DNA from: Thalia democratica
Lineage: Eukaryota
Length of the DNA stretch: 64,000 nucleotides
Reading direction: 5' to 3'
Assembly: GCA_965202585.1 (NCBI GenBank)
Contig: OZ241832.1
Location: forward strand, 55,366,001 to 55,430,000
The notes under the pieces are model-generated. The model saw only the letters and a list, made by a program, of their open reading frames with translations, was not told the origin of the DNA and did no database searches. The position numbers were made by a program, and so were the translations under genes. This document shows, piece by piece, positions 1 through 64,000 of the stretch. Within the stretch, counting starts at the first letter, position 1. Each line of letters opens with the position of its first letter.

Positions 1-3000
1 TAAAATTATTATTTACTGCTGTTTGTGCTTTAAAAACTTAAGATTTATTTTAGTAAGTATTAAAAATCAATACCATAACTAAATTATGTTGAACTATCAT
101 AATTTATTTTTTGTTTTAGCTTCCACTTAATGTATTTACAAAATTTTTGTTGTCTAATTTTAAACGTATTGTTCAGCTAAAAACTTGTGTCTTCATTTAA
201 ACTTTTTAAATATTAAATCGCTAGACTATTAGCCTGATACGACGTCATTGTTTTTTCAATTTTTTACTTTAATATCATGCACACATTTATGTTAATATTA
301 AATTTAAAAATGTATACCACAACCCTGTATGTTTACTAGTGGCAGTCAAAATCACTTTTATTGTTGCAAAAATCTACTTGAAGTGTTAGTGTTTTCAAAA
401 CTATCTTAATGATTTAAAGTTGTTTTTTTTTGTATATAATATAAATTTTTACCTATTTTTTTAATATATTTTGTATTTGGAGATGAATTCAGGGATATTT
501 TATCACTCTGAAATGTTAACTGCATATAATTAATAGTTTGAAAAAAAGCAATTTTTTATTGCAATACCTGAATTAATCAGTAAATAAAGAAATTAAACTT
601 AAAGAACGCCAGTTTGCAAAAAATTAAATAAAATAAAAATAAATAAGCTATTCTGTAAAGTTAAAGTATTACTTAAAGTGATATTCATTAATGTTTATAG
701 ATTCTTTGATTTACGAGCAATACTAGCGGATAACAAATATTTAAGCATTATTAACTTTATTATTCCCTTTAATTTGAATAAGTGTTATTTCAAAAAATAA
801 ACACTTAAATATTTGCTTATACTTTTGTTTTTTTTTTCGAAAACATTCTTATGTTGCTTAGTGTTATTTATAAAAGTAGTCAATAAATATGCTAACTTCT
901 ATGGTAGTGAATTCATTAACAATCTCTAACAGTAAAATTTGTTTTTAGTTTTCTTTCAAAAAAGCTCGCCTCTTCAGAGTGTATTGCGATATAAGCTGTA
1001 CTAAATAACTTTTTTTAAATTATTAACAAATCTTAATTTACAAACAAAAAAATTTTAACGAAATTTTCAAATGATAAGTAGTAATAAGTTTGAATTTAAA
1101 TTTAGAATAATAACATGAAACTAAAAGCTGATAAACATTTATAATACATTTTTTGTTTGTTATACTAATTTTACAAGTTCTATTTTAGTTGAGTTGATAA
1201 ATAACTCAAACTAGCTTTTTTTAGTGTTAAAACATATGTTGATAATACATTATTTAAAACCAAATTAAGCACTTTAAATAGTTTAAACTACTTTACTCCA
1301 AAAGACAAACATTAAACGCTCATATATATCAAAAGTTTTAACCTACTAATTTATTTTATAAGTAGTATTTTTACGGAAATAAAAAGTTATTAGTTTATTT
1401 AAGCTATTAAACTAAGTTTTAATTAAATTTAGTTACAAAGTACTTAAAACACTTTTTGTAGATGAAAAGTATTTTAAAGCAATTTTGTCATCTCTATAAC
1501 GAAAAAGACGAATTTAAAATGTAAAACCAATTTAAGCTTTATCGTAAAACAAAAAAAAAAAAAAAACAATTAGATATAAAAATAGTCTACTGTATTGATT
1601 TAAATTCCTAAAGAGCTAATTTTTCAAAAATTGTAAAACAGCGACAATAAATCAAGTACAGAAGATATATTTCAAACAAAAGTTATTACATTAATTGATG
1701 GTGAATGTTGCTGGCTTGTACTTATTGTTATTTGACTGCTACTTGAAAAACATAATATACACTTTAAACAACAATTTCAATAAAAAATAATTATTCAGCA
1801 ATTTTTCAATTGACATATTACTTTAAAATTTATTATCATTTATTAGTTGATTAATCTTTTAAAACAACTTGATTTTATTGATAAAGTATATGAAAGATTA
1901 CTTACATTAGTCATTATTGCATAAATCATTGGAATAAGTAACATACTATTAAACATAATTTTCGTTAAAGCTTAGTAATTTATAGTATTCTTATAAGTAT
2001 GAATAATAAGTTAATTAAATTAGTTTCACTGCTTATATATAAAAAAGAAGTGTATTTACTTTGTGATAATTTTTATTCTTCCAATAGGTTTGTTAAATCA
2101 AAAACGTAGTACAACAGTGATAAGAAATTTTTGATAAAAGTTTAGGTGTTTATATTGATAAGTGTTTTTATTTACAATAAAAATAGATTGCAGTAATAAA
2201 GTTTATCTTTAAATTAAAAACTTTGAAAAATTTACAACAGTAAAAAATTATTTTTCACTTGCTAGATATAAAACCAATAAAATCATGTTTATTTACACGA
2301 CTTCAGTTAACATGTAATTACGTGCCATTAAGTACAATGAAGCAGTAAATACCACCTGTGGCTTTTAGCAATAAATTGTTTGCTTTATTGTTTATTTACG
2401 TTTTGTTATTAGTTTAAACAAAACAGATGAAGACAGTATTATGAAAAAAAAACTCTTGTACTTTATTTTGTTTACAAAAATATTTGATAAAAAATTTAGT
2501 ATTAAATTAAAAATTTTAAACCTGTAAGTAGCAAAAAAAAACAGCGTTTTGAAATTCTATCAAATAAAAAACTTATTTTTTATATAAACTACTTTAAGTA
2601 TTGTTAACTTTGTTTTTTAACTGTTTTGTTTATTTTTGGCCACAATGTTAAACTATTAATAGAAAGCGTCTTACTAAAATATTTATAACTTTATTTACTG
2701 AATTATTAATACTTTACTAAACTTACGAGTTTAAAAGTTAACAAAATTGTTATTAAATACGCATAAGTACATAAAATTCTCACATAATAAAAACTACATT
2801 TTAGGCATTATTACCGCAGAAATTTTAAAAACAAATCAGTCTTTTATAACACAAACAAAAGTACTTATAGAAGATAAATTACTCAGCATTTACATTTGTT
2901 TTACTTTACTTAATCAACTTTCGAAAAAAAAAAACGATTGTTATTATTCGTTAAATCAAGTTTACCTAACAATGTATACTGTAGTTTAAAGCTTTAAACT

Positions 3001-5106
3001 CAAAATTATTTAAAACAGAAAATAAAAGTTAAATATGAATACTTTATCATATTTAAAACTTAAACAAAATTTTTGAATGTACTTTATTGATTTGTTTAAA
3101 GTAGAAAATTAAATATCCTAAAATTAAAACTAATCTAAAGTTAAAAAATAATTTTTAATTTGCGTACAAACATGTTTTACTTTATAATTCTCATAGTAAA
3201 CATAAAATATTTTTTAAACTGCTATCATTACTTTAACAGTTTCGGTGCATTTAAACCAATAGTATATATGACTACTTAGGCAAGTAAATTAAAATAAAAC
3301 TACGTCTAATAAACTAACATATAATAAAGCGAATTTGCGTTTTGAAGTATGTTTGTCTTATTTTCTGCGTCTTTATTATTTTTACTCTAGTTCTTTTTTG
3401 TAAAAAGTTTATTTATCCGTTATTTAAAGTAATTTTAAGACATTTTTTAGTTTAAGATTTCAAAGATTTTCAAATCCTTTTGAATAATTAATAAATTTAA
3501 CTTCTTACACCATCTTTAAAATTCATTTTATACATATTATTTGTAAACAGAAAGTTTTATTTATCCATAGAAAATAAAAAAATTAACGATTTTGTTTGAT
3601 TGAATAGAACATTAGTAACTTTTCTTTAATAGTTAGTAAAAAGTATTTAAATGGTGTATAAAAAAGCCAAACTTACTTAAAAACTTTCTTTTTAATTTTC
3701 GCTAGTTATACAAGACGTGAATATTAAAACTTACTTTAAATTTTTGAAACTAAAAAGACGTGAGTCTCTCTAAAAGTAAGATTTTAAAATGTACTTATCT
3801 CATTTTGGTTCGTGTTAATAGTCATACTTGTGTTTTGTAACATTTAAAAAAGAAACATCAGAATACATGGCAAAACAAAATCGTGCTTAATAACTTTTAT
3901 AATAAACTAGTTTCGACTTTTAAAACATAATTTTCAATGGCAAACTAAAATAAATGTGTACACTACTTATAAATAAATACAAAATTCGAATGCATAAAAG
4001 TAAATTTCATCATGAGGCCTTGTTGTGAAATTTAGGTCACAAGAAATAAATTTCAAAAATAAATTGTCGTGACAAAATATTAAAGTTTGTTTTAAATTTA
4101 TACTTTTTTTCTTAATTGGAACACTCGTGCTTATAGTCACGCTAGTGTATTAGAAATTTAAAATATAAATGTTATTGTAAAAAGCAGACGAGACAAGAAA
4201 AAATGTCATGTAGAGAAAAGAGAGACAAAATTCTTTTCTATAATAAGTTGGTTATAACGTTTTTGTTATTAGTATAAGTGTTCGTTTCTTTAGATCGAGG
4301 AAAAGTAACTGTTTTATTCAAGTCTTTCAAAAATTGAAAATAATGAAAAGGTAATTAGTTAATGATTAGTTTGAAAATAGAATAAAAGTGTATTTTTGTA
4401 ACATTTACTGAAAAATTTAAGTTAAAATACCTATAGAAAGTAACTTACAAATAAATTATCAGCAAAACAAAAAAAGTTTTAATAAATCTTTAAACTGTGA
4501 CAATAAAAGAAATATAATTTTACTTGTTTTGTAATTAATATCAAAACTGTAAAATTATTTGTTTAAAGCTTAAAAAAAAATTAACCGTATTTCAATTAAT
4601 TTAAAAAACTCTTGAAAAATATAACTTTTGAAGTAGAATAAAATGGTTAAAATTTGAAAGATAATATAAAAAAGTACTGTACACAAGTTTACTTTTGTTT
4701 AGTAAGCTTATTTTTATAATAAAAAAAGTACATAAAAGTTTTAGGCTAGGAAATTTTATTCGCAGTAAATAAAACTGTTAAAGTAGTAAAAACCTTTAGT
4801 AAACTAAATGTTTTGAAATATTTATTATACAAATACGTTATGCTTATTGTACTTTTAGCTAATTTGAAGAGTAAAATTCGAAGGTGTGAACTTTAATCTG
4901 AGGAAAAAAAAATTATCAACTCAATTACTAGCTGATTTAAACATTTAATCAATTAGTTGATTAATCAAATTGCTGCAATTTTCAGTTGCATTAAATTATG
5001 AAAAATTTACGCAAAAAAATGTATTAAGTTTATTTGAAGTGTATATATAATTATAGATAAATCATTTTGAAATAATTTTGTCTTAATAACAATCAAAACC
5101 TCGCAG

Positions 5107-6266
5107 TCACAGCATTGAAGTAACCAGCAGTTACGAGGACTGGATACAAATCCGCGAATGTTGGGTTCAATCCTTCGTCAACTACCCCCTTTACAAGTAC
5201 ATGGTTGCTACTGACGACGACAAATTGGCTTTCGAATTCCTCCGCGCTTACTTTCAAGCCAACTATGACGTGACAGTGGCGAGCGGAAACGCGGTGCTGA
5301 TGTCAGTGAAAGTCGGTTGCCATGGAAACTGTTGTCATGACGTCATTGTAGGCGGGGTGATGTTGCTTCTGCCTGATGTTGAGGGGTCTTGGGGCTGGAA
5401 GGCTAAAGACCAGGAACCTTATGACAGGGCTTACCACAAAAATAACTTGCACAAAATCAATCCAGAAGCATTAAGGAGACTTAAAAGGTTTGTTTAAAAA
5501 AAGTTAAATATATAGTTACATTAAATAATTAATAACAAAACACTATATATTTATCAAAGAGAGCATTTTTATTTTGTTACGTATTGTTATACAGAAATCA
5601 TTCTTGTGACATTAAGTAACAAGAAAATATTTAAAACTACTTGTGTTTTTTATGTTAGTAGCATTATAACTTAAGCTCTAGTCTTTTTCCACTGATTATG
5701 TTTCATTATCAAAATAAATACTAAAAAGAGGTTTTAAATGACTTGAGTTTAGTTTATAAACTTAAACATACATAGACTACTACTATACTAGTTTTAAAAT
5801 TTCAAAATAAGTGATAATTTTTTACAGATACGAAAACTGGGAGAACAATTTACTTCACACCTCACCAGCTATGAAACAAATAGGCCCAATGTGGAACGCA
5901 ATCTTCTGTGCTCTTTCTCCCAAACACACAAATATGAACATTGGCACTAATCTGTACCAATCAGCACTTGATCTTATCAACCAACTCCGTTGTCATGACA
6001 ACCTTGACCCAACAACTCAAGTCATTGCGGTTACCCACAGTAACCGGGCAGCCCACTTCCACAAAAGTAACGGGTTCATCCAAATAACCCCTAAGCTGAT
6101 TCCTTATGAAGATGACGGAGAGGTTAAGTTTTTGGTACATGTGCTGAAGCATCGACCCTGCTACCAAAACTTGTCGGGCAAAAGTGATAAAATTGAGTAC
6201 AAAATAAAAAAGAAACCTAACGGACCAACTGTTGATAGAAAAAATGAAATTGCGACTTCTTTATAG
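5107..6266 (+). CDS. GNAT-like N-acetyltransferase, last two coding exons (join 5107..5487, 5828..6266); upstream exon(s) with start codon not located
   Basis: Two GC-rich ORFs join in frame via AG|GTTTGT (5487/5488) and TTTTTACAG|A (5827/5828), giving ...RRLK-R-YENWENN. Frame is open back to an acceptor CGCAG at 5106 (in-frame TAA at 5087-5089 and no ATG between it and the acceptor). Protein shows GNAT-like elements: N-terminal SFVNYPL, motif A-like WNAIFCALSPKHTNMNIGTNL, motif B-like AVTHSNRAAHFHKSNGF. Confidence 0.7.
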
Positions 6267-9200
6267 TTTCATGTTAATTTATAGCTTTGCTGTAGACAAT
6301 TATAACTCTATAGTAGTTCGAGTAGTCCGATAGTAACATTGCAGTTTTATGGTTAAAAAAAAAATATCTTTAGTGACTAGTGTTTTTTAAGCTTAAAAGT
6401 TTGTTGTATTCTTTTCAAAATAACTTTTTACTAATTTAGTTTGCATTATGTCGATATTTTTAGTTTTAATCTCCGATATTTAAGAGTTTTAAGTATATCC
6501 TGCATGATAAAAACTAAACATTTTTTTTCCAAATGCAGTTTGGTTGTTGTATAAAACTGCATAGAAATGTTTAACATATTTGATTATTTTTTTAGACAGT
6601 TATTTAAATTGTAAAAAAAAAATGCTAGTTTTTTCATAACTTGTAAAGTTACATATCTTTGATGTAATTTTCTTTCACATTTAATGTTTAGTGTTAGATT
6701 TATGTAAAATAAAGCCTTTCAATACGGTTTTAAACAAAAAATTCTGAAAAGTGACTAAACAAAGTATAAATTACTATACCATCAAATGACATAGTGACCT
6801 TGAAAAAGTTCAAAAAATTCTAAAAATTCCGAAGAAGAGGACACTTTATTATAAAAAGTAGTGCTTTTTAAAGATTAAATGTGTCAAGTTAAGGTGAAAT
6901 TTTCAGCTGCAAAAAGAGCTTAGACCAAACTGATACTTTAACGAGCTACTTTGTGTTAGGAAAAATGTGTTTTGTTAAGTGCATAAAATATTAAACACGT
7001 TTTTACGGAAAACTTAAGTTTTTACTAAATTACAGCCTATTCTTTAAATAAGTTTAATTTAAATGAAAATATAGTCAGTAAAATAAATCAAGTAGTAATA
7101 ACTGAGTTTTTACTTTATGAAATTAAACAAATTCATATTTAAAACATTATGTTATAAAATTCCAACTTGAACTATTATAGAACAAACAAAGCTTTTAACA
7201 TAAAGATTTATTAGCGTATATAAAACTGTATGTGAAAAATTTATTAAAAGTGTTTAAAGTACAATTCGGTAAATTTATTGGGTTGTAACCCAAACTAAAA
7301 TAGCTGTTAAAGTTATAAGCCATAAAAACTAAAATTTCTTTTTTATTGCATTATTTATTACTCCTTTTTGAAAGGTATGTACTATTTAAAAGTTGTTTAA
7401 CATAAAATAACCTTAAAAATTGTAATAAACGTTTTGACTTTTTTTATGCGTACAAGCTTAAATGTATTTTTTAACTCACGAGAATTGTAGTCATGCGTAA
7501 AATTAGAATGTATTTCAAAATACAGGGTAACAAACATTAGAAATTATATTTATTTATTTATTAAGTTTTGTATAAGGTAAACTACCTGTATCAAGTTTTC
7601 TGTTGAATCATTTCTTTGTTGCTGCTAGTTAATGATTTAAAAAAAACGTTTATCAGTAGAAGCATTTGAAGCCCAGTTGATATTTATAACAAAATGTAAA
7701 AAATACTCAATAGTAAAACTTGCTATGTAACTACAGCTGAAAACAGCCTAAAATATATCTAGTTTTACTGTTATGAGAATCTTTAAAAAATATAACTACT
7801 TTAAGATAACGTAATTAAAATATTCTAAAAGTTTGATGTTCACAATCTTTAACTTCTTCAACAAACTAATGAAGCAATAAAAACTGCACTCTGTTTTTAT
7901 TGTTTGAGCAAATCTTCGAGTTAATACTATTCCAAAATAACTTCAAATTAATTAAGTTATTTATGGTTTTCATTGTGAAGTCACTGTTGTTGGTGATGAT
8001 TGTAACAAAAAAGTGTTTAAGAAAACTAATGACTTAACAAAACACAATGTAATATTACGTCATAAACCATTTAGATATTTACGATCCGTTAAAACTGAAG
8101 TTTAAAACTAGTTTTGTCACTAAAAAAATGTTAGTTAGATAAGACTCTGTTTAAAAAAAATCGTGTCAACTTTTTGCAATTATGACATAGAACAAAACTA
8201 TAATCGACTATATTGTCATTTATCTAACACTATGGTATTTGAACTAAATTTTTAAAGATTTTCTTAAATTTATGACTTTTATTAAGTAGACATAATCAAT
8301 TATAATATAATATCTTATCTAAATATTCATGGACTAGTAAACAGCTATAAAAGTTTAGTAACTATTGTGTTTTTTTAAACTTAAACTAATTTAAAATAAA
8401 CTTGAAGACTATAATCATGTAAAATCCTAGTCGTTTTAATATTACAATACGATAATAATTGATACAAATTTATAAAGGACATCTGTTGAAAGTATTATAG
8501 ATACTAGTATTAACTGGTAATTAGAAATTTTACAATAGTTATATAATTTTATATAATCTAATAAAAGTAAGAATACAAACCGAAGAAATAACTTGATAAC
8601 ACTTAAAGCTTTTAGAATTCAATTAATAATTAATCCGCGCTTTTATAATAATTTTACTGATTTATTTCTTATAAGCAGTGTTATAAAAATAACTATAAAA
8701 AAGTCTCAAATAAAGAATAATTATAAAATAAGATAAATTTCCAGTAATTCGAGTATAAACATTTACGTTAATTCGAAGAAAATAAATATTTACAAAAGGA
8801 ATAATTTAAAACTACTTATGATGTTTACAACACTAGTTTTTTTCTAATGATATTTATGTCTAATAGTCTAAACCCGAATTTAAAATTAAATTTAAATAAC
8901 ACAATGTTATACTTACGAATTATAAATAAAAATATTTTTTTGTTTTATGATATACAAGCAGTAATCTTTATTGATAAAACAAGTGCAAAATAATAATAAC
9001 TTATGAACAAACATTGTTGTAATTTTTGTTAGTTTACTAGGTCAGTTATGATAATACTTAAATTATATTCTGTATTATACATAACTGTAATTCTTATCAG
9101 TTCATAAGTCACTTATGATATAACTTGATTTTAGTCTGTGATAGACATAGTTGTAATACTTATTAGTTTACTAGGTCAGTTATGATAATAATTTATTTTT

Positions 9201-12200
9201 AGTCTAAAAACAGTCATGTGAATTAAAACTATCTACCACATAGTAAAAACAGGCACAGCTTTTTAGAAGAAAAGTTATTTATTTTTTTCTCAGATAAAAT
9301 ATAAACTTTAACTTTGAAGTATAAAACAGAAATAAATTTAAACTTTTAAAAACAAATTTTACTGCCGAGCTTAATGTTTATTTACAAAGCAATTATTAAC
9401 GTGTAATTATATATATAATTGAATAATTGAAAGTAGTAAATAGCACCTGTACTGTTTAGTCATAAAAGTATTTTGGTTAGAAGTTTATTGTGTTTTCTCA
9501 AAGGTATTAAACAATAGTTTTTAATTTTTAAAGCAAAGCATACATGTTACACAACCAAAAATTTTATTTTTTTTAGTTTTTGTTTAGTTACTAACAGTTT
9601 TTATATAACGTTTTTCAGTGAATTTTTATAACAACATAATTTTGTAACATTTAATTTTTTAATTAAACTGATGCTTAATAAAATATAATGAAGCAGATTT
9701 CTTTAATATAAACAACTTCATTGTTGGTTATGTTTGAAAAAGAAACAAAAAATATTTATATCTTTAAAAACTCATTTTTTAGCCTTCAAGTAGTATTGTA
9801 CAAAACTTATTCAAAATTTGCTTTAATATATTTAATACCACTGGTTAATAAAATAAATTAATTAAAGATAGTTGTTCAGAAAGTTTCAAAAGTTAAAAAT
9901 AAATTGAATTAAACTTTACATGGCGAGTAAAATGTTGGTCAAAACTGATAATAATCGAAAAAAAAGTATAAAATATGTTTAAAACTTTATTTAAAGCAAA
10001 CAATTTGTAAGAAAAAATTAGGAAGATTTATAAAATAGCTTGAAATTGTATACATTTATTCTAATTTAAACTATGTTCTTAACTAAAATGTTTAAAAAAA
10101 TCATGTTTTTTAGCTTTTAGTAGAAGCTTGTTTTAGCTAAATAAAAAATCATTATTTTAATACAGTAAGTAAAAAAATATTTTAAATAGCTGTAAGCGTA
10201 ATGAAGTAAGCTATTAATATTACGCATATATTTATCACAAGAATTTGCACAAATCTTGATTAAGCTGACAGCTAAACTTTAGTCGTAGTAGATACGTAAA
10301 TCAATCTTCTGAAGCACTTTAATTAAGTTATCTCTTAGTTCTGTAAACTCAGTTTTATTAATTTAATTTTTACTTAGCTCAAATTTAAGTCTAATAAAAA
10401 ATAGAGAACTTTTTATTTATTTACTATTAAAGTGAGTTAAGTTTAACTTTTTGCTCACAAATAACAGATTAAAGTCAGAATTTTGGTTATTTAAAACTAC
10501 TTAAAACAGTTAGACTTTTAATATGAACATTTAAACGATAACACAGTTTTAAGTTTAGCTGACAACTGGCTAAAAAAGTTTAATAGATAACTTTTTTAAC
10601 TTTTAAAATTAAAAAGAAAAAAAAAACTACAACCTGTCAGAGCTGTTAAAAAAATAATGTTTTTTGTATAAATAAATATCTTAGTCTTATTTTAAATTAT
10701 TCTATCAAAACAAATTTTTTGATTGTGAAAAGCTTATATATTTTTGATATAACATTTTTTAAACAGTTAAAACTTTTTGAAAAAAGTTTCAATCTTTTTT
10801 AAGATTAAAAACTAAATCTACTTTATTAATATTTATTTGCATATGGTACAAGAATGTTATCATAACAAAAAAAAGTTGATACAAAAATACAAATCTTTTC
10901 TATTACTGGAAATTAACAATTAACGTTTAAAATAAAATTGCAAAATATTTATTATATCCGTTTCTATCATTTGTTTAAAGTGTTTCCGAGTAAAATTTCT
11001 TTGGTTTATTATAGAATGGAATACTGGTTCCTTAAAGAAATACAAACTATTAATTTAAAAAATTTAAACAGCTGTTAATTTTTGACTTCTGTTTTTTTTA
11101 CTGTTGATCAGTACTGTTTGAAACAAAACTAAAAAACAAATAATGTAAAACTAAAAGTGATAAGATGTCTTAAGAGAAAATTTAAAGTAAACTACAGTGT
11201 TAAACTTATTGTTACTTTAATTTAAATTGTTATAAATTGATTAACCTAAAAAAATTACACAAATATTTTCGAACGTTTTTTGTGATTTAGTGCATAAAAA
11301 CATACAAAAAAAACCCTATTAGTAGCTAATTAATAAAACATTCTTTTGAAAGTACTAGTTTAAAGTTTGAAAAAATACATACAAAAATAATTTCCCTTAG
11401 AAAAATTATTTGGTTTGACTTTTTTTAAAAGGTATATGTATAAGCAATTTTAGGATATTTAGTGTCAAGTTATATTATAACTAAAGTGTACTGTTTCATT
11501 TGCAATTGTTAAACCAACACTTATCTTATTAAATATTTTAACAGCCAATTGTGTATTCAAAAGCATAAAGTTTCGTCATACAGACTCTTATAAACTTGGT
11601 TTAAACGTCTCTTTAATACAATTGGTTCGAAAAAAGTATCAATTTTAGTCTAAAGTTTATTATTAGAAGTCTTAGACTTCGTTTTGTTGAAACAAAAAAA
11701 AAATACTTACAATTTTTGTACATAGATGCCGATGAAAAACTTTTTAAGCACAAGTTTAATAAGCCTTTTAAAAATATTCAACATACCAAATCATAGTATA
11801 CTAAGTACTGTTTAATTCGAAAAAAAAACTGTAGAAAAATGTTTAATAACAATAAATTTATATGAGTTTTAAGGTTAAGTTGATTTTGATAAGGCATAAG
11901 AAATTAGATTACTCCAAACAAAGCAATCCAGTTCATATAATTTTACGACATTGTAAACGATGTGAATTCCCATGCTAAATATTACGAAACATACTGCGTA
12001 TCAAATAACTACGTGTTTTAATTGATTTCATGGTCAAGTTTTACATTTCAATCTATTTACATAATTTTTATTTTTTAATTGACAAAAAAAAATTCAACTT
12101 TTTTGTAGACGGGTTTTAGTGTGTAAGAAAATAAAACTCAAATTTAAACTGCAGGCTATGCAGAACCTGTTTAGATTCGGTTTTAATATCTGTTTGCATA

Positions 12201-14947
12201 GTTTTTACTATAGATTTAAATAACGTTGACTTTTAAAGGGTGTTTAACAACTACAAATTTCTTTCTTTTAGATATTTATATAGTGCAGTAAGAATATTAC
12301 TCAAAACTATTTATACGACAGTTTCTAATATATGATAATATTTTATATTAGTGTTTCCACTTAGTACTTTATTTAAAGGTGTAATCTAAAACACAACTAA
12401 TATTCTTGTATGCAGGCATATAAAAATAATGCAGAATAATTCTTAATATTTAAGTTTACAAAATACAAAACTTTTTATTTTCCAGAAATAAATATCACAA
12501 TCAATTATATCTTTCTTTTCGAGTCATAAGATGTTAACAATCGCTATATAAAAACAATTTGGAATATTATTTTATTTTAGGATCATATTTCTAGCATATA
12601 TAAAGTTTAATCGTTAATATATAGCAGAACATTGTTTATTAGTCTACACTTAACAGTTTCTATGACATCAGCCGATTCAACTACGTAATTTGTCAGTATT
12701 AATACGTTTTGCATTTTTAATCAATCTTTCAAGCAAATATTATTCAAGCAGTATACTTGACCGTATAATTAAAGTCTATTATTGACCATTTTATTTATTA
12801 TGTTTTGAATAACATACTAAGAGATTAAAAGAACTACCTTAAAATATTTTAAGTTGAAATTAACAAGCTTAAGTTTTTAAAGTTTATATCAATTAATTTT
12901 TAATAAGCCAGTAATAAAATGAGTATAAAACTATAAAGAAATTTTCGTAGCTATTTGTTTGTTGAAGTTTTTTAGTTATGTTACTATGAAAACATGTATC
13001 AAACGACGTATTCTGTATGGGTACTACGTATTTAGGTTGTTATGTATGTAATAAATTTACAACTAAAATACAACGAGTTCTTACGTATGTAATAAAAACA
13101 TGTTATGATATTTGGGTGCATCAACGTTTATAAAAAGTTCCATGAACTCCAAAAAAAAATTCAAAGAAATTTACAGTTAAATATTCATGTATTTTTTTAT
13201 ACCCATTTGTTACTAGTGTTATTCAAGCAAAAAAACACAGTTTTCAAAATAATTGTTAAATTAAGCTCTTACATATGTAAGTGAGTATAATTTTTCTAAT
13301 TACAAAACATGATCTACTGTCAGGTGTAAAAAAGCCTTTAATGTATATAACATTACTTTATAAACCTTTGTAAACAAAATAATTTCTAACAAACTATTTT
13401 AATATTCTAGTTTTCAGAAAAGTGTTATGAAAAGAAGTAAATTTCTTTAAGCTTATTAAAAATCACTTTTTTTAATGTACTTGGACATTAAATCTTACAT
13501 TTAATAAAAAGTATAGACTAGTACTTAGACGTTTTTCTGAGTAATTATTGTTCGTTTAATTAGATAAACAAGTACATATTTTTTGATGTCAAAAAAATTA
13601 CAGGTCATGAGTTACGTCTTCAATTAAAAAATACATAGAAGTTGCTGATTGTTAATAATCAAATTTCTGTGTATTGTTTGTTTTTAAATGTCAAATAAAG
13701 CATATGTTTTTTATTATAATGACATATTAATTTGAAACAGTATGTTCATATTTTAACTATGAATAAATTGTTTGTGAATATATAGAAAAAATATTTTTTC
13801 TAAAATCAAGCATTTATGCGTTATTACGTTTTAATTTTTTAATATTTTTAAAGTTTTATAAAGCTCATAACAACAATTTTTTTTTAATTTATAGAAAAAT
13901 GTTTAAAAAACGTTTTCTAAAATCAGTTTAAATATTTTAAATAGTTTATATTTACGCTTAAACTGCAAAAAATTACACCTCGTGAGATATTCCACTTGAA
14001 TATTTTGTTTAAAAATATTTCTAATGACAAAAAATTGCCTTCAGTTTACGTCTATATATAAAGTGATAAGTAAACGCATTTGTTTAAAAAGTAGCAACGA
14101 TAGTTGCTTTCAAGTTTCTGACTACGTCTATAACACTAAAAATAATACTGTACTGAATTATTTTATAACCATTAAGTTAAATATATCATTAACGTAGATA
14201 TTATTCATTAAATTTTAATTTCATATATAGTTTGTTTTATATAAATTTTGCTTGTAATAATTAAAATCTTTATATAATTTATTGATATCTAAAAGTACAA
14301 TTTGTAGAAGTTAAACACAACACAATAACAAAACTTTTAATTTTAATTAAATTATACTTTATCTGTTTTTTTTTAAGTATTGTGTTTATGATTAATATTA
14401 AAAATGAGTATTGTTTCAATTTTTGACTTTTTGTAACTAAATATGTAATATATTTTTAGTTTTTTATAACTCAATTCTGTCTTTTTTACAATTCCGAATA
14501 AGTTTTTATTTATTTGCTATCCTTTTAAAAGTTTCTATAAGAATTTTTAAAGCTTTTATTTGAATTTTTTAAAACTATTTATAGTATAGCAAGGTAATTT
14601 TTTAATATCAAATTATAGTTTTATGTTTAGTTAGTGCTTTCTTAATCATTAAAAAGTAAGTGAGTTTTTATTCTAAAATTATAGTTTCTCAATTACGTAT
14701 ATTACAAACAATAAGTTAATTATAGTTTTTTAAAAATACACTTCTAATAACAAATACAAATGTTTCTGAAAACACAACGGTCTATTTTGCAAGATTTAAA
14801 GAACTTAAATCAAGTTGTAACTTAATAAAAGCAATATTAGTAATTCGTTCTACTTTATATTAAACAGAGATAGAAAAAATACAGCATACTGTTTAAATTT
14901 AGCTAAAACCTTATAAAAAAAAAAACTATTAAAATCATCCAAGATTT

Positions 14948-17900
14948 TCAAGCCATCGATTGAAGTTCTGTTTTGTTTTCATCAATGTCATCATTTTCTT
15001 CGCACTGTAACAAAAAACTTGTAAAACATTAGAAATTATTTTAATAAAATGGTGTATTTTTGATTTACAAATTTTAAACAGATTAAGTTAAGTTGTCATA
15101 TTTAAAGATAATATATAGATTATTTTCGTTAGTGTTACGTCTGTTTCAATCGTTAAATTTAGTTTAAGCTTTTAGCTATATTTGCAACTGTTTACATTTT
15201 CAACAATAGGTTAAAACTAAATTTTCAGATATTTATTATACTACGGTATTTTAACAAATAAACTTTATAAATAAAAACAAAGTCAAGTAGTTAAAGTTTT
15301 GATTTTTGCATTACAAAAAATTGTTAAAATAACATTTCAATATTTTCCCTTAGTTGGAGCTATTGAGGTGATTAAATTAAATAGATAATTAGAATAAGAA
15401 TCCGAAAAAAAAAACAATAAACAGATGACTTAGTTTAGCGTAACACTTCGGCTGAACTTATCTTTTGCGTCTAACTCATTTTGTGTAAGCTTTTACTTGC
15501 AAAATTTGTTAACCATATTATAAAGTACTCGTTGTATATTTTTGCGAAATAAAACAAGTTGTGACTTTGTTACAAATCGATCTTTAATTGTTTTTTTTAT
15601 TTGTATTGAGTATTATTATGCAGTTTTTGCTAAAGTTTCATAGATACGCTAGCTTAATTTATTAACTTAAAGATGATGTATAAGGTTTAATTTCATTTGT
15701 TCATGTACAAACTCTAAAGCAATAACAGAAAGTCATAAATTTTTTCAGAGGCTTACAAGACATCCTTGTACAGGTCTATGAGTTGAGTTTAGTTAACAAA
15801 ATAAAAACGCTTGTTAAATCTGATGATAGAATTCTTATAAGGTCTACCAATAACATTATACTAATTAGTAACAGTACTACTATATTACACTCCCGTACTA
15901 CTACAGTTAAAACCCTGCTGCATCATTACTTCTACTTAATTCTACAAAAAAGAACCGTGTGAAGAAAAAAAACGCTTTATAATTTTTAAGATTTTTATTT
16001 GTTTAAATACTGAGCCTTTATATGAAATATAGCGGAAACTGGTCACAAGAAAGTAAGCTTTATAATATAAAATGCACCTTTGAATTGTACAGTTTTTTTT
16101 TTACAGTTCTTACCTAACTTCTGCATTTATTAGCATTTTATGCACGCAAATAAAAAAAAATCATTACTTTAGAAAATCCTATCAAACAGCTAAAACATAC
16201 GTACCTTCTAAATTTGAACCGAACTAATTGTATTGAAAACAAAGTTTAACAACCATAATAAAATATACTTACCAGAGAATAAAACCAAACATTTTAAAGT
16301 CGAAGTGCAATTTATTATTTAGACTTGTACTACTTAGGTTCGTACTTCCTGTTTAGTACGCACTTAATAGCTGTATTAAAAGTTCATTCTTAAGGAAAAG
16401 GTAAAATTATTAATTTCTGTTTTTCTCTAAACTGACACCTAACGGTAAAACAAATCAGTCTTAATTAAAGTTTATAAGAAAACGTTGACTTGTCAATTCT
16501 AAATGCAATTTACTTTTACGTATTCCGAACTATTTACCTTCCAAAACACTTGGTCTTCGTACAATTCGTCATGATTCATTCTGTCGAACAGCGGAAGTGA
16601 CATGATCAATCCGGTTATTGCTCCTGTCACTAGGGAGAGTGCTATGCAGACTACCAGCGAGTAGATTTGGAACGCGGCTTGATCCTCGCGTTTGATCAGT
16701 ATTTCGTAGCTGAAATTTAAACGTGACTAAATAACATGTTTCGTTTTTATGTTTAGCATCTTCCAAGTTAAACTTGAGTAAAAACTAAAAAAACACCAAA
16801 AAAAAATATTTAGTTAGTTTCAATGGTACTAAATCAGAAATAAACCTTAACTGTAAGTTTGTATAGCGTAAAATACATTTGTTAAATAAACTTCAACCTA
16901 TTTAACTTAATTCAACCTACCTATCTTTGTATTGTTCTTTAGTGGCGAGAGATGCGAGTATTGCACTGATGCAGGCTCCTAAGATTCCGGGCATCCCGTG
17001 AAGATTGTGCACTCCGCAAGTGTCGTGGAGACCTATCTTCTTCTGAAGAAGTGGCTGTAAAATAGTTACTGCTTAGTTGCTTTGAATTTTAAACTTATAG
17101 GTGTTTAGTAGCTACTAATGCAAAAAAAACAAAGCTTTTAATGCTGATGGGTGCTGAACATATGTTTTGATGTAACATTTGTTTTATGTAATCAAGTACA
17201 AATGTTATACTTTATAGTACTTAGACTTTTAAGTATGTTGCTTTAAGTATATCTTGAATGTTGAACAAAACAATTAAGATTTGTAATTACAGATTTGTAA
17301 TTGTAACACAAAAAAATTAACTTAAGATGTACCATGGTGCTTTATTTTTAACTTTTATCGCGTAATTTTTTGTTTAACTTGTACAAAATTATTTTATATT
17401 CTGTATCAACCATTGCAGAGAAAAACAGAACTTAATTAAAAATTATATTTAAAATAATCTACTTTTATGACTTATGTTTACTTTTGAGATCAAAAGCTAT
17501 AAGTAAAAAAATATCGTCTACAAAAGACAAAAATGTTCTACTTTTTTTGATATCAGCATTAGTTGCTTAATCGAACTACTTTTTATAAATGTAAAAACAA
17601 TTGAAAAGGTGTTTTATTATAAATAACTAATATATTTCTGTAGTAGTTATTAAAGTATATTACTATTGAACTTTGTAGTATATAGTTATTTGCCTTAACT
17701 AAAAGAGAATGCTCAATTTACTGAAATGTAAATAGGTTATTTAAATATTTTTTTGCAATTTAAATATTTCTATTCACGACCTTTTCAAAGCAATATAATT
17801 CGGTGGCAAAAAAATTGCGAACTTTTAAAGAAAATTAAAAATATTAACTTTGTACTAAAAACTTTTAATTTGTTTTATACACTTTAAAGAATTTTGAATT

Positions 17901-20900
17901 CTTTGCTTATTATTTTGAAATTATTAAGTTTATTTTATTTACCTGAACATAGTAGTATCCGAGCGTAGAAACAATACCGGCAACTGTCCCCATTATAAGT
18001 GCAATGTACGGTTGAACGAGGAAATCTGCGTTTGCCCCCATTATAACACCACCTGCCAGTGCTGCGTTTTGTACGTGCACCTGTAAGAAATTTGAAAGTA
18101 TTATAATCTTTTGAATGTTCTAGTTTGCAAAAAGTGTAGTTTACCAGAATGTAAAATTAAATTGGTCGATTTCGTTAGTTATACAATCTGCTATTTCAAT
18201 CACACCGCTTGCTAAGCCTGTTATACTTTTGTCAAAGCTCAAAACATTTTTATCATTTTATTAGGTATTGAAGTACAATGCAAATCTACTATTACTGGGT
18301 TTTGCAAACAGTTTTCAAATAGTTTATTTATGATGAATTTGGCGTGATTAATTTTATGGATTAAAAGAAAGCTTGACCTACTTGACCGCATTGATTACAC
18401 CATCTGATACTTAAAACCCGCCGCAAGGTTTTAATATTTTTTTTAATTTTTGCATAACACTAATTGCTAATACTTCAGTGAATAAAAAACCAATAACTTA
18501 ACAATGACTTACTCATTTTGATAAAAATTAAAATCATAACAAGACTCTTTAAAACGAAATAAAATGAGCTTTGAAAATTATTTATAAGTTTAAAACATTC
18601 AAACAATTATGTTTTTACAAAAAGTTAACAAACAGTTAATAAAACGGTTTGATATATAATTTTCAAGTGAAAATTGATTAGAGTTTTATTTAGATTATAA
18701 TGTTTGTAATTACTCACATTTTTATAAAGTAATAGTAGTACAATAGTTATTGATAAATATCATAAACTAATTCATTAGAAAGAAAACTTAACTTTTTTTT
18801 AACTATGATAACCATTTAAAATTCTATGTTTGATTTTTATTAATAATTATTTTTATTTGAAAAAGTTCTAGTGCTGCTGTTATATCTGTAGAACTACTTT
18901 ACAAACTGTTTTATGCTTTTTGCGTGCGAATATTTTTGTTTTTTATTATTAAACTATTATAAAACATAAACTAAAGAAAGAATTTTATATGTATGTTACT
19001 GAAAAAAAAAATTCACAGTTTTTAAGGTTTTAAACATTGACAATACCTTACTGTCGTGTAGCATATAAAAACATAAAGATATCTAGAGACTTATGTATCA
19101 AACTATTAATTTTCTAAGTTTAAGCGATATTAAATCAATCAAAAGTGTTAGAATATATTATTTAACGATTTATATGCTTTTAAAATTATAGTTTAATATA
19201 AGTTAAATGTACAATCAGAAAATTTTACGCAAGTGAGCAGATTAAATAGCATGAATGAAAATATAGTTTGTCGCAACAATTAATTGATAAGCGTTCCAAA
19301 ATTATTTTTTTTGTGGTTAAAAGAAGTATTAATTGGTTTTCCTAAGTTTCACAACAATTCAAGGGTACTATTTAGCTTACTAAACAAATAATTATTAGCT
19401 CTAATATGAATTCTTCTAATGAGCATTCTATCATTACTTTTGCTTTGAGTGTTTGCGTTAATTGTTTTTTTAACCTCATATTGTTTAACGGAGCTACGCT
19501 TTTAGCTTAACAAACAACAATTGCTTCAATTTTGATTAGCACAAAGTCATTTATCGGAATGTAATTGTGTTTTTTATTAATCAACTTATTATTGAAATAT
19601 TTTATTTTCTGTTATTGAAGTTTTTTAGCAGTATAAAACTAGCGTCACAATGCACTAAACATTATATTTGTTACAACACGTATCTTAATGTATGATATAA
19701 TTTTGCTTGTTTGTGTTTGTTATAAAAAATTATTTATTTTAAAAGTATTCAAGCAACCTTTTTTTTCAACAATTTAATTAGAAAATCAAACATTGAAATT
19801 ATTTATTAGACATTAACGGAAATCAAACAATTTTGCTTTGTAATAATTTGCACAGTTATAAATTTTAATTTAATATCGTTTGAAAATTTATTTATATTAA
19901 AAAGTATGTTAACTCTTTAAAATACCATATTCAACTTTTAGAAGGTGTTCAAGGTCTGAAAAAATTATGAATCAAACTCCTGAAAATGTAATACACCTAT
20001 ACTACTTATAACTATTTTCTCGAAATTTTCAGTGATGCAATGAAGCGCTCAGAAAAAATTAAAAAAAAAAGTCTTTTTTAAATATGAAAGATATATAACT
20101 ATTTTTTTTTCTACTAAATACCTAGTTGCACAAAATTAAGTACTAAAGATAACGTAAACGGGCTTAAATTGCATTAATAACGTGTGTACATAAGCTTTGT
20201 TCGTAAGATTAGTAATTACAACTAATCTATCAAACTTGTTGTACATATCAAGCACTGCTGTCAATGTAACGTTAGTTTGTTAAATAGATCATACATGTAA
20301 AGTATATGATACAATTCATTAATTAACAGCGCTCAACGTAGATAAATTACATGGTAATTACCGAAAGTATAACTAACCACTTTGTATTGCTTGTAATTTT
20401 TATAACTCTATCACCAAGGTATCATAGCTAACTAAGTTTAAGAAGTACAAACTAGAAATCCTGGCAATTATGACGTCACTAACCATGTCGAACTTGTTGT
20501 CTTTGTTCAAAACAGCCGACAGTGCAAAAGTGCTAGTAGTGCATGCTGACAAGGACATTATCGTGTTGATTATGGCCCTTTGTCTGTCCGCCCCGGTGGC
20601 AGGTCCCGCGTTGAAACTCGGCCAAAACAACCACAAAAACAGTGATCCTAGAATTTTATCATTAAAATTAAATGAATATGTTTAGGTTGCTACAAAAAAT
20701 TGTTTAAAAATACGTCTATAACTTTAAGCATATTTTGATCTAATGACATAAACTCTTCGAAACTTTAGTACAAAGTTATTGAGTTTTAAATTAAGTACTT
20801 TTTATTTTTTGCTTAATCCGTAAAGTATTCGATATCATAAAATAATAAAAACAAGTTAAGATAAAAGTTACATAGCTACAAGTTTAAATAAAAAAGAAGT

Positions 20901-23900
20901 TTACAGCTGGTAAAAGTGTTTTTAATTATCTTTTTTAAGTGTTGTACAAATACAATCAGAATAATAGTATCTTTAGCTTAATATTACTTTGCACCCTGCA
21001 TCTCTTTATACTCACTTTTTATTAATATAATTTACATTTTACATGCTCTTTTGAAGACATTAGCTTAAAAACAAGTGAAGCATTACACTTAACATAATAA
21101 AAAAAAAAAAACCAATCATAGCGAAGAGATCAGACTGGTAGGAAGATCCTTCCTTTTCATTGGTAGAAGGAGCGAATTTGCTTAACACAAATGAAACAGC
21201 GAGTCCGAAGTAGCAAGCGAATATGTGAATGACAATTGTGCCTCCTACATCGGTGAGCTAATAAAGTTTTACACTAGTCGGCTAAATATTAATATTAATA
21301 TAGATATAATCGTCATGTGTTATAAGTATGAAACAAAGTTTTAAACATGTTAGTATTTAATTTTGTAGCTTTTCAAACAGGGTGGAGAAAACCTCTATGT
21401 ATAATTTTAAAACTTTTCATAAGTTCGACGTAAACAGAAAATGTTTTAAGCCTTGCATCTGTCAAAGTTGTTTGGTTAAGCATAATAAGAAACAAATGTT
21501 CAATTAATAAAAATAATGTTCTGCTTTAAATTTTAATAAATCTCGTTAGGTATTCTATTTAATTATATTGGATTAGTGATTTATGTGGTTCTTCGTTAAG
21601 AATTTATTACAGTACTTTTATAAAGAAAGTTTATTTTTTTTAATGCTACGTTAATTCTTTTTATGAACTATATTTAATTTTCTTAAATTGTCCTGGTGTA
21701 TTAGCTGTTATGTCTATTTTTACAGGCATTAATTTACTAGCTTACTAAAGGCATTATCAAAACTACTTAAACTAATAAAAATAAGTTTAAAAAAAAGCTT
21801 TATTGTTTCTTTTGAAACATATTTTTTATATATATTACAATATATTTTTTAAATACTAACTTGCAATCCTTCAAGACAAACGTAGACACCAATGTTGTAA
21901 AACACCACCTCCAAAGTTGCCATGACAACCAGTTGCGTGGGGCTGACCACACCCAATACACAACAAAAAGATATCAGGATGGTAGCCACCGCGAAATCGG
22001 CGTGGAGGAAACTGAGGTATTTAAGTTTTAATGTTTTAAGTAAATTAAGTAAATGTTTAAGTTTAATTTTTATTGATTTAAAACACAGCTACTTAATTTT
22101 TTATTTTTTTCCCTGTTTAATCATGTTATGAACATGAAAAATAGACCGTGTTAATAAAGACGACAACCTTTACCATATTTATGCTTTTTAAACTTAAGTT
22201 TAATGTTTATTTAATTACAATAAAGTTAAAAATTTTTACCGCGTTAAATTATGTTATTACATAAACCATATAAAATTTCAAAAATGTTGTCATTGTTCAT
22301 TTTCTAAAGTGCGGTTTTCTAACAGACCATAAAACTAATAGTCTAAATATCAATTTAGTTTCCACTTAAAAACCTCTCAAAATTGAGCTTAGTGTTTTTT
22401 AACAAAAAACTTAATTCAATTTTGTTATATATAAACAAACTAAAAACCTCTCCAAGCTAAGCTTAATTGTGCCGTCGCCCCCCACGTTACCAAACCATCC
22501 GTTGACGAGAAGCGACCACTGTATGACGTAACAGGTGAGGAGAAAGTCGAAACCCAGCGAGCCGTATCCGTGACGTTTGAGGAAGCTCAACAGGAAGCCG
22601 ATACCGACCAGCATCATCACGTGCACGTCTTGAAACACTGCGTGACGTCATAAAATGTTTTATGTTTATATAAATACTGTCATTAAAACTTTTATTTTTT
22701 GAACTGATTTAGATTGATGCAGATGATCTTATTTAAAAAAAGAAAACTTCTTGATTTGATTGTCAAGAATATAATGTATCATTTTAAAGCTGTTTTCAGC
22801 GCTGTACAAAACTGTAAAAGTTAATCGGTATATTAGTTTGATTTATTGAACAACATTCTTGTTTCACCTATTTTAAATTATAAATGAATTAATATAAAGT
22901 TTATAAAGATCATGAGCATATGTTTGATTTATTGAACAACATTCTTGTTTCACCTATTTTAAATTATAAATGAATTAATATAAAGTTTATAAAGATCATG
23001 AGCATATGTTTGATTTATTGAACAACATTCTTGTTTCACCTATTTTAAATTATAAATGAATTAATATAAAGTTTATAAAGATCATGAGCATATGTTTGAT
23101 TTATTTAACAACATTCTTGTTTCATCTATTTTAAACTATAAATTAATTAATATAAAGTTTATAAAGATCATGAGCATATGTTTAAAATTTTCGGAAAATC
23201 GTTTTTAATACTTATTTAATCTGAAATAAAACATCATAACGGTTTATATTAGTCTTAAGTTTTAACTAAGTTGAAAACTTAAACTATATTGAACTTTACG
23301 AAACATTATAAATTACTACACAAATTATGTCACTGAAACAAATGACACGTACGAGGGTAAAGTTCCGCGTCTTTCTTTAAAGCATCCTTTTGTTCTTGTG
23401 ACGTATTGTTCTTGGGTCCGGTGTGATCGGGATCGTACTCCACGAAAATTCCGAACAAAATAATGAAGACTACTTGGGATGCAAATAAAAATCCCGATAT
23501 TAATCCCCTGGTGTTGCTGTGTATAAAAAAATATATTCAACTTACAGAGATAAAAGTTATCTAGAAATTTGCATGGTGTTTTTAAATAAATTTTAGATTA
23601 ATATCACTTAATTTTATTTTTGAATTAGTACTATAAAATCTGACTGAAAAATCAATGTGTACTTTTGGTTAAGTTATTGTTATAAAATTATATCGCTAAC
23701 GCCTTTAATAAATTAACTGTTTGAGAAATTTAGTTGTGAAAAGTAAATGACATGCGTTTTTTTATTTTTTGCTTTATTCCGTTTCGGCATTGAAATTTTT
23801 TTTAATCCTTTTGTTTCTAAATAAATTAACCGTATGAGATTCAGGTCAGTACAGCAAGCTTAGGAAAAAATTGAAGCTGTTGCAAAGTTAAATCAGTTAT

Positions 23901-24295
23901 CTACTGTCCCTAAGTTACTGACAGTTTCTATAAAGTCTTAAAATTTTTCTATTTGTTTAACATTTTAGTTTACATAACAATTAAAGTAATAATTTAGGTC
24001 TTTGTAGATAGTTTATACCTAAATGTGTTAATTAGTATAGCTTGAAAAGTTAAATCAGTTGTTTACTGTTCTTAAATTACTGACAGTTTCTATAAAGTCT
24101 TGAAAATGTTTTCTATTTGTTTAACTTTTTAGTTTACATAACAATTATAGTAATTGTTTAGGTGTTTGTAGATAGTTTATACCTAAATGTGTTAATCAGT
24201 ATAACTTAAAAAATTAAATAACAAATAATCAAGTATGATTCCATATGCTTATTATACGTAAGCTAAAACAATCAGTTGTTTGAAACTAACGTCAT
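14948..24295 (-). CDS. Rh50: Rh-family ammonium transporter (Rh50 glycoprotein, RhAG/RhBG/RhCG-like, SLC42), copy L; complement join 24291..24295, 23353..23516, 22448..22637, 21861..22011, 21113..21257, 20484..20647, 17943..18080, 16921..17054, 16538..16709, 14948..15004; 439 aa
   Basis: All introns GT-AG and phases join without a stop (1,320 nt). Motifs [69 protein letters not shown]. Exon sizes 151/138/134 match vertebrate Rh exons. First (5 nt) and last exons are inferred from splice signals and frame. Confidence 0.92.
16273..16370 (-). other. Candidate stop-containing cassette exon in last intron of Rh copy L
   Basis: TTTTAATACAG acceptor, then CTA TTA AGT GCG TAC TAA, ending at a perfect CTG|GTAAGT donor; 98 nt, same length as in copy R. 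Confidence 0.4.
22836..23179. repeat. 86-bp tandem repeat, 4 copies, in Rh copy L intron 2
   Basis: Unit GTTTGATTTATTGAACAACATTCTTG...GATCATGAGCATAT starts at 22836, 22922, 23008, 23094. The sister arm has one copy (~34895-34980). Confidence 0.95.
23884..24207. repeat. 162-bp tandem duplication in Rh copy L intron 1
   Basis: AAAGTTAAATCAGTT... units start at 23884 and 24046 and are moderately diverged. The sister arm has a single unit (~34024-34185). Confidence 0.9.
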
Positions 24296-24341
24296 TTTTC
24301 TAGTTACAAACTTTCCAGCTTTCAGTAAAAGTGTTTGGCTT

Positions 24342-24375
24342 GAATGAAATTGAAACCAGCCTCGCTAACTTTATA
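24342..24375 (-). promoter_or_regulatory. TATA box + Inr core promoter of Rh copy L
   Basis: TATAAA (complement 24370-24375) lies 30 nt upstream of the A of TCATTC (complement 24342-24347); identical in the sister arm; ~50 nt upstream of the ATG micro-exon. Confidence 0.6.
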
Positions 24376-25247
24376 ACAGCTCAGTTAACCGCTTAACCTT
24401 TTTCTTTTTTAACCACTTTATGAATTTTACACGTAAACCTTGTATTTGCAATTAAAACATCTCATAATTATCGCAAACAGGTTTTAACTCGTATGTGCAT
24501 ATTTTTGTAAAAGTCATGTTAATTTGGTCGTTAGATTTAAACCACATATATGTATTTACTTAAAACTATCTTACGTGGTTTTATTGCATTAGGAATTTCT
24601 GAAAATAAAATTATGATTTTTTTATTCGAACTTGTTTTTTGCTATTAATCATACGCACTTGGGTCAAATAATACTTAAAATTTTATTTGTTGTTTTGAAC
24701 GGAAATGTTTAAAAAAGAAAATTTAGGCTTGTTTTTGTAACCACAACCTTCATATTTTACTGTTGACTGTAAACAAAAAATAATTAATTTGCACTAAATC
24801 TGCACCACATCTGAATTTATACACATATTATTGGTATTTTAATATTGAAACTCAAAATAAAATAAAAAGTATTTGTATGATGAAAGTTGTTTTTTATTAA
24901 TAAATAGCATATAGGCCAGGGTTTCCCAAACTCATTTACTAAATCGCCCCCTTTTTAGTAACTTGAAAAAAAAATCGCCCCCCACGATTTTACAAAGTAG
25001 TTTTTCTTTTGAGTACAAACTTTTGAGCTAAAAAAAGTTGTGTTCGAAATGTAATTTAGTCTTGTACTTCTTATGCACGCACTTTTGTGTACAAAGTAGT
25101 TTACAGGGCTTGAGAAAATAGTTTACAGTTATTTTCTTAGAAGCCCAGTAAAGTTTATTAAAATACTTAATTCTTAAAAAGCGTTGATTAATCTGTAATC
25201 AATCCTGTTTAAATATGATCTGTTTTGAAACTATTGAAACTTTTAGG

Positions 25248-25574
25248 TCAGTGGTGGACAACTTTTGTAGTCAGCAATTCATATTTACTAAAAAATATTT
25301 TCTATTTTCAACTCGTTAGAAAATGTAATTGCGGGCTGCATGATTTAGAAAAATTACAAATAAGAAAATTGAAAAACTCGAGCAAAATTGTAGTAAAATG
25401 ATTTAGTATTATTGTGATTTAGGAAATACTTTTGTGAACTGAAAACGAAATAAAAGCGTATATCAAAGTATTAAATATCAAAAAACTAAATTTTATTTAT
25501 TTTGCACAAGTATTTTTCAATTTACTTAGCGGGTCGAAATTCGACTGGATCTGAGCCGTACGTTACCCACCTGA
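25248..25574. mobile_element. Degenerate MITE-like element nested in the hAT insertion
   Basis: Begins CAGTGGTGGACAAC, ends GTTACCCACCTG (imperfect inverted ends), with internal GCGGGC-type motifs typical of Charlie-like MITEs; no clear TSD. Confidence 0.4.
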
Positions 25575-27238
25575 AATCTTAACTTAAACCTGATATTTTA
25601 ATAATATCTCATATAATAAATTTCGGACATTTAGAAGTTAATACTAAGTAACTTATTTAAGCCGCACAAAATACTTAAAATACTTTATAAATAGGCTTTT
25701 TATAAATATATATACCAGAGATTAAAAAACTATAAAAGAATTAACAGTTTATTTTACACTAAATGAAATAAATATTAAAACATTATTTCTGATCTAGTTA
25801 AAATAGTTTGACCGACTGGTTGATTATCTCACATGAAAAGTGGTTTAATCAACAGCTTCAGTTAATGCAGTAAATTTACTAATTTCAATGCTAAGATATA
25901 TTGTAAGCAAGTTAGTTGTAAAGTTGAAAAATTAATTTTTAACTTTTTAAACTATTTGTTTCGTAGTAGAATACCATGAAATAGCATTTGACTTGGAATA
26001 ATCTTTAGGGAACTAAACCTTAATTCTAACAATTTTTTTTCTTTATTTAAATTCAAAAAAAAAATCCAATGTTTTACAGTTTATTCTGTGAACAGAAAGT
26101 ATTCAATTAAAAAAAACTTTTAACTAGGTTTAAATTTTGTTTTGTAATTGTAGCAGTCTTCTTGATGGCTTATTTAATTCTGTTTAAAAAGTTTTTTTTC
26201 TAGCTATTAGCCTACAATAATTTTACAGAGGAAATTAGTGAAAACTAAAAGCTAGTGTTGAAGTATTAAAATAAACTAAGTATATTCTAATTGCTAATAT
26301 ATATTGAATTAAGATAAAACAAAAAACAGTTGTATTAATAGTTTAAAACTCCTTATATTATAATAATCTTTTGAACAATAATAAATCAAGTTAGAAAATA
26401 AAATTGTGTTTAAGAAACTTTTAAATGAAAAAGTAGAAGTCAATTCAAATAGAAACCTCAAATTTATAGTCTTTTAAAACCAAAAAAATCTTTTTAGAAA
26501 TAAAAAATTTAATGGTTGTTAAAATATTACAATCAGATAATAGTTTTATAGTGATATAAGTTGTATACATATTAAACTAGTAATAACAAAAACCTGTCAA
26601 ATAAAGGTCTTTCAAACAAATAAATTAATCACTATGCTATAAAAATTTTTAGTGTAATGTAAAACAACGAATATCAACTACAAAATTAACCAGGTCAAAA
26701 TAAAATTATTAAAATCTTTAAAACATAAACCTATTAATAAATATAGTAGACTTCCGCTTGAGTTCGCATTTTGAAAAAAATCAATAAGTGCAAACTCAAA
26801 AAATTATAACCATATTTTTTTTTTACAAAATGACAAATTTCAATATGTTATATGCAATGATGTTATGAATAAACATGAAATCCACTAAAACATAAAACAA
26901 ACTTTGATAAAAAAAAAAAAGATCTATGTAAGCTATTAAATATTATATATATATATTTTTATTAATATTTAGTTAGTAATAGACTTTACTTCAGTTAAAT
27001 TTAATAAAATATAAATTTGCACTTTTTTTTAGGTAAAACTCAAGAGGAAGTCTACCGTAAATAATATTTATTTGGCATTATGCAAACCTGTTGTAGAATT
27101 AATAGCTTAATAAAGTTGTTATTATAAAAAGACTACTCAAATACAATACAAACCAGGTTAAATAAGAAATACTTCAAAAGATCAAATAAAATAAACAAAA
27201 CTTTCATAAAATAATGTCTGCTACTGAAGTCTAATATA

Positions 27239-27624
27239 ATGAGGAGGATGAGGAATATGACTGCATGCAAGTTTTTCTAATCTGATTCTTAATCAGTAAA
27301 ATAGAGCCTTAAGTCACCTCCTATATAAATATCTAGATTAGACCTTTTACTCAAAATGTTGATAACTGAACTGAAAGCTTTCTCAACAACATAGCTAGAA
27401 GGAAAAGCTATAAACAACAATCTAAATTCCTCTAAAATAATTGGATACTTTTGCCTTAGTTTTTGTTGATTCCAAAAGCTTTCATATCGTTCTTTGGAAG
27501 AATTTACTTTAAGTTCAAGGTCAGTTTGTAAGTCTGAGAAGGTTTCCTGTAAGTCGTTTACTTCAAAAGTATTTGCCTCGAAGAAATCCATACTTTTATC
27601 TATATGATAGCTTTTTTGTGTCAA
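27239..27624 (-). pseudogene. hAT (Buster/Charlie-type) transposase C-terminal dimerisation-domain remnant
   Basis: ORF 27289-27624 reads FW...KYP...LFIAFPSSYVVEKAFSSV...GDLRLYFTD. After a stop/frameshift it continues KLACSHIPHPPH, resembling the Buster-type C-terminus. No catalytic core is present. Confidence 0.85.
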
Positions 27625-27659
27625 ATCTAAATTTTACTACTTAGTATGTTAAAATTGTT

Positions 27660-27747
27660 AAAAATACCAGATTTTTTCCAGGTTTTTTTTTGCTTAAATT
27701 GTCAAATTCTAGGTTTTTCCAGGTTTCTAGGTAAATTGGCAACCCTG
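27660..27747. mobile_element. End of a CAGGGTTGCC-type non-autonomous DNA element
   Basis: Repeated TTTTCCAGG motifs ending GGCAACCCTG; the same terminus occurs at 62717-62726. Confidence 0.5.
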
Positions 27748-30700
27748 TATAGTTTTATTTCTTAGTCTAACTTAATGACTTTTCAAAAAGCAACTGGAAA
27801 TATCATGAGGTGATAGATAGTAATAAATAACATAGATTTTTACAAACCATGTATAACCCCAAATAACATATATGTCAGGTTATAAAATAGTGAGAGGGAT
27901 TTCAATCGTCTATGATATATGTAATTGTTAAATATGGAAATATATAAATGAAAATATAGTATTTACTTGAAAGTAGGAGTCATAAGCACTAGATTTTTTT
28001 TTCTTTTTTTTTTTCATAAATAAAATAAACTTTTTTGTTTAAGTTTTACCTCAGGGTCAAATAATTAATAGCAAGCTAAAAATAGTAAAATAGCAAGAAA
28101 AAAAGTAAAAATCTTATGACAACCCAAAATTTTAAAATCGCCCCCTTACTAATTATCGCCCCCCAAAATACTAAAATCGCCCCCAGGGGGGCGATATCGC
28201 CCACTTTGGGAAACCCTGATATAGGCTAACATGAAATTTTTAAAAAGTATCTGACAGTTAAAACAAATATTTCAGACTCTTAAGTATTTAAAATATACTG
28301 ATTAAGAAAATAATATCTCCTTTTTGTTATAGATATAGCAGTATATAAATTATATTCATTTTTTTGAATGTTGACAGCTGCTTTTTTATACTTGATAGCT
28401 TTTGAAAATATAAACAATAGCTTCAAAAGTGTTATACAAATATTAATTGAAGTAAAATTTAAAACAACAAATTTTTCTGGTATTTCTTGAAAGTGACTGC
28501 GTTTATTTTAGAAGTGATTTTTAATAAATAAAAAATATTAAATTATGAATAGCAAGTAGTTTTAAATTTCATTTTTAAAAACAGTAATGATGTACAAAAT
28601 ATATTTTTTAAGTCAAATGTTATTAAATTTTGTCATGAAGAACAATAAATATAATTTATAACTATATGAGTTTAGTTTAACAGTTCACTTTGATATACTT
28701 CTTTGATACATGAGTCTATTTTTTAAAACAATTTACATAAGCAAATCATAAACTTTAGCTTTTTTTTTCTTCAAACTTCAACCTAAAACGTTTGTTAATC
28801 TTTATCGAAAAAATAACTCTAAAAAGCAGAAAAATGACTAAAACTGTTTAAATAACGTGTTTTTTATTTTGTTTTATTGTAATTTAACGTAACTTGTAAA
28901 ATACTCTTTCTTTATAAAAAAATTGACATGATATAAAACAACTTTATTGTAATTAAACTTAAACTACAAGTTTTCGAAAACTTTTATAATAAAAATTAAA
29001 ACATAAGCACTTTCGAAATTATGTTATTAAAAATATAATAACTTTTATTTACTTTTATTTCTATAATTACAAAACAAAACAAAAAAGTCTATACTTTTTC
29101 ATTATACTTTCATATTTGTTAAACTTTATAAAACTGCAGAAAAGTAAAAAACATGTTTTATTAGTTTGTAAAGTGTACTTTAAAGTGCTTTAATGTAAAT
29201 AAGTTTCATTTATTGGTTTAATTTTTTATGGGTTTAATATAATCAAATTTTCAATACAAAAAGAACTGAATTGTAAGCAAAAATTACTGGTATATAAGTA
29301 AATAAATATACAAAACGTCTACCAGATTTTTTCGGTATTTTTTAGTAAAGCTTAAACGCAATGAGCCTTACAGAAAAAAAAAACATTATAAATGTAAATT
29401 TTTAACTAGATATACTAGTGTATAGAAACAACTTTACTTTACTGAGAAGCAATAACGGTAAGATATTTAAATTGAAGCTGAAAAATTAAAAACAATGCTA
29501 AACTGTTTGATAACCAATTATATTACAATTAGACTAAGTTTTTATTGTCCAATTATCAAATTATGTAAAAAAATAATTGTATACGTTTAATATAAAACAG
29601 TAAAGTAAAAATTGTTTAAAACCATCCAAATAGACTGAATTCGAATATTTTTAATTTTAATTTCATAACTTCAACAAATATAGTAAAAACTAGACTATGT
29701 ACAAATATAAAAGCTGGTTTTCACCTTAATGTATTTTCAATTTAATTAAAAACAAAAATAAAAGTTGAATTTTTTATTAAAGGTTTTGGTGGTTGAGAAC
29801 GAACTATGATTAAACAAGTACGATTGGTGCTTTTCATGATGTTACAGATATAGATATTTTAAACAGACTGTCTAATAAAATCATGCCACAAAATGCTTTT
29901 TAAAACTTTCATGATTTATTTTTCCTCTCAAGAAATCAAGTTTTAATAAACAAGATGTCTGTGATATTAGAAATTGGAACTTAATCCGGATTATACTTTA
30001 TTTTATATTAAGTTAAGTATGATTTAATAGATTACAATACGTAAAACGTGTTTTATATAACAAGTTATTAGTTTATTGTGGTTGTACATCGGTTTTATTA
30101 TAAAAAACATTTATACATTAAATTAAAAAAAAAACTAATAGGATTGTATAAAAGTTCAAATATTTCAAAATAAAAATTATATAACTTCTAAACATCACAC
30201 TAAGTTTTTATAATTTATTTAAGTGACTTACAAGTTAAAAACAATTTAATGGTCTAAAAATGTTAAATAAAAGTTTAAGAAAAAATTAAAACTATAACAA
30301 CATTTTTTTTTTACTTATATTTTCGTCATTTTGTCATTAAATAATTGAATGTTATACTTGGACTGAAAGTTAAGATATTTTTTTAATAAACAAGATGTTA
30401 GAACTCTTTAGTATATAACTAGTGCGCTAAAGCCACATAGTTTAAACCTTAAAAGAAAAACGTGAAAAGTTCAAACTAAATTAACAACCGTGGGTCTTTC
30501 GAATATGTTTCAATAAATTGCGTTTTTATACTTTATTTTCCGTTAATACTATTCATGATTGTTTATTTACTTAGTACGTGTATGTTATATAGCGAATAAA
30601 TATTAAATCATAAACGACATATAACTGTTATTATCCTAGCATACAATGCATTTTCTATTTAGATGTTTTATATGCTTTTATTGTTTTTAAACCTCTTGAA

Positions 30701-31781
30701 ATTTGAATTTTTGTAAGCTTTCTAAAATACATCTTTATACAACATCATTACACATTTAAAGTAAGTTATATGCGTTTTAAATAGCATAAATTTATTAATA
30801 TTATTTCAACTAAGATTAAAACTAAATAAACTTTAATAAAAAGTTTTTGTTTTATTAACTATTTCGACAGTATTTATATACAGTTTTTTTACTCATTGTC
30901 AAAATTCAAAATAATAGTTAATTTCAAAGATATTTTGTTTCATGTCACGTGTTTAAAATAGATAAAGAAAATTATATGAAAACAAACGTAGTTATATATT
31001 TCATCAAAATCATACTAAATATATATTAAAACTTATAGACCATCCAAAAATGTTTACTTCAATTCAAAGTGAGATGCTTTATTTTGACGAAGTTTATTGT
31101 TTTAAACTTGTGGGTCATAAAATTATTTTTTCTAATGGCATTAGACAAAGAAAACCACTGTTATAGTAAACATTGGTATTTGCATTAATTACATATTAAG
31201 TTTTGTACAATTTATTAGGTACTATATTTAGATTTTATAAACGACTATTAAGATTAACGCATTTTATATGAATTTTAAGTTGTAAACAACTGTTACATAA
31301 CATTCGCTTTTTATCCTTAGTAGACTAAAAGTATACTGAAATTTCAACTGTATGTACTTTTTAACTTCTTGATTTATGCACCTTACTGCTTATAGCATAA
31401 TGTTTAGTTTAAAAAGATAAGTTTTAATAAATTAACAGTGTAGACTACATAGTTCACTAAACAAAAATTAAGCTCACAAAAAAAATAAGTCAATATAATG
31501 CATTAACCAGAAAAATCTAATGTTACGTCAAAATTGTAGATATTTCTTAACTTAAATTTCTGTCAACTATAACTTAACTGGTTCTAGTAAAATCAATAAA
31601 ACACTTTGAACTTAACTTACAGGTTAAACTAGTATTAGCTAATGATAATATATCTAAACTTTCATTTAAAGTAAATTTTTTTATAGATTTATATTTAGAT
31701 AATTACTTAAATAATTTACTAATTTTTAAGGATTAGGTCTTTTGCACAGATTGCGATCTATAAGATTTTAGTGTAGTACAA

Positions 31782-32411
31782 ACGTAATGTTCTGGACATG
31801 ACAGTAAACTGTATCTTGGTCTATGACTAGACAACCGAAAGTTTTCTTGTACACGAGGTCTTTAGACCATAATTTTGAGCGCTTTTATTCGTTTAATAAA
31901 TAATATCTATAAAAATTAGTTAAGCAGTTTTTATATTTTGCAATTTTGTTTATATATTTGTTAAACTAAGATATTTATATGTTGAAAGAAAATTTTTATT
32001 AGGAACAAGTAAGCAACTTATTTACATTAAAGCACTTTAAAGTACTCTTTACAAACTAATAAAACATTTGAGAAAAAAATTTGCGCTTCCCCTGACCAAA
32101 ATACCACGCTACGCCACTGGTGTACACGTAATGTTCTGGACATGACAGTAAACTGTATCTTGGTGTATGACTGGACAACCGAAAGGTTTCTTGTACACGA
32201 GGTCTATAGACCAAAATTTTGAGCGCTTTATTCGTTTAATAAATAATATCTATAAAAATTAGTTAAGCAGTTTTTATCTTTTGCAATTTTGTTTATATAT
32301 TTGTTAAACTAGGATATTTTATATGTTGAAAGAAATATTTTATTAGGAACAAGTAAGCAACTTATTTACATTAAAGCACTTTAAAGTACACTTTACAAAC
32401 TAATAAAACAT
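31782..32411. repeat. 286-bp direct duplication spanning the spacer/right-arm junction, separated by a 58-bp insert
   Basis: ACGTAATGTTCTGGACATG...ACAAACTAATAAAACAT at 31782-32067 and 32126-32411 (period 344). The last ~53 bp of each copy is arm sequence. Confidence 0.93.
32068..32119. mobile_element. Solo DNA-transposon end fragment
   Basis: GC-rich island ending CACGCTACGCCACTG (reverse complement CAGTGGCGTAGCG, a TIR-like start seen in invertebrate non-autonomous DNA elements). Confidence 0.5.
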
Positions 32412-33858
32412 GTTTTTTACTTTTCTGCAGTTTTATAAAGTTTAACAAATATGAAAGTATAATGAAAAAGTATAGACTTTTTTGTTTTGTTTTGTAATTA
32501 TAGAAATAAAAGTAAATAAAAATTATTATATTTTTAATAACATAATTTCGAAAGTGCTTATGTTTTAATTTCTATTATAAAAGTTTTCGAAAACTTGTAG
32601 TTTAAGTTTAATTACAATAAAGTTGTTTTATATCATGTCAAATATTTTATAAAGAAAGAATATTTTACAAGTTACCTTAAATTACAATAAAACAAAATAA
32701 AAAACACGTTATTTAAACAGTTTTAGTCAATTTTCTGCTTTTTAGAGTTATTTTTCAATAAAGATTAACAAACGTTTTAGGTTGAAGTTTGAAGAAAAAA
32801 AAAGCTAAAGTTTATGACTTGCTTATGTAAATTGTTTTAAAAAAGAAGTATATCAAAGTAAACTGTTAAACTAAACTCATATAGTTATAAATTATATTTA
32901 TTGTTCTTCATGACAAAAATATTAACCTTTGACTTAAAAAATATGTTTTGTACATCGTTACTGTTTTAAAAATGAAATTTAAAACTACTTGCTATTCATA
33001 ATTTAATATTTTTTATTTATTGAAAATCACTTCTAAAATAAACGCAGTCACTTTCAAGAAATACCAGAAAAATTTGTTGTTTTAAATTTTACTTCAATTA
33101 ATATTTGTATAACACTTTTGAAGCTATTGTTTATATTTTCAAAAGCTATCAAGTATAAAAAAGCAGCTGTCAACATTCAAAAAAATGAATATAATTTATA
33201 TACTACTATATCTATAACAAAAAGAAGATATTATTTTCTTAATCATTATATTTTGAATACTTAAGAGTCTGAAATATTTGTTTTAACTGTCAAATACTTT
33301 TTAAAAATTTCAAGTTAGCCTATATGCTATTTATTAATAAAAAACAACTTTCATTATCAAAATATTTTTTTTTTTTTTGAGTTTCAATATTGTAATACCA
33401 ATAATATGTGTATAAATTCAGATGTGGTGTAGATTTAGTGCAAATTTAATTTTTTTTTTGTTTACAGTCAACAGTAAAATATGAACGTTGTGGTTACAAA
33501 AACAAGCCTAAATTTTCTTTTTTAAACATTTCCGTTCAAAACAACAAATAAAATTCTAAGTATTATTTGACCCAAGTGCGTATGATTAATAGCAAAAAAC
33601 AAGTTCGAATAAATAAATCATAATTTGATTTTCAGAAATTCCTAATGCAATAAAACCACGTAAGATAATCTTAAGTAAATACATATATGTGGTTTAAATC
33701 TAACGACCAAATTAACATGACTTTTACAAAAATATGCACATACGAGTTAAAACCTGTTTGCGATAATTATGAGATGTTTTAATTGCAAATACAACGTTTA
33801 CGTGTAAAATTCATAAAGTGGTTAAAAAAGAAAAAAGTTAAGCGGTTAACTGAGCTGT

Positions 33859-33892
33859 TATAAAGTTAGCGAGGCTGGTTTCAATTTCATTC
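33859..33892 (+). promoter_or_regulatory. TATA box + Inr core promoter of Rh copy R
   Basis: TATAAA at 33859-33864 and TCATTC (TCAKTY Inr) at 33887-33892; A(+1) at 33889 is exactly 30 nt downstream of the TATA start. Confidence 0.6.
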
Positions 33893-33938
33893 AAGCCAAA
33901 CACTTTTACTGAAAGCTGGAAAGTTTGTAACTAGAAAA

Positions 33939-36900
33939 ATGACGTTAGTTTCAAACAACTGATTGTTTTAGCTTACGTATAATAAGCATATGGAATCATA
34001 CTTAATTATTTGTTATTTGATTTTTTAAGTTATACTGATTAACACATTTAGGTATAAACTATCTAGGAACACTTAAACAATTACTATAATTGTTATGTAA
34101 ACTAAAAAGTTAAACAAATAGAAAAAGTTTTAAGACTTTATAGAAACTGTTAGTAATTTAAGGACAGAAGATAATTGATTTAATTTTGCAACAGCTTCAA
34201 TTTTTTCCTAAGCTTGCTGTACTAACCTGAATCTCATACGGTTAACTTATTTAGAAACAAAAGGATTAAAAAAAAATTCAATGCCGAAATGGAATAATAC
34301 AAAAATAAAAAACCGCATGTCATTTACTTTTCACAGTTAAATTTCTTAAACAGTTAATTTATTAAAAGCGTTAGCGATATAGTTTTATGACAATAACTTA
34401 ACCAAAAGTACACATTGATTTTTTGGTCAGATTTTATAGTATTAATTAAAAAATAAAAATAAGTGATACTAATCGAAAATTTATTTAAAAGCACCATGCA
34501 CATTTCCAAATAACTTTCTTTTTCGCAAGTTGAATATGTTTTTTATACACAGCAACACCAGGGGATTAATATCGGGATTTTTATTTGCATCCCAAGTAGT
34601 CTTCATTATTTTGTTCGGGGTTTTCATGGAATACGATCCCTATCACACCGGACCCAAGAACAATACGTCACAAGAACAAAAGGATGCTTTAAAGAAAGAC
34701 GCGGAACTTTACCCTCGTACGTGTCACATTCATTTGTTTCAGTGACATAATTTGTGTAGTAATTTATAAGTTTCGTAAAGTTCAATATAGTTTAAGTTTT
34801 CAACTTAGTTAAAACTTAAGACTAATATAAACCGTTATGATGTTTTATTTTAGATTAAATAAGTATTAAAAACGATTTTCCGAAAATTTTAAACATATGC
34901 TCATGATCTTTATAAACTTTATATTAATTCACTTATAATTTAAAATAGGTGAAACAAGAATGTTGTTCAGTAAATCAAACTAATATACCGATTAACTTTT
35001 ACAGTTTTGTACAGCGCTGAAAACAGCTTTAAAATGATACATTATATACTTGACAATCAAATCAAGAAGTTTTCCTTTTTTAAATAAGATCATCTGCATC
35101 AATCTAAATCAGTTCAAAAAATAAAAGTTTTAATGACAGTATCTATATAAACATAAAACATTTTATGACGTCACACAGTGTTTCAAGACGTGCACGTGAT
35201 GATGCTGGTCGGTATCGGCTTCCTGTTGAGCTTCCTCAAACGTCACGGATACGGCTCGCTGGGTTTCGACTTTCTCCTCACCTGTTACGTCATACAGTGG
35301 TCGCTTCTCGTCAACGGATGGTTTGGTAACGTGGGGGGCGACGGCACAATTAAGCTTAGTTTGGAGAGGTTTTTAGTTTGTTTATATATAACAAAATTGA
35401 ATTAAGTTTTTTGTTAAAAAACACTAAGATCAATTTTGAGAGGTTTTTAAGTGGAAACTAAGTTGATATTTAGACTATTAGTTTTATGATCTGTAAGAAA
35501 AGCGCACTTTAGAGTGATGAACGATGGTAACTTTTTTGAAATTTTGTATGGTTTATGTAATTAAACGCGGTAAGAAATTTGTAACCAATTTTTAACTGTT
35601 TTTTAATTAGATAAACATAAAAGTTAAGTTTTTTATGATTAGTCGAATAACACAACAGCATAAATATGGTGTACGATGTCGTCTTAATTAACACGGTCTA
35701 TTTTTAATCATCATAACACGATTAAACGGGTAAAGAAATTTATAAAAAAAATTAAGTAGCTGTTTATTTAATTCATTAAAACTTAAACATTAACTTAATT
35801 TACTTAAAACATTAAAACTTAAATACCTCAGTTTCCTCCACGCCGATTTCGCGGTGGCTACCATCCTGATATCTTTTTGTTGTGTATTGGGTGTGGTCAG
35901 CCCCACGCAACTGGTTGTCATGGCAACTTTGGAGGTGGTGTTTTACAACATTGGTGTCTACGTTTGTCTTGAAGGATTGCAAGTTAGTATTTAAAAAATT
36001 ATTGTTTAATATATATGAAAAATATGTTTCAAAAGAAACAATAAAGCTTTTTTTTAAACTTGTTTTTATTAGTTTAAGTAGTTTTGATAATGCCCTTAGT
36101 AAGCTAGTAAATTAATGCCTGTAAAAACAGACATAACAGCTAATACACCAGGACAATTTAAGAAAATTAAATATTGTTTATATAAAGAATCAATGTAGCA
36201 TTAAAAAAATAAACTTTCTTAAAAAAAATACTGTAATAAATTCTTAACGAAGAACCACATAAATCACTAATCCAATATAATTAAATAGAATATCTAACGA
36301 GATTTATCAAAATTTAAAGCAGAACCACATTTTTATTAACTGAACATTTGTTTCTTATGATGCTTAACCAAACACTTTTGACAGATGCAAGGCTTAGTTT
36401 TATATTTACGTCGAACTTTTGAAAAGTTTTAAAGTTATACATAGAGGTTTTCTCCACCCTGTTTGAAAAGCTACAAAACTAAATACTAACATGTTTAAAA
36501 CTTTGTTTCATACTTATAACACATGACGATTATATCTATATAAATATTAATATTTAGCCGACTAGTGTAAAACTTTATTAGCTCACCGATGTAGGAGGCA
36601 CAATTGTCATTCACATATTCGCTTGCTACTTCGGACTCGCTGTTTCATTTGTGTTAAGCAAATTCGCTCCTTCTACCAATGAAAAGGAAGGATCTTCCTA
36701 CCAGTCTGATCTCTTCGCTATGATTGGTTTTTTTTTTCATTATGGGAAATGTTATGATTCACTTGTTTTTAAGCTAAATAATTCAAAATACCATGTAAAA
36801 ATGTAAATTAAATTAATAAAAAACAAATATAAAGACATGCAGGGTGCAATAGATGTAATATGCAGCTAAAGATACTATTATTCTGATTGTATTTGTACAA

Positions 36901-39900
36901 AACTTAAAAAATATAATTATAAACATCTTTACAAGCTGTATACTTCTTTTCAATTTAAACCTGTAGTTATGTAACTTTTATTTTAACTTGTTTTTTATAT
37001 TTTGTAATATCTAATATCTTACAGATCAAACAAAAAAATTAAAAAGTACTTAATTTAAAACTCAATAACTTTGTACTAAAGTTTCGAAGAGTTTACGCAT
37101 TAGATCAAAACTATGCTTAAATTTATAGACGTATTTTTAAACAATTTTTTGTAGCAAACTAAAACATATTTATTTAATTTTAATGATACAATTCTAGGAT
37201 CACTGTTTTTGTGGTTGTTTTGGCCGAGTTTCAACGCGGGACCTGCCACCGGGGCGGACAGACAAAGGGCCATAATCAACACGATAATGTCCTTGTCAGC
37301 ATGCACTACTAGCACTTTTGCACTGTCGGCTGTTTTGAACAAAGACAACAAGTTCGACATGGTTAGTGACGTCATAATTGCAGGATTTCTAGTTTTTAAT
37401 TCTTAAACTTAGTTAGCTATGTTACCTGGTTGGTAGAGTTATAAAAACTACAAGCAATACAAAGTGGTTAGTTATATTTTCGGTAATTACCATGTAATTT
37501 ATCTACGTTGAGCGCTATGAATAAAATTAATTGTATCATATACTTTACATGTATGATATATTTAACAAACTAACGTCACGTTGACAGCAGTGCTTGATAT
37601 GTACAACAAGTTTGATAGATTAGTTGTAATTACTAATCTTACTAACAAAGCTTATGTACACATGTTATTAGTGCAATTTAAGCCCGTTTACTTTATCTTC
37701 AGTACTTAGTTTTATGCAATTAGGTAGTTGGTAGGAAAAAAACAATTAGTTATATATATATATTTCATATTTAAAAGAAAGGTTTTTTATGTTTCTTTTT
37801 TCTGAGCGCTTAATTGCATCACTGAAAACTTCGAGAAAATAGTTAAAAATATATTTTCGAAGTTTGTGTTTTACATTTTCAGGAGTTTAATTTATCATTT
37901 TGTCATAGTAAACTAGATCTTGAACATCGTTTAAAAGTTCTGTGGGGTATTTTTAAAAGTTTATAACACCTAACATACTTTTCAATATAAATAAATATTC
38001 AAATGATATTAATTTAAAATTTACACTTGGTGAAAATTACAACAAAGCAAAATTGTTTGATTTCCGTTGAAGTCTAATCAATAATTTTTATGTTTGATTT
38101 TTTAATAAATTGTTGAAAAAAAATGTTGCTTGAATACTTTTAAAATAAATAACATTAGTATAAGAAACACAAGCAAGCATTATTATATAATAGATAAGAT
38201 ACGTATTGTCATAAACTTGATGTTTAATGCATCGTGATGCTAGTTTTATACTGCTAAAAAATTTCAATAAAAGAAAATGAAATATTTCAATATAAAGTTG
38301 TTTTATAAAAAACACACTTACATTCCGATAAATGACTTTGTGCTAATCAAAATTGTAGCAATTGTTGTTTGTTAAGCTAAAGGCGTAGCTCCGTTAAAAA
38401 ATATGACGTTCAAAAATCAATTAACGCGAATGTTCAAAGCAAAAGTAATAACAGAATGGTCATTAAAAGAATTCATAATAGAGTTAAGCACTCTTTGTTT
38501 TGTAAGCTAAAAACGTAGTACACTTGAATTCTTATGAAATTAAAAAAAAAAACTTCTTTTAATCACAAGAAAAAGTAATTTTAGAACGCTTATTTATTAA
38601 TTGTAGCGACAAACTTTATTTTCATACACGCTATTTTATTTGATCACTTGCATAGAATTTTTCTGTTGCACATTTAAATAATATTCAACTATAATCCTTT
38701 AAAAGCGTATAAGTCGTTAAATTAGATATTCTAAAAATTTTGATTATTCGAATATCGCTTAAACTTAGAAAATTAATAGTTTGATACATAAGTTTCCGGA
38801 TAATTTTAAGTTTTTTATATACTACACAACAGTAAGGTAATTTCAATGTTAAAAACTTTAAAAACTGTGAAAAAAAACTTTGAGTAAAATACATATATAA
38901 ATCGTTTTTTAATTTATATTTTATAGTAGTTTAATAATAAAAAACAAAAGTATTCGCACGTAAAAAGCATAAAACAGTTTGTAAAGTAGTTCGACAGATA
39001 TGACAACAGCACTAGAACTTTTTCAAATAAAAATAGTTGTTAATAAAAATCAAACATAGAATTTTAAATGGTTATCATAAATAAAAAAAAGTTAAGTTTT
39101 CTTTTAATGAATTAGTTTATATTTTTCATCTATAACTAATGTACTACTATTACTTAATAAAAATGTGAGTAATTGCAAACTATATAATCTAAAAAAAACT
39201 CTAATCAATTTTCACTTGAAAATTGTATATAAAACCGTTTTATTAACTGTTTTTTAATTATTTATAAAAAAATTTTTTTTTGGATATTTTAAACTTATAA
39301 CTAATCTTTCAAAGCTCATTTTATTTCGTTTTAAAGAGTCTTGATATGATTTTTTTTTCTTTATCAAAATGAGTAAGTCATTGTTATTTTATTGGTTTTT
39401 TATTCACTGAAGTCTTACAATTAGTGTTATGCAAAAATTTAAAAAAATATTAAAACCTTGCGGCGGGTTTTAAGTAGCAGATTGTGTAATCAATGCGGTC
39501 AAGTAGGTCAAGCTTTCTTTTAATCCATAAAAACAATCACGCCAAATTCATCATAAATAAACTATTTAAAAAACTGTTTGCAAAACCCAGTATTAGCACA
39601 TGTTTATCGTACTTTAACACCTAATAAAATGATAAAAATGTTTTTACCTTTGAAAAATTTATAACAGGCTTAGCAAGCGGTGTGATTGAAATAGCAGATT
39701 GTATAATTAACGAAGTCGATTAATTTAATTTTACATTCTTCTAAACTACTCTTTTTGCAAACTAGAACATTCAAAAGATTATGTTACATTCAAACTTCTC
39801 ACAGGTGCACGTACAAAACGCAGCACTGGCAGGTGGTGTTATAATGGGGGCAAACGCAGATTTCCTCGTTCAACCGTACATTGCACTTATAATGGGGGCA

Positions 39901-42900
39901 GTTGCCGGTATTGTTTCTACGCTCGGATACTACTATGTTCAGGTAAATAAAATAAACTTAATAATTTCAAAATAATAAGCAAAGAATTCAATATTCTTTA
40001 AAGTGTATAAAACAAACTAAAAGTTTTTAATACAAAGTTAATATTTTTAATTTTCTTGAAAAGTTGGCAATTTTTTTGCCACCGAATTATATTGCTTTGA
40101 AAAGTTCGTGAATAGAAATATTTAAATTGCAAAAAAATATTTAAATAACCTCTTTACATTCCAGTAAATGAATGAGAAGAGCAAATCTTTGAGCATTCTT
40201 TTTTAGTTAAGGCAAATAACTATATACTACAAAGTTCAATAGTAATATACTTTAATAACTACTACAAAAATGTATTAGTTATTTATAATAAATCACCTTT
40301 TAATTTGTTTTTACATTTATAAAAAGTATTTCGATTAAGCAACTAATGCTGATATCAAAAAAAAAAAGTAGAACATTTTTGTCTTTTGTAGACGATATTT
40401 TTTTACTTATAGCTTTTGATCTCAAAAATAAACATAAGTCATAGAAGTAGATTACTTTAAATATAATTTTTAATTAAGTTCTGTTTTTCTCTGCAATGGT
40501 TGATACAGAATATAAAATAATTTTGTACAAGTTAAACAAAAAACTACGCGATAAAAGTTAAAAATAAAGCACCATGGTACATCTAAAGTTATTTTTTTTG
40601 TGTTACAATTACAAAATCTGTAATTACAAATCTTAGTTGTTTTGTTCAACATTTAAAATATCCTTAAAGCAACATACTTAAAAGTCTAAGTACTATAAAG
40701 TATAACATTTGTACTTGATTACATAAAACAAATGTTACATCAAAACATATGTTCAGCACCCATCAGCATTAAAAGCTTTGTTTTTTTTTGCATTAGTAGC
40801 TACTAAACACCTATAAGTTTAAGATTCAAAGTAAATAAGCAGTGACTACTTTACAGCCACTTCTTCAGAAGAAGATAGGTCTCCACGACACTTGCGGAGT
40901 GCACAATCTTCACGGGATGCCCGGAATCTTAGGAGCCTGCATCAGTGCAATACTCGCATCTCTCGCCACTAAAGAACAATACAAAGATAGGTAGGTTGAA
41001 TTAAGTTAAATAGGTTGAAGTTTATTTAACAAATGTATTTTACGCTATACAAACTTACAGTTAAGGTTTATTTCTGATTTAGTACCATTGAAACTAACTA
41101 AATATTTTTTTTTGGTGTTTTTTTAGTTTTTACTCAAGTTTAACTTGGAAGATGCTAAACATAAAAACGAAACATGTTATTTGGTCACGTTTAAATTTCA
41201 GCTACGAAATACTGATCAAACGCGAGGATCAAGCCGCGTTCCAAATCTACTCGCTGGTAGTCTGCATAGCACTCTCCCTAGTGACAGGAGCAATAACCGG
41301 ATTGATCATGTCACTTCCGCTGTTCGACAGAATGAATCATGACGAATTGTACGAAGACCAAGTGTTTTGGAAGGTAAATAGTTCGGAATACGTAAAAGTA
41401 AATTGCATTTAGAATTGACATGTTAACGTTTTCTTTTAAACTTTAATTAAGACTGATTTGTTTTACCGTTAGGTGTCAGTTTAGAGAAAAACAGAAATTA
41501 ATAATTTTACCTTTACCTTAAGAATGAACTTTTAATACAGCTAATAAGTGCGTACTAGACAGGAAGTACGAACCTAAGTAGTACAAGTCTAAATAATAAA
41601 TTGCACTTCGACTTTAAAATGTTTGGTTTTATTCTCTGGTAAGTATATTTTATTATGATTTTTAAACTTTTTTTTCAATACAATTAGTTCGGTTCAAATT
41701 TAGAAGTTACGTATGTTTTAGCTGTTTGATAGGAATTTCTAAAGTAATGATTTTTTTTTATTTGCGTACATAAAATGCTAATAAATGCAGAAGTTAGGTA
41801 AGAACTGTAAAAAAAACTGTACAATTCAAAGGTGCATTTTATATTATAAAGCTTACTTTCTTGTGACCAGTTTCCGCTATATTTCATATAAAGGCTCAGT
41901 ATTTAAACAAATAAAAATCTTAAAAATTATAAAGCGTTTTTTTCTTCACACGGTTCTTTTTTGTAGAATTAAGTAGAAGTAATGATGCAGCAGGGTTTTC
42001 AACTGTAGTAGTACGGGAGTGTAATATAGTAGTACTGTTACTAATTAGTATAATGTTATTGGTAGACCTTATAAGAATTCTATCATCAGATTTAACAAGC
42101 GTTTTTATTTTGTTAACTAAACTGAACTCATAGACCTGTACAAGGATGTCTTGTAAGCCTCTGAAAAAATTTATGACTTTCTGTTATTGCTTTAGAGTTT
42201 TTACATGAACAAATGAAATTAAACCTTATACATCATCTTTAAGTTAATAAATTAAGCTAGCGTATCTATAAAACTTTAGCAAAAATTGCATAATAATACT
42301 CAATATAAATAAAAAAAAACAGTTAAAGATCGATTTGTAACAAAGTCACAACTTGTTTTATTTCGCAAAAATATACAACGAGTACTTTTTAATATGGTTA
42401 ACAAATTTTGCAAGTAAAAGCTTACACAAAATGAGTTAGACGCATAAGATAAGTTCAGCCGAAGTGTTACGCTAAACTAAGTCATCTGTTTATTGTTTTT
42501 TTTTCGGATTCTTATTCAAATTATCTATTTAATTTAATCACCTCAATAGCTCCAACTAACGGTAAATCTTGAAATTATGTTTTAAGTATCACAATGCAAA
42601 AATCAAAAGTTTATCGACTTGACTTTGTTTTTATTTATAAAGTTTTTTTGTTAAAATACCGTAGTATAATAAATATCTGAAAATTTAGTTTTAATCTATC
42701 GTTGAAAATGTAAACAGTTGCAAATATAGCAAAAAGCTTAAACTAAATTTAATGATTGAAACAGACGTAACACTAACGAAAATAATCTATATTTTATCTT
42801 TAAATATGACAACTTAACTTAATCTGTTTAAAATTTGTAAATCAAAAATACACAAATTTATTAAAATAATTTCTAATATTTTACAAGTTTTTTGTTACAG

Positions 42901-42957
42901 TGCGAAGAAAATGATGACATTGATGAAAACAAAACAGAACTTCAATCGATGGCTTGA
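33939..42957 (+). CDS. Rh50: Rh-family ammonium transporter (Rh50 glycoprotein, RhAG/RhBG/RhCG-like, SLC42), copy R; join 33939..33943, 34553..34716, 35179..35368, 35832..35982, 36582..36726, 37198..37361, 39805..39942, 40857..40990, 41202..41373, 42901..42957; 439 aa
   Basis: Same exon structure and motifs as copy L. Twin His (H181 in VIHIF, H338 in NLHG), Phe gate (F126 in ADF, F222 in LFLW), N-glycosylation sequons NNT/NTS in loop 1, acidic tail [18 protein letters not shown]. Confidence 0.92.
41541..41638 (+). other. Candidate stop-containing cassette exon in last intron of Rh copy R
   Basis: TTTTAATACAG acceptor, then CTA ATA AGT GCG TAC TAG, ending at CTG|GTAAGT. An alternative upstream acceptor (CCGTTAG, 41472) would give GTG TCA GTT TAG. 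Confidence 0.4.
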
Positions 42958-45900
42958 AAATCTTGGATGATTTTAATTTTTTTTTTTATAAGGTTTTAGC
43001 TAAATTTAAACAGTATGCTGTATTTTGTCTATCTCTGTTTAATATAAAGTAGAACGAATTACTAATATTTCTTTTATTAAGTTACAACTTACTTTAAATT
43101 CTTTTAATCTTGCAAAATAGACCGTTGTGTTTTCAGAAACATTTTTATTTGTTATTAAAAGTGTATTTTTAAAAAACTATAATTAACTTATTGTTTCTAA
43201 TATACGTAATTGAGAAACTATAATTTTAGAATAAAAACTCACTTACTTTTTAATGATTAAGAAAGCACTAACTAAACATAAAATTATAATTTGATATTAA
43301 AAAATTACCTTGCTATACTATAAATAGTTTTGAAAAATTCAAATAAAAACTTTAAAAATTCTTATAGAAACTTTTAAAAGGATAGCAAATAAATAAAAAC
43401 TTATTCGGAATTGTAATAAAGACGGAATTAAGTTATAACAAACTAAAAATATATTACACATTTAGTTACAAAAAGTCAAAAATTGAAACAATACTCATTT
43501 TTAATATTAATCATAAACACAATACTTAAAAAAAAAAACAGTTAAAGTATAATTTAATTAAAATTAAAAGTTTTGTTGTTGTGTTGTGTTTAACTTCTAC
43601 AAATTTTTCTTTTAGATATCAATGAATTATATAAAGATTTTAATTATTACAAGCAAAATTTATATAAAACAAACTATATATGAAATTAAAATTTAATGAG
43701 TAATATCTACGTTAAGGATATATTTAACTTAATGGTTATAAAATAATTTAGTACAGTATTATTTTTAGTTTTATAGACGTAGTCTGAAACTTGAAAGCAA
43801 CTATCGTTGTTACTTTTTAAACAAATGCTTTTACTTATCACTTTATATATAGACGTAAACTTAAGGCAATTTTTTGTCATTAGAAATATTTTTAAACAAA
43901 ATACTCAAGTGGAATTTCTCACGAGGTGGATTTTTTTTTAGTTTAAGCGTAAATATAAACTATTTAAAATGTTTAAACTGGTTTTAGAAAACGTTTTTTA
44001 AACTTTTTTTCTATAAATTAAAAAAAAATTGTTGTTATGAGCTTTTTAAAACTTTAAAAATATTAAAAATTAAAACATAATAACGCATAAATGCTTGAAT
44101 TTATAAAAAATAATATTTTTTCTATATATTCAAAAACAATTATTTATAGTTAAAATATGAACATACTGTTTCAAATTGATATGTCATTATAATAAAAAAC
44201 ATATGCTTTATTTGACATTTAAAAACAAACAATACACAGAAATTTGATTATTAACAATCAGCAACTTCTAGGTATTTTTTAATTGACGACGTAACTCATG
44301 ACCTGTAAACTTTTTGACATCAAAAAATATGTACTTGTTTATCTAATTAAACGAACAATAATTACTCAGAAAAACGTCTAAGTACTAGTCTATACTTTTT
44401 ATTAAATATAAAATTAAATGCCTAAGTACATTATAAAAATTGATTTTTAATAAGCTTAAAGAAATTTACTTCTTTTCATAACACTTTTCTGAAAACTAGA
44501 ATATCATAATAGTTTGTTAGAAATTATTTTGCTTACAAAGGTTTTTAACGTAATGTTATTTACAATGGTTCATTAAAGGTTTTTCACACCTGACAGTAGA
44601 TCATGTATTGTACTTGAACAAAAAGTTATAGTCACATACAATGTAATCAATTAAATAAACAATTATTTTAAAAATGTATTTTTTCTACTTGAATAACACT
44701 TGAAATAAATTGGTATAAAAAATATATAAATACCTAATTGTAAATTTCATTTGAATTTTTTTCTGCAATTCATGGAAATTTTTATAAACTTTGATGCACC
44801 CAAATATCATAAACATGTTTTTATTACATACGTAAGAACTCGTTGTTTTTTAGTTGTAAATTTATTTATACAGAATACGACGTTTGACACATGTTTTCAT
44901 AGTAATATAACTTAAAAACATCAATAAACAAATAGCTATTAAAAGTTCTTTATAGTTCTTTACTAATTCTATTACTAGCTTATTAAAAAATAATTGATAA
45001 AAACTTTAAAAACTTAAGCTTGTTAATTTCAACTTAAAATATTTCAAGGTAGTTCTCTTAATCTCTTAGTATGTTATTTAAAACATAATAAATAAAATGG
45101 TCAATAATAAACTTTAATTATACGGTCAAGTAACTGCTTGAATAATTTTTGCTTGAGAGATTGATTAAAAAGGCAAAACGTATTAATACTGACAAATTAC
45201 GTAGTTGAATCGGCTGATGTAAACTGATAGAAACTGTGTAGACTAATATACCATGTTCTGCTATAGATTAACGATTAAACTTTATATATGCTCTAAATAT
45301 GATCCTAGAATAAAATAATATTCCAAATTGTTTTTAAATAAAGAATGTAAACATCTTATCATTTGAAAAGAGAGATATAATTGGTTTTGATATTTATCTG
45401 TGGAAAATAAAAAGTATTGTGTTTTGTAAACTTAAATATTAAGAATTATTATGCACTATTTTTATATGCCTGCATAAAAAATATTACTTGTGTTTTAAAT
45501 TACACCTTTAAAAAAAAATACTAAGTGGAAACACTAATATAAAATATTATCATATATTAGAAACTGTCGTATAAATAGTTTTGAGTAATATTCTTACTGC
45601 ACTATATAAATAACTAACAAAAAGAAATTTGTAGTTGTTAAACACCCTTTAAAAGTCTACGTTATTTAAGTCTATTGTAAAAACTATGCAAACAGATATT
45701 AAAACCGAATCCAAACAGGTTCTGCATAGCTTGCAGTTTAAATTTGAGTTTATTTTCTTACACACTAAAACACGTCTTTTAAAAGGTTTAAGAAATATTA
45801 TTTTTTGGCAACTAAAAAATAAAAATTAAGTAAATAGCCTGAAATGTAAAACTCGACCATGAAATCAATTAAAACACGTATTTATTTTATACGCAGTACG

Positions 45901-46589
45901 TTTCGTAACACTTTGTATAGGAATTCACGTCGTTTACAATGTCGTAAAATTGTATGAACTGGATTGCATTGTTTGGAGTAATCTAATTTCTTATGCTTTA
46001 TCAAAATCAACTTAACCTTAAACTCATATTATTTTATTTTTACGGGAATTTTTTACAGTTTTCAATTGGAGTTAAGTAGTACTTAGTTAACAATAATTTA
46101 GTATGTTGAATATTTTTTTATAAAGACTTATCAAACTTGTGTTTAAAAAGTTTATCATCGGCATCTATGTACAAAAATTGTAAGTAGTTTAAAGTTTTTT
46201 TTTGTTTTAACAAAACGAAGTCTAAGACTTCTGATAATAAACTTTAGACTAAAATTGATACTTTTTTTCTAACAATTGTATTAAAGAGACGTTTAAACCA
46301 AGTTTTTAAGAGTCTGTATGACGAAATTCTATGCTTTTGAATACACAATTGGCTGTTAAAATATTTAATAAGATAAGTGTAGGTTTAACAATTGCAACTG
46401 AAGCAGTACACTTTTGTTATGATATAACTTGACACTAAATATCCTAAAATTGCTTATACAAATACATTTTTATAAAAGTCAAACAAAATAATTTTTTAAG
46501 GGAAATTATTGTTGTATGTATTTTTTCAAATTTTAAACTAGTACTTTCAAAGTTTAGTTTGATTTATTTAAGCTAATCGTAAATTATAT

Positions 46590-47260
46590 CTAAGAAATAT
46601 TGTAAAGTTGTATTCGATTGGTAAAATATTTTTTTGTCATCTGCGAAAAGGCTAATGTTGCTGCTAACATCAACTTCTGAAGTTATATCATTTAGAAACT
46701 TTTTAACTAATTAACCAGACAACTATAAATTTTGTATTGCAATAATAACTCGTTTTTTTTCAAATGGAGAGACAGAGTCAAAAGCTTTTACTCTGTATAG
46801 AAAACTTAGTAGACATATTGCTTAAATAAGGTACCAACCAAGAGTATTAGGAATCTAGTAATTGAAAACAGAACGTTCAGTTAGGGAGAAAACTAAATTG
46901 TTTAAGGAATATAAGGTTGTTAAAAACATAAGATGATCAAGTATTTTTATATAAATTATATGTTGAAAGATTCTGCCAAAGCTACTTGTCAAAAAAATTT
47001 TTATGTTATTTGGAGGGTTATAATTGCTACCTTTTTGTGTATTGGTATAACAAATAAATTTTCCATTGTTTTTGGCAGAGAACAATTAAAGATTGGTAAT
47101 ATATTTATAAATTATAGGATAAGTAGTACGTTTAATAAAATACGAAGGAATATTATCTGGTGTTCGTACCATTTTAATTTTCAATTAATTGATAAACTTA
47201 TTTATTTCATTATTGCTTACAAAAAAGTTTGCAGTTCTAGACTATTTTCACAAATAAGTT
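46590..47260 (-). mobile_element. Decayed non-LTR retrotransposon (CR1/L2/Jockey-like) reverse transcriptase fragment
   Basis: Minus-strand translation with stops and frameshifts gives TPDNIPSYFIKR, VIPIHKK (47031-47051), FLTSSFGRIFQHII..KILDHL, KAFDSV (46771-46788) and FLND...ISLFADD (46636-46647). The segment between KAFDSV and FADD looks shortened and the GVPQGS motif is missing. Confidence 0.85.
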
Positions 47261-47919
47261 AAAAAATTTTGTTTTTATTAACTTGTTAAATTCGTAAAGG
47301 CCTTATATAAAAATAAGGCTTTGTTATAATCAGATTTAATTGTAAAATTGTATTCGTTATACAATACTGAAAAAGCAAGAGCTATCTTAAGCTTAGATTT
47401 TTTTCTAAATTCTCACGCTAAAATGAAACAAAAAAAAAAAAAATAAACATCAAGTAAATCTCAAACACCTTTACACTTCATAAACTATCAATATTTTTTT
47501 TTTAATTTAACAATTGTTTAAAATTGAAATAAAATAAAAATATTTTTTTAACAACTATATAATGCTAATTTTAACATCAAGAGAATAAAAGTAAAAATTA
47601 ACACTTTAGATTCTTGTTTAAAAGCCTTAATAAATTAAGTTTATCTTTCTGTTTAAAAATTAACAAAATTCAGATTGTTTTTATTTAAAGTATTCAAAAT
47701 TGTTTTAATTTAAAATTAGAGTAGGTGTATTAATCTAGTTAATTTAAATAAACTAGCTTTAAATCATAATAATTATGAATTAATGTATTGTGGTAAGTTA
47801 TTATATTGTTTTACGTAAAACTTCAAATAAAAACTTTCAGTAAAATTTCACAATAAAACTACTATTTTATTCATTCGAAACAACTTGCGTTGTTTAATAA
47901 AAAATCGTCTAACTAAAAA

Positions 47920-48240
47920 TTAGAAGCGTGCAAAAGGTAAGCTCCGTTTAAAATTGACTGATTGTTGAAAATTTTCGCAGTTCATAAGTATATCAGTGAA
48001 AACATAACGATGTGCAAAAACGACGCTTTGCAAAAATATCGCCATGCAAATGTAACGTCGTCCAAAAGTTTTGACGTGTAAAAGTGTCCCCTCGTGCAAA
48101 AGTGACCCTCCGTGCAAAAGTGACGCCGTGCAAAAGTGTCCCTTTGTGCAAAAGTGACCCTCCGTGCAAAAGTGTCACCTCGTGCTAAAGTGACGCTCAT
48201 GCAAAAGTGTCGCCGTGCAAAAGTGTCCCCTCGTGCAAAA
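47920..48240. repeat. GTGCAAAAGTG minisatellite (~10 units of 16-18 bp, 48075-48240) within a probable MITE remnant
   Basis: Repeated CGTGCAAAAGTG(T/A)C units; looser copies extend back to TAGAAGCGTGCAAAAG at ~47921. Confidence 0.8.
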
Positions 48241-48243
48241 TTG

Positions 48244-48552
48244 TAAGAATTGTTTCATAGGTTTCATGTAAGAATCGATCAACATGTTCCGAAAGTCTTG
48301 AAAAGCTAGCTTGATGGCCGTTCTGAGAAACCAACGAAAAAATACTTCTGGGCGATTGGGCAACATTTGTTGGACAATCCTGAGTGTGTTTTGAATTATA
48401 AAAAGGACAATTTTTCAGTCTTAGTGAGAGCGGAGAACTCTTTTCAATTACATATTCTGAAAGCCTTATGTATTGAATCTTTAAGGCTCAGTTTATGTGA
48501 GCAGAAAAAGTTCGTATACCAAACTAGACTTTTTAAATCCATATATTTATAA
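48244..48552 (+). mobile_element. Penelope-like retroelement 3' end (GIY-YIG endonuclease C-terminal part), decayed
   Basis: One frame reads RFHVRIDQHVPK..(stop)..AIGQHLLDNPECVLNY...FSVLVRAENSFQLHILKALCI...LCEQKKFVYQTRLF, matching the HL..NP.C..Y / F.IL..A...F.L..LEA / LC.QK.FV..L.LF pattern of PLE endonucleases. Confidence 0.85.
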
Positions 48553-48792
48553 TTTTAAATTAATTAGTTTCTTGTTAAATTTTATTTTTAAATAGTTTTA
48601 TTTTTAAATTTTGTCGCTTGTTTATTTAGATTGTTTTAAATCTAACGAGTTTTACTAGTATACTAAATGTGTTTAGCATAAGCACTTATTTAATTTTTAA
48701 CATTTGATTATTACGTCATTTTATATCTTAAAACGTTTTAACTTCAGTATGATTTTATTTCAATTTGTATTCATTCTAATTTAATAAGAAAC

Positions 48793-48829
48793 TATTTCTG
48801 ATGAGCCTTACTACGAAAGTACTAAAATG
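48793..48829 (+). ncRNA. Minimal type I hammerhead ribozyme motif associated with the Penelope-like element
   Basis: TATTT-CTGATGA(48798-48804)-G CCTTACTA C-GAAA(48815-48818)-GTAC-TA-AAATG. The core is intact, stem I is TATTT/AAATG, stem III is the palindrome AGTACT, and cleavage is predicted after A48824. It lies ~240 nt downstream of the PLE ORF on the same strand. Confidence 0.75.
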
Positions 48830-51279
48830 AATTTAAAGAAAATGAAATGTATTTTGTTATATTTGTTAAATAAATTACGCACCGGAAAATAGCTGATCAA
48901 ATAATTTTGTATTATCACTGTAATTTAACTTTACAACTATACTTTTTACAAATTATTTATGATAATAAATAAATGAGACCACAATGATGTTCTTTTTTAA
49001 TGTACTATTTGGCTGAAAACTTTTTGTAACATCAAAAAGAAGCAAGTTTGTATCAGCAAGGTTTACAAAATTCAATAAATTCTGGCCTATTAAAGGTAAA
49101 ACTGTGAGAATATAATTTTAACCCGTTTAAGAAAACCTTCAAGTTAAACCAAACATGGTAGAATTTGCATCGAATTTGCAAAACTAATATTATATTACCA
49201 ATTTTTAAAATCGGTGAATAGTTTGTAATTTAGAATTTTGTTCGTGCATTTGTCCTTGTTTCTTGCGTTTCGGTTTTCGTTGTTGTAAAACTTTTGATAT
49301 TTTTTCAACCAATTAGCCAACTGCCTATCACAATTGCATTTTTTAAAGCTGTCTCTGTCTCCATCTCGTATTACTGTTTTGTTTTTAATATACCATTAAA
49401 ATGTTTTAATTAAATGCCTCAGCTTACAATTTTAAACTCTAACAACGCAATTTTTAACAAACATTCTTTTTTAGCCTTGTTACTACACTTACAAGCGTTT
49501 TTTTATGAAGTAAGAATACAAAAGATAAAGAAAAATTTATAAGATAAAACATTTGTTTAAATGTCTTCAAAACAGTATAGAATATCCATACATTTAAAAA
49601 GATAAGCATTTAAAACTTACTGCACGTATTAGTATTGGTTTTTTCATTGCATTTTGAATAGTAGCTCACTTTGTTATAGTTTTTCTTTATTTTATCATAA
49701 CATCTATCATGGTAGTAACATCCCCTTAAATTGTTAATAGTAACCAAGTTTTCTAGTTTAACATTAGTCATTTTCGTGGAAAAAGTAACAAAGTTGTTCA
49801 ATATTCAGTTACGAACTTTTAAATTTAAACTTCTACTAACTGTTCAAAGTACATCTTAAAAACTTTTGAATCTCTAGTTTAAAATCATCAGTGCTACTTT
49901 AAAGTATCATATAATTAAAAAGTATTGCAACTTTTTTATAAAACCTTCAATATTTATTGAATTTTTTTACTGTTGTTAACGTCACTTTTTATAGGTCGTT
50001 TTACATCTAGTTAATTGTTCATGTTCAAAAATCACAAAATAAAAACTGATCATAATCAACGTGAATACAAACACCATAAAACATTTTAAGCTAGAGCTGA
50101 AAAGATAAAAGACCAGTTAAAACTAACAGGTCAATAACGTCCAAAGGGTAGTTCAATCCCCCGACCCCGCAGTGACAGCCGTAATTATTGTAAATAGTCG
50201 CACTAATGGGGGCGCCCCCTAAAAAGTTCAAGTTCAACCCGCCGGTGGCGCAGTTGATCATCTTTCCTAAGTTCCAAGCATTTCTTTTGTGGCATGTCTT
50301 TACTTCCTGTTTGTATTTATAAACATATTACAAACTTATAAAATAAGTATAAAGTTTAATACATAATTTAAACTCGATTTTTACAAAATTGTTTGTTAGA
50401 GTGTAAACTTTGAAATCAAAGTTAGTAGAAGCAGGCAATAATCTCTAAATTTTCAGGTTTTTACATACTCTAACTATTTTGTTTTACCTAATTTTGACTG
50501 CAATGTTATATATTTTTTGAATGTCTATGAAACCTGTAAACTGTTTCAAAACTATTTTATTTCTTACAACTTTCTAATTTATTAATAAAACATTGTTTAA
50601 TGATTTTTGGTTGAGATCAACTTTTTATTGCAATAAACGTTAAATTTAAAATCTGTTGTAATTAGTTGATATTTAAATTGACTAAGTTCAAAACACTTTT
50701 AGTAAGACAATTAAATATAGTTCTAATTATAGCTGTAATAAGGTTTGTTAAATTAAAGTTGATAATTACCAAGTACAAACTTTCTAAGAACCATATTTAA
50801 CTTTTTTTATATAAAATTCTTTATAACCTCCTTCAATAATTAAAAGTCCTGTTTTGTTAGATTTTATATTGTGCAAAAGTATAAACTATAGAATAGGAGA
50901 ACTAACATTACTAGACAAAGAGGTTTTGATCGTTAAGACAAAAATAATCCACATCAAGAAACAAGATTTCTTTTTCATTACGAACTGTTTGTTTTTAAAC
51001 TTATGTTCTACTCTTTGGTTTTTTTTACTTTATTATTGAACTTCTATGATTTAGTTCATAGTTTACAAAGTTGCAATTTACAATAAATTTTTGAGCAGTT
51101 AAAAGTTGTATCTGTTTAGTAGTGATGTCATAATCAGTAGATCAAATTTTTTGATGAGTTATTTGAATAGCATATTATTATAATAAAGTAAAAATAGTAA
51201 ATTATTCTGACTTGAATAATCACTTATGCTTCGGTAAGCAGTCTTTGATAAGTCAGGGACTAATTAAAATTAGTTTGCG

Positions 51280-51510
51280 GTTCAAACTGTACAGTAAAAG
51301 TCTTCCGCGGGCCGCACAAACATAAAATAACTGTATTAACATATAAAGAACACTTTTATAACCAAATATGTAATAAAAAAAAAAAGAATAAAACACTAGT
51401 AGTTTGTATTCCTAGAGTTAACATGTTTTTTTGCTCAAGTTAGAAAACGTTTTAGCTGAAAATTACATTGCAGGCCGAAGATTTTCGTATGGTGGGTTTT
51501 GTATATTGCA
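51280..51510. mobile_element. Degenerate Charlie-like MITE remnant
   Basis: CCGCGGGCCGCAC and GCAGGCCG motifs in an otherwise AT-rich background; ends not resolved. Confidence 0.3.
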
Positions 51511-52689
51511 GAATCTTGTACCTACCTGTTTCAAAAAATAACTCTATCATCATATGTTACACTAATTTATTTTATGTAAAGTAAACTTTTTTTCTGATAA
51601 GCACACATTTAAAGTTTTTTGTACACTAATCATCTTATTGTACATGAAAATAATAAAATAAGGTTACAACATAATTATAAAAGTATCATTTTTACATGAG
51701 GTTATTTTTTATTTTATCAACGAAAGTTTTTAGAGTTTATTTTTTTGGCTTTTAGAGCTAAAAAACCTTTTAAATTTTACTGTGTTTAGTTATTCCTAAG
51801 ACAAATAGCTTCTTCAAGTAGAGCAGTATAAAACAAACATGCAAAAAAGTATATTTTTAAGCTTTTTACTGCTTTAATAATTGATTTTTGTCAAAAAAGC
51901 GGTAAAATATTAAATACGGTGGTCGACAATTATTTAATTTAGTATTAATGTACATTTCAATCTTTATTTAATATGTATTTTGATTCATAAAACTACTCGA
52001 TCATAAATTGTTAAGTAAAATCATATAAGCTACTTATTAGTCAGGTTATTTTATTTCTGGCAATGATGCTTAATAAGTCTTTGAAAAAATACTTAATATA
52101 TATGTTTTAAAATCTTATTCGTAAATCTGTTTTAAAGTTAATTTTACGTTTCCTTGGTTGCTTCTAAACTAAGGGTTAAAGTTTCAAGCAGTCGATCCAA
52201 TTTAATTTTAAAACAATTGTCTCATATATAGCATTTGCTGGTTGAATTTTTCGTTTAACAGCAATATAAGCAGTCAACAACATGGTGAGTCACGAAAAAT
52301 TCAAAAGAGGTAAACAAACAAAACCGTGAAATTTGAACTTAAATGGGAAATAATACATACAATCAAACACCAAATGAAAAGTAATAATACTTCGAATAAG
52401 AATAAACAAAAGTTTTACTTGCAAACACATTAAACATAGTTAATTTTTTAAACTTTTAATTGTCAAAATTTTCAAGTTTTGATGAAAACGGTAAATTAGT
52501 ATATTATTGTTTTTTTTTATCAATCCTTGTTTATTGTACTACAATATGTTATTACATATGAGTTACTAGCAAAAAGTAATTTTAAATACTTAACAAATTT
52601 CTTATGTTTTATAACGCCACGCTTTAATAACTTTCTATATACCCTTCCTTAACTCTTGTACTTCATAGCTTTACATAGATAATCCAGCA

Positions 52690-53290
52690 CAACTTAGCGA
52701 AGTCAAAAATGGGAGAATTTTACCAACAAAGAGAGAAGGTCGGTGTGCCTCGACAGCGGCTTGCATAAACAACATGGTTTATGTTATCGGTGGCCATGAT
52801 GAAAATCGTATTCCAAAGTGACGGGAAAATTTTTGTAGCTTACTTAATATTTGAAAGAAGAGCTTCGTAACTGGTGGGTTCAACAGTATTGTTAGTGTGA
52901 GCAACATTGGTAGATCAAACACTGTTGAAGTATATGACCATGTAGCTATCACATGGTCAAACATACCTAAAACTATTGAAAAAAAGTTTTGTCATAAACC
53001 AGTGGCAATAAAAACTAAACTGTTTGTACATGCAGGTGCTGTAAAACAAAACTGTGAAGTTTATGATTCAAACTGTAAAATATTTGTTTTGTTAAAAATC
53101 CTCAAGTACACTGGAAAGATTTATTCTCTTTTACCGATGGCATTATTTTAACTGGAAGGAAAAATGCTGTTATTAATTTTCGAGGGATTTATTCTATGAT
53201 TTTGAAAACTGTGGATGGTCAAATAAATCACATAAGGCAACATATGACATTTTTCTATCTTCCTGCCCTAAAATACCTCTTTTAGCTATA
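52690..53290 (+). pseudogene. Kelch-repeat (beta-propeller) gene fragment with stops/frameshifts
   Basis: REGRCASTAACINNMVYVIGGHD (followed by TGA), LFVTGGFN...SNTVEVYDHVAITWSNIP...HKPVAIKTKLFV...CEVYDSNC (followed by TAA), then a shifted YDFENCGWS; typical Kelch GG / Y / W pattern. Confidence 0.75.
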
Positions 53291-55329
53291 CAGGAGAATC
53301 TCTTAACTTAACCCCTAAATGAGTTTCGTGTACCCTAAAAATTTCGTGCACCTGAAAAATTTTTGTGTACATTAGTATGCACCTTGACGACTATTGATTT
53401 AAACCACCTTAAATTTCTACTGAAGCTTAATAGTAAAATATATAAATATAATAAATGTATACAGCAATTACTTATAATATTCTAAAGTATCTTTTTAGAC
53501 TGTTTGTAGAAAGAAGAAAATTGTTTAATCAACTTCTAGTTAAAGACGTAATGGAATTTTATGTAAATTTTTTAATACTTTATGCATCTTTAAAAATCCA
53601 TTAAATTAATTACAGAAACTAAAAATAATGTCTTTTTACTCTACATTCGAGAACATTTAGAGTGTGTTATTTGTCTTAATAAAGTTAAAAACATATAATT
53701 TTATGATATAAAGCTTTTATTTATTTATGATAAAGTTCAAAATTTTAATTAGATTTGTAAGTAAAATTGTTTCTGAACAAACGTTGTTTGAGTTAAAAAT
53801 AAAAAATATTTAACGAACCAGTATTCAACAAAATAAAAACCAAGGTTTATTGATTATAATCATATTTATTACTACTGTAATTGTAAGTCATAGCTAAGAG
53901 TTTAACATGACATATTTTATTTACTAAACACTCGAAAAATAATAAAACAAACTCCATTTACGCCAGTTGTAGTCTTTGTTATATTTAAAAATTTAAATAT
54001 TTTAATTAGTTAAGAAAACAAAATCTTTACTACAAAGATAAATTAAAAGTTTTGAACTGCGACCTGTGAGTATTTTTAAGCTAAAGGATATATTTTAGGA
54101 AATTGAGGATTTGTATTAAACTACTTTAACAAGAAGTTAGTTTCCCATTACTGCTTATTTATATATTTTTAAGCTTTAAATTTAAAATATACTTTCTATA
54201 GAAATTAAAACTTAAAGAGACTTATTAGTAGTCAATTCAAAATCAAATTTGTGATAAAAGTATTTTATTATTACATTTAATTTATTATAAAAAATGGTTT
54301 TGGTAAAATAAAATATTAACACTTGTTTTCTTAAAACCAAATTTGATTAAGAAATCTCTATAGAGTATTGCTTTTTTTTAACCAGTTGGTAGCTAACCAA
54401 AATTGAGTAAAATAAACTAGTTTATTCACAAAATAATTAACAGCTATAAATTCGTGGTAAACAGTCATTTTTTTTTAATTATCGTTAGCGTCAGTCATCA
54501 ATCAATACATTATTAAAATAAATTGTACTTAACTTTATAGCTAGTCGTTAAAAACTGTCTGCCAAAATTCAAACCTTAATCTCCACGAACAAAAGTAGGC
54601 TTTTATTATTTTAAATGGTTCTTAAAGTTAAAAGCAGTTTTCCGTTCCCCTTTATTTTGTTTTTGACGAAATACCGCATCACCAAGCAGCGTGTTGTTAA
54701 TTAATTAACGGAAACTATGATGTCAAAACGAACTCGACATAGAAACGCAATGTTGTTGCCATTGACATCTAAAATCACGTGTTTAATCTGTTGATTCTCG
54801 ACATGCATAAATGGTTAATTAGTTACAAATTCTTATAAGTTATCAAGTCTTAGAACAGTTTGCTTACATGTCATAAAACACAATACGCATTACCAACTGT
54901 TTATTTTTGCCTCTTAAACGATTTTAAAACTTATGTCTTAATTTGATGTTTTTCGGTGGTTAAATTAAAGTTAAGTTTTACGCCTTTTGATTGTTATAAA
55001 AAGATAGATAAAAGAAAATTTAAAAAAGAAAAATTAAGTAGTTAAGCAAAAAAAAAATCAAGTTGAAGCCAGAAAAAAATGTTTGAAACTAGTTATTAGG
55101 TAATTTTTCTAAATAAGTATAACATTTTTATATGATTATTTTTTGTGTTTAGCTTAAAGCTCAATAACTGATTAATTTTTTTGATAAATACTTTTTTACT
55201 TTAATTAAAAAACACTGAAATAAGTTCGATGGAGGTATAAGGTAACTACTATTATAAAAACTTGACATTTCTTATCGTCTAATACTTATACATTGAAGTT
55301 AAATAACCTAAAATTTTTGTAATATTGAC

Positions 55330-55452
55330 CTTTGCGGGCCATTCATTTTCATCAGCGGGCTGAAATCCAGTAAAATTTTTAAAAGTTAGGGAGCCGGTCA
55401 TTTTATTTCTATGGGCAGGATTCGCCCCAAAGGCCGTAGTTTACCCATTGCT
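55330..55452. mobile_element. Charlie-like MITE 3' end remnant
   Basis: GCGGGCC, GCGGGC motifs and a terminal GGCCGTAGTTTACCCA-like end. Confidence 0.35.
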
Positions 55453-55709
55453 ACATAATAACAATAGGGAGATTAAAAGTCTACATTTTATAAAGCCTAT
55501 TAAAACTTGAAAACTTGAAAATTAAAAAAGTTATAAAACATAATTTTACTTCGACTATCTTTTATACTTATTTGAAAATTAAAGTATATTAATTGAGATA
55601 ATATTAAACAAAACAACTAATGCTGTCAAAGCTTTAATATCAAAAACTAAAAGTGGTTACTTGCTATAAAAATAAACAATTCTTAAAACTTTCTTCATGT
55701 TGTTGAATT

Positions 55710-56113
55710 CAATTGTCGGAGTTTCAGTTGTCGGTCAATTTTTAGGTTTAAAATTTCAAAGTTTAAATTGTTGGAATTAAAACTATTCGAATTTGAATTG
55801 TTCAAACTTGAACTATATAAATGTAAATTGTCTGAATTTTTGTTTTAAATTTTGAAATAATGAAATTTGAATTATCTAATTTGATTAACCGAATTTAAGT
55901 TGTCGGAATTTGAAATGTATAAGTTTGAATTGTCGTTACTTGAGTTGTCGGAATTTGAATTTTTGTATATTAATTGTCCAAATCCGAGTTGTCGGAATTT
56001 GAATTGTCTGTGTTTGAGTTGTTGAAACTTGAATTGTCGTATTTGAATTGTCCGAATTTGAATTGTCAGAATTTGAGTTATCCGAATTTGAATTGTCCTA
56101 ATTTGAATTGTCA
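55710..56113. repeat. ~15-bp minisatellite (TTGTC(C/G)GAATTTGAA-like), degenerate
   Basis: Many copies of AATTTGAATTGTC variants; most regular at 55975-56113. Confidence 0.85.
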
Positions 56114-57459
56114 TGTAACCGTTTGTTGCTATGGAGCTTATTTTTTTAACAACTAACCTTTTTAATTACTTGTAAAAATGAACATACTTTTTTTTGCAAA
56201 TTCATGTTTTGCTAAATTTCATAGAAAAATTTGATAAGTTTTAAAGTTATTAAAAAAAAAACGTTTTTAGTAATTATTACAAGCACTGCTAAAATCATTA
56301 TAACTCTATTTATGAAGTTTATAAATACTACGATTTAAAATGAACTACTCTTACTTTGACCCTTAACTAATTAAAATTATTAAATGTTACCATGAGTCAA
56401 GTCCAACACCAATTAAGAAAAATTAGGAATTGAACTTATTTATTTATAAAAAGTTTTATATTTTTTAATTTATAATAAAGTGTGTACATTTTGGATTTAA
56501 GTTAAGTTTATTTTTGTATTGTCTTGAATACTTACTTTTTTACAAATAGTCTAAGAAACTGAAGTTTATAAATTGGTTTTAAGTTTTATGTTAATACTTT
56601 TGTTGTTAGCAGTCATTTACAAAGTTACAGTCAAATAAACTGTTTTTATTTTTAAATTATTAAATAAGCAACATTGTTAAGTACTGTTTATTATTTAATT
56701 TCACTCGACAAGTTTACATTTTATTGCAACCGAAACCTGTTAGTAAATAAAATAATTAATTTTCTCTATTTAGATAAGCTTTCTACACTATTGTAAATTT
56801 AGCAATATTTTTTAGTTAAGAAACGTGCTGAAACGTGTTGGTTTTATTTTAAAACTTTTTTTTTATAATGTTTCAAGTTGAAATAATATTTTATGTACTT
56901 AAAAACTTTTAAAAGTTATTAATTACTAACTTGTTTTTCTCGCTTAAGAGTTATTTTGACGTCTAATTAATAAAACATAATACATAATTTTATAAAATTT
57001 TGTATTTTGTTTTGCATCAATAATTTTGATCAACTGGCATAAAAATGCAATGTTTAACTGAAAAAAAAGGAGCATTTAGCTTACAAAATTTATAAAAAAA
57101 CTTAATTAAAAAATATAAACACGGATATCAAAATAAATAGTTTAAAAGAACAAGTTTTTTGGTTTAAGTAAATGTGTATGGAAACAAAAACAGAAGGTTT
57201 TTACTAAAAACTAGCTATAAACCAAAACTGAAATAATAAATAAAAATTATCTATATAAAGACTTGTAATATTTAGTAGTAATCTCATTTTAAATAAATTA
57301 AAACTAAACAAGTCTAATACATTACTAAAAACGAAGTTTGATTTGAAGCTTACTTAAAACTAAAATAAAAGTCTAGGTGATTATAATTTACTTTTTTTTT
57401 CAGTTTTTAGCTTATAACAAGTTTATTTGACATTGAAAGTCATTCATGTTAATTAAAAA

Positions 57460-57670
57460 GGGCAGGGAAAGGGCAAAGGCCATAAATTAAAAATTAACTA
57501 GATATTCTGGTGTTGATGATGAAGCGCAAAAAAAAGGATCTGGTGTTGAAGATGAAGCGCAAAAAAAAAGGTTTTGTAGCATAGTTTTACGAGAAAAGTT
57601 GTTTGAGAGGACCACAATTTTTAAATTACTGCAAAAGAGGCCGTATGAAAAAAAGTCTTTGAAACCATGG
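57460..57670. mobile_element. Degenerate hAT-type MITE remnant with a 33-bp tandem duplication (57506-57571)
   Basis: TCTGGTGTTGA(T/A)GATGAAGCGCAAAAAAAAGG twice; GGCCG...AAAAAAAGTCTTTGAAACC near the end. Confidence 0.35.
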
Positions 57671-59664
57671 TTAGATCCCTTTTTTAAGTCATAAAAAATA
57701 ATGATTCAATAAAAGTAATGGTTACTTATTGAAAGCAAACGACCTTCTAAAAGAAAAATTGAGAAAAGTACACTTGATTATAGCAACTTCATGATAGGTT
57801 TTATTTTATCAAAAACAAACCAATACACTGTTTAACCGATTTTTAAATAAGAAAGAGTAGAAATACTGTCATAAAAATTTTCTAAGGTTAACATATTGCT
57901 CGATTTCTGATAACGTTTTGTGAAAAGGGTTGTTTCTACATTAATGAGGTGGTTTTTTTTTATGAACAGTGTTTCACTTTAATATCAGTAATTCAATAAA
58001 GTTATTGTTTTTAAAGTTAATATTTATTTAGTCAATGTTGCTAAAATTCTTCACAGTAACTATAAAGCGTTTCATTTTTGATTTTTAAAGCTTCATCCTG
58101 ACAAAAACAATGTAATTTTTAAACTTTTTTCAAACAAATACATTATGAGAGATTAAAGACTTTATAAGTAAGTTGGATTTTTATAGTTTGTTGAAAAAAA
58201 AAATTCACGTAATGACATTTGCTGCAAGAGCATTTCATCGGACGATGATTAAGCTTTTTAATTTTGTTACTCAAAAATTTTTTTATTGTGTTTATGACTT
58301 TCCATGTTAGAATTTTAAGTAAGCATATGTCCTGCTTTTATCAACAAAACTAAAGGTAAAGTTTTCTAAACGTTTTCAAAAAATGTTAAAATAACAAAAC
58401 AACACAAGATTATGTGTTGAGAAATTATTATTGTTATACTAATTTTGTCTTAGATATTTAAAAACAGTTACTTTAATGTGAGCTCTGATTTCAGATAGAG
58501 TTGACAAAATTACTTTCTGTTGAACTCTAGTAAAAGAATCAAAGTTATATTGGTAATAGAAATAATTTTAATCTAACTTAGTTAAAGAAATTTAACCTAA
58601 ATTTATTAACAAAAATCCATAATGGTTTAACATAAGTTTCTAAGAGTTTTCTTATGAACTATACTTTTCAAGTGCACTATTACTTTAATAAACACATAAA
58701 ACAATCAAATTCTTTATTTCTATATATAATTTGGAATTTAAAGACCATTAAAAGTTTTAGTATATATTTCTTTAACTCTGCAGACTTCAATATTTTATTA
58801 GTCTGGCTCGCAAATGGCATTTTAGACCCTTAAATAAAAAATACTTCTGATCACTATGAAACCTCATCGAGTAAACAAACGAAATATGTTCTAACTTTAT
58901 TTTCTTAAAAGTTTTAATGACATCAGAACTAGATACAATTGTTAATCAACCCAACTTTGATTTTTTAAAACGATCCGTGTTCGACTATTTTTGTTGACTA
59001 GATAAATAACTTTATAATACAAACACATATTTCTACTATCTTAAACTTTTATGTTCTCAAGTAAATTTAATCCTGGTAGGCAACTTTTGAAATCAAGAGA
59101 AACAGATTTAATAGAGTAAAATTTTTATGCACTAGATTTATTAAAAACGCATATTTGCAGGCTACTGTAAACTTTTAAAACTTTACTTGAAAATTATGAA
59201 AACAAACTTTCAAAAGCTAAATTTTAATGTAACACATTTTATTAGCAATACTGTTTAATATAAATTAAATTAGGAAAAACTTGTAAGTATAAAATAAAAA
59301 CTTTAACTTAGATTGTATTTTCAATTATTTTAAGCTAAAAATTACGGTGCAACAATGATAACTTGGTGTTGCTGTTTAAAACATTTTTTTAAAAACTAAG
59401 TTGATAAAATTAAAAATTATAAAGTCAAGTCATAAATGTAAATTTATTTAGTTTTTGAATAAAACATAACATTAGTTAATTTAAAGACAATACCATATTT
59501 AGATAAGAGTTTAGTTTTATTCATTATAAAGTTATATTCATCCGGAAATGGTCGTATCTTGACAAAAAAAAAACTTAATCTGATAAACTATTTAATTTAA
59601 TCCACTTGACTTTTTTTCAAACATAATTGTCTGTAAATGCTTGTGCAAGATAATGAAATCAAAG

Positions 59665-61263
59665 AATAATAAGAAAATTTAAAACTCTGACAGTTTAGTG
59701 TTCGACCATTTTGTATGCTGATTAGGTTTGTACAATTCACGGCTCAATGGTTTTAAAAATAAGTCAGCTAAATATTTTATAGATATTTTTTGTAAAACTG
59801 TTTTTAAAGTTTCTAAAGACAAATTTAAAGCTTATAAAAAACTAAACTATTTAAAAAACATTATGGTTATTTTAAAATTTTCGTACTTTGCTTAAGGGAA
59901 TGTAGTTAAAGTGGGTAATTTATAAAAAAAAGAAAATAATAAGAAAATTTAAAACTCTGACAGTTTAGTGTTCGACCATTTTGTATGCTGATTAGGTTTG
60001 TACAATTCACGGCTCAATGGTTTTAAAAATAAGTCAGCTAAATATTTTATAGATATTTTTGTAAAACTGTTTTTAAAGTTTCTAAAGACAAATTTAAAGC
60101 TTATAAAAAACTAAACTATTTAAAAAACATTATGGTTATTTTAAAATTTTCGTACTTTGCTTAAGGGAATGTAGTTAAAGTGGGTAATTTTTAAGAATGA
60201 AGAAGATGATGTAGTGCCCAAAGTAGTGATTTCCATGGTCAATGTTGGCAGTAGTAGGTTTTAAAAAGAGTACAATCCATTTTAAAGTTTTTGTTGTTAG
60301 TTGGTTAATAATAAAAATGTTTGTTATTTTTTGAGTTTTCAAAGCTAGAAAAGTTAAAAAAGCCCAAAAAAGTTTCGGAAGCAAATGGTGTGTAGCTTAA
60401 GGCCATAGGGGGGTGAAACACTTTTTTCACAAAAATTAACTTTGGCTTTTATATAAACTTAATTAACTTTTAATAATAAGAAAATTTAAAACTCTGACAG
60501 TTTAGTGTTCGACCATTTTGTATGCTGATTAGGTTTGTACAATTCACGGCTCAATGGTTTTAAAAATAAGTCAGCTAAATATTTTATAGATATTTTTGTA
60601 AAACTGTTTTTAAAGTTTCTAAAGACAAATTTAAAGCTTATAAAAAACTAAACTATTTAAAAAACATTATGGTTATTTTAAAATTTTCGTACTTTGCTTA
60701 AGGGAATGTAGTTAAAGTGGGTAATTTATAAAAAAAAGAAAATAATAAGAAAATTTAAAACTCTGACAGTTTAGTGTTCGACCATTTTGTATGCTGATTA
60801 GGTTTGTACAATTCACGGCTCAATGGTTTTAAAAATAAGTCAGCTAAATATTTTATAGATATTTTTGTAAAACTGTTTTTAAAGTTTCTAAAGACAAATT
60901 TAAAGCTTATAAAAAACTAAACTGTTTAAAAAACATTATGGTTATTTTAAAATTTTCGTACTTTGCTTAAGGGAATGTAGTTAAAGTGGGTAATTTTTAA
61001 GAATGAAGAAGATGATGTAGTGCCCAAAGTAGTGATTTCCATGGTCAATGTTGGCAGTAGTAGGTTTTAAAAAGAGTACAATCCATTTTAAAGTTTTTGT
61101 TGTTATTTGGTTAATAATAAAAATGTTTGTTATTTTTTGAGTTTTCAAAGCTAGAAAAGTTAAAAAAGCCCAAAAAAGTTTCGGAAGCAAATGGTGTGTA
61201 GCTTAAGGCCATAGGGGGGTGAAACACTTTTTTCACAAAAATTAACTTTGGCTTTTATATAAA
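59665..61263. repeat. Higher-order tandem repeat (A-A-B)x2, period ~806 bp; A ~270 bp
   Basis: A units start at 59665, 59935, 60472, 60741; B units start at ~60191 and ~60997; copies differ at only a few bases. Confidence 0.95.
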
Positions 61264-62339
61264 AGCTTAAATATAAACTACGAGCCAGTTTTTTAATAAT
61301 CAAAAGTATCATTTAACTTGAGATATTTCATTTTTTGTAAAAAGTTTCCGTATGGACCACAAATATTTTGGGGTCAATTTTCTCAGAAATTTAAAAGTTT
61401 ACTAAAATCTATCTTCTCCTTCATTTTTTAATCAATCTTCTTCAAATTTTCAGGAAATGTTCCTTATATTATAAAAAAAAATTATTTACAATTTTTAATA
61501 AATTAAAGAAATAAAAATTTATCACAATAAAAAAAGGTGTTTTTTTTATTAAATATTTTTACACAAATTTTTTTGAACTTCAAGATAAATATTTTTTTAT
61601 TGTATAAATATAAGACTGTAAAAGTTTGTAAAAGATTGCTAAAAAAATGTATGAGGAGATATATTTCAAATAAATAGTCTTTTATGATGTTTTAGTTTTC
61701 CCTTCCCATAGGGAACTTATTATGCTGCCTGACTTTGACTGGTAATATCTCAAAAATTAACCCGATTTTTTTAAAACGGTAAAAAGTGTGTTGAAGCTAA
61801 AAAAAAATATTAAATAAGATCAACTTGTAAAAACATGGAAACCTCCCTATGGTCTTAACAACTGAAAGGTTTTCCACCCAACAATGAATTGAACATAGTT
61901 GTGATGTGGGCATTACATTTTTTTTGCTATGTTCTTAGAGAAAAAAAGACAAGCTATGACATTCAGATATTCTAAAACAGCTTTAAATTTCAATCCTCTT
62001 ATATAATTTTAGTGTACAATATACTTTATTTTATTTACAGTTTGAAACTTTTATCCTTATTTTGTCCAATAATGATATATTAATGCCCTTAACATAACTG
62101 CAAAAATTCCTATTAAATTTTCTTTACACCTTTTAATAAATTGGTTTAGCTTAAATATCATTTTGCTACTATCAAAAGTAATTCTGTATTTGACAAATCT
62201 ATAAAATAATTTTCTAATAGTGCAACTGCTTATAAAAAATAATTAAAACAAATACCAAAAAAAGTGATGGAGTTTGAGAATGTGCTGTAATTTATTAAAA
62301 ACAAAACATGTTTTTTTACAAAAGATGTATAAATTAGAC

Positions 62340-62726
62340 TTGAAACCCTGGAAAAGCCTGCAAAACCTGGAATTTGAAAATTAAGGCTAAAAAATCCATG
62401 AAGAATCTTGAATTTGAGAAAATTAAAAAACACCTGGAATTTTAAACAATGTTTACATATGAAGTAAAAATGTTTGAGTTTAGAAGAAAATTTAGAAAAT
62501 TCTATTATATAGTTAAAATATTTTGTCATCATCAAAACATTTTTTATTTAAAAACACGTTTTAAGTAGGTTTAAAGTATCTTTTCAATGTTTTTATGGTT
62601 TTTAAACAGTTTTTGCCTTAAACTTAATTTAAATATAAAAATAGACCTAAAAACAGGAATTTTTAAAATCCTGGTAAAAAGTCAGAATACCTGGAAGAAG
62701 TTACTCAAAATCTAGTGGCAACCCTG
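62340..62726. mobile_element. CAGGGTTGCC-type non-autonomous DNA element remnant (one end visible)
   Basis: Repeated (A/C)CCTGGAA motifs ending in GGCAACCCTG, as at 27747. Confidence 0.5.
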
Positions 62727-64000
62727 TGGTTAGAAGTTTTTTACCCGTTTAAAATATTCAAGGTAACAAATTAAAAAAAGACTGAAAACAGTTAGGAGTA
62801 AAACATATGTTGTTTTACATTATAACTTTATTTTTAATGCAACTTTGCACACTATAAGATCTACTAAATTAAATTAGTTTGCTTGCTTATGTTTTATTTT
62901 TGAGTATTTTAGAATATTATTCGCAGTTTTAGTTAAAAAAAATAAGTATTTTTAACTCTATAAGTATATGCTGGATTGACTTCAGTTGTAAGTTTTTAAA
63001 CTTGGGTTTCTCAAAATAATAATAATAAAACTGATAAAAAAAATTATAACTGTTAAGTTTAATATGGCTAACATTTAAGTGCGATTTACTAAATGTAAGT
63101 ATAGTTAAATTGATATGCTTAACTTACTCTGTATAATTAAAATATTTATTTAAATAAAAACAAAGTTATTCAGGATCAACTGTTTTAAAGTTACTTCTAT
63201 ACCTCTAACAATTAGTAAACTCAATATGTATTAAAACATATAAATACAAGTTTTCTTTTAATATTTATATGTAAAAAATGTACTGATTAAACTTAAACTT
63301 AAACATATTTTAGATGCCCTTTTTTATTATGTACTCTTTTTAAAGTGTTTATCATGTTGTCATAGTTGCTCATTTACTATTTTGTCAAAAAATTATTATA
63401 ACTGCTACTTGCTGATTCTAATTGAAAATTACCAAAATAAACATAGGCTACTTTTAAAAGCAAGTTAATGACTTTCTGCTGACTTATAGTAGTTTTATTT
63501 GTTTTTTATAATACAAAAAATATTAATGTTTCTATTACTATTTAAATTCTATTTCTAAAAATTTATTTTTTTATTAGGAAAATGGACAAAACAGTAACTC
63601 GGTTTTAAATTATTTGTTTGGTTTTATAAGTTATGCTCAAACAAGAGTTAATTAAATCAATACATTTTTCACAATAATAGATTACTAAAAAATTACAGAA
63701 TTTTTATACAAAAATGAAATAAAAAGTTCTAATAAGTTTTTTATTTATAAAATAAGTAGAAAACTGTCCTACTTTTAACAAATAGAAAAGTAATACATAA
63801 TACATTTTTCACTTGCTTATTCTAGTTATTTTTAAATTTAAACATTTATTTCAAATGTTGTTAGAATATTAGTACATTTAACTTTTTGAATACAAAATTA
63901 TATTTTTAGGGTGTGTTTTAAGCTGTTAGATGTTTTAAGTTTATAGCAACTATTTTTTTAATTCTGGTTTAAGATATGTAAATTCATAAAAAAGTTTGTA

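Follow-up and report, generated by a model that had tools for sequence, protein, structure and literature searches.

The window, i.e., the whole 64,000-nt stretch of DNA analysed here, contains a palindrome in which two long arms lie in inverted orientation around a unique spacer. Each arm carries a complete Rh-family gene, and one arm additionally carries a hAT transposon. The features are listed below by their positions in the window.

11345-29206: left arm, 17,862 nt, or 14,552 nt net of a 3,310-nt gap; inverted homology to 46551-32358
29207-32357: spacer, 3,151 nt, unique, 23% GC
32358-46551: right arm, 14,194 nt; inverted homology to the left arm
14948-24295, minus strand: left Rh gene, 10 exons, 439 aa, ATG at 24295
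Left Rh exons 1 to 5, minus strand: E1 24295-24291, E2 23516-23353, E3 22637-22448, E4 22011-21861, E5 21257-21113
Left Rh exons 6 to 10, minus strand: E6 20647-20484, E7 18080-17943, E8 17054-16921, E9 16709-16538, E10 15004-14948
33939-42957, plus strand: right Rh gene, 10 exons, 439 aa, ATG at 33939
Right Rh exons 1 to 5, plus strand: E1 33939-33943, E2 34553-34716, E3 35179-35368, E4 35832-35982, E5 36582-36726
Right Rh exons 6 to 10, plus strand: E6 37198-37361, E7 39805-39942, E8 40857-40990, E9 41202-41373, E10 42901-42957
24917-28218: non-autonomous hAT element, left arm only, with perfect 14-bp terminal inverted repeats (TIRs) CAGGGTTTCCCAAA
31782-32411: tandem duplication, 344 bp, 1.8 copies, ~96% identical, straddling the spacer/right-arm junction
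32014-32067: fossil arm start within copy 1 of the tandem duplication, a copy of the arm's first 54 nt; junction at 32013|32014
46576-47085, minus strand: decayed LINE-type reverse-transcriptase remnant, an open reading frame with a FADD motif (RVT_1 E 0.055, sub-threshold)

Comparing the window with itself, which an earlier note on this DNA had proposed doing as a dot-plot, recovered the inverted collinear arms. Twenty-seven inverted pairs, all collinear, lead inward from 11392/46505 to 29205/32359, and self-BLAST aligned 11323-22991 with 46575-34826 over 11,844 columns (91.8% identity including gaps), followed by three more collinear blocks. In the base-level alignment, homology begins abruptly at the outer edge (~11345|46551) and ends just as abruptly at the inner edge (29206|32358). 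The 3,310-nt gap in the left arm is the hAT element plus one copy of its target site. The measured lengths bear out the dimensions given in the earlier note (~35 kb in all, arms of ~14.2-14.6 kb, a spacer of 3.15 kb), and the locus has the makeup of a large palindrome: arms of at least 9 kb, a unique spacer, and one gene per arm. Neither a gene nor an RNA family could be recognised in the spacer (29207-32357). The arms differ by ~100 indels. At the right end of the spacer, the tandem duplication and the fossil arm start within it mean that the spacer/right-arm junction is present twice, in copies that are ~4% diverged.

Outside the arms, homology stops abruptly and all four sides are unrelated, over >11 kb outside and ~3 kb inside. 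This part of the earlier description stood, whereas the names it gave to the flanks did not gain significant support: the GNAT match in the left flank is sub-threshold (E 0.016), as is that of the reverse-transcriptase fragment on the right, which is cut off ~25 nt from the outer edge of the right arm.

The two Rh genes are arranged head-to-head, with 9.6 kb between their ATGs (hAT element included). The coding sequence (CDS) is 1,320 nt in both copies, the reading frames are open, and GT-AG is intact at every splice site in both (18 of 18 in the left copy). Thus, the claim of two intact 10-exon genes is confirmed in splice sites, frames, and orientation. The duplicated DNA extends ~1.6 kb upstream and ~3.6 kb downstream of each gene; each copy has its own duplicated upstream DNA, interrupted in the left copy by the hAT element, and the earlier idea that the copies share upstream regulatory DNA is not supported. 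The CDSs differ at seven sites, the same count as first reported: four replacements (V25I, M27V, Y32D, and A305T, with I25, V27, D32, and T305 diagnostic of the left copy) and three synonymous changes. Five of the seven fall within 23 nt, and the other two are spread across the remaining 1,297 nt. Two marine metatranscriptomes contain merely 6-8% of the 31-mers from the 3' region.

The encoded proteins belong to the Rh branch of the ammonium transporter family. The Ammonium_transp domain (PF00909) was found above cut-off on exon 6 (E 4.4e-11) and exon 7 (E 1.8e-8), with a weak match on exon 3. Residues 12-438/439 align to 487-aa Rh homologues with 42% identity (E 1e-130); this resemblance, collinear over the full length, is to the Rh50 type and not to Amt/MEP. 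Insect Rh50 and Rh type B are the closest homologues that carry a name, and in the PDB the top matches are human RhCG, RhAG, and bacterial Rh50. The conserved channel residues noted earlier are present in both copies: the motifs ADF, D-x-G-G...I-H, FWPSFN, and NLHG align to the corresponding segments of human RhCG and RhAG. From the RhCG structure, we take the Phe of ADF, the first His (I-H), the second Phe (FWPSFN), and the second His (NLHG) to be pore-lining. All four amino acid differences between the copies lie away from these motifs. Both copies encode full-length Rh50-like proteins, which are probably functional channels.

Divergence between the arms is strikingly uneven. Identity is ~94% overall and ranges from 86 to 100% by block and from 86 to 99% by 500-column window, and it does not stay above 99% along the whole arm, the level expected of sex-chromosome palindromes. 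Non-coding mismatch is 6.25% overall and heterogeneous along the arms (chi-square 353, 39 df, P 3e-52). Divergence classes of 2.3% and 10.6% were resolved by a two-state HMM; the low class makes up 59% of the arm and includes every exon plus several kb of non-coding DNA. Within the same Rh gene, intron divergence spans 0.5% to 11%; among the low-divergence stretches are intron 9 (1.5 kb, 2.9%), intron 8 (0.5%), intron 2 (1.5%), and the interval 13499-15288. The high-divergence blocks are not alignment noise, because they match the low blocks in substitution spectrum, complexity, and GC. Synonymous divergence (dS 0.010) is far below that of the pooled introns (0.067, P 1.9e-6) and compatible with the low-divergence class (P 0.09). 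The arms thus combine a mosaic beyond uniform divergence with silent-site identity far above that of non-coding DNA, the pattern seen in Amy- and Hsp70-type gene pairs.

The reading that we favour, with a probability of about 0.7, is that the segment was duplicated in inverted orientation long ago and that gene conversion from arm to arm has since made parts of it alike again, patch by patch. The duplication copied the whole Rh gene together with its upstream and downstream DNA; the most diverged blocks, which differ by ~10-11%, show that it is old. Intrachromosomal conversion between the inverted arms would then have re-homogenised patches that add up to ~60% of the arm and comprise all exons as well as several kb of intronic and flanking DNA, now ~2% different, while the large introns and the 2 kb at the outer end would have escaped. 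The 344-bp tandem duplication over the spacer/right-arm junction and the insertion of the hAT element ahead of the left gene would be later events, the latter recent. The earlier description of the locus as self-homogenising therefore holds in part: the mosaic of blocks and the near-identical exons, silent sites included, agree with it, but arms that are only ~94% identical do not.

A bolder version of this reading, tentative and in our view rather doubtful, is a palindrome that maintains itself. Intrachromatid conversion would keep the ten exon pairs in step, silent sites included, with diverged introns acting as barriers and exons as self-perpetuating islands of identity, and the locus would be one case of an unusually strong genome-wide tendency of the species both to form and to keep large inverted gene duplications.

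Alternatively, the duplication may be real and its two copies may have drifted apart without interruption after one event, with exons held by purifying selection and strong selection on codon usage, and with low-divergence non-coding blocks representing constrained regulatory or UTR sequence or DNA of low mutation rate. Several observations lean this way: identical runs track the exons and overshoot them by only ~10-50 nt, with a mismatch rate that has already risen to 5-6% between 11 and 30 nt outside the exon; the GC3 of the Rh CDS is 0.54 in a genome of 25% GC, suggesting that synonymous sites are not neutral; and a signal of GC-biased conversion is absent from the low-divergence blocks (GC 0.225 vs 0.239). 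However, AT-rich intronic and flanking sequence totalling several kb differs by 0.5-3% next to introns of the same gene at 10-11%, the two classes are alike in composition, complexity, and substitution spectrum, an 8-fold synonymous deficit is large for codon selection alone, and the CDS differences are clustered. On this evidence, we regard divergence without conversion as unlikely.

Less probable still is that the palindrome is real and only one copy is active, the left Rh copy being silenced or diverging in regulation through the hAT element, with no doubling of dosage. The insertion lies ~620 nt upstream of the left ATG and is private to that copy, whose introns 1 and 2 also carry private tandem duplications. 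The hAT element occupies one arm only: the TIRs are accompanied by an 8-bp target site duplication (TSD) ATATAGGC at 24909-24916 and 28219-28226, and the right arm retains the empty site with a single ATATAGGC. The match to a hAT dimerisation domain is weak (E 0.013). The family is very high-copy, because the word depth of the element ends exceeds 100,000 in three runs. The insertion looks recent, because TIRs and TSD are perfect, and any silencing would be young. Moreover, the left reading frame and all its splice sites are intact, dN/dS between the copies is 0.39 (a value from only seven differences), and the two copies share a 167-nt stretch around exon 1 without a single difference.

The duplication could also be questioned at the level of the assembly, for which contigs from three public runs (X1, X2, and X3, from two samples) provide independent data. 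A 2,636-nt contig spanning 29176-31811 is present in all three and is continued by contigs at 31791-31913 and then 31884-32044 (X1, X2) or 31871-32044 (X3), a chain that joins the left-arm end, the spacer, and the inverted arm end. The last contigs of the chain bridge the fossil junction at 32013|32014. Contig breaks coincide exactly with 31-mers repeated inside the window; no single contig covers the spacer plus both arms, and no independent contig from X1-X3 crosses 32257-32359, a hole that arises because the 31-mers there are repeated. In X2, the common arm-end node has a depth of 190.8 vs 107.2 for the spacer, ~1.8x, a rough, contig-based figure. Checked in this way, as proposed earlier, arm contigs have 1.2-1.8x the depth of the spacer and not 0.5x, roughly, as contigs collapse similar arms. 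Samples S1 and S2 contain diagnostic letters of the left type as well as of the right type; contigs of X3 and of X1/X2 show left-arm letters at right-arm diagnostic sites, maybe through bubble collapse by the assembler. An assembly artefact, be it alleles joined in inverted orientation or distant paralogues chimerically joined in the repeat-rich right end of the spacer, would suit an organism that appears polymorphic, arm divergence of 2-11% that fits invertebrate haplotypes, and the hole at 32257-32359, but it is very unlikely, since alleles would have common flanks, fold-back chimeras would have near-identical arms and no spacer rather than ~100 indels and private insertions, a tandemly duplicated, diverged junction cannot come from an assembler, junction-bearing contigs recur in all three runs, the arm-end depth (if rough) is raised, and the repeats account for the hole. 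The earlier preference for a real duplication over a haplotype misjoin is upheld.

Loci of this type are already well known, and the Rh pair adds another example. Mirror-image adjacent paralogues under ectopic gene conversion include Amy-p/Amy-d and Hsp70Aa/Ab of Drosophila (PMC3924832). As in those pairs, coding sequences here are near-identical, silent sites included, while non-coding DNA diverges. Unlike the Amy and Hsp70 genes, which are short with few or no introns, the Rh gene has 10 exons over ~9 kb, and its identity takes the form of islands round each exon plus kb-scale non-coding blocks. Concerted evolution of Amy and Hsp70 was demonstrated by orthologues and shared polymorphism, whereas in the Rh pair it is a proposal from the comparison of the arms. 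Adjacent inverted duplicates with a short unique spacer and inferred conversion are also found among the hsp16 modules of C. elegans and other neighbouring inverted paralogues (PMC3966223, a review which adds that introns may halt conversion when they diverge fast). The C. elegans cases are much smaller than the Rh palindrome, with tiny introns and only a few hundred bp of spacer.

Within the same family, human RHD and RHCE encode erythroid Rh30 proteins that lack the channel histidines, unlike the Rh50-like genes here, whose pore motifs are intact. In PMC4824203, which cites Suto 2000 and Wagner & Flegel 2000, RHD and RHCE are adjacent Rh paralogues of opposite orientation with gene conversion. 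Both loci consist of neighbouring inverted Rh-family paralogues, with conversion shown in human and suggested here; the human genes lie tail-to-tail, ~30 kb apart, with TMEM50A between them, whereas those described here are head-to-head across a gene-free 3.15-kb spacer. The human duplication is ape-specific, and the present one is an independent event in a marine invertebrate.

Palindromes of primate sex chromosomes (human Y P1-P8 and X palindromes) are said to be described in Skaletsky 2003 and Rozen 2003. Their arms are >99.9% identical throughout and often carry testis-expressed gene families. Compared with them, the Rh locus, at ~94% and mosaic, has the look of a decaying, partly converted palindrome. 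Autosomal palindromic segmental duplications, with inverted arms >9 kb around a unique spacer, are described in PMC13688818. The Rh locus resembles both sex-chromosome and autosomal palindromes in arm length, unique spacer, a gene per arm, and the opportunity for conversion.

The diverged duplicate of the junction offers an argument from sequence alone that separates a real palindrome from a misjoin. For ammonia physiology, the locus shows only that two nearly identical Rh channel genes lie at one place; the doubling of dosage suggested in the earlier note is hypothetical. If the conversion reading is true, the pair would be a clean multi-exon example of inverted-paralogue conversion confined to exon identity islands, and one that arose independently in the gene family of the medically important human RHD and RHCE.

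The window, 75% A+T and free of N, holds a palindrome in which two inverted arms, each with one Rh gene, flank a 3,151-nt spacer. An inverted-repeat search returned 27 collinear arm pairs, running from 11392/46505 inward to 29205/32359, and self-BLAST gave a single inverted alignment of 11323–22991 with 46575–34826 together with three more collinear blocks. By base-level alignment, both the outer edge (~11345|46551) and the inner edge (29206|32358) are sharp: the final 163 nt are identical between the arms, and the sequence past the inner edge is wholly unrelated. The left arm measures 14,552 nt net of an insertion, and the right arm 14,194 nt. Thus, inverted-repeat search, self-BLAST, base-level alignment, and exon models bear out the coordinates, arm and spacer sizes, and gene models of an earlier note, made from the sequence alone. 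Weak BLAST matches (58–61%) that would extend the arms into the spacer were rejected, as base-level alignment resolved them into a tandem-repeat copy and AT-rich noise. A dispersed repeat of ~400 nt (~60% identity) occurs at 1033–1442 in the left flank and once per arm, at 13711–14093 and 43811–44195. Rfam yielded no family at the gathering score in the whole window, and none at E ≤ 1 in 46500–49500, so no hammerhead at 48244–48829 either. Hammerheads of the minimal dimer type may score too low to register.

Features of the palindrome and its right flank
11345–29206: left arm
14948–24295, minus strand: left Rh gene
~24917–28218: hAT element interrupting the left copy by ~3.3 kb (terminal inverted repeats, target duplication, empty site)
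29207–32357: spacer
32358–46551: right arm
33939–42957, plus strand: right Rh gene, head-to-head with the left
50094–50327, minus strand: phospholipase A2-like ORF (PF00068, E 4e-6, sub-threshold at 27.6 bits vs. a cut-off of 32.1)
52669–53282, plus strand: Kelch-repeat exons (Kelch_1, E 1e-5 and 2e-5)
55473–56149: lower-identity direct-repeat array, far right flank
59564–61491: direct-repeat array, far right flank (units of ~270–800 nt, 73–98% identity)

Rh-like exon ORFs lie on the minus strand in the left arm and on the plus strand in the right. Exons were anchored on full-length homologues (exhaustive search with exon 6), and frame-consistent GT-AG junctions were then demanded. The final model has ten exons in each arm, its 1,320-nt coding sequence specifying 439 aa, with 18 of 18 splice sites present in each copy. 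A nine-exon, 433-aa model was dropped once a conserved tenth exon was found, marked by a good GTAAAT donor right behind “...FWK” and a strong acceptor 1.5 kb downstream. This exon encodes 18 residues, identical in both copies; read-through to the in-frame stop at 41410–41412 is possibly a minor isoform. Exon 1 consists only of the ATG and two bases (ATGAC|gt), within a 167-nt block identical between the arms.

The two proteins align with full-length Rh proteins over residues 12–438 (42% identity, E 1e-130), the nearest named relatives being insect Rh50 and Rh type B. The ADF, D-x-G-G...I-H, FWPSFN, and NLHG motifs align with human RhCG and RhAG; in published Rh structures, these motifs supply the phenylalanines and the aspartate of the pore as well as its twin histidines. 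Seven differences (CDS nt 72, 73, 79, 84, 94, 351, and 913) separate the coding sequences, namely V25I, M27V, Y32D, A305T, and three silent changes. The first five cluster in a 23-nt stretch of exon 2, where the N-terminal region is poorly conserved, and the site of A305T corresponds to a variable position within a helix; exon 2 found no match among solved structures. The Rh gene of the closest public relative, carried by Logan contigs L001/L002 (4,750 nt), is compact (~2.8 kb, short introns, GC 37%), and its protein identity is 40–70% by segment, highest in exon 6. Its base composition, compactness, and amino-acid identity of 55–70% make it too distant to serve as an outgroup or as copy-number evidence; it shows how much larger introns are in the T. 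democratica genome.

The divergence between the arms forms a mosaic, with identity per 500-column window ranging from 86% to 99%. Across exons 3–10, 2 of 1,151 nt are different, against 0.5% to 11% in the intervening introns. At synonymous sites the divergence is 0.010 (3 changes in 297 sites) vs. 0.067 for pooled introns; a coding sequence diverging at the latter rate would be expected to show 20 silent differences (P(≤3) = 1.9e-6). Non-coding columns alone are strongly heterogeneous (chi-square 353, 39 df, P 3e-52). Under a two-state model, the arm resolves into low-divergence blocks (2.3%; 59% of aligned columns) and high-divergence blocks (10.6%). All exons lie inside the former, which also include kilobase-scale non-coding DNA, i.e., introns 9, 8, and 2, 1.8 kb at 13499–15288, and the whole 5′ flank to the spacer; the latter take in the outermost 2.1 kb of the arm along with intron 6 and portions of introns 1, 3, 4, and 5, examples being 11345–13498 (vs. 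46551–44408) and 18085–20448 (vs. 39800–37396). Substitutions are ~4 times and indels ~2 times as frequent in the high blocks as in the low ones; both classes are alike in GC, compressibility, homopolymer content, and substitution spectrum. Greater age, not mis-alignment, thus accounts for the high blocks.

Judging from this pattern, gene conversion between the arms would be the probable source of the mosaic (we put its probability at roughly 0.65–0.7). Diverged introns can block conversion, as reviewed (PMC3966223). The main alternative, which we consider unlikely, is that no conversion took place and that purifying selection, together with selection on codon usage, kept the exons alike. The identical runs do track exons closely, GC3 is 0.54, and the low blocks carry no signature of GC-biased conversion, all of which suit selection; however, it leaves unexplained a 20-fold spread in divergence among ordinary AT-rich introns of one gene. 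The self-homogenisation proposed in the earlier note is partly supported: the arms are only ~94% identical overall, but the mosaic is consistent with patchy conversion, and the exons are near-identical. The near-perfect arm identity that defines sex-chromosome-type palindromes is absent.

The hAT element in the left copy has perfect 14-bp terminal inverted repeats, with no other occurrence within the window, an 8-bp target duplication (ATATAGGC), and a weak match to the hAT dimerisation domain. Given these hallmarks and the intact empty site held by the right arm, the insertion postdates the duplication. Word depth at its terminus (27900–28293) is ~108,000–289,000, vs. ~50–190 for spacer and arm contigs; with ends above 100,000, the hAT family must be very abundant. 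Separately, a fragment at 32037–32233, within a tandem-repeat unit, has a word depth of ~47,000–57,000; both it and the hAT terminus belong to extremely abundant repeat families of the genome. The left copy alone also carries tandem duplications in intron 2 (22809–23248, ~258 nt extra) and intron 1 (23797–24219, ~163 nt extra), which are private changes after the duplication.

The physical reality of the structure was examined using independent data: assembler contigs from three public runs of two samples, labelled as two organisms. The spacer in these runs differs from the window by 0.2–0.6%. A 2,636-nt contig spans 29176–31811, with exactly its first 31 nt in the left arm, and chains onward via 31791–31913 and 31884–32044. 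A 31-mer multiplicity map places every contig break at a point where words turn repeated within the window, and 32257–32359 is poorly covered for the same reason. The spacer/right-arm junction has no exact match in public metagenome contigs, a result uninformative either way. A 344-bp tandem duplication (31782–32411) straddles this junction, and its first copy therefore contains a second junction (32013|32014) together with the arm's initial 54 nt. Divergence between the two copies now stands at ~4%, and contigs ending at 32044 bridge the junction copy in all three runs. As an assembler misjoin cannot carry a diverged duplicate, this is the strongest argument for a real structure.

In one run (X2), depth is 190.8 at the node common to both arm ends vs. 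107.2 in the spacer. In all three runs, arm contigs have 1.2–1.8 times the spacer depth (contig means, the assembler collapsing similar arms), about the expectation if words specific to one arm are counted a single time and those common to both are counted twice. None of the contigs runs through the spacer into both arms. At diagnostic sites, both samples show left-type as well as right-type letters. Alleles would have common flanks, and here homology stops abruptly on four sides, the outer flanks (>11 kb each) and the two spacer halves being unrelated. An assembly artefact is thus very improbable, contradicted by these flanks, by the local sequence recurring in three runs, by the diverged junction duplicate, and by arm depth that is not the half predicted for alleles, so that the earlier preference for a real duplication over a haplotype misjoin holds.

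On the outer side of the right arm, a decayed reverse-transcriptase remnant is cut off ~25 nt from the arm boundary, which would fit a rearrangement breakpoint inside a repeat. Nothing recognisable of the missing LINE part was found on the far side of the arms or in the spacer, nor any microhomology. The left-flank “GNAT gene” of the earlier note (5811–6263, plus strand) reduces to an ORF with a sub-threshold match to Acetyltransf_1/7 (E 0.016), and the neighbouring ORF (5090–5494) has no Pfam match. On the right, the ORF at 50094–50327 is likely an exon of a secreted PLA2-like gene, and the Kelch exons indicate that this flank has ordinary genes, not repeat alone.

The simplest account would be a four-stage history: an old inverted duplication, at a neutral distance of at least 10%; patchy arm-to-arm conversion, with every exon within a converted tract and the latest exchanges at ~1–3% divergence; the tandem duplication across the junction, whose copies have reached ~4% divergence; and, most recently, the hAT insertion. 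Dosage doubling of Rh is not supported; the only expression signal is 6–8% of sampled words, from the 3′ exon/UTR stretch, in two marine metatranscriptomes. Shared upstream regulation, also suggested, finds no backing: ~1.6 kb of duplicated upstream DNA accompanies each gene separately, split on the left by the hAT element ~620 nt upstream of the ATG, and no gene, RNA family, or conserved element could be recognised in the spacer.

Similar arrangements are known. Drosophila Amy and Hsp70 and C. elegans hsp16 are adjacent inverted paralogues under ectopic conversion, as appears to be the case here, and human RHD/RHCE are oppositely oriented Rh-family genes with conversion (PMC4824203). A fitting label for the locus is a partly converted palindrome in decay. 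In summary, the Rh palindrome of T. democratica is real, but it is another case of the known inverted-paralogue-pair type.
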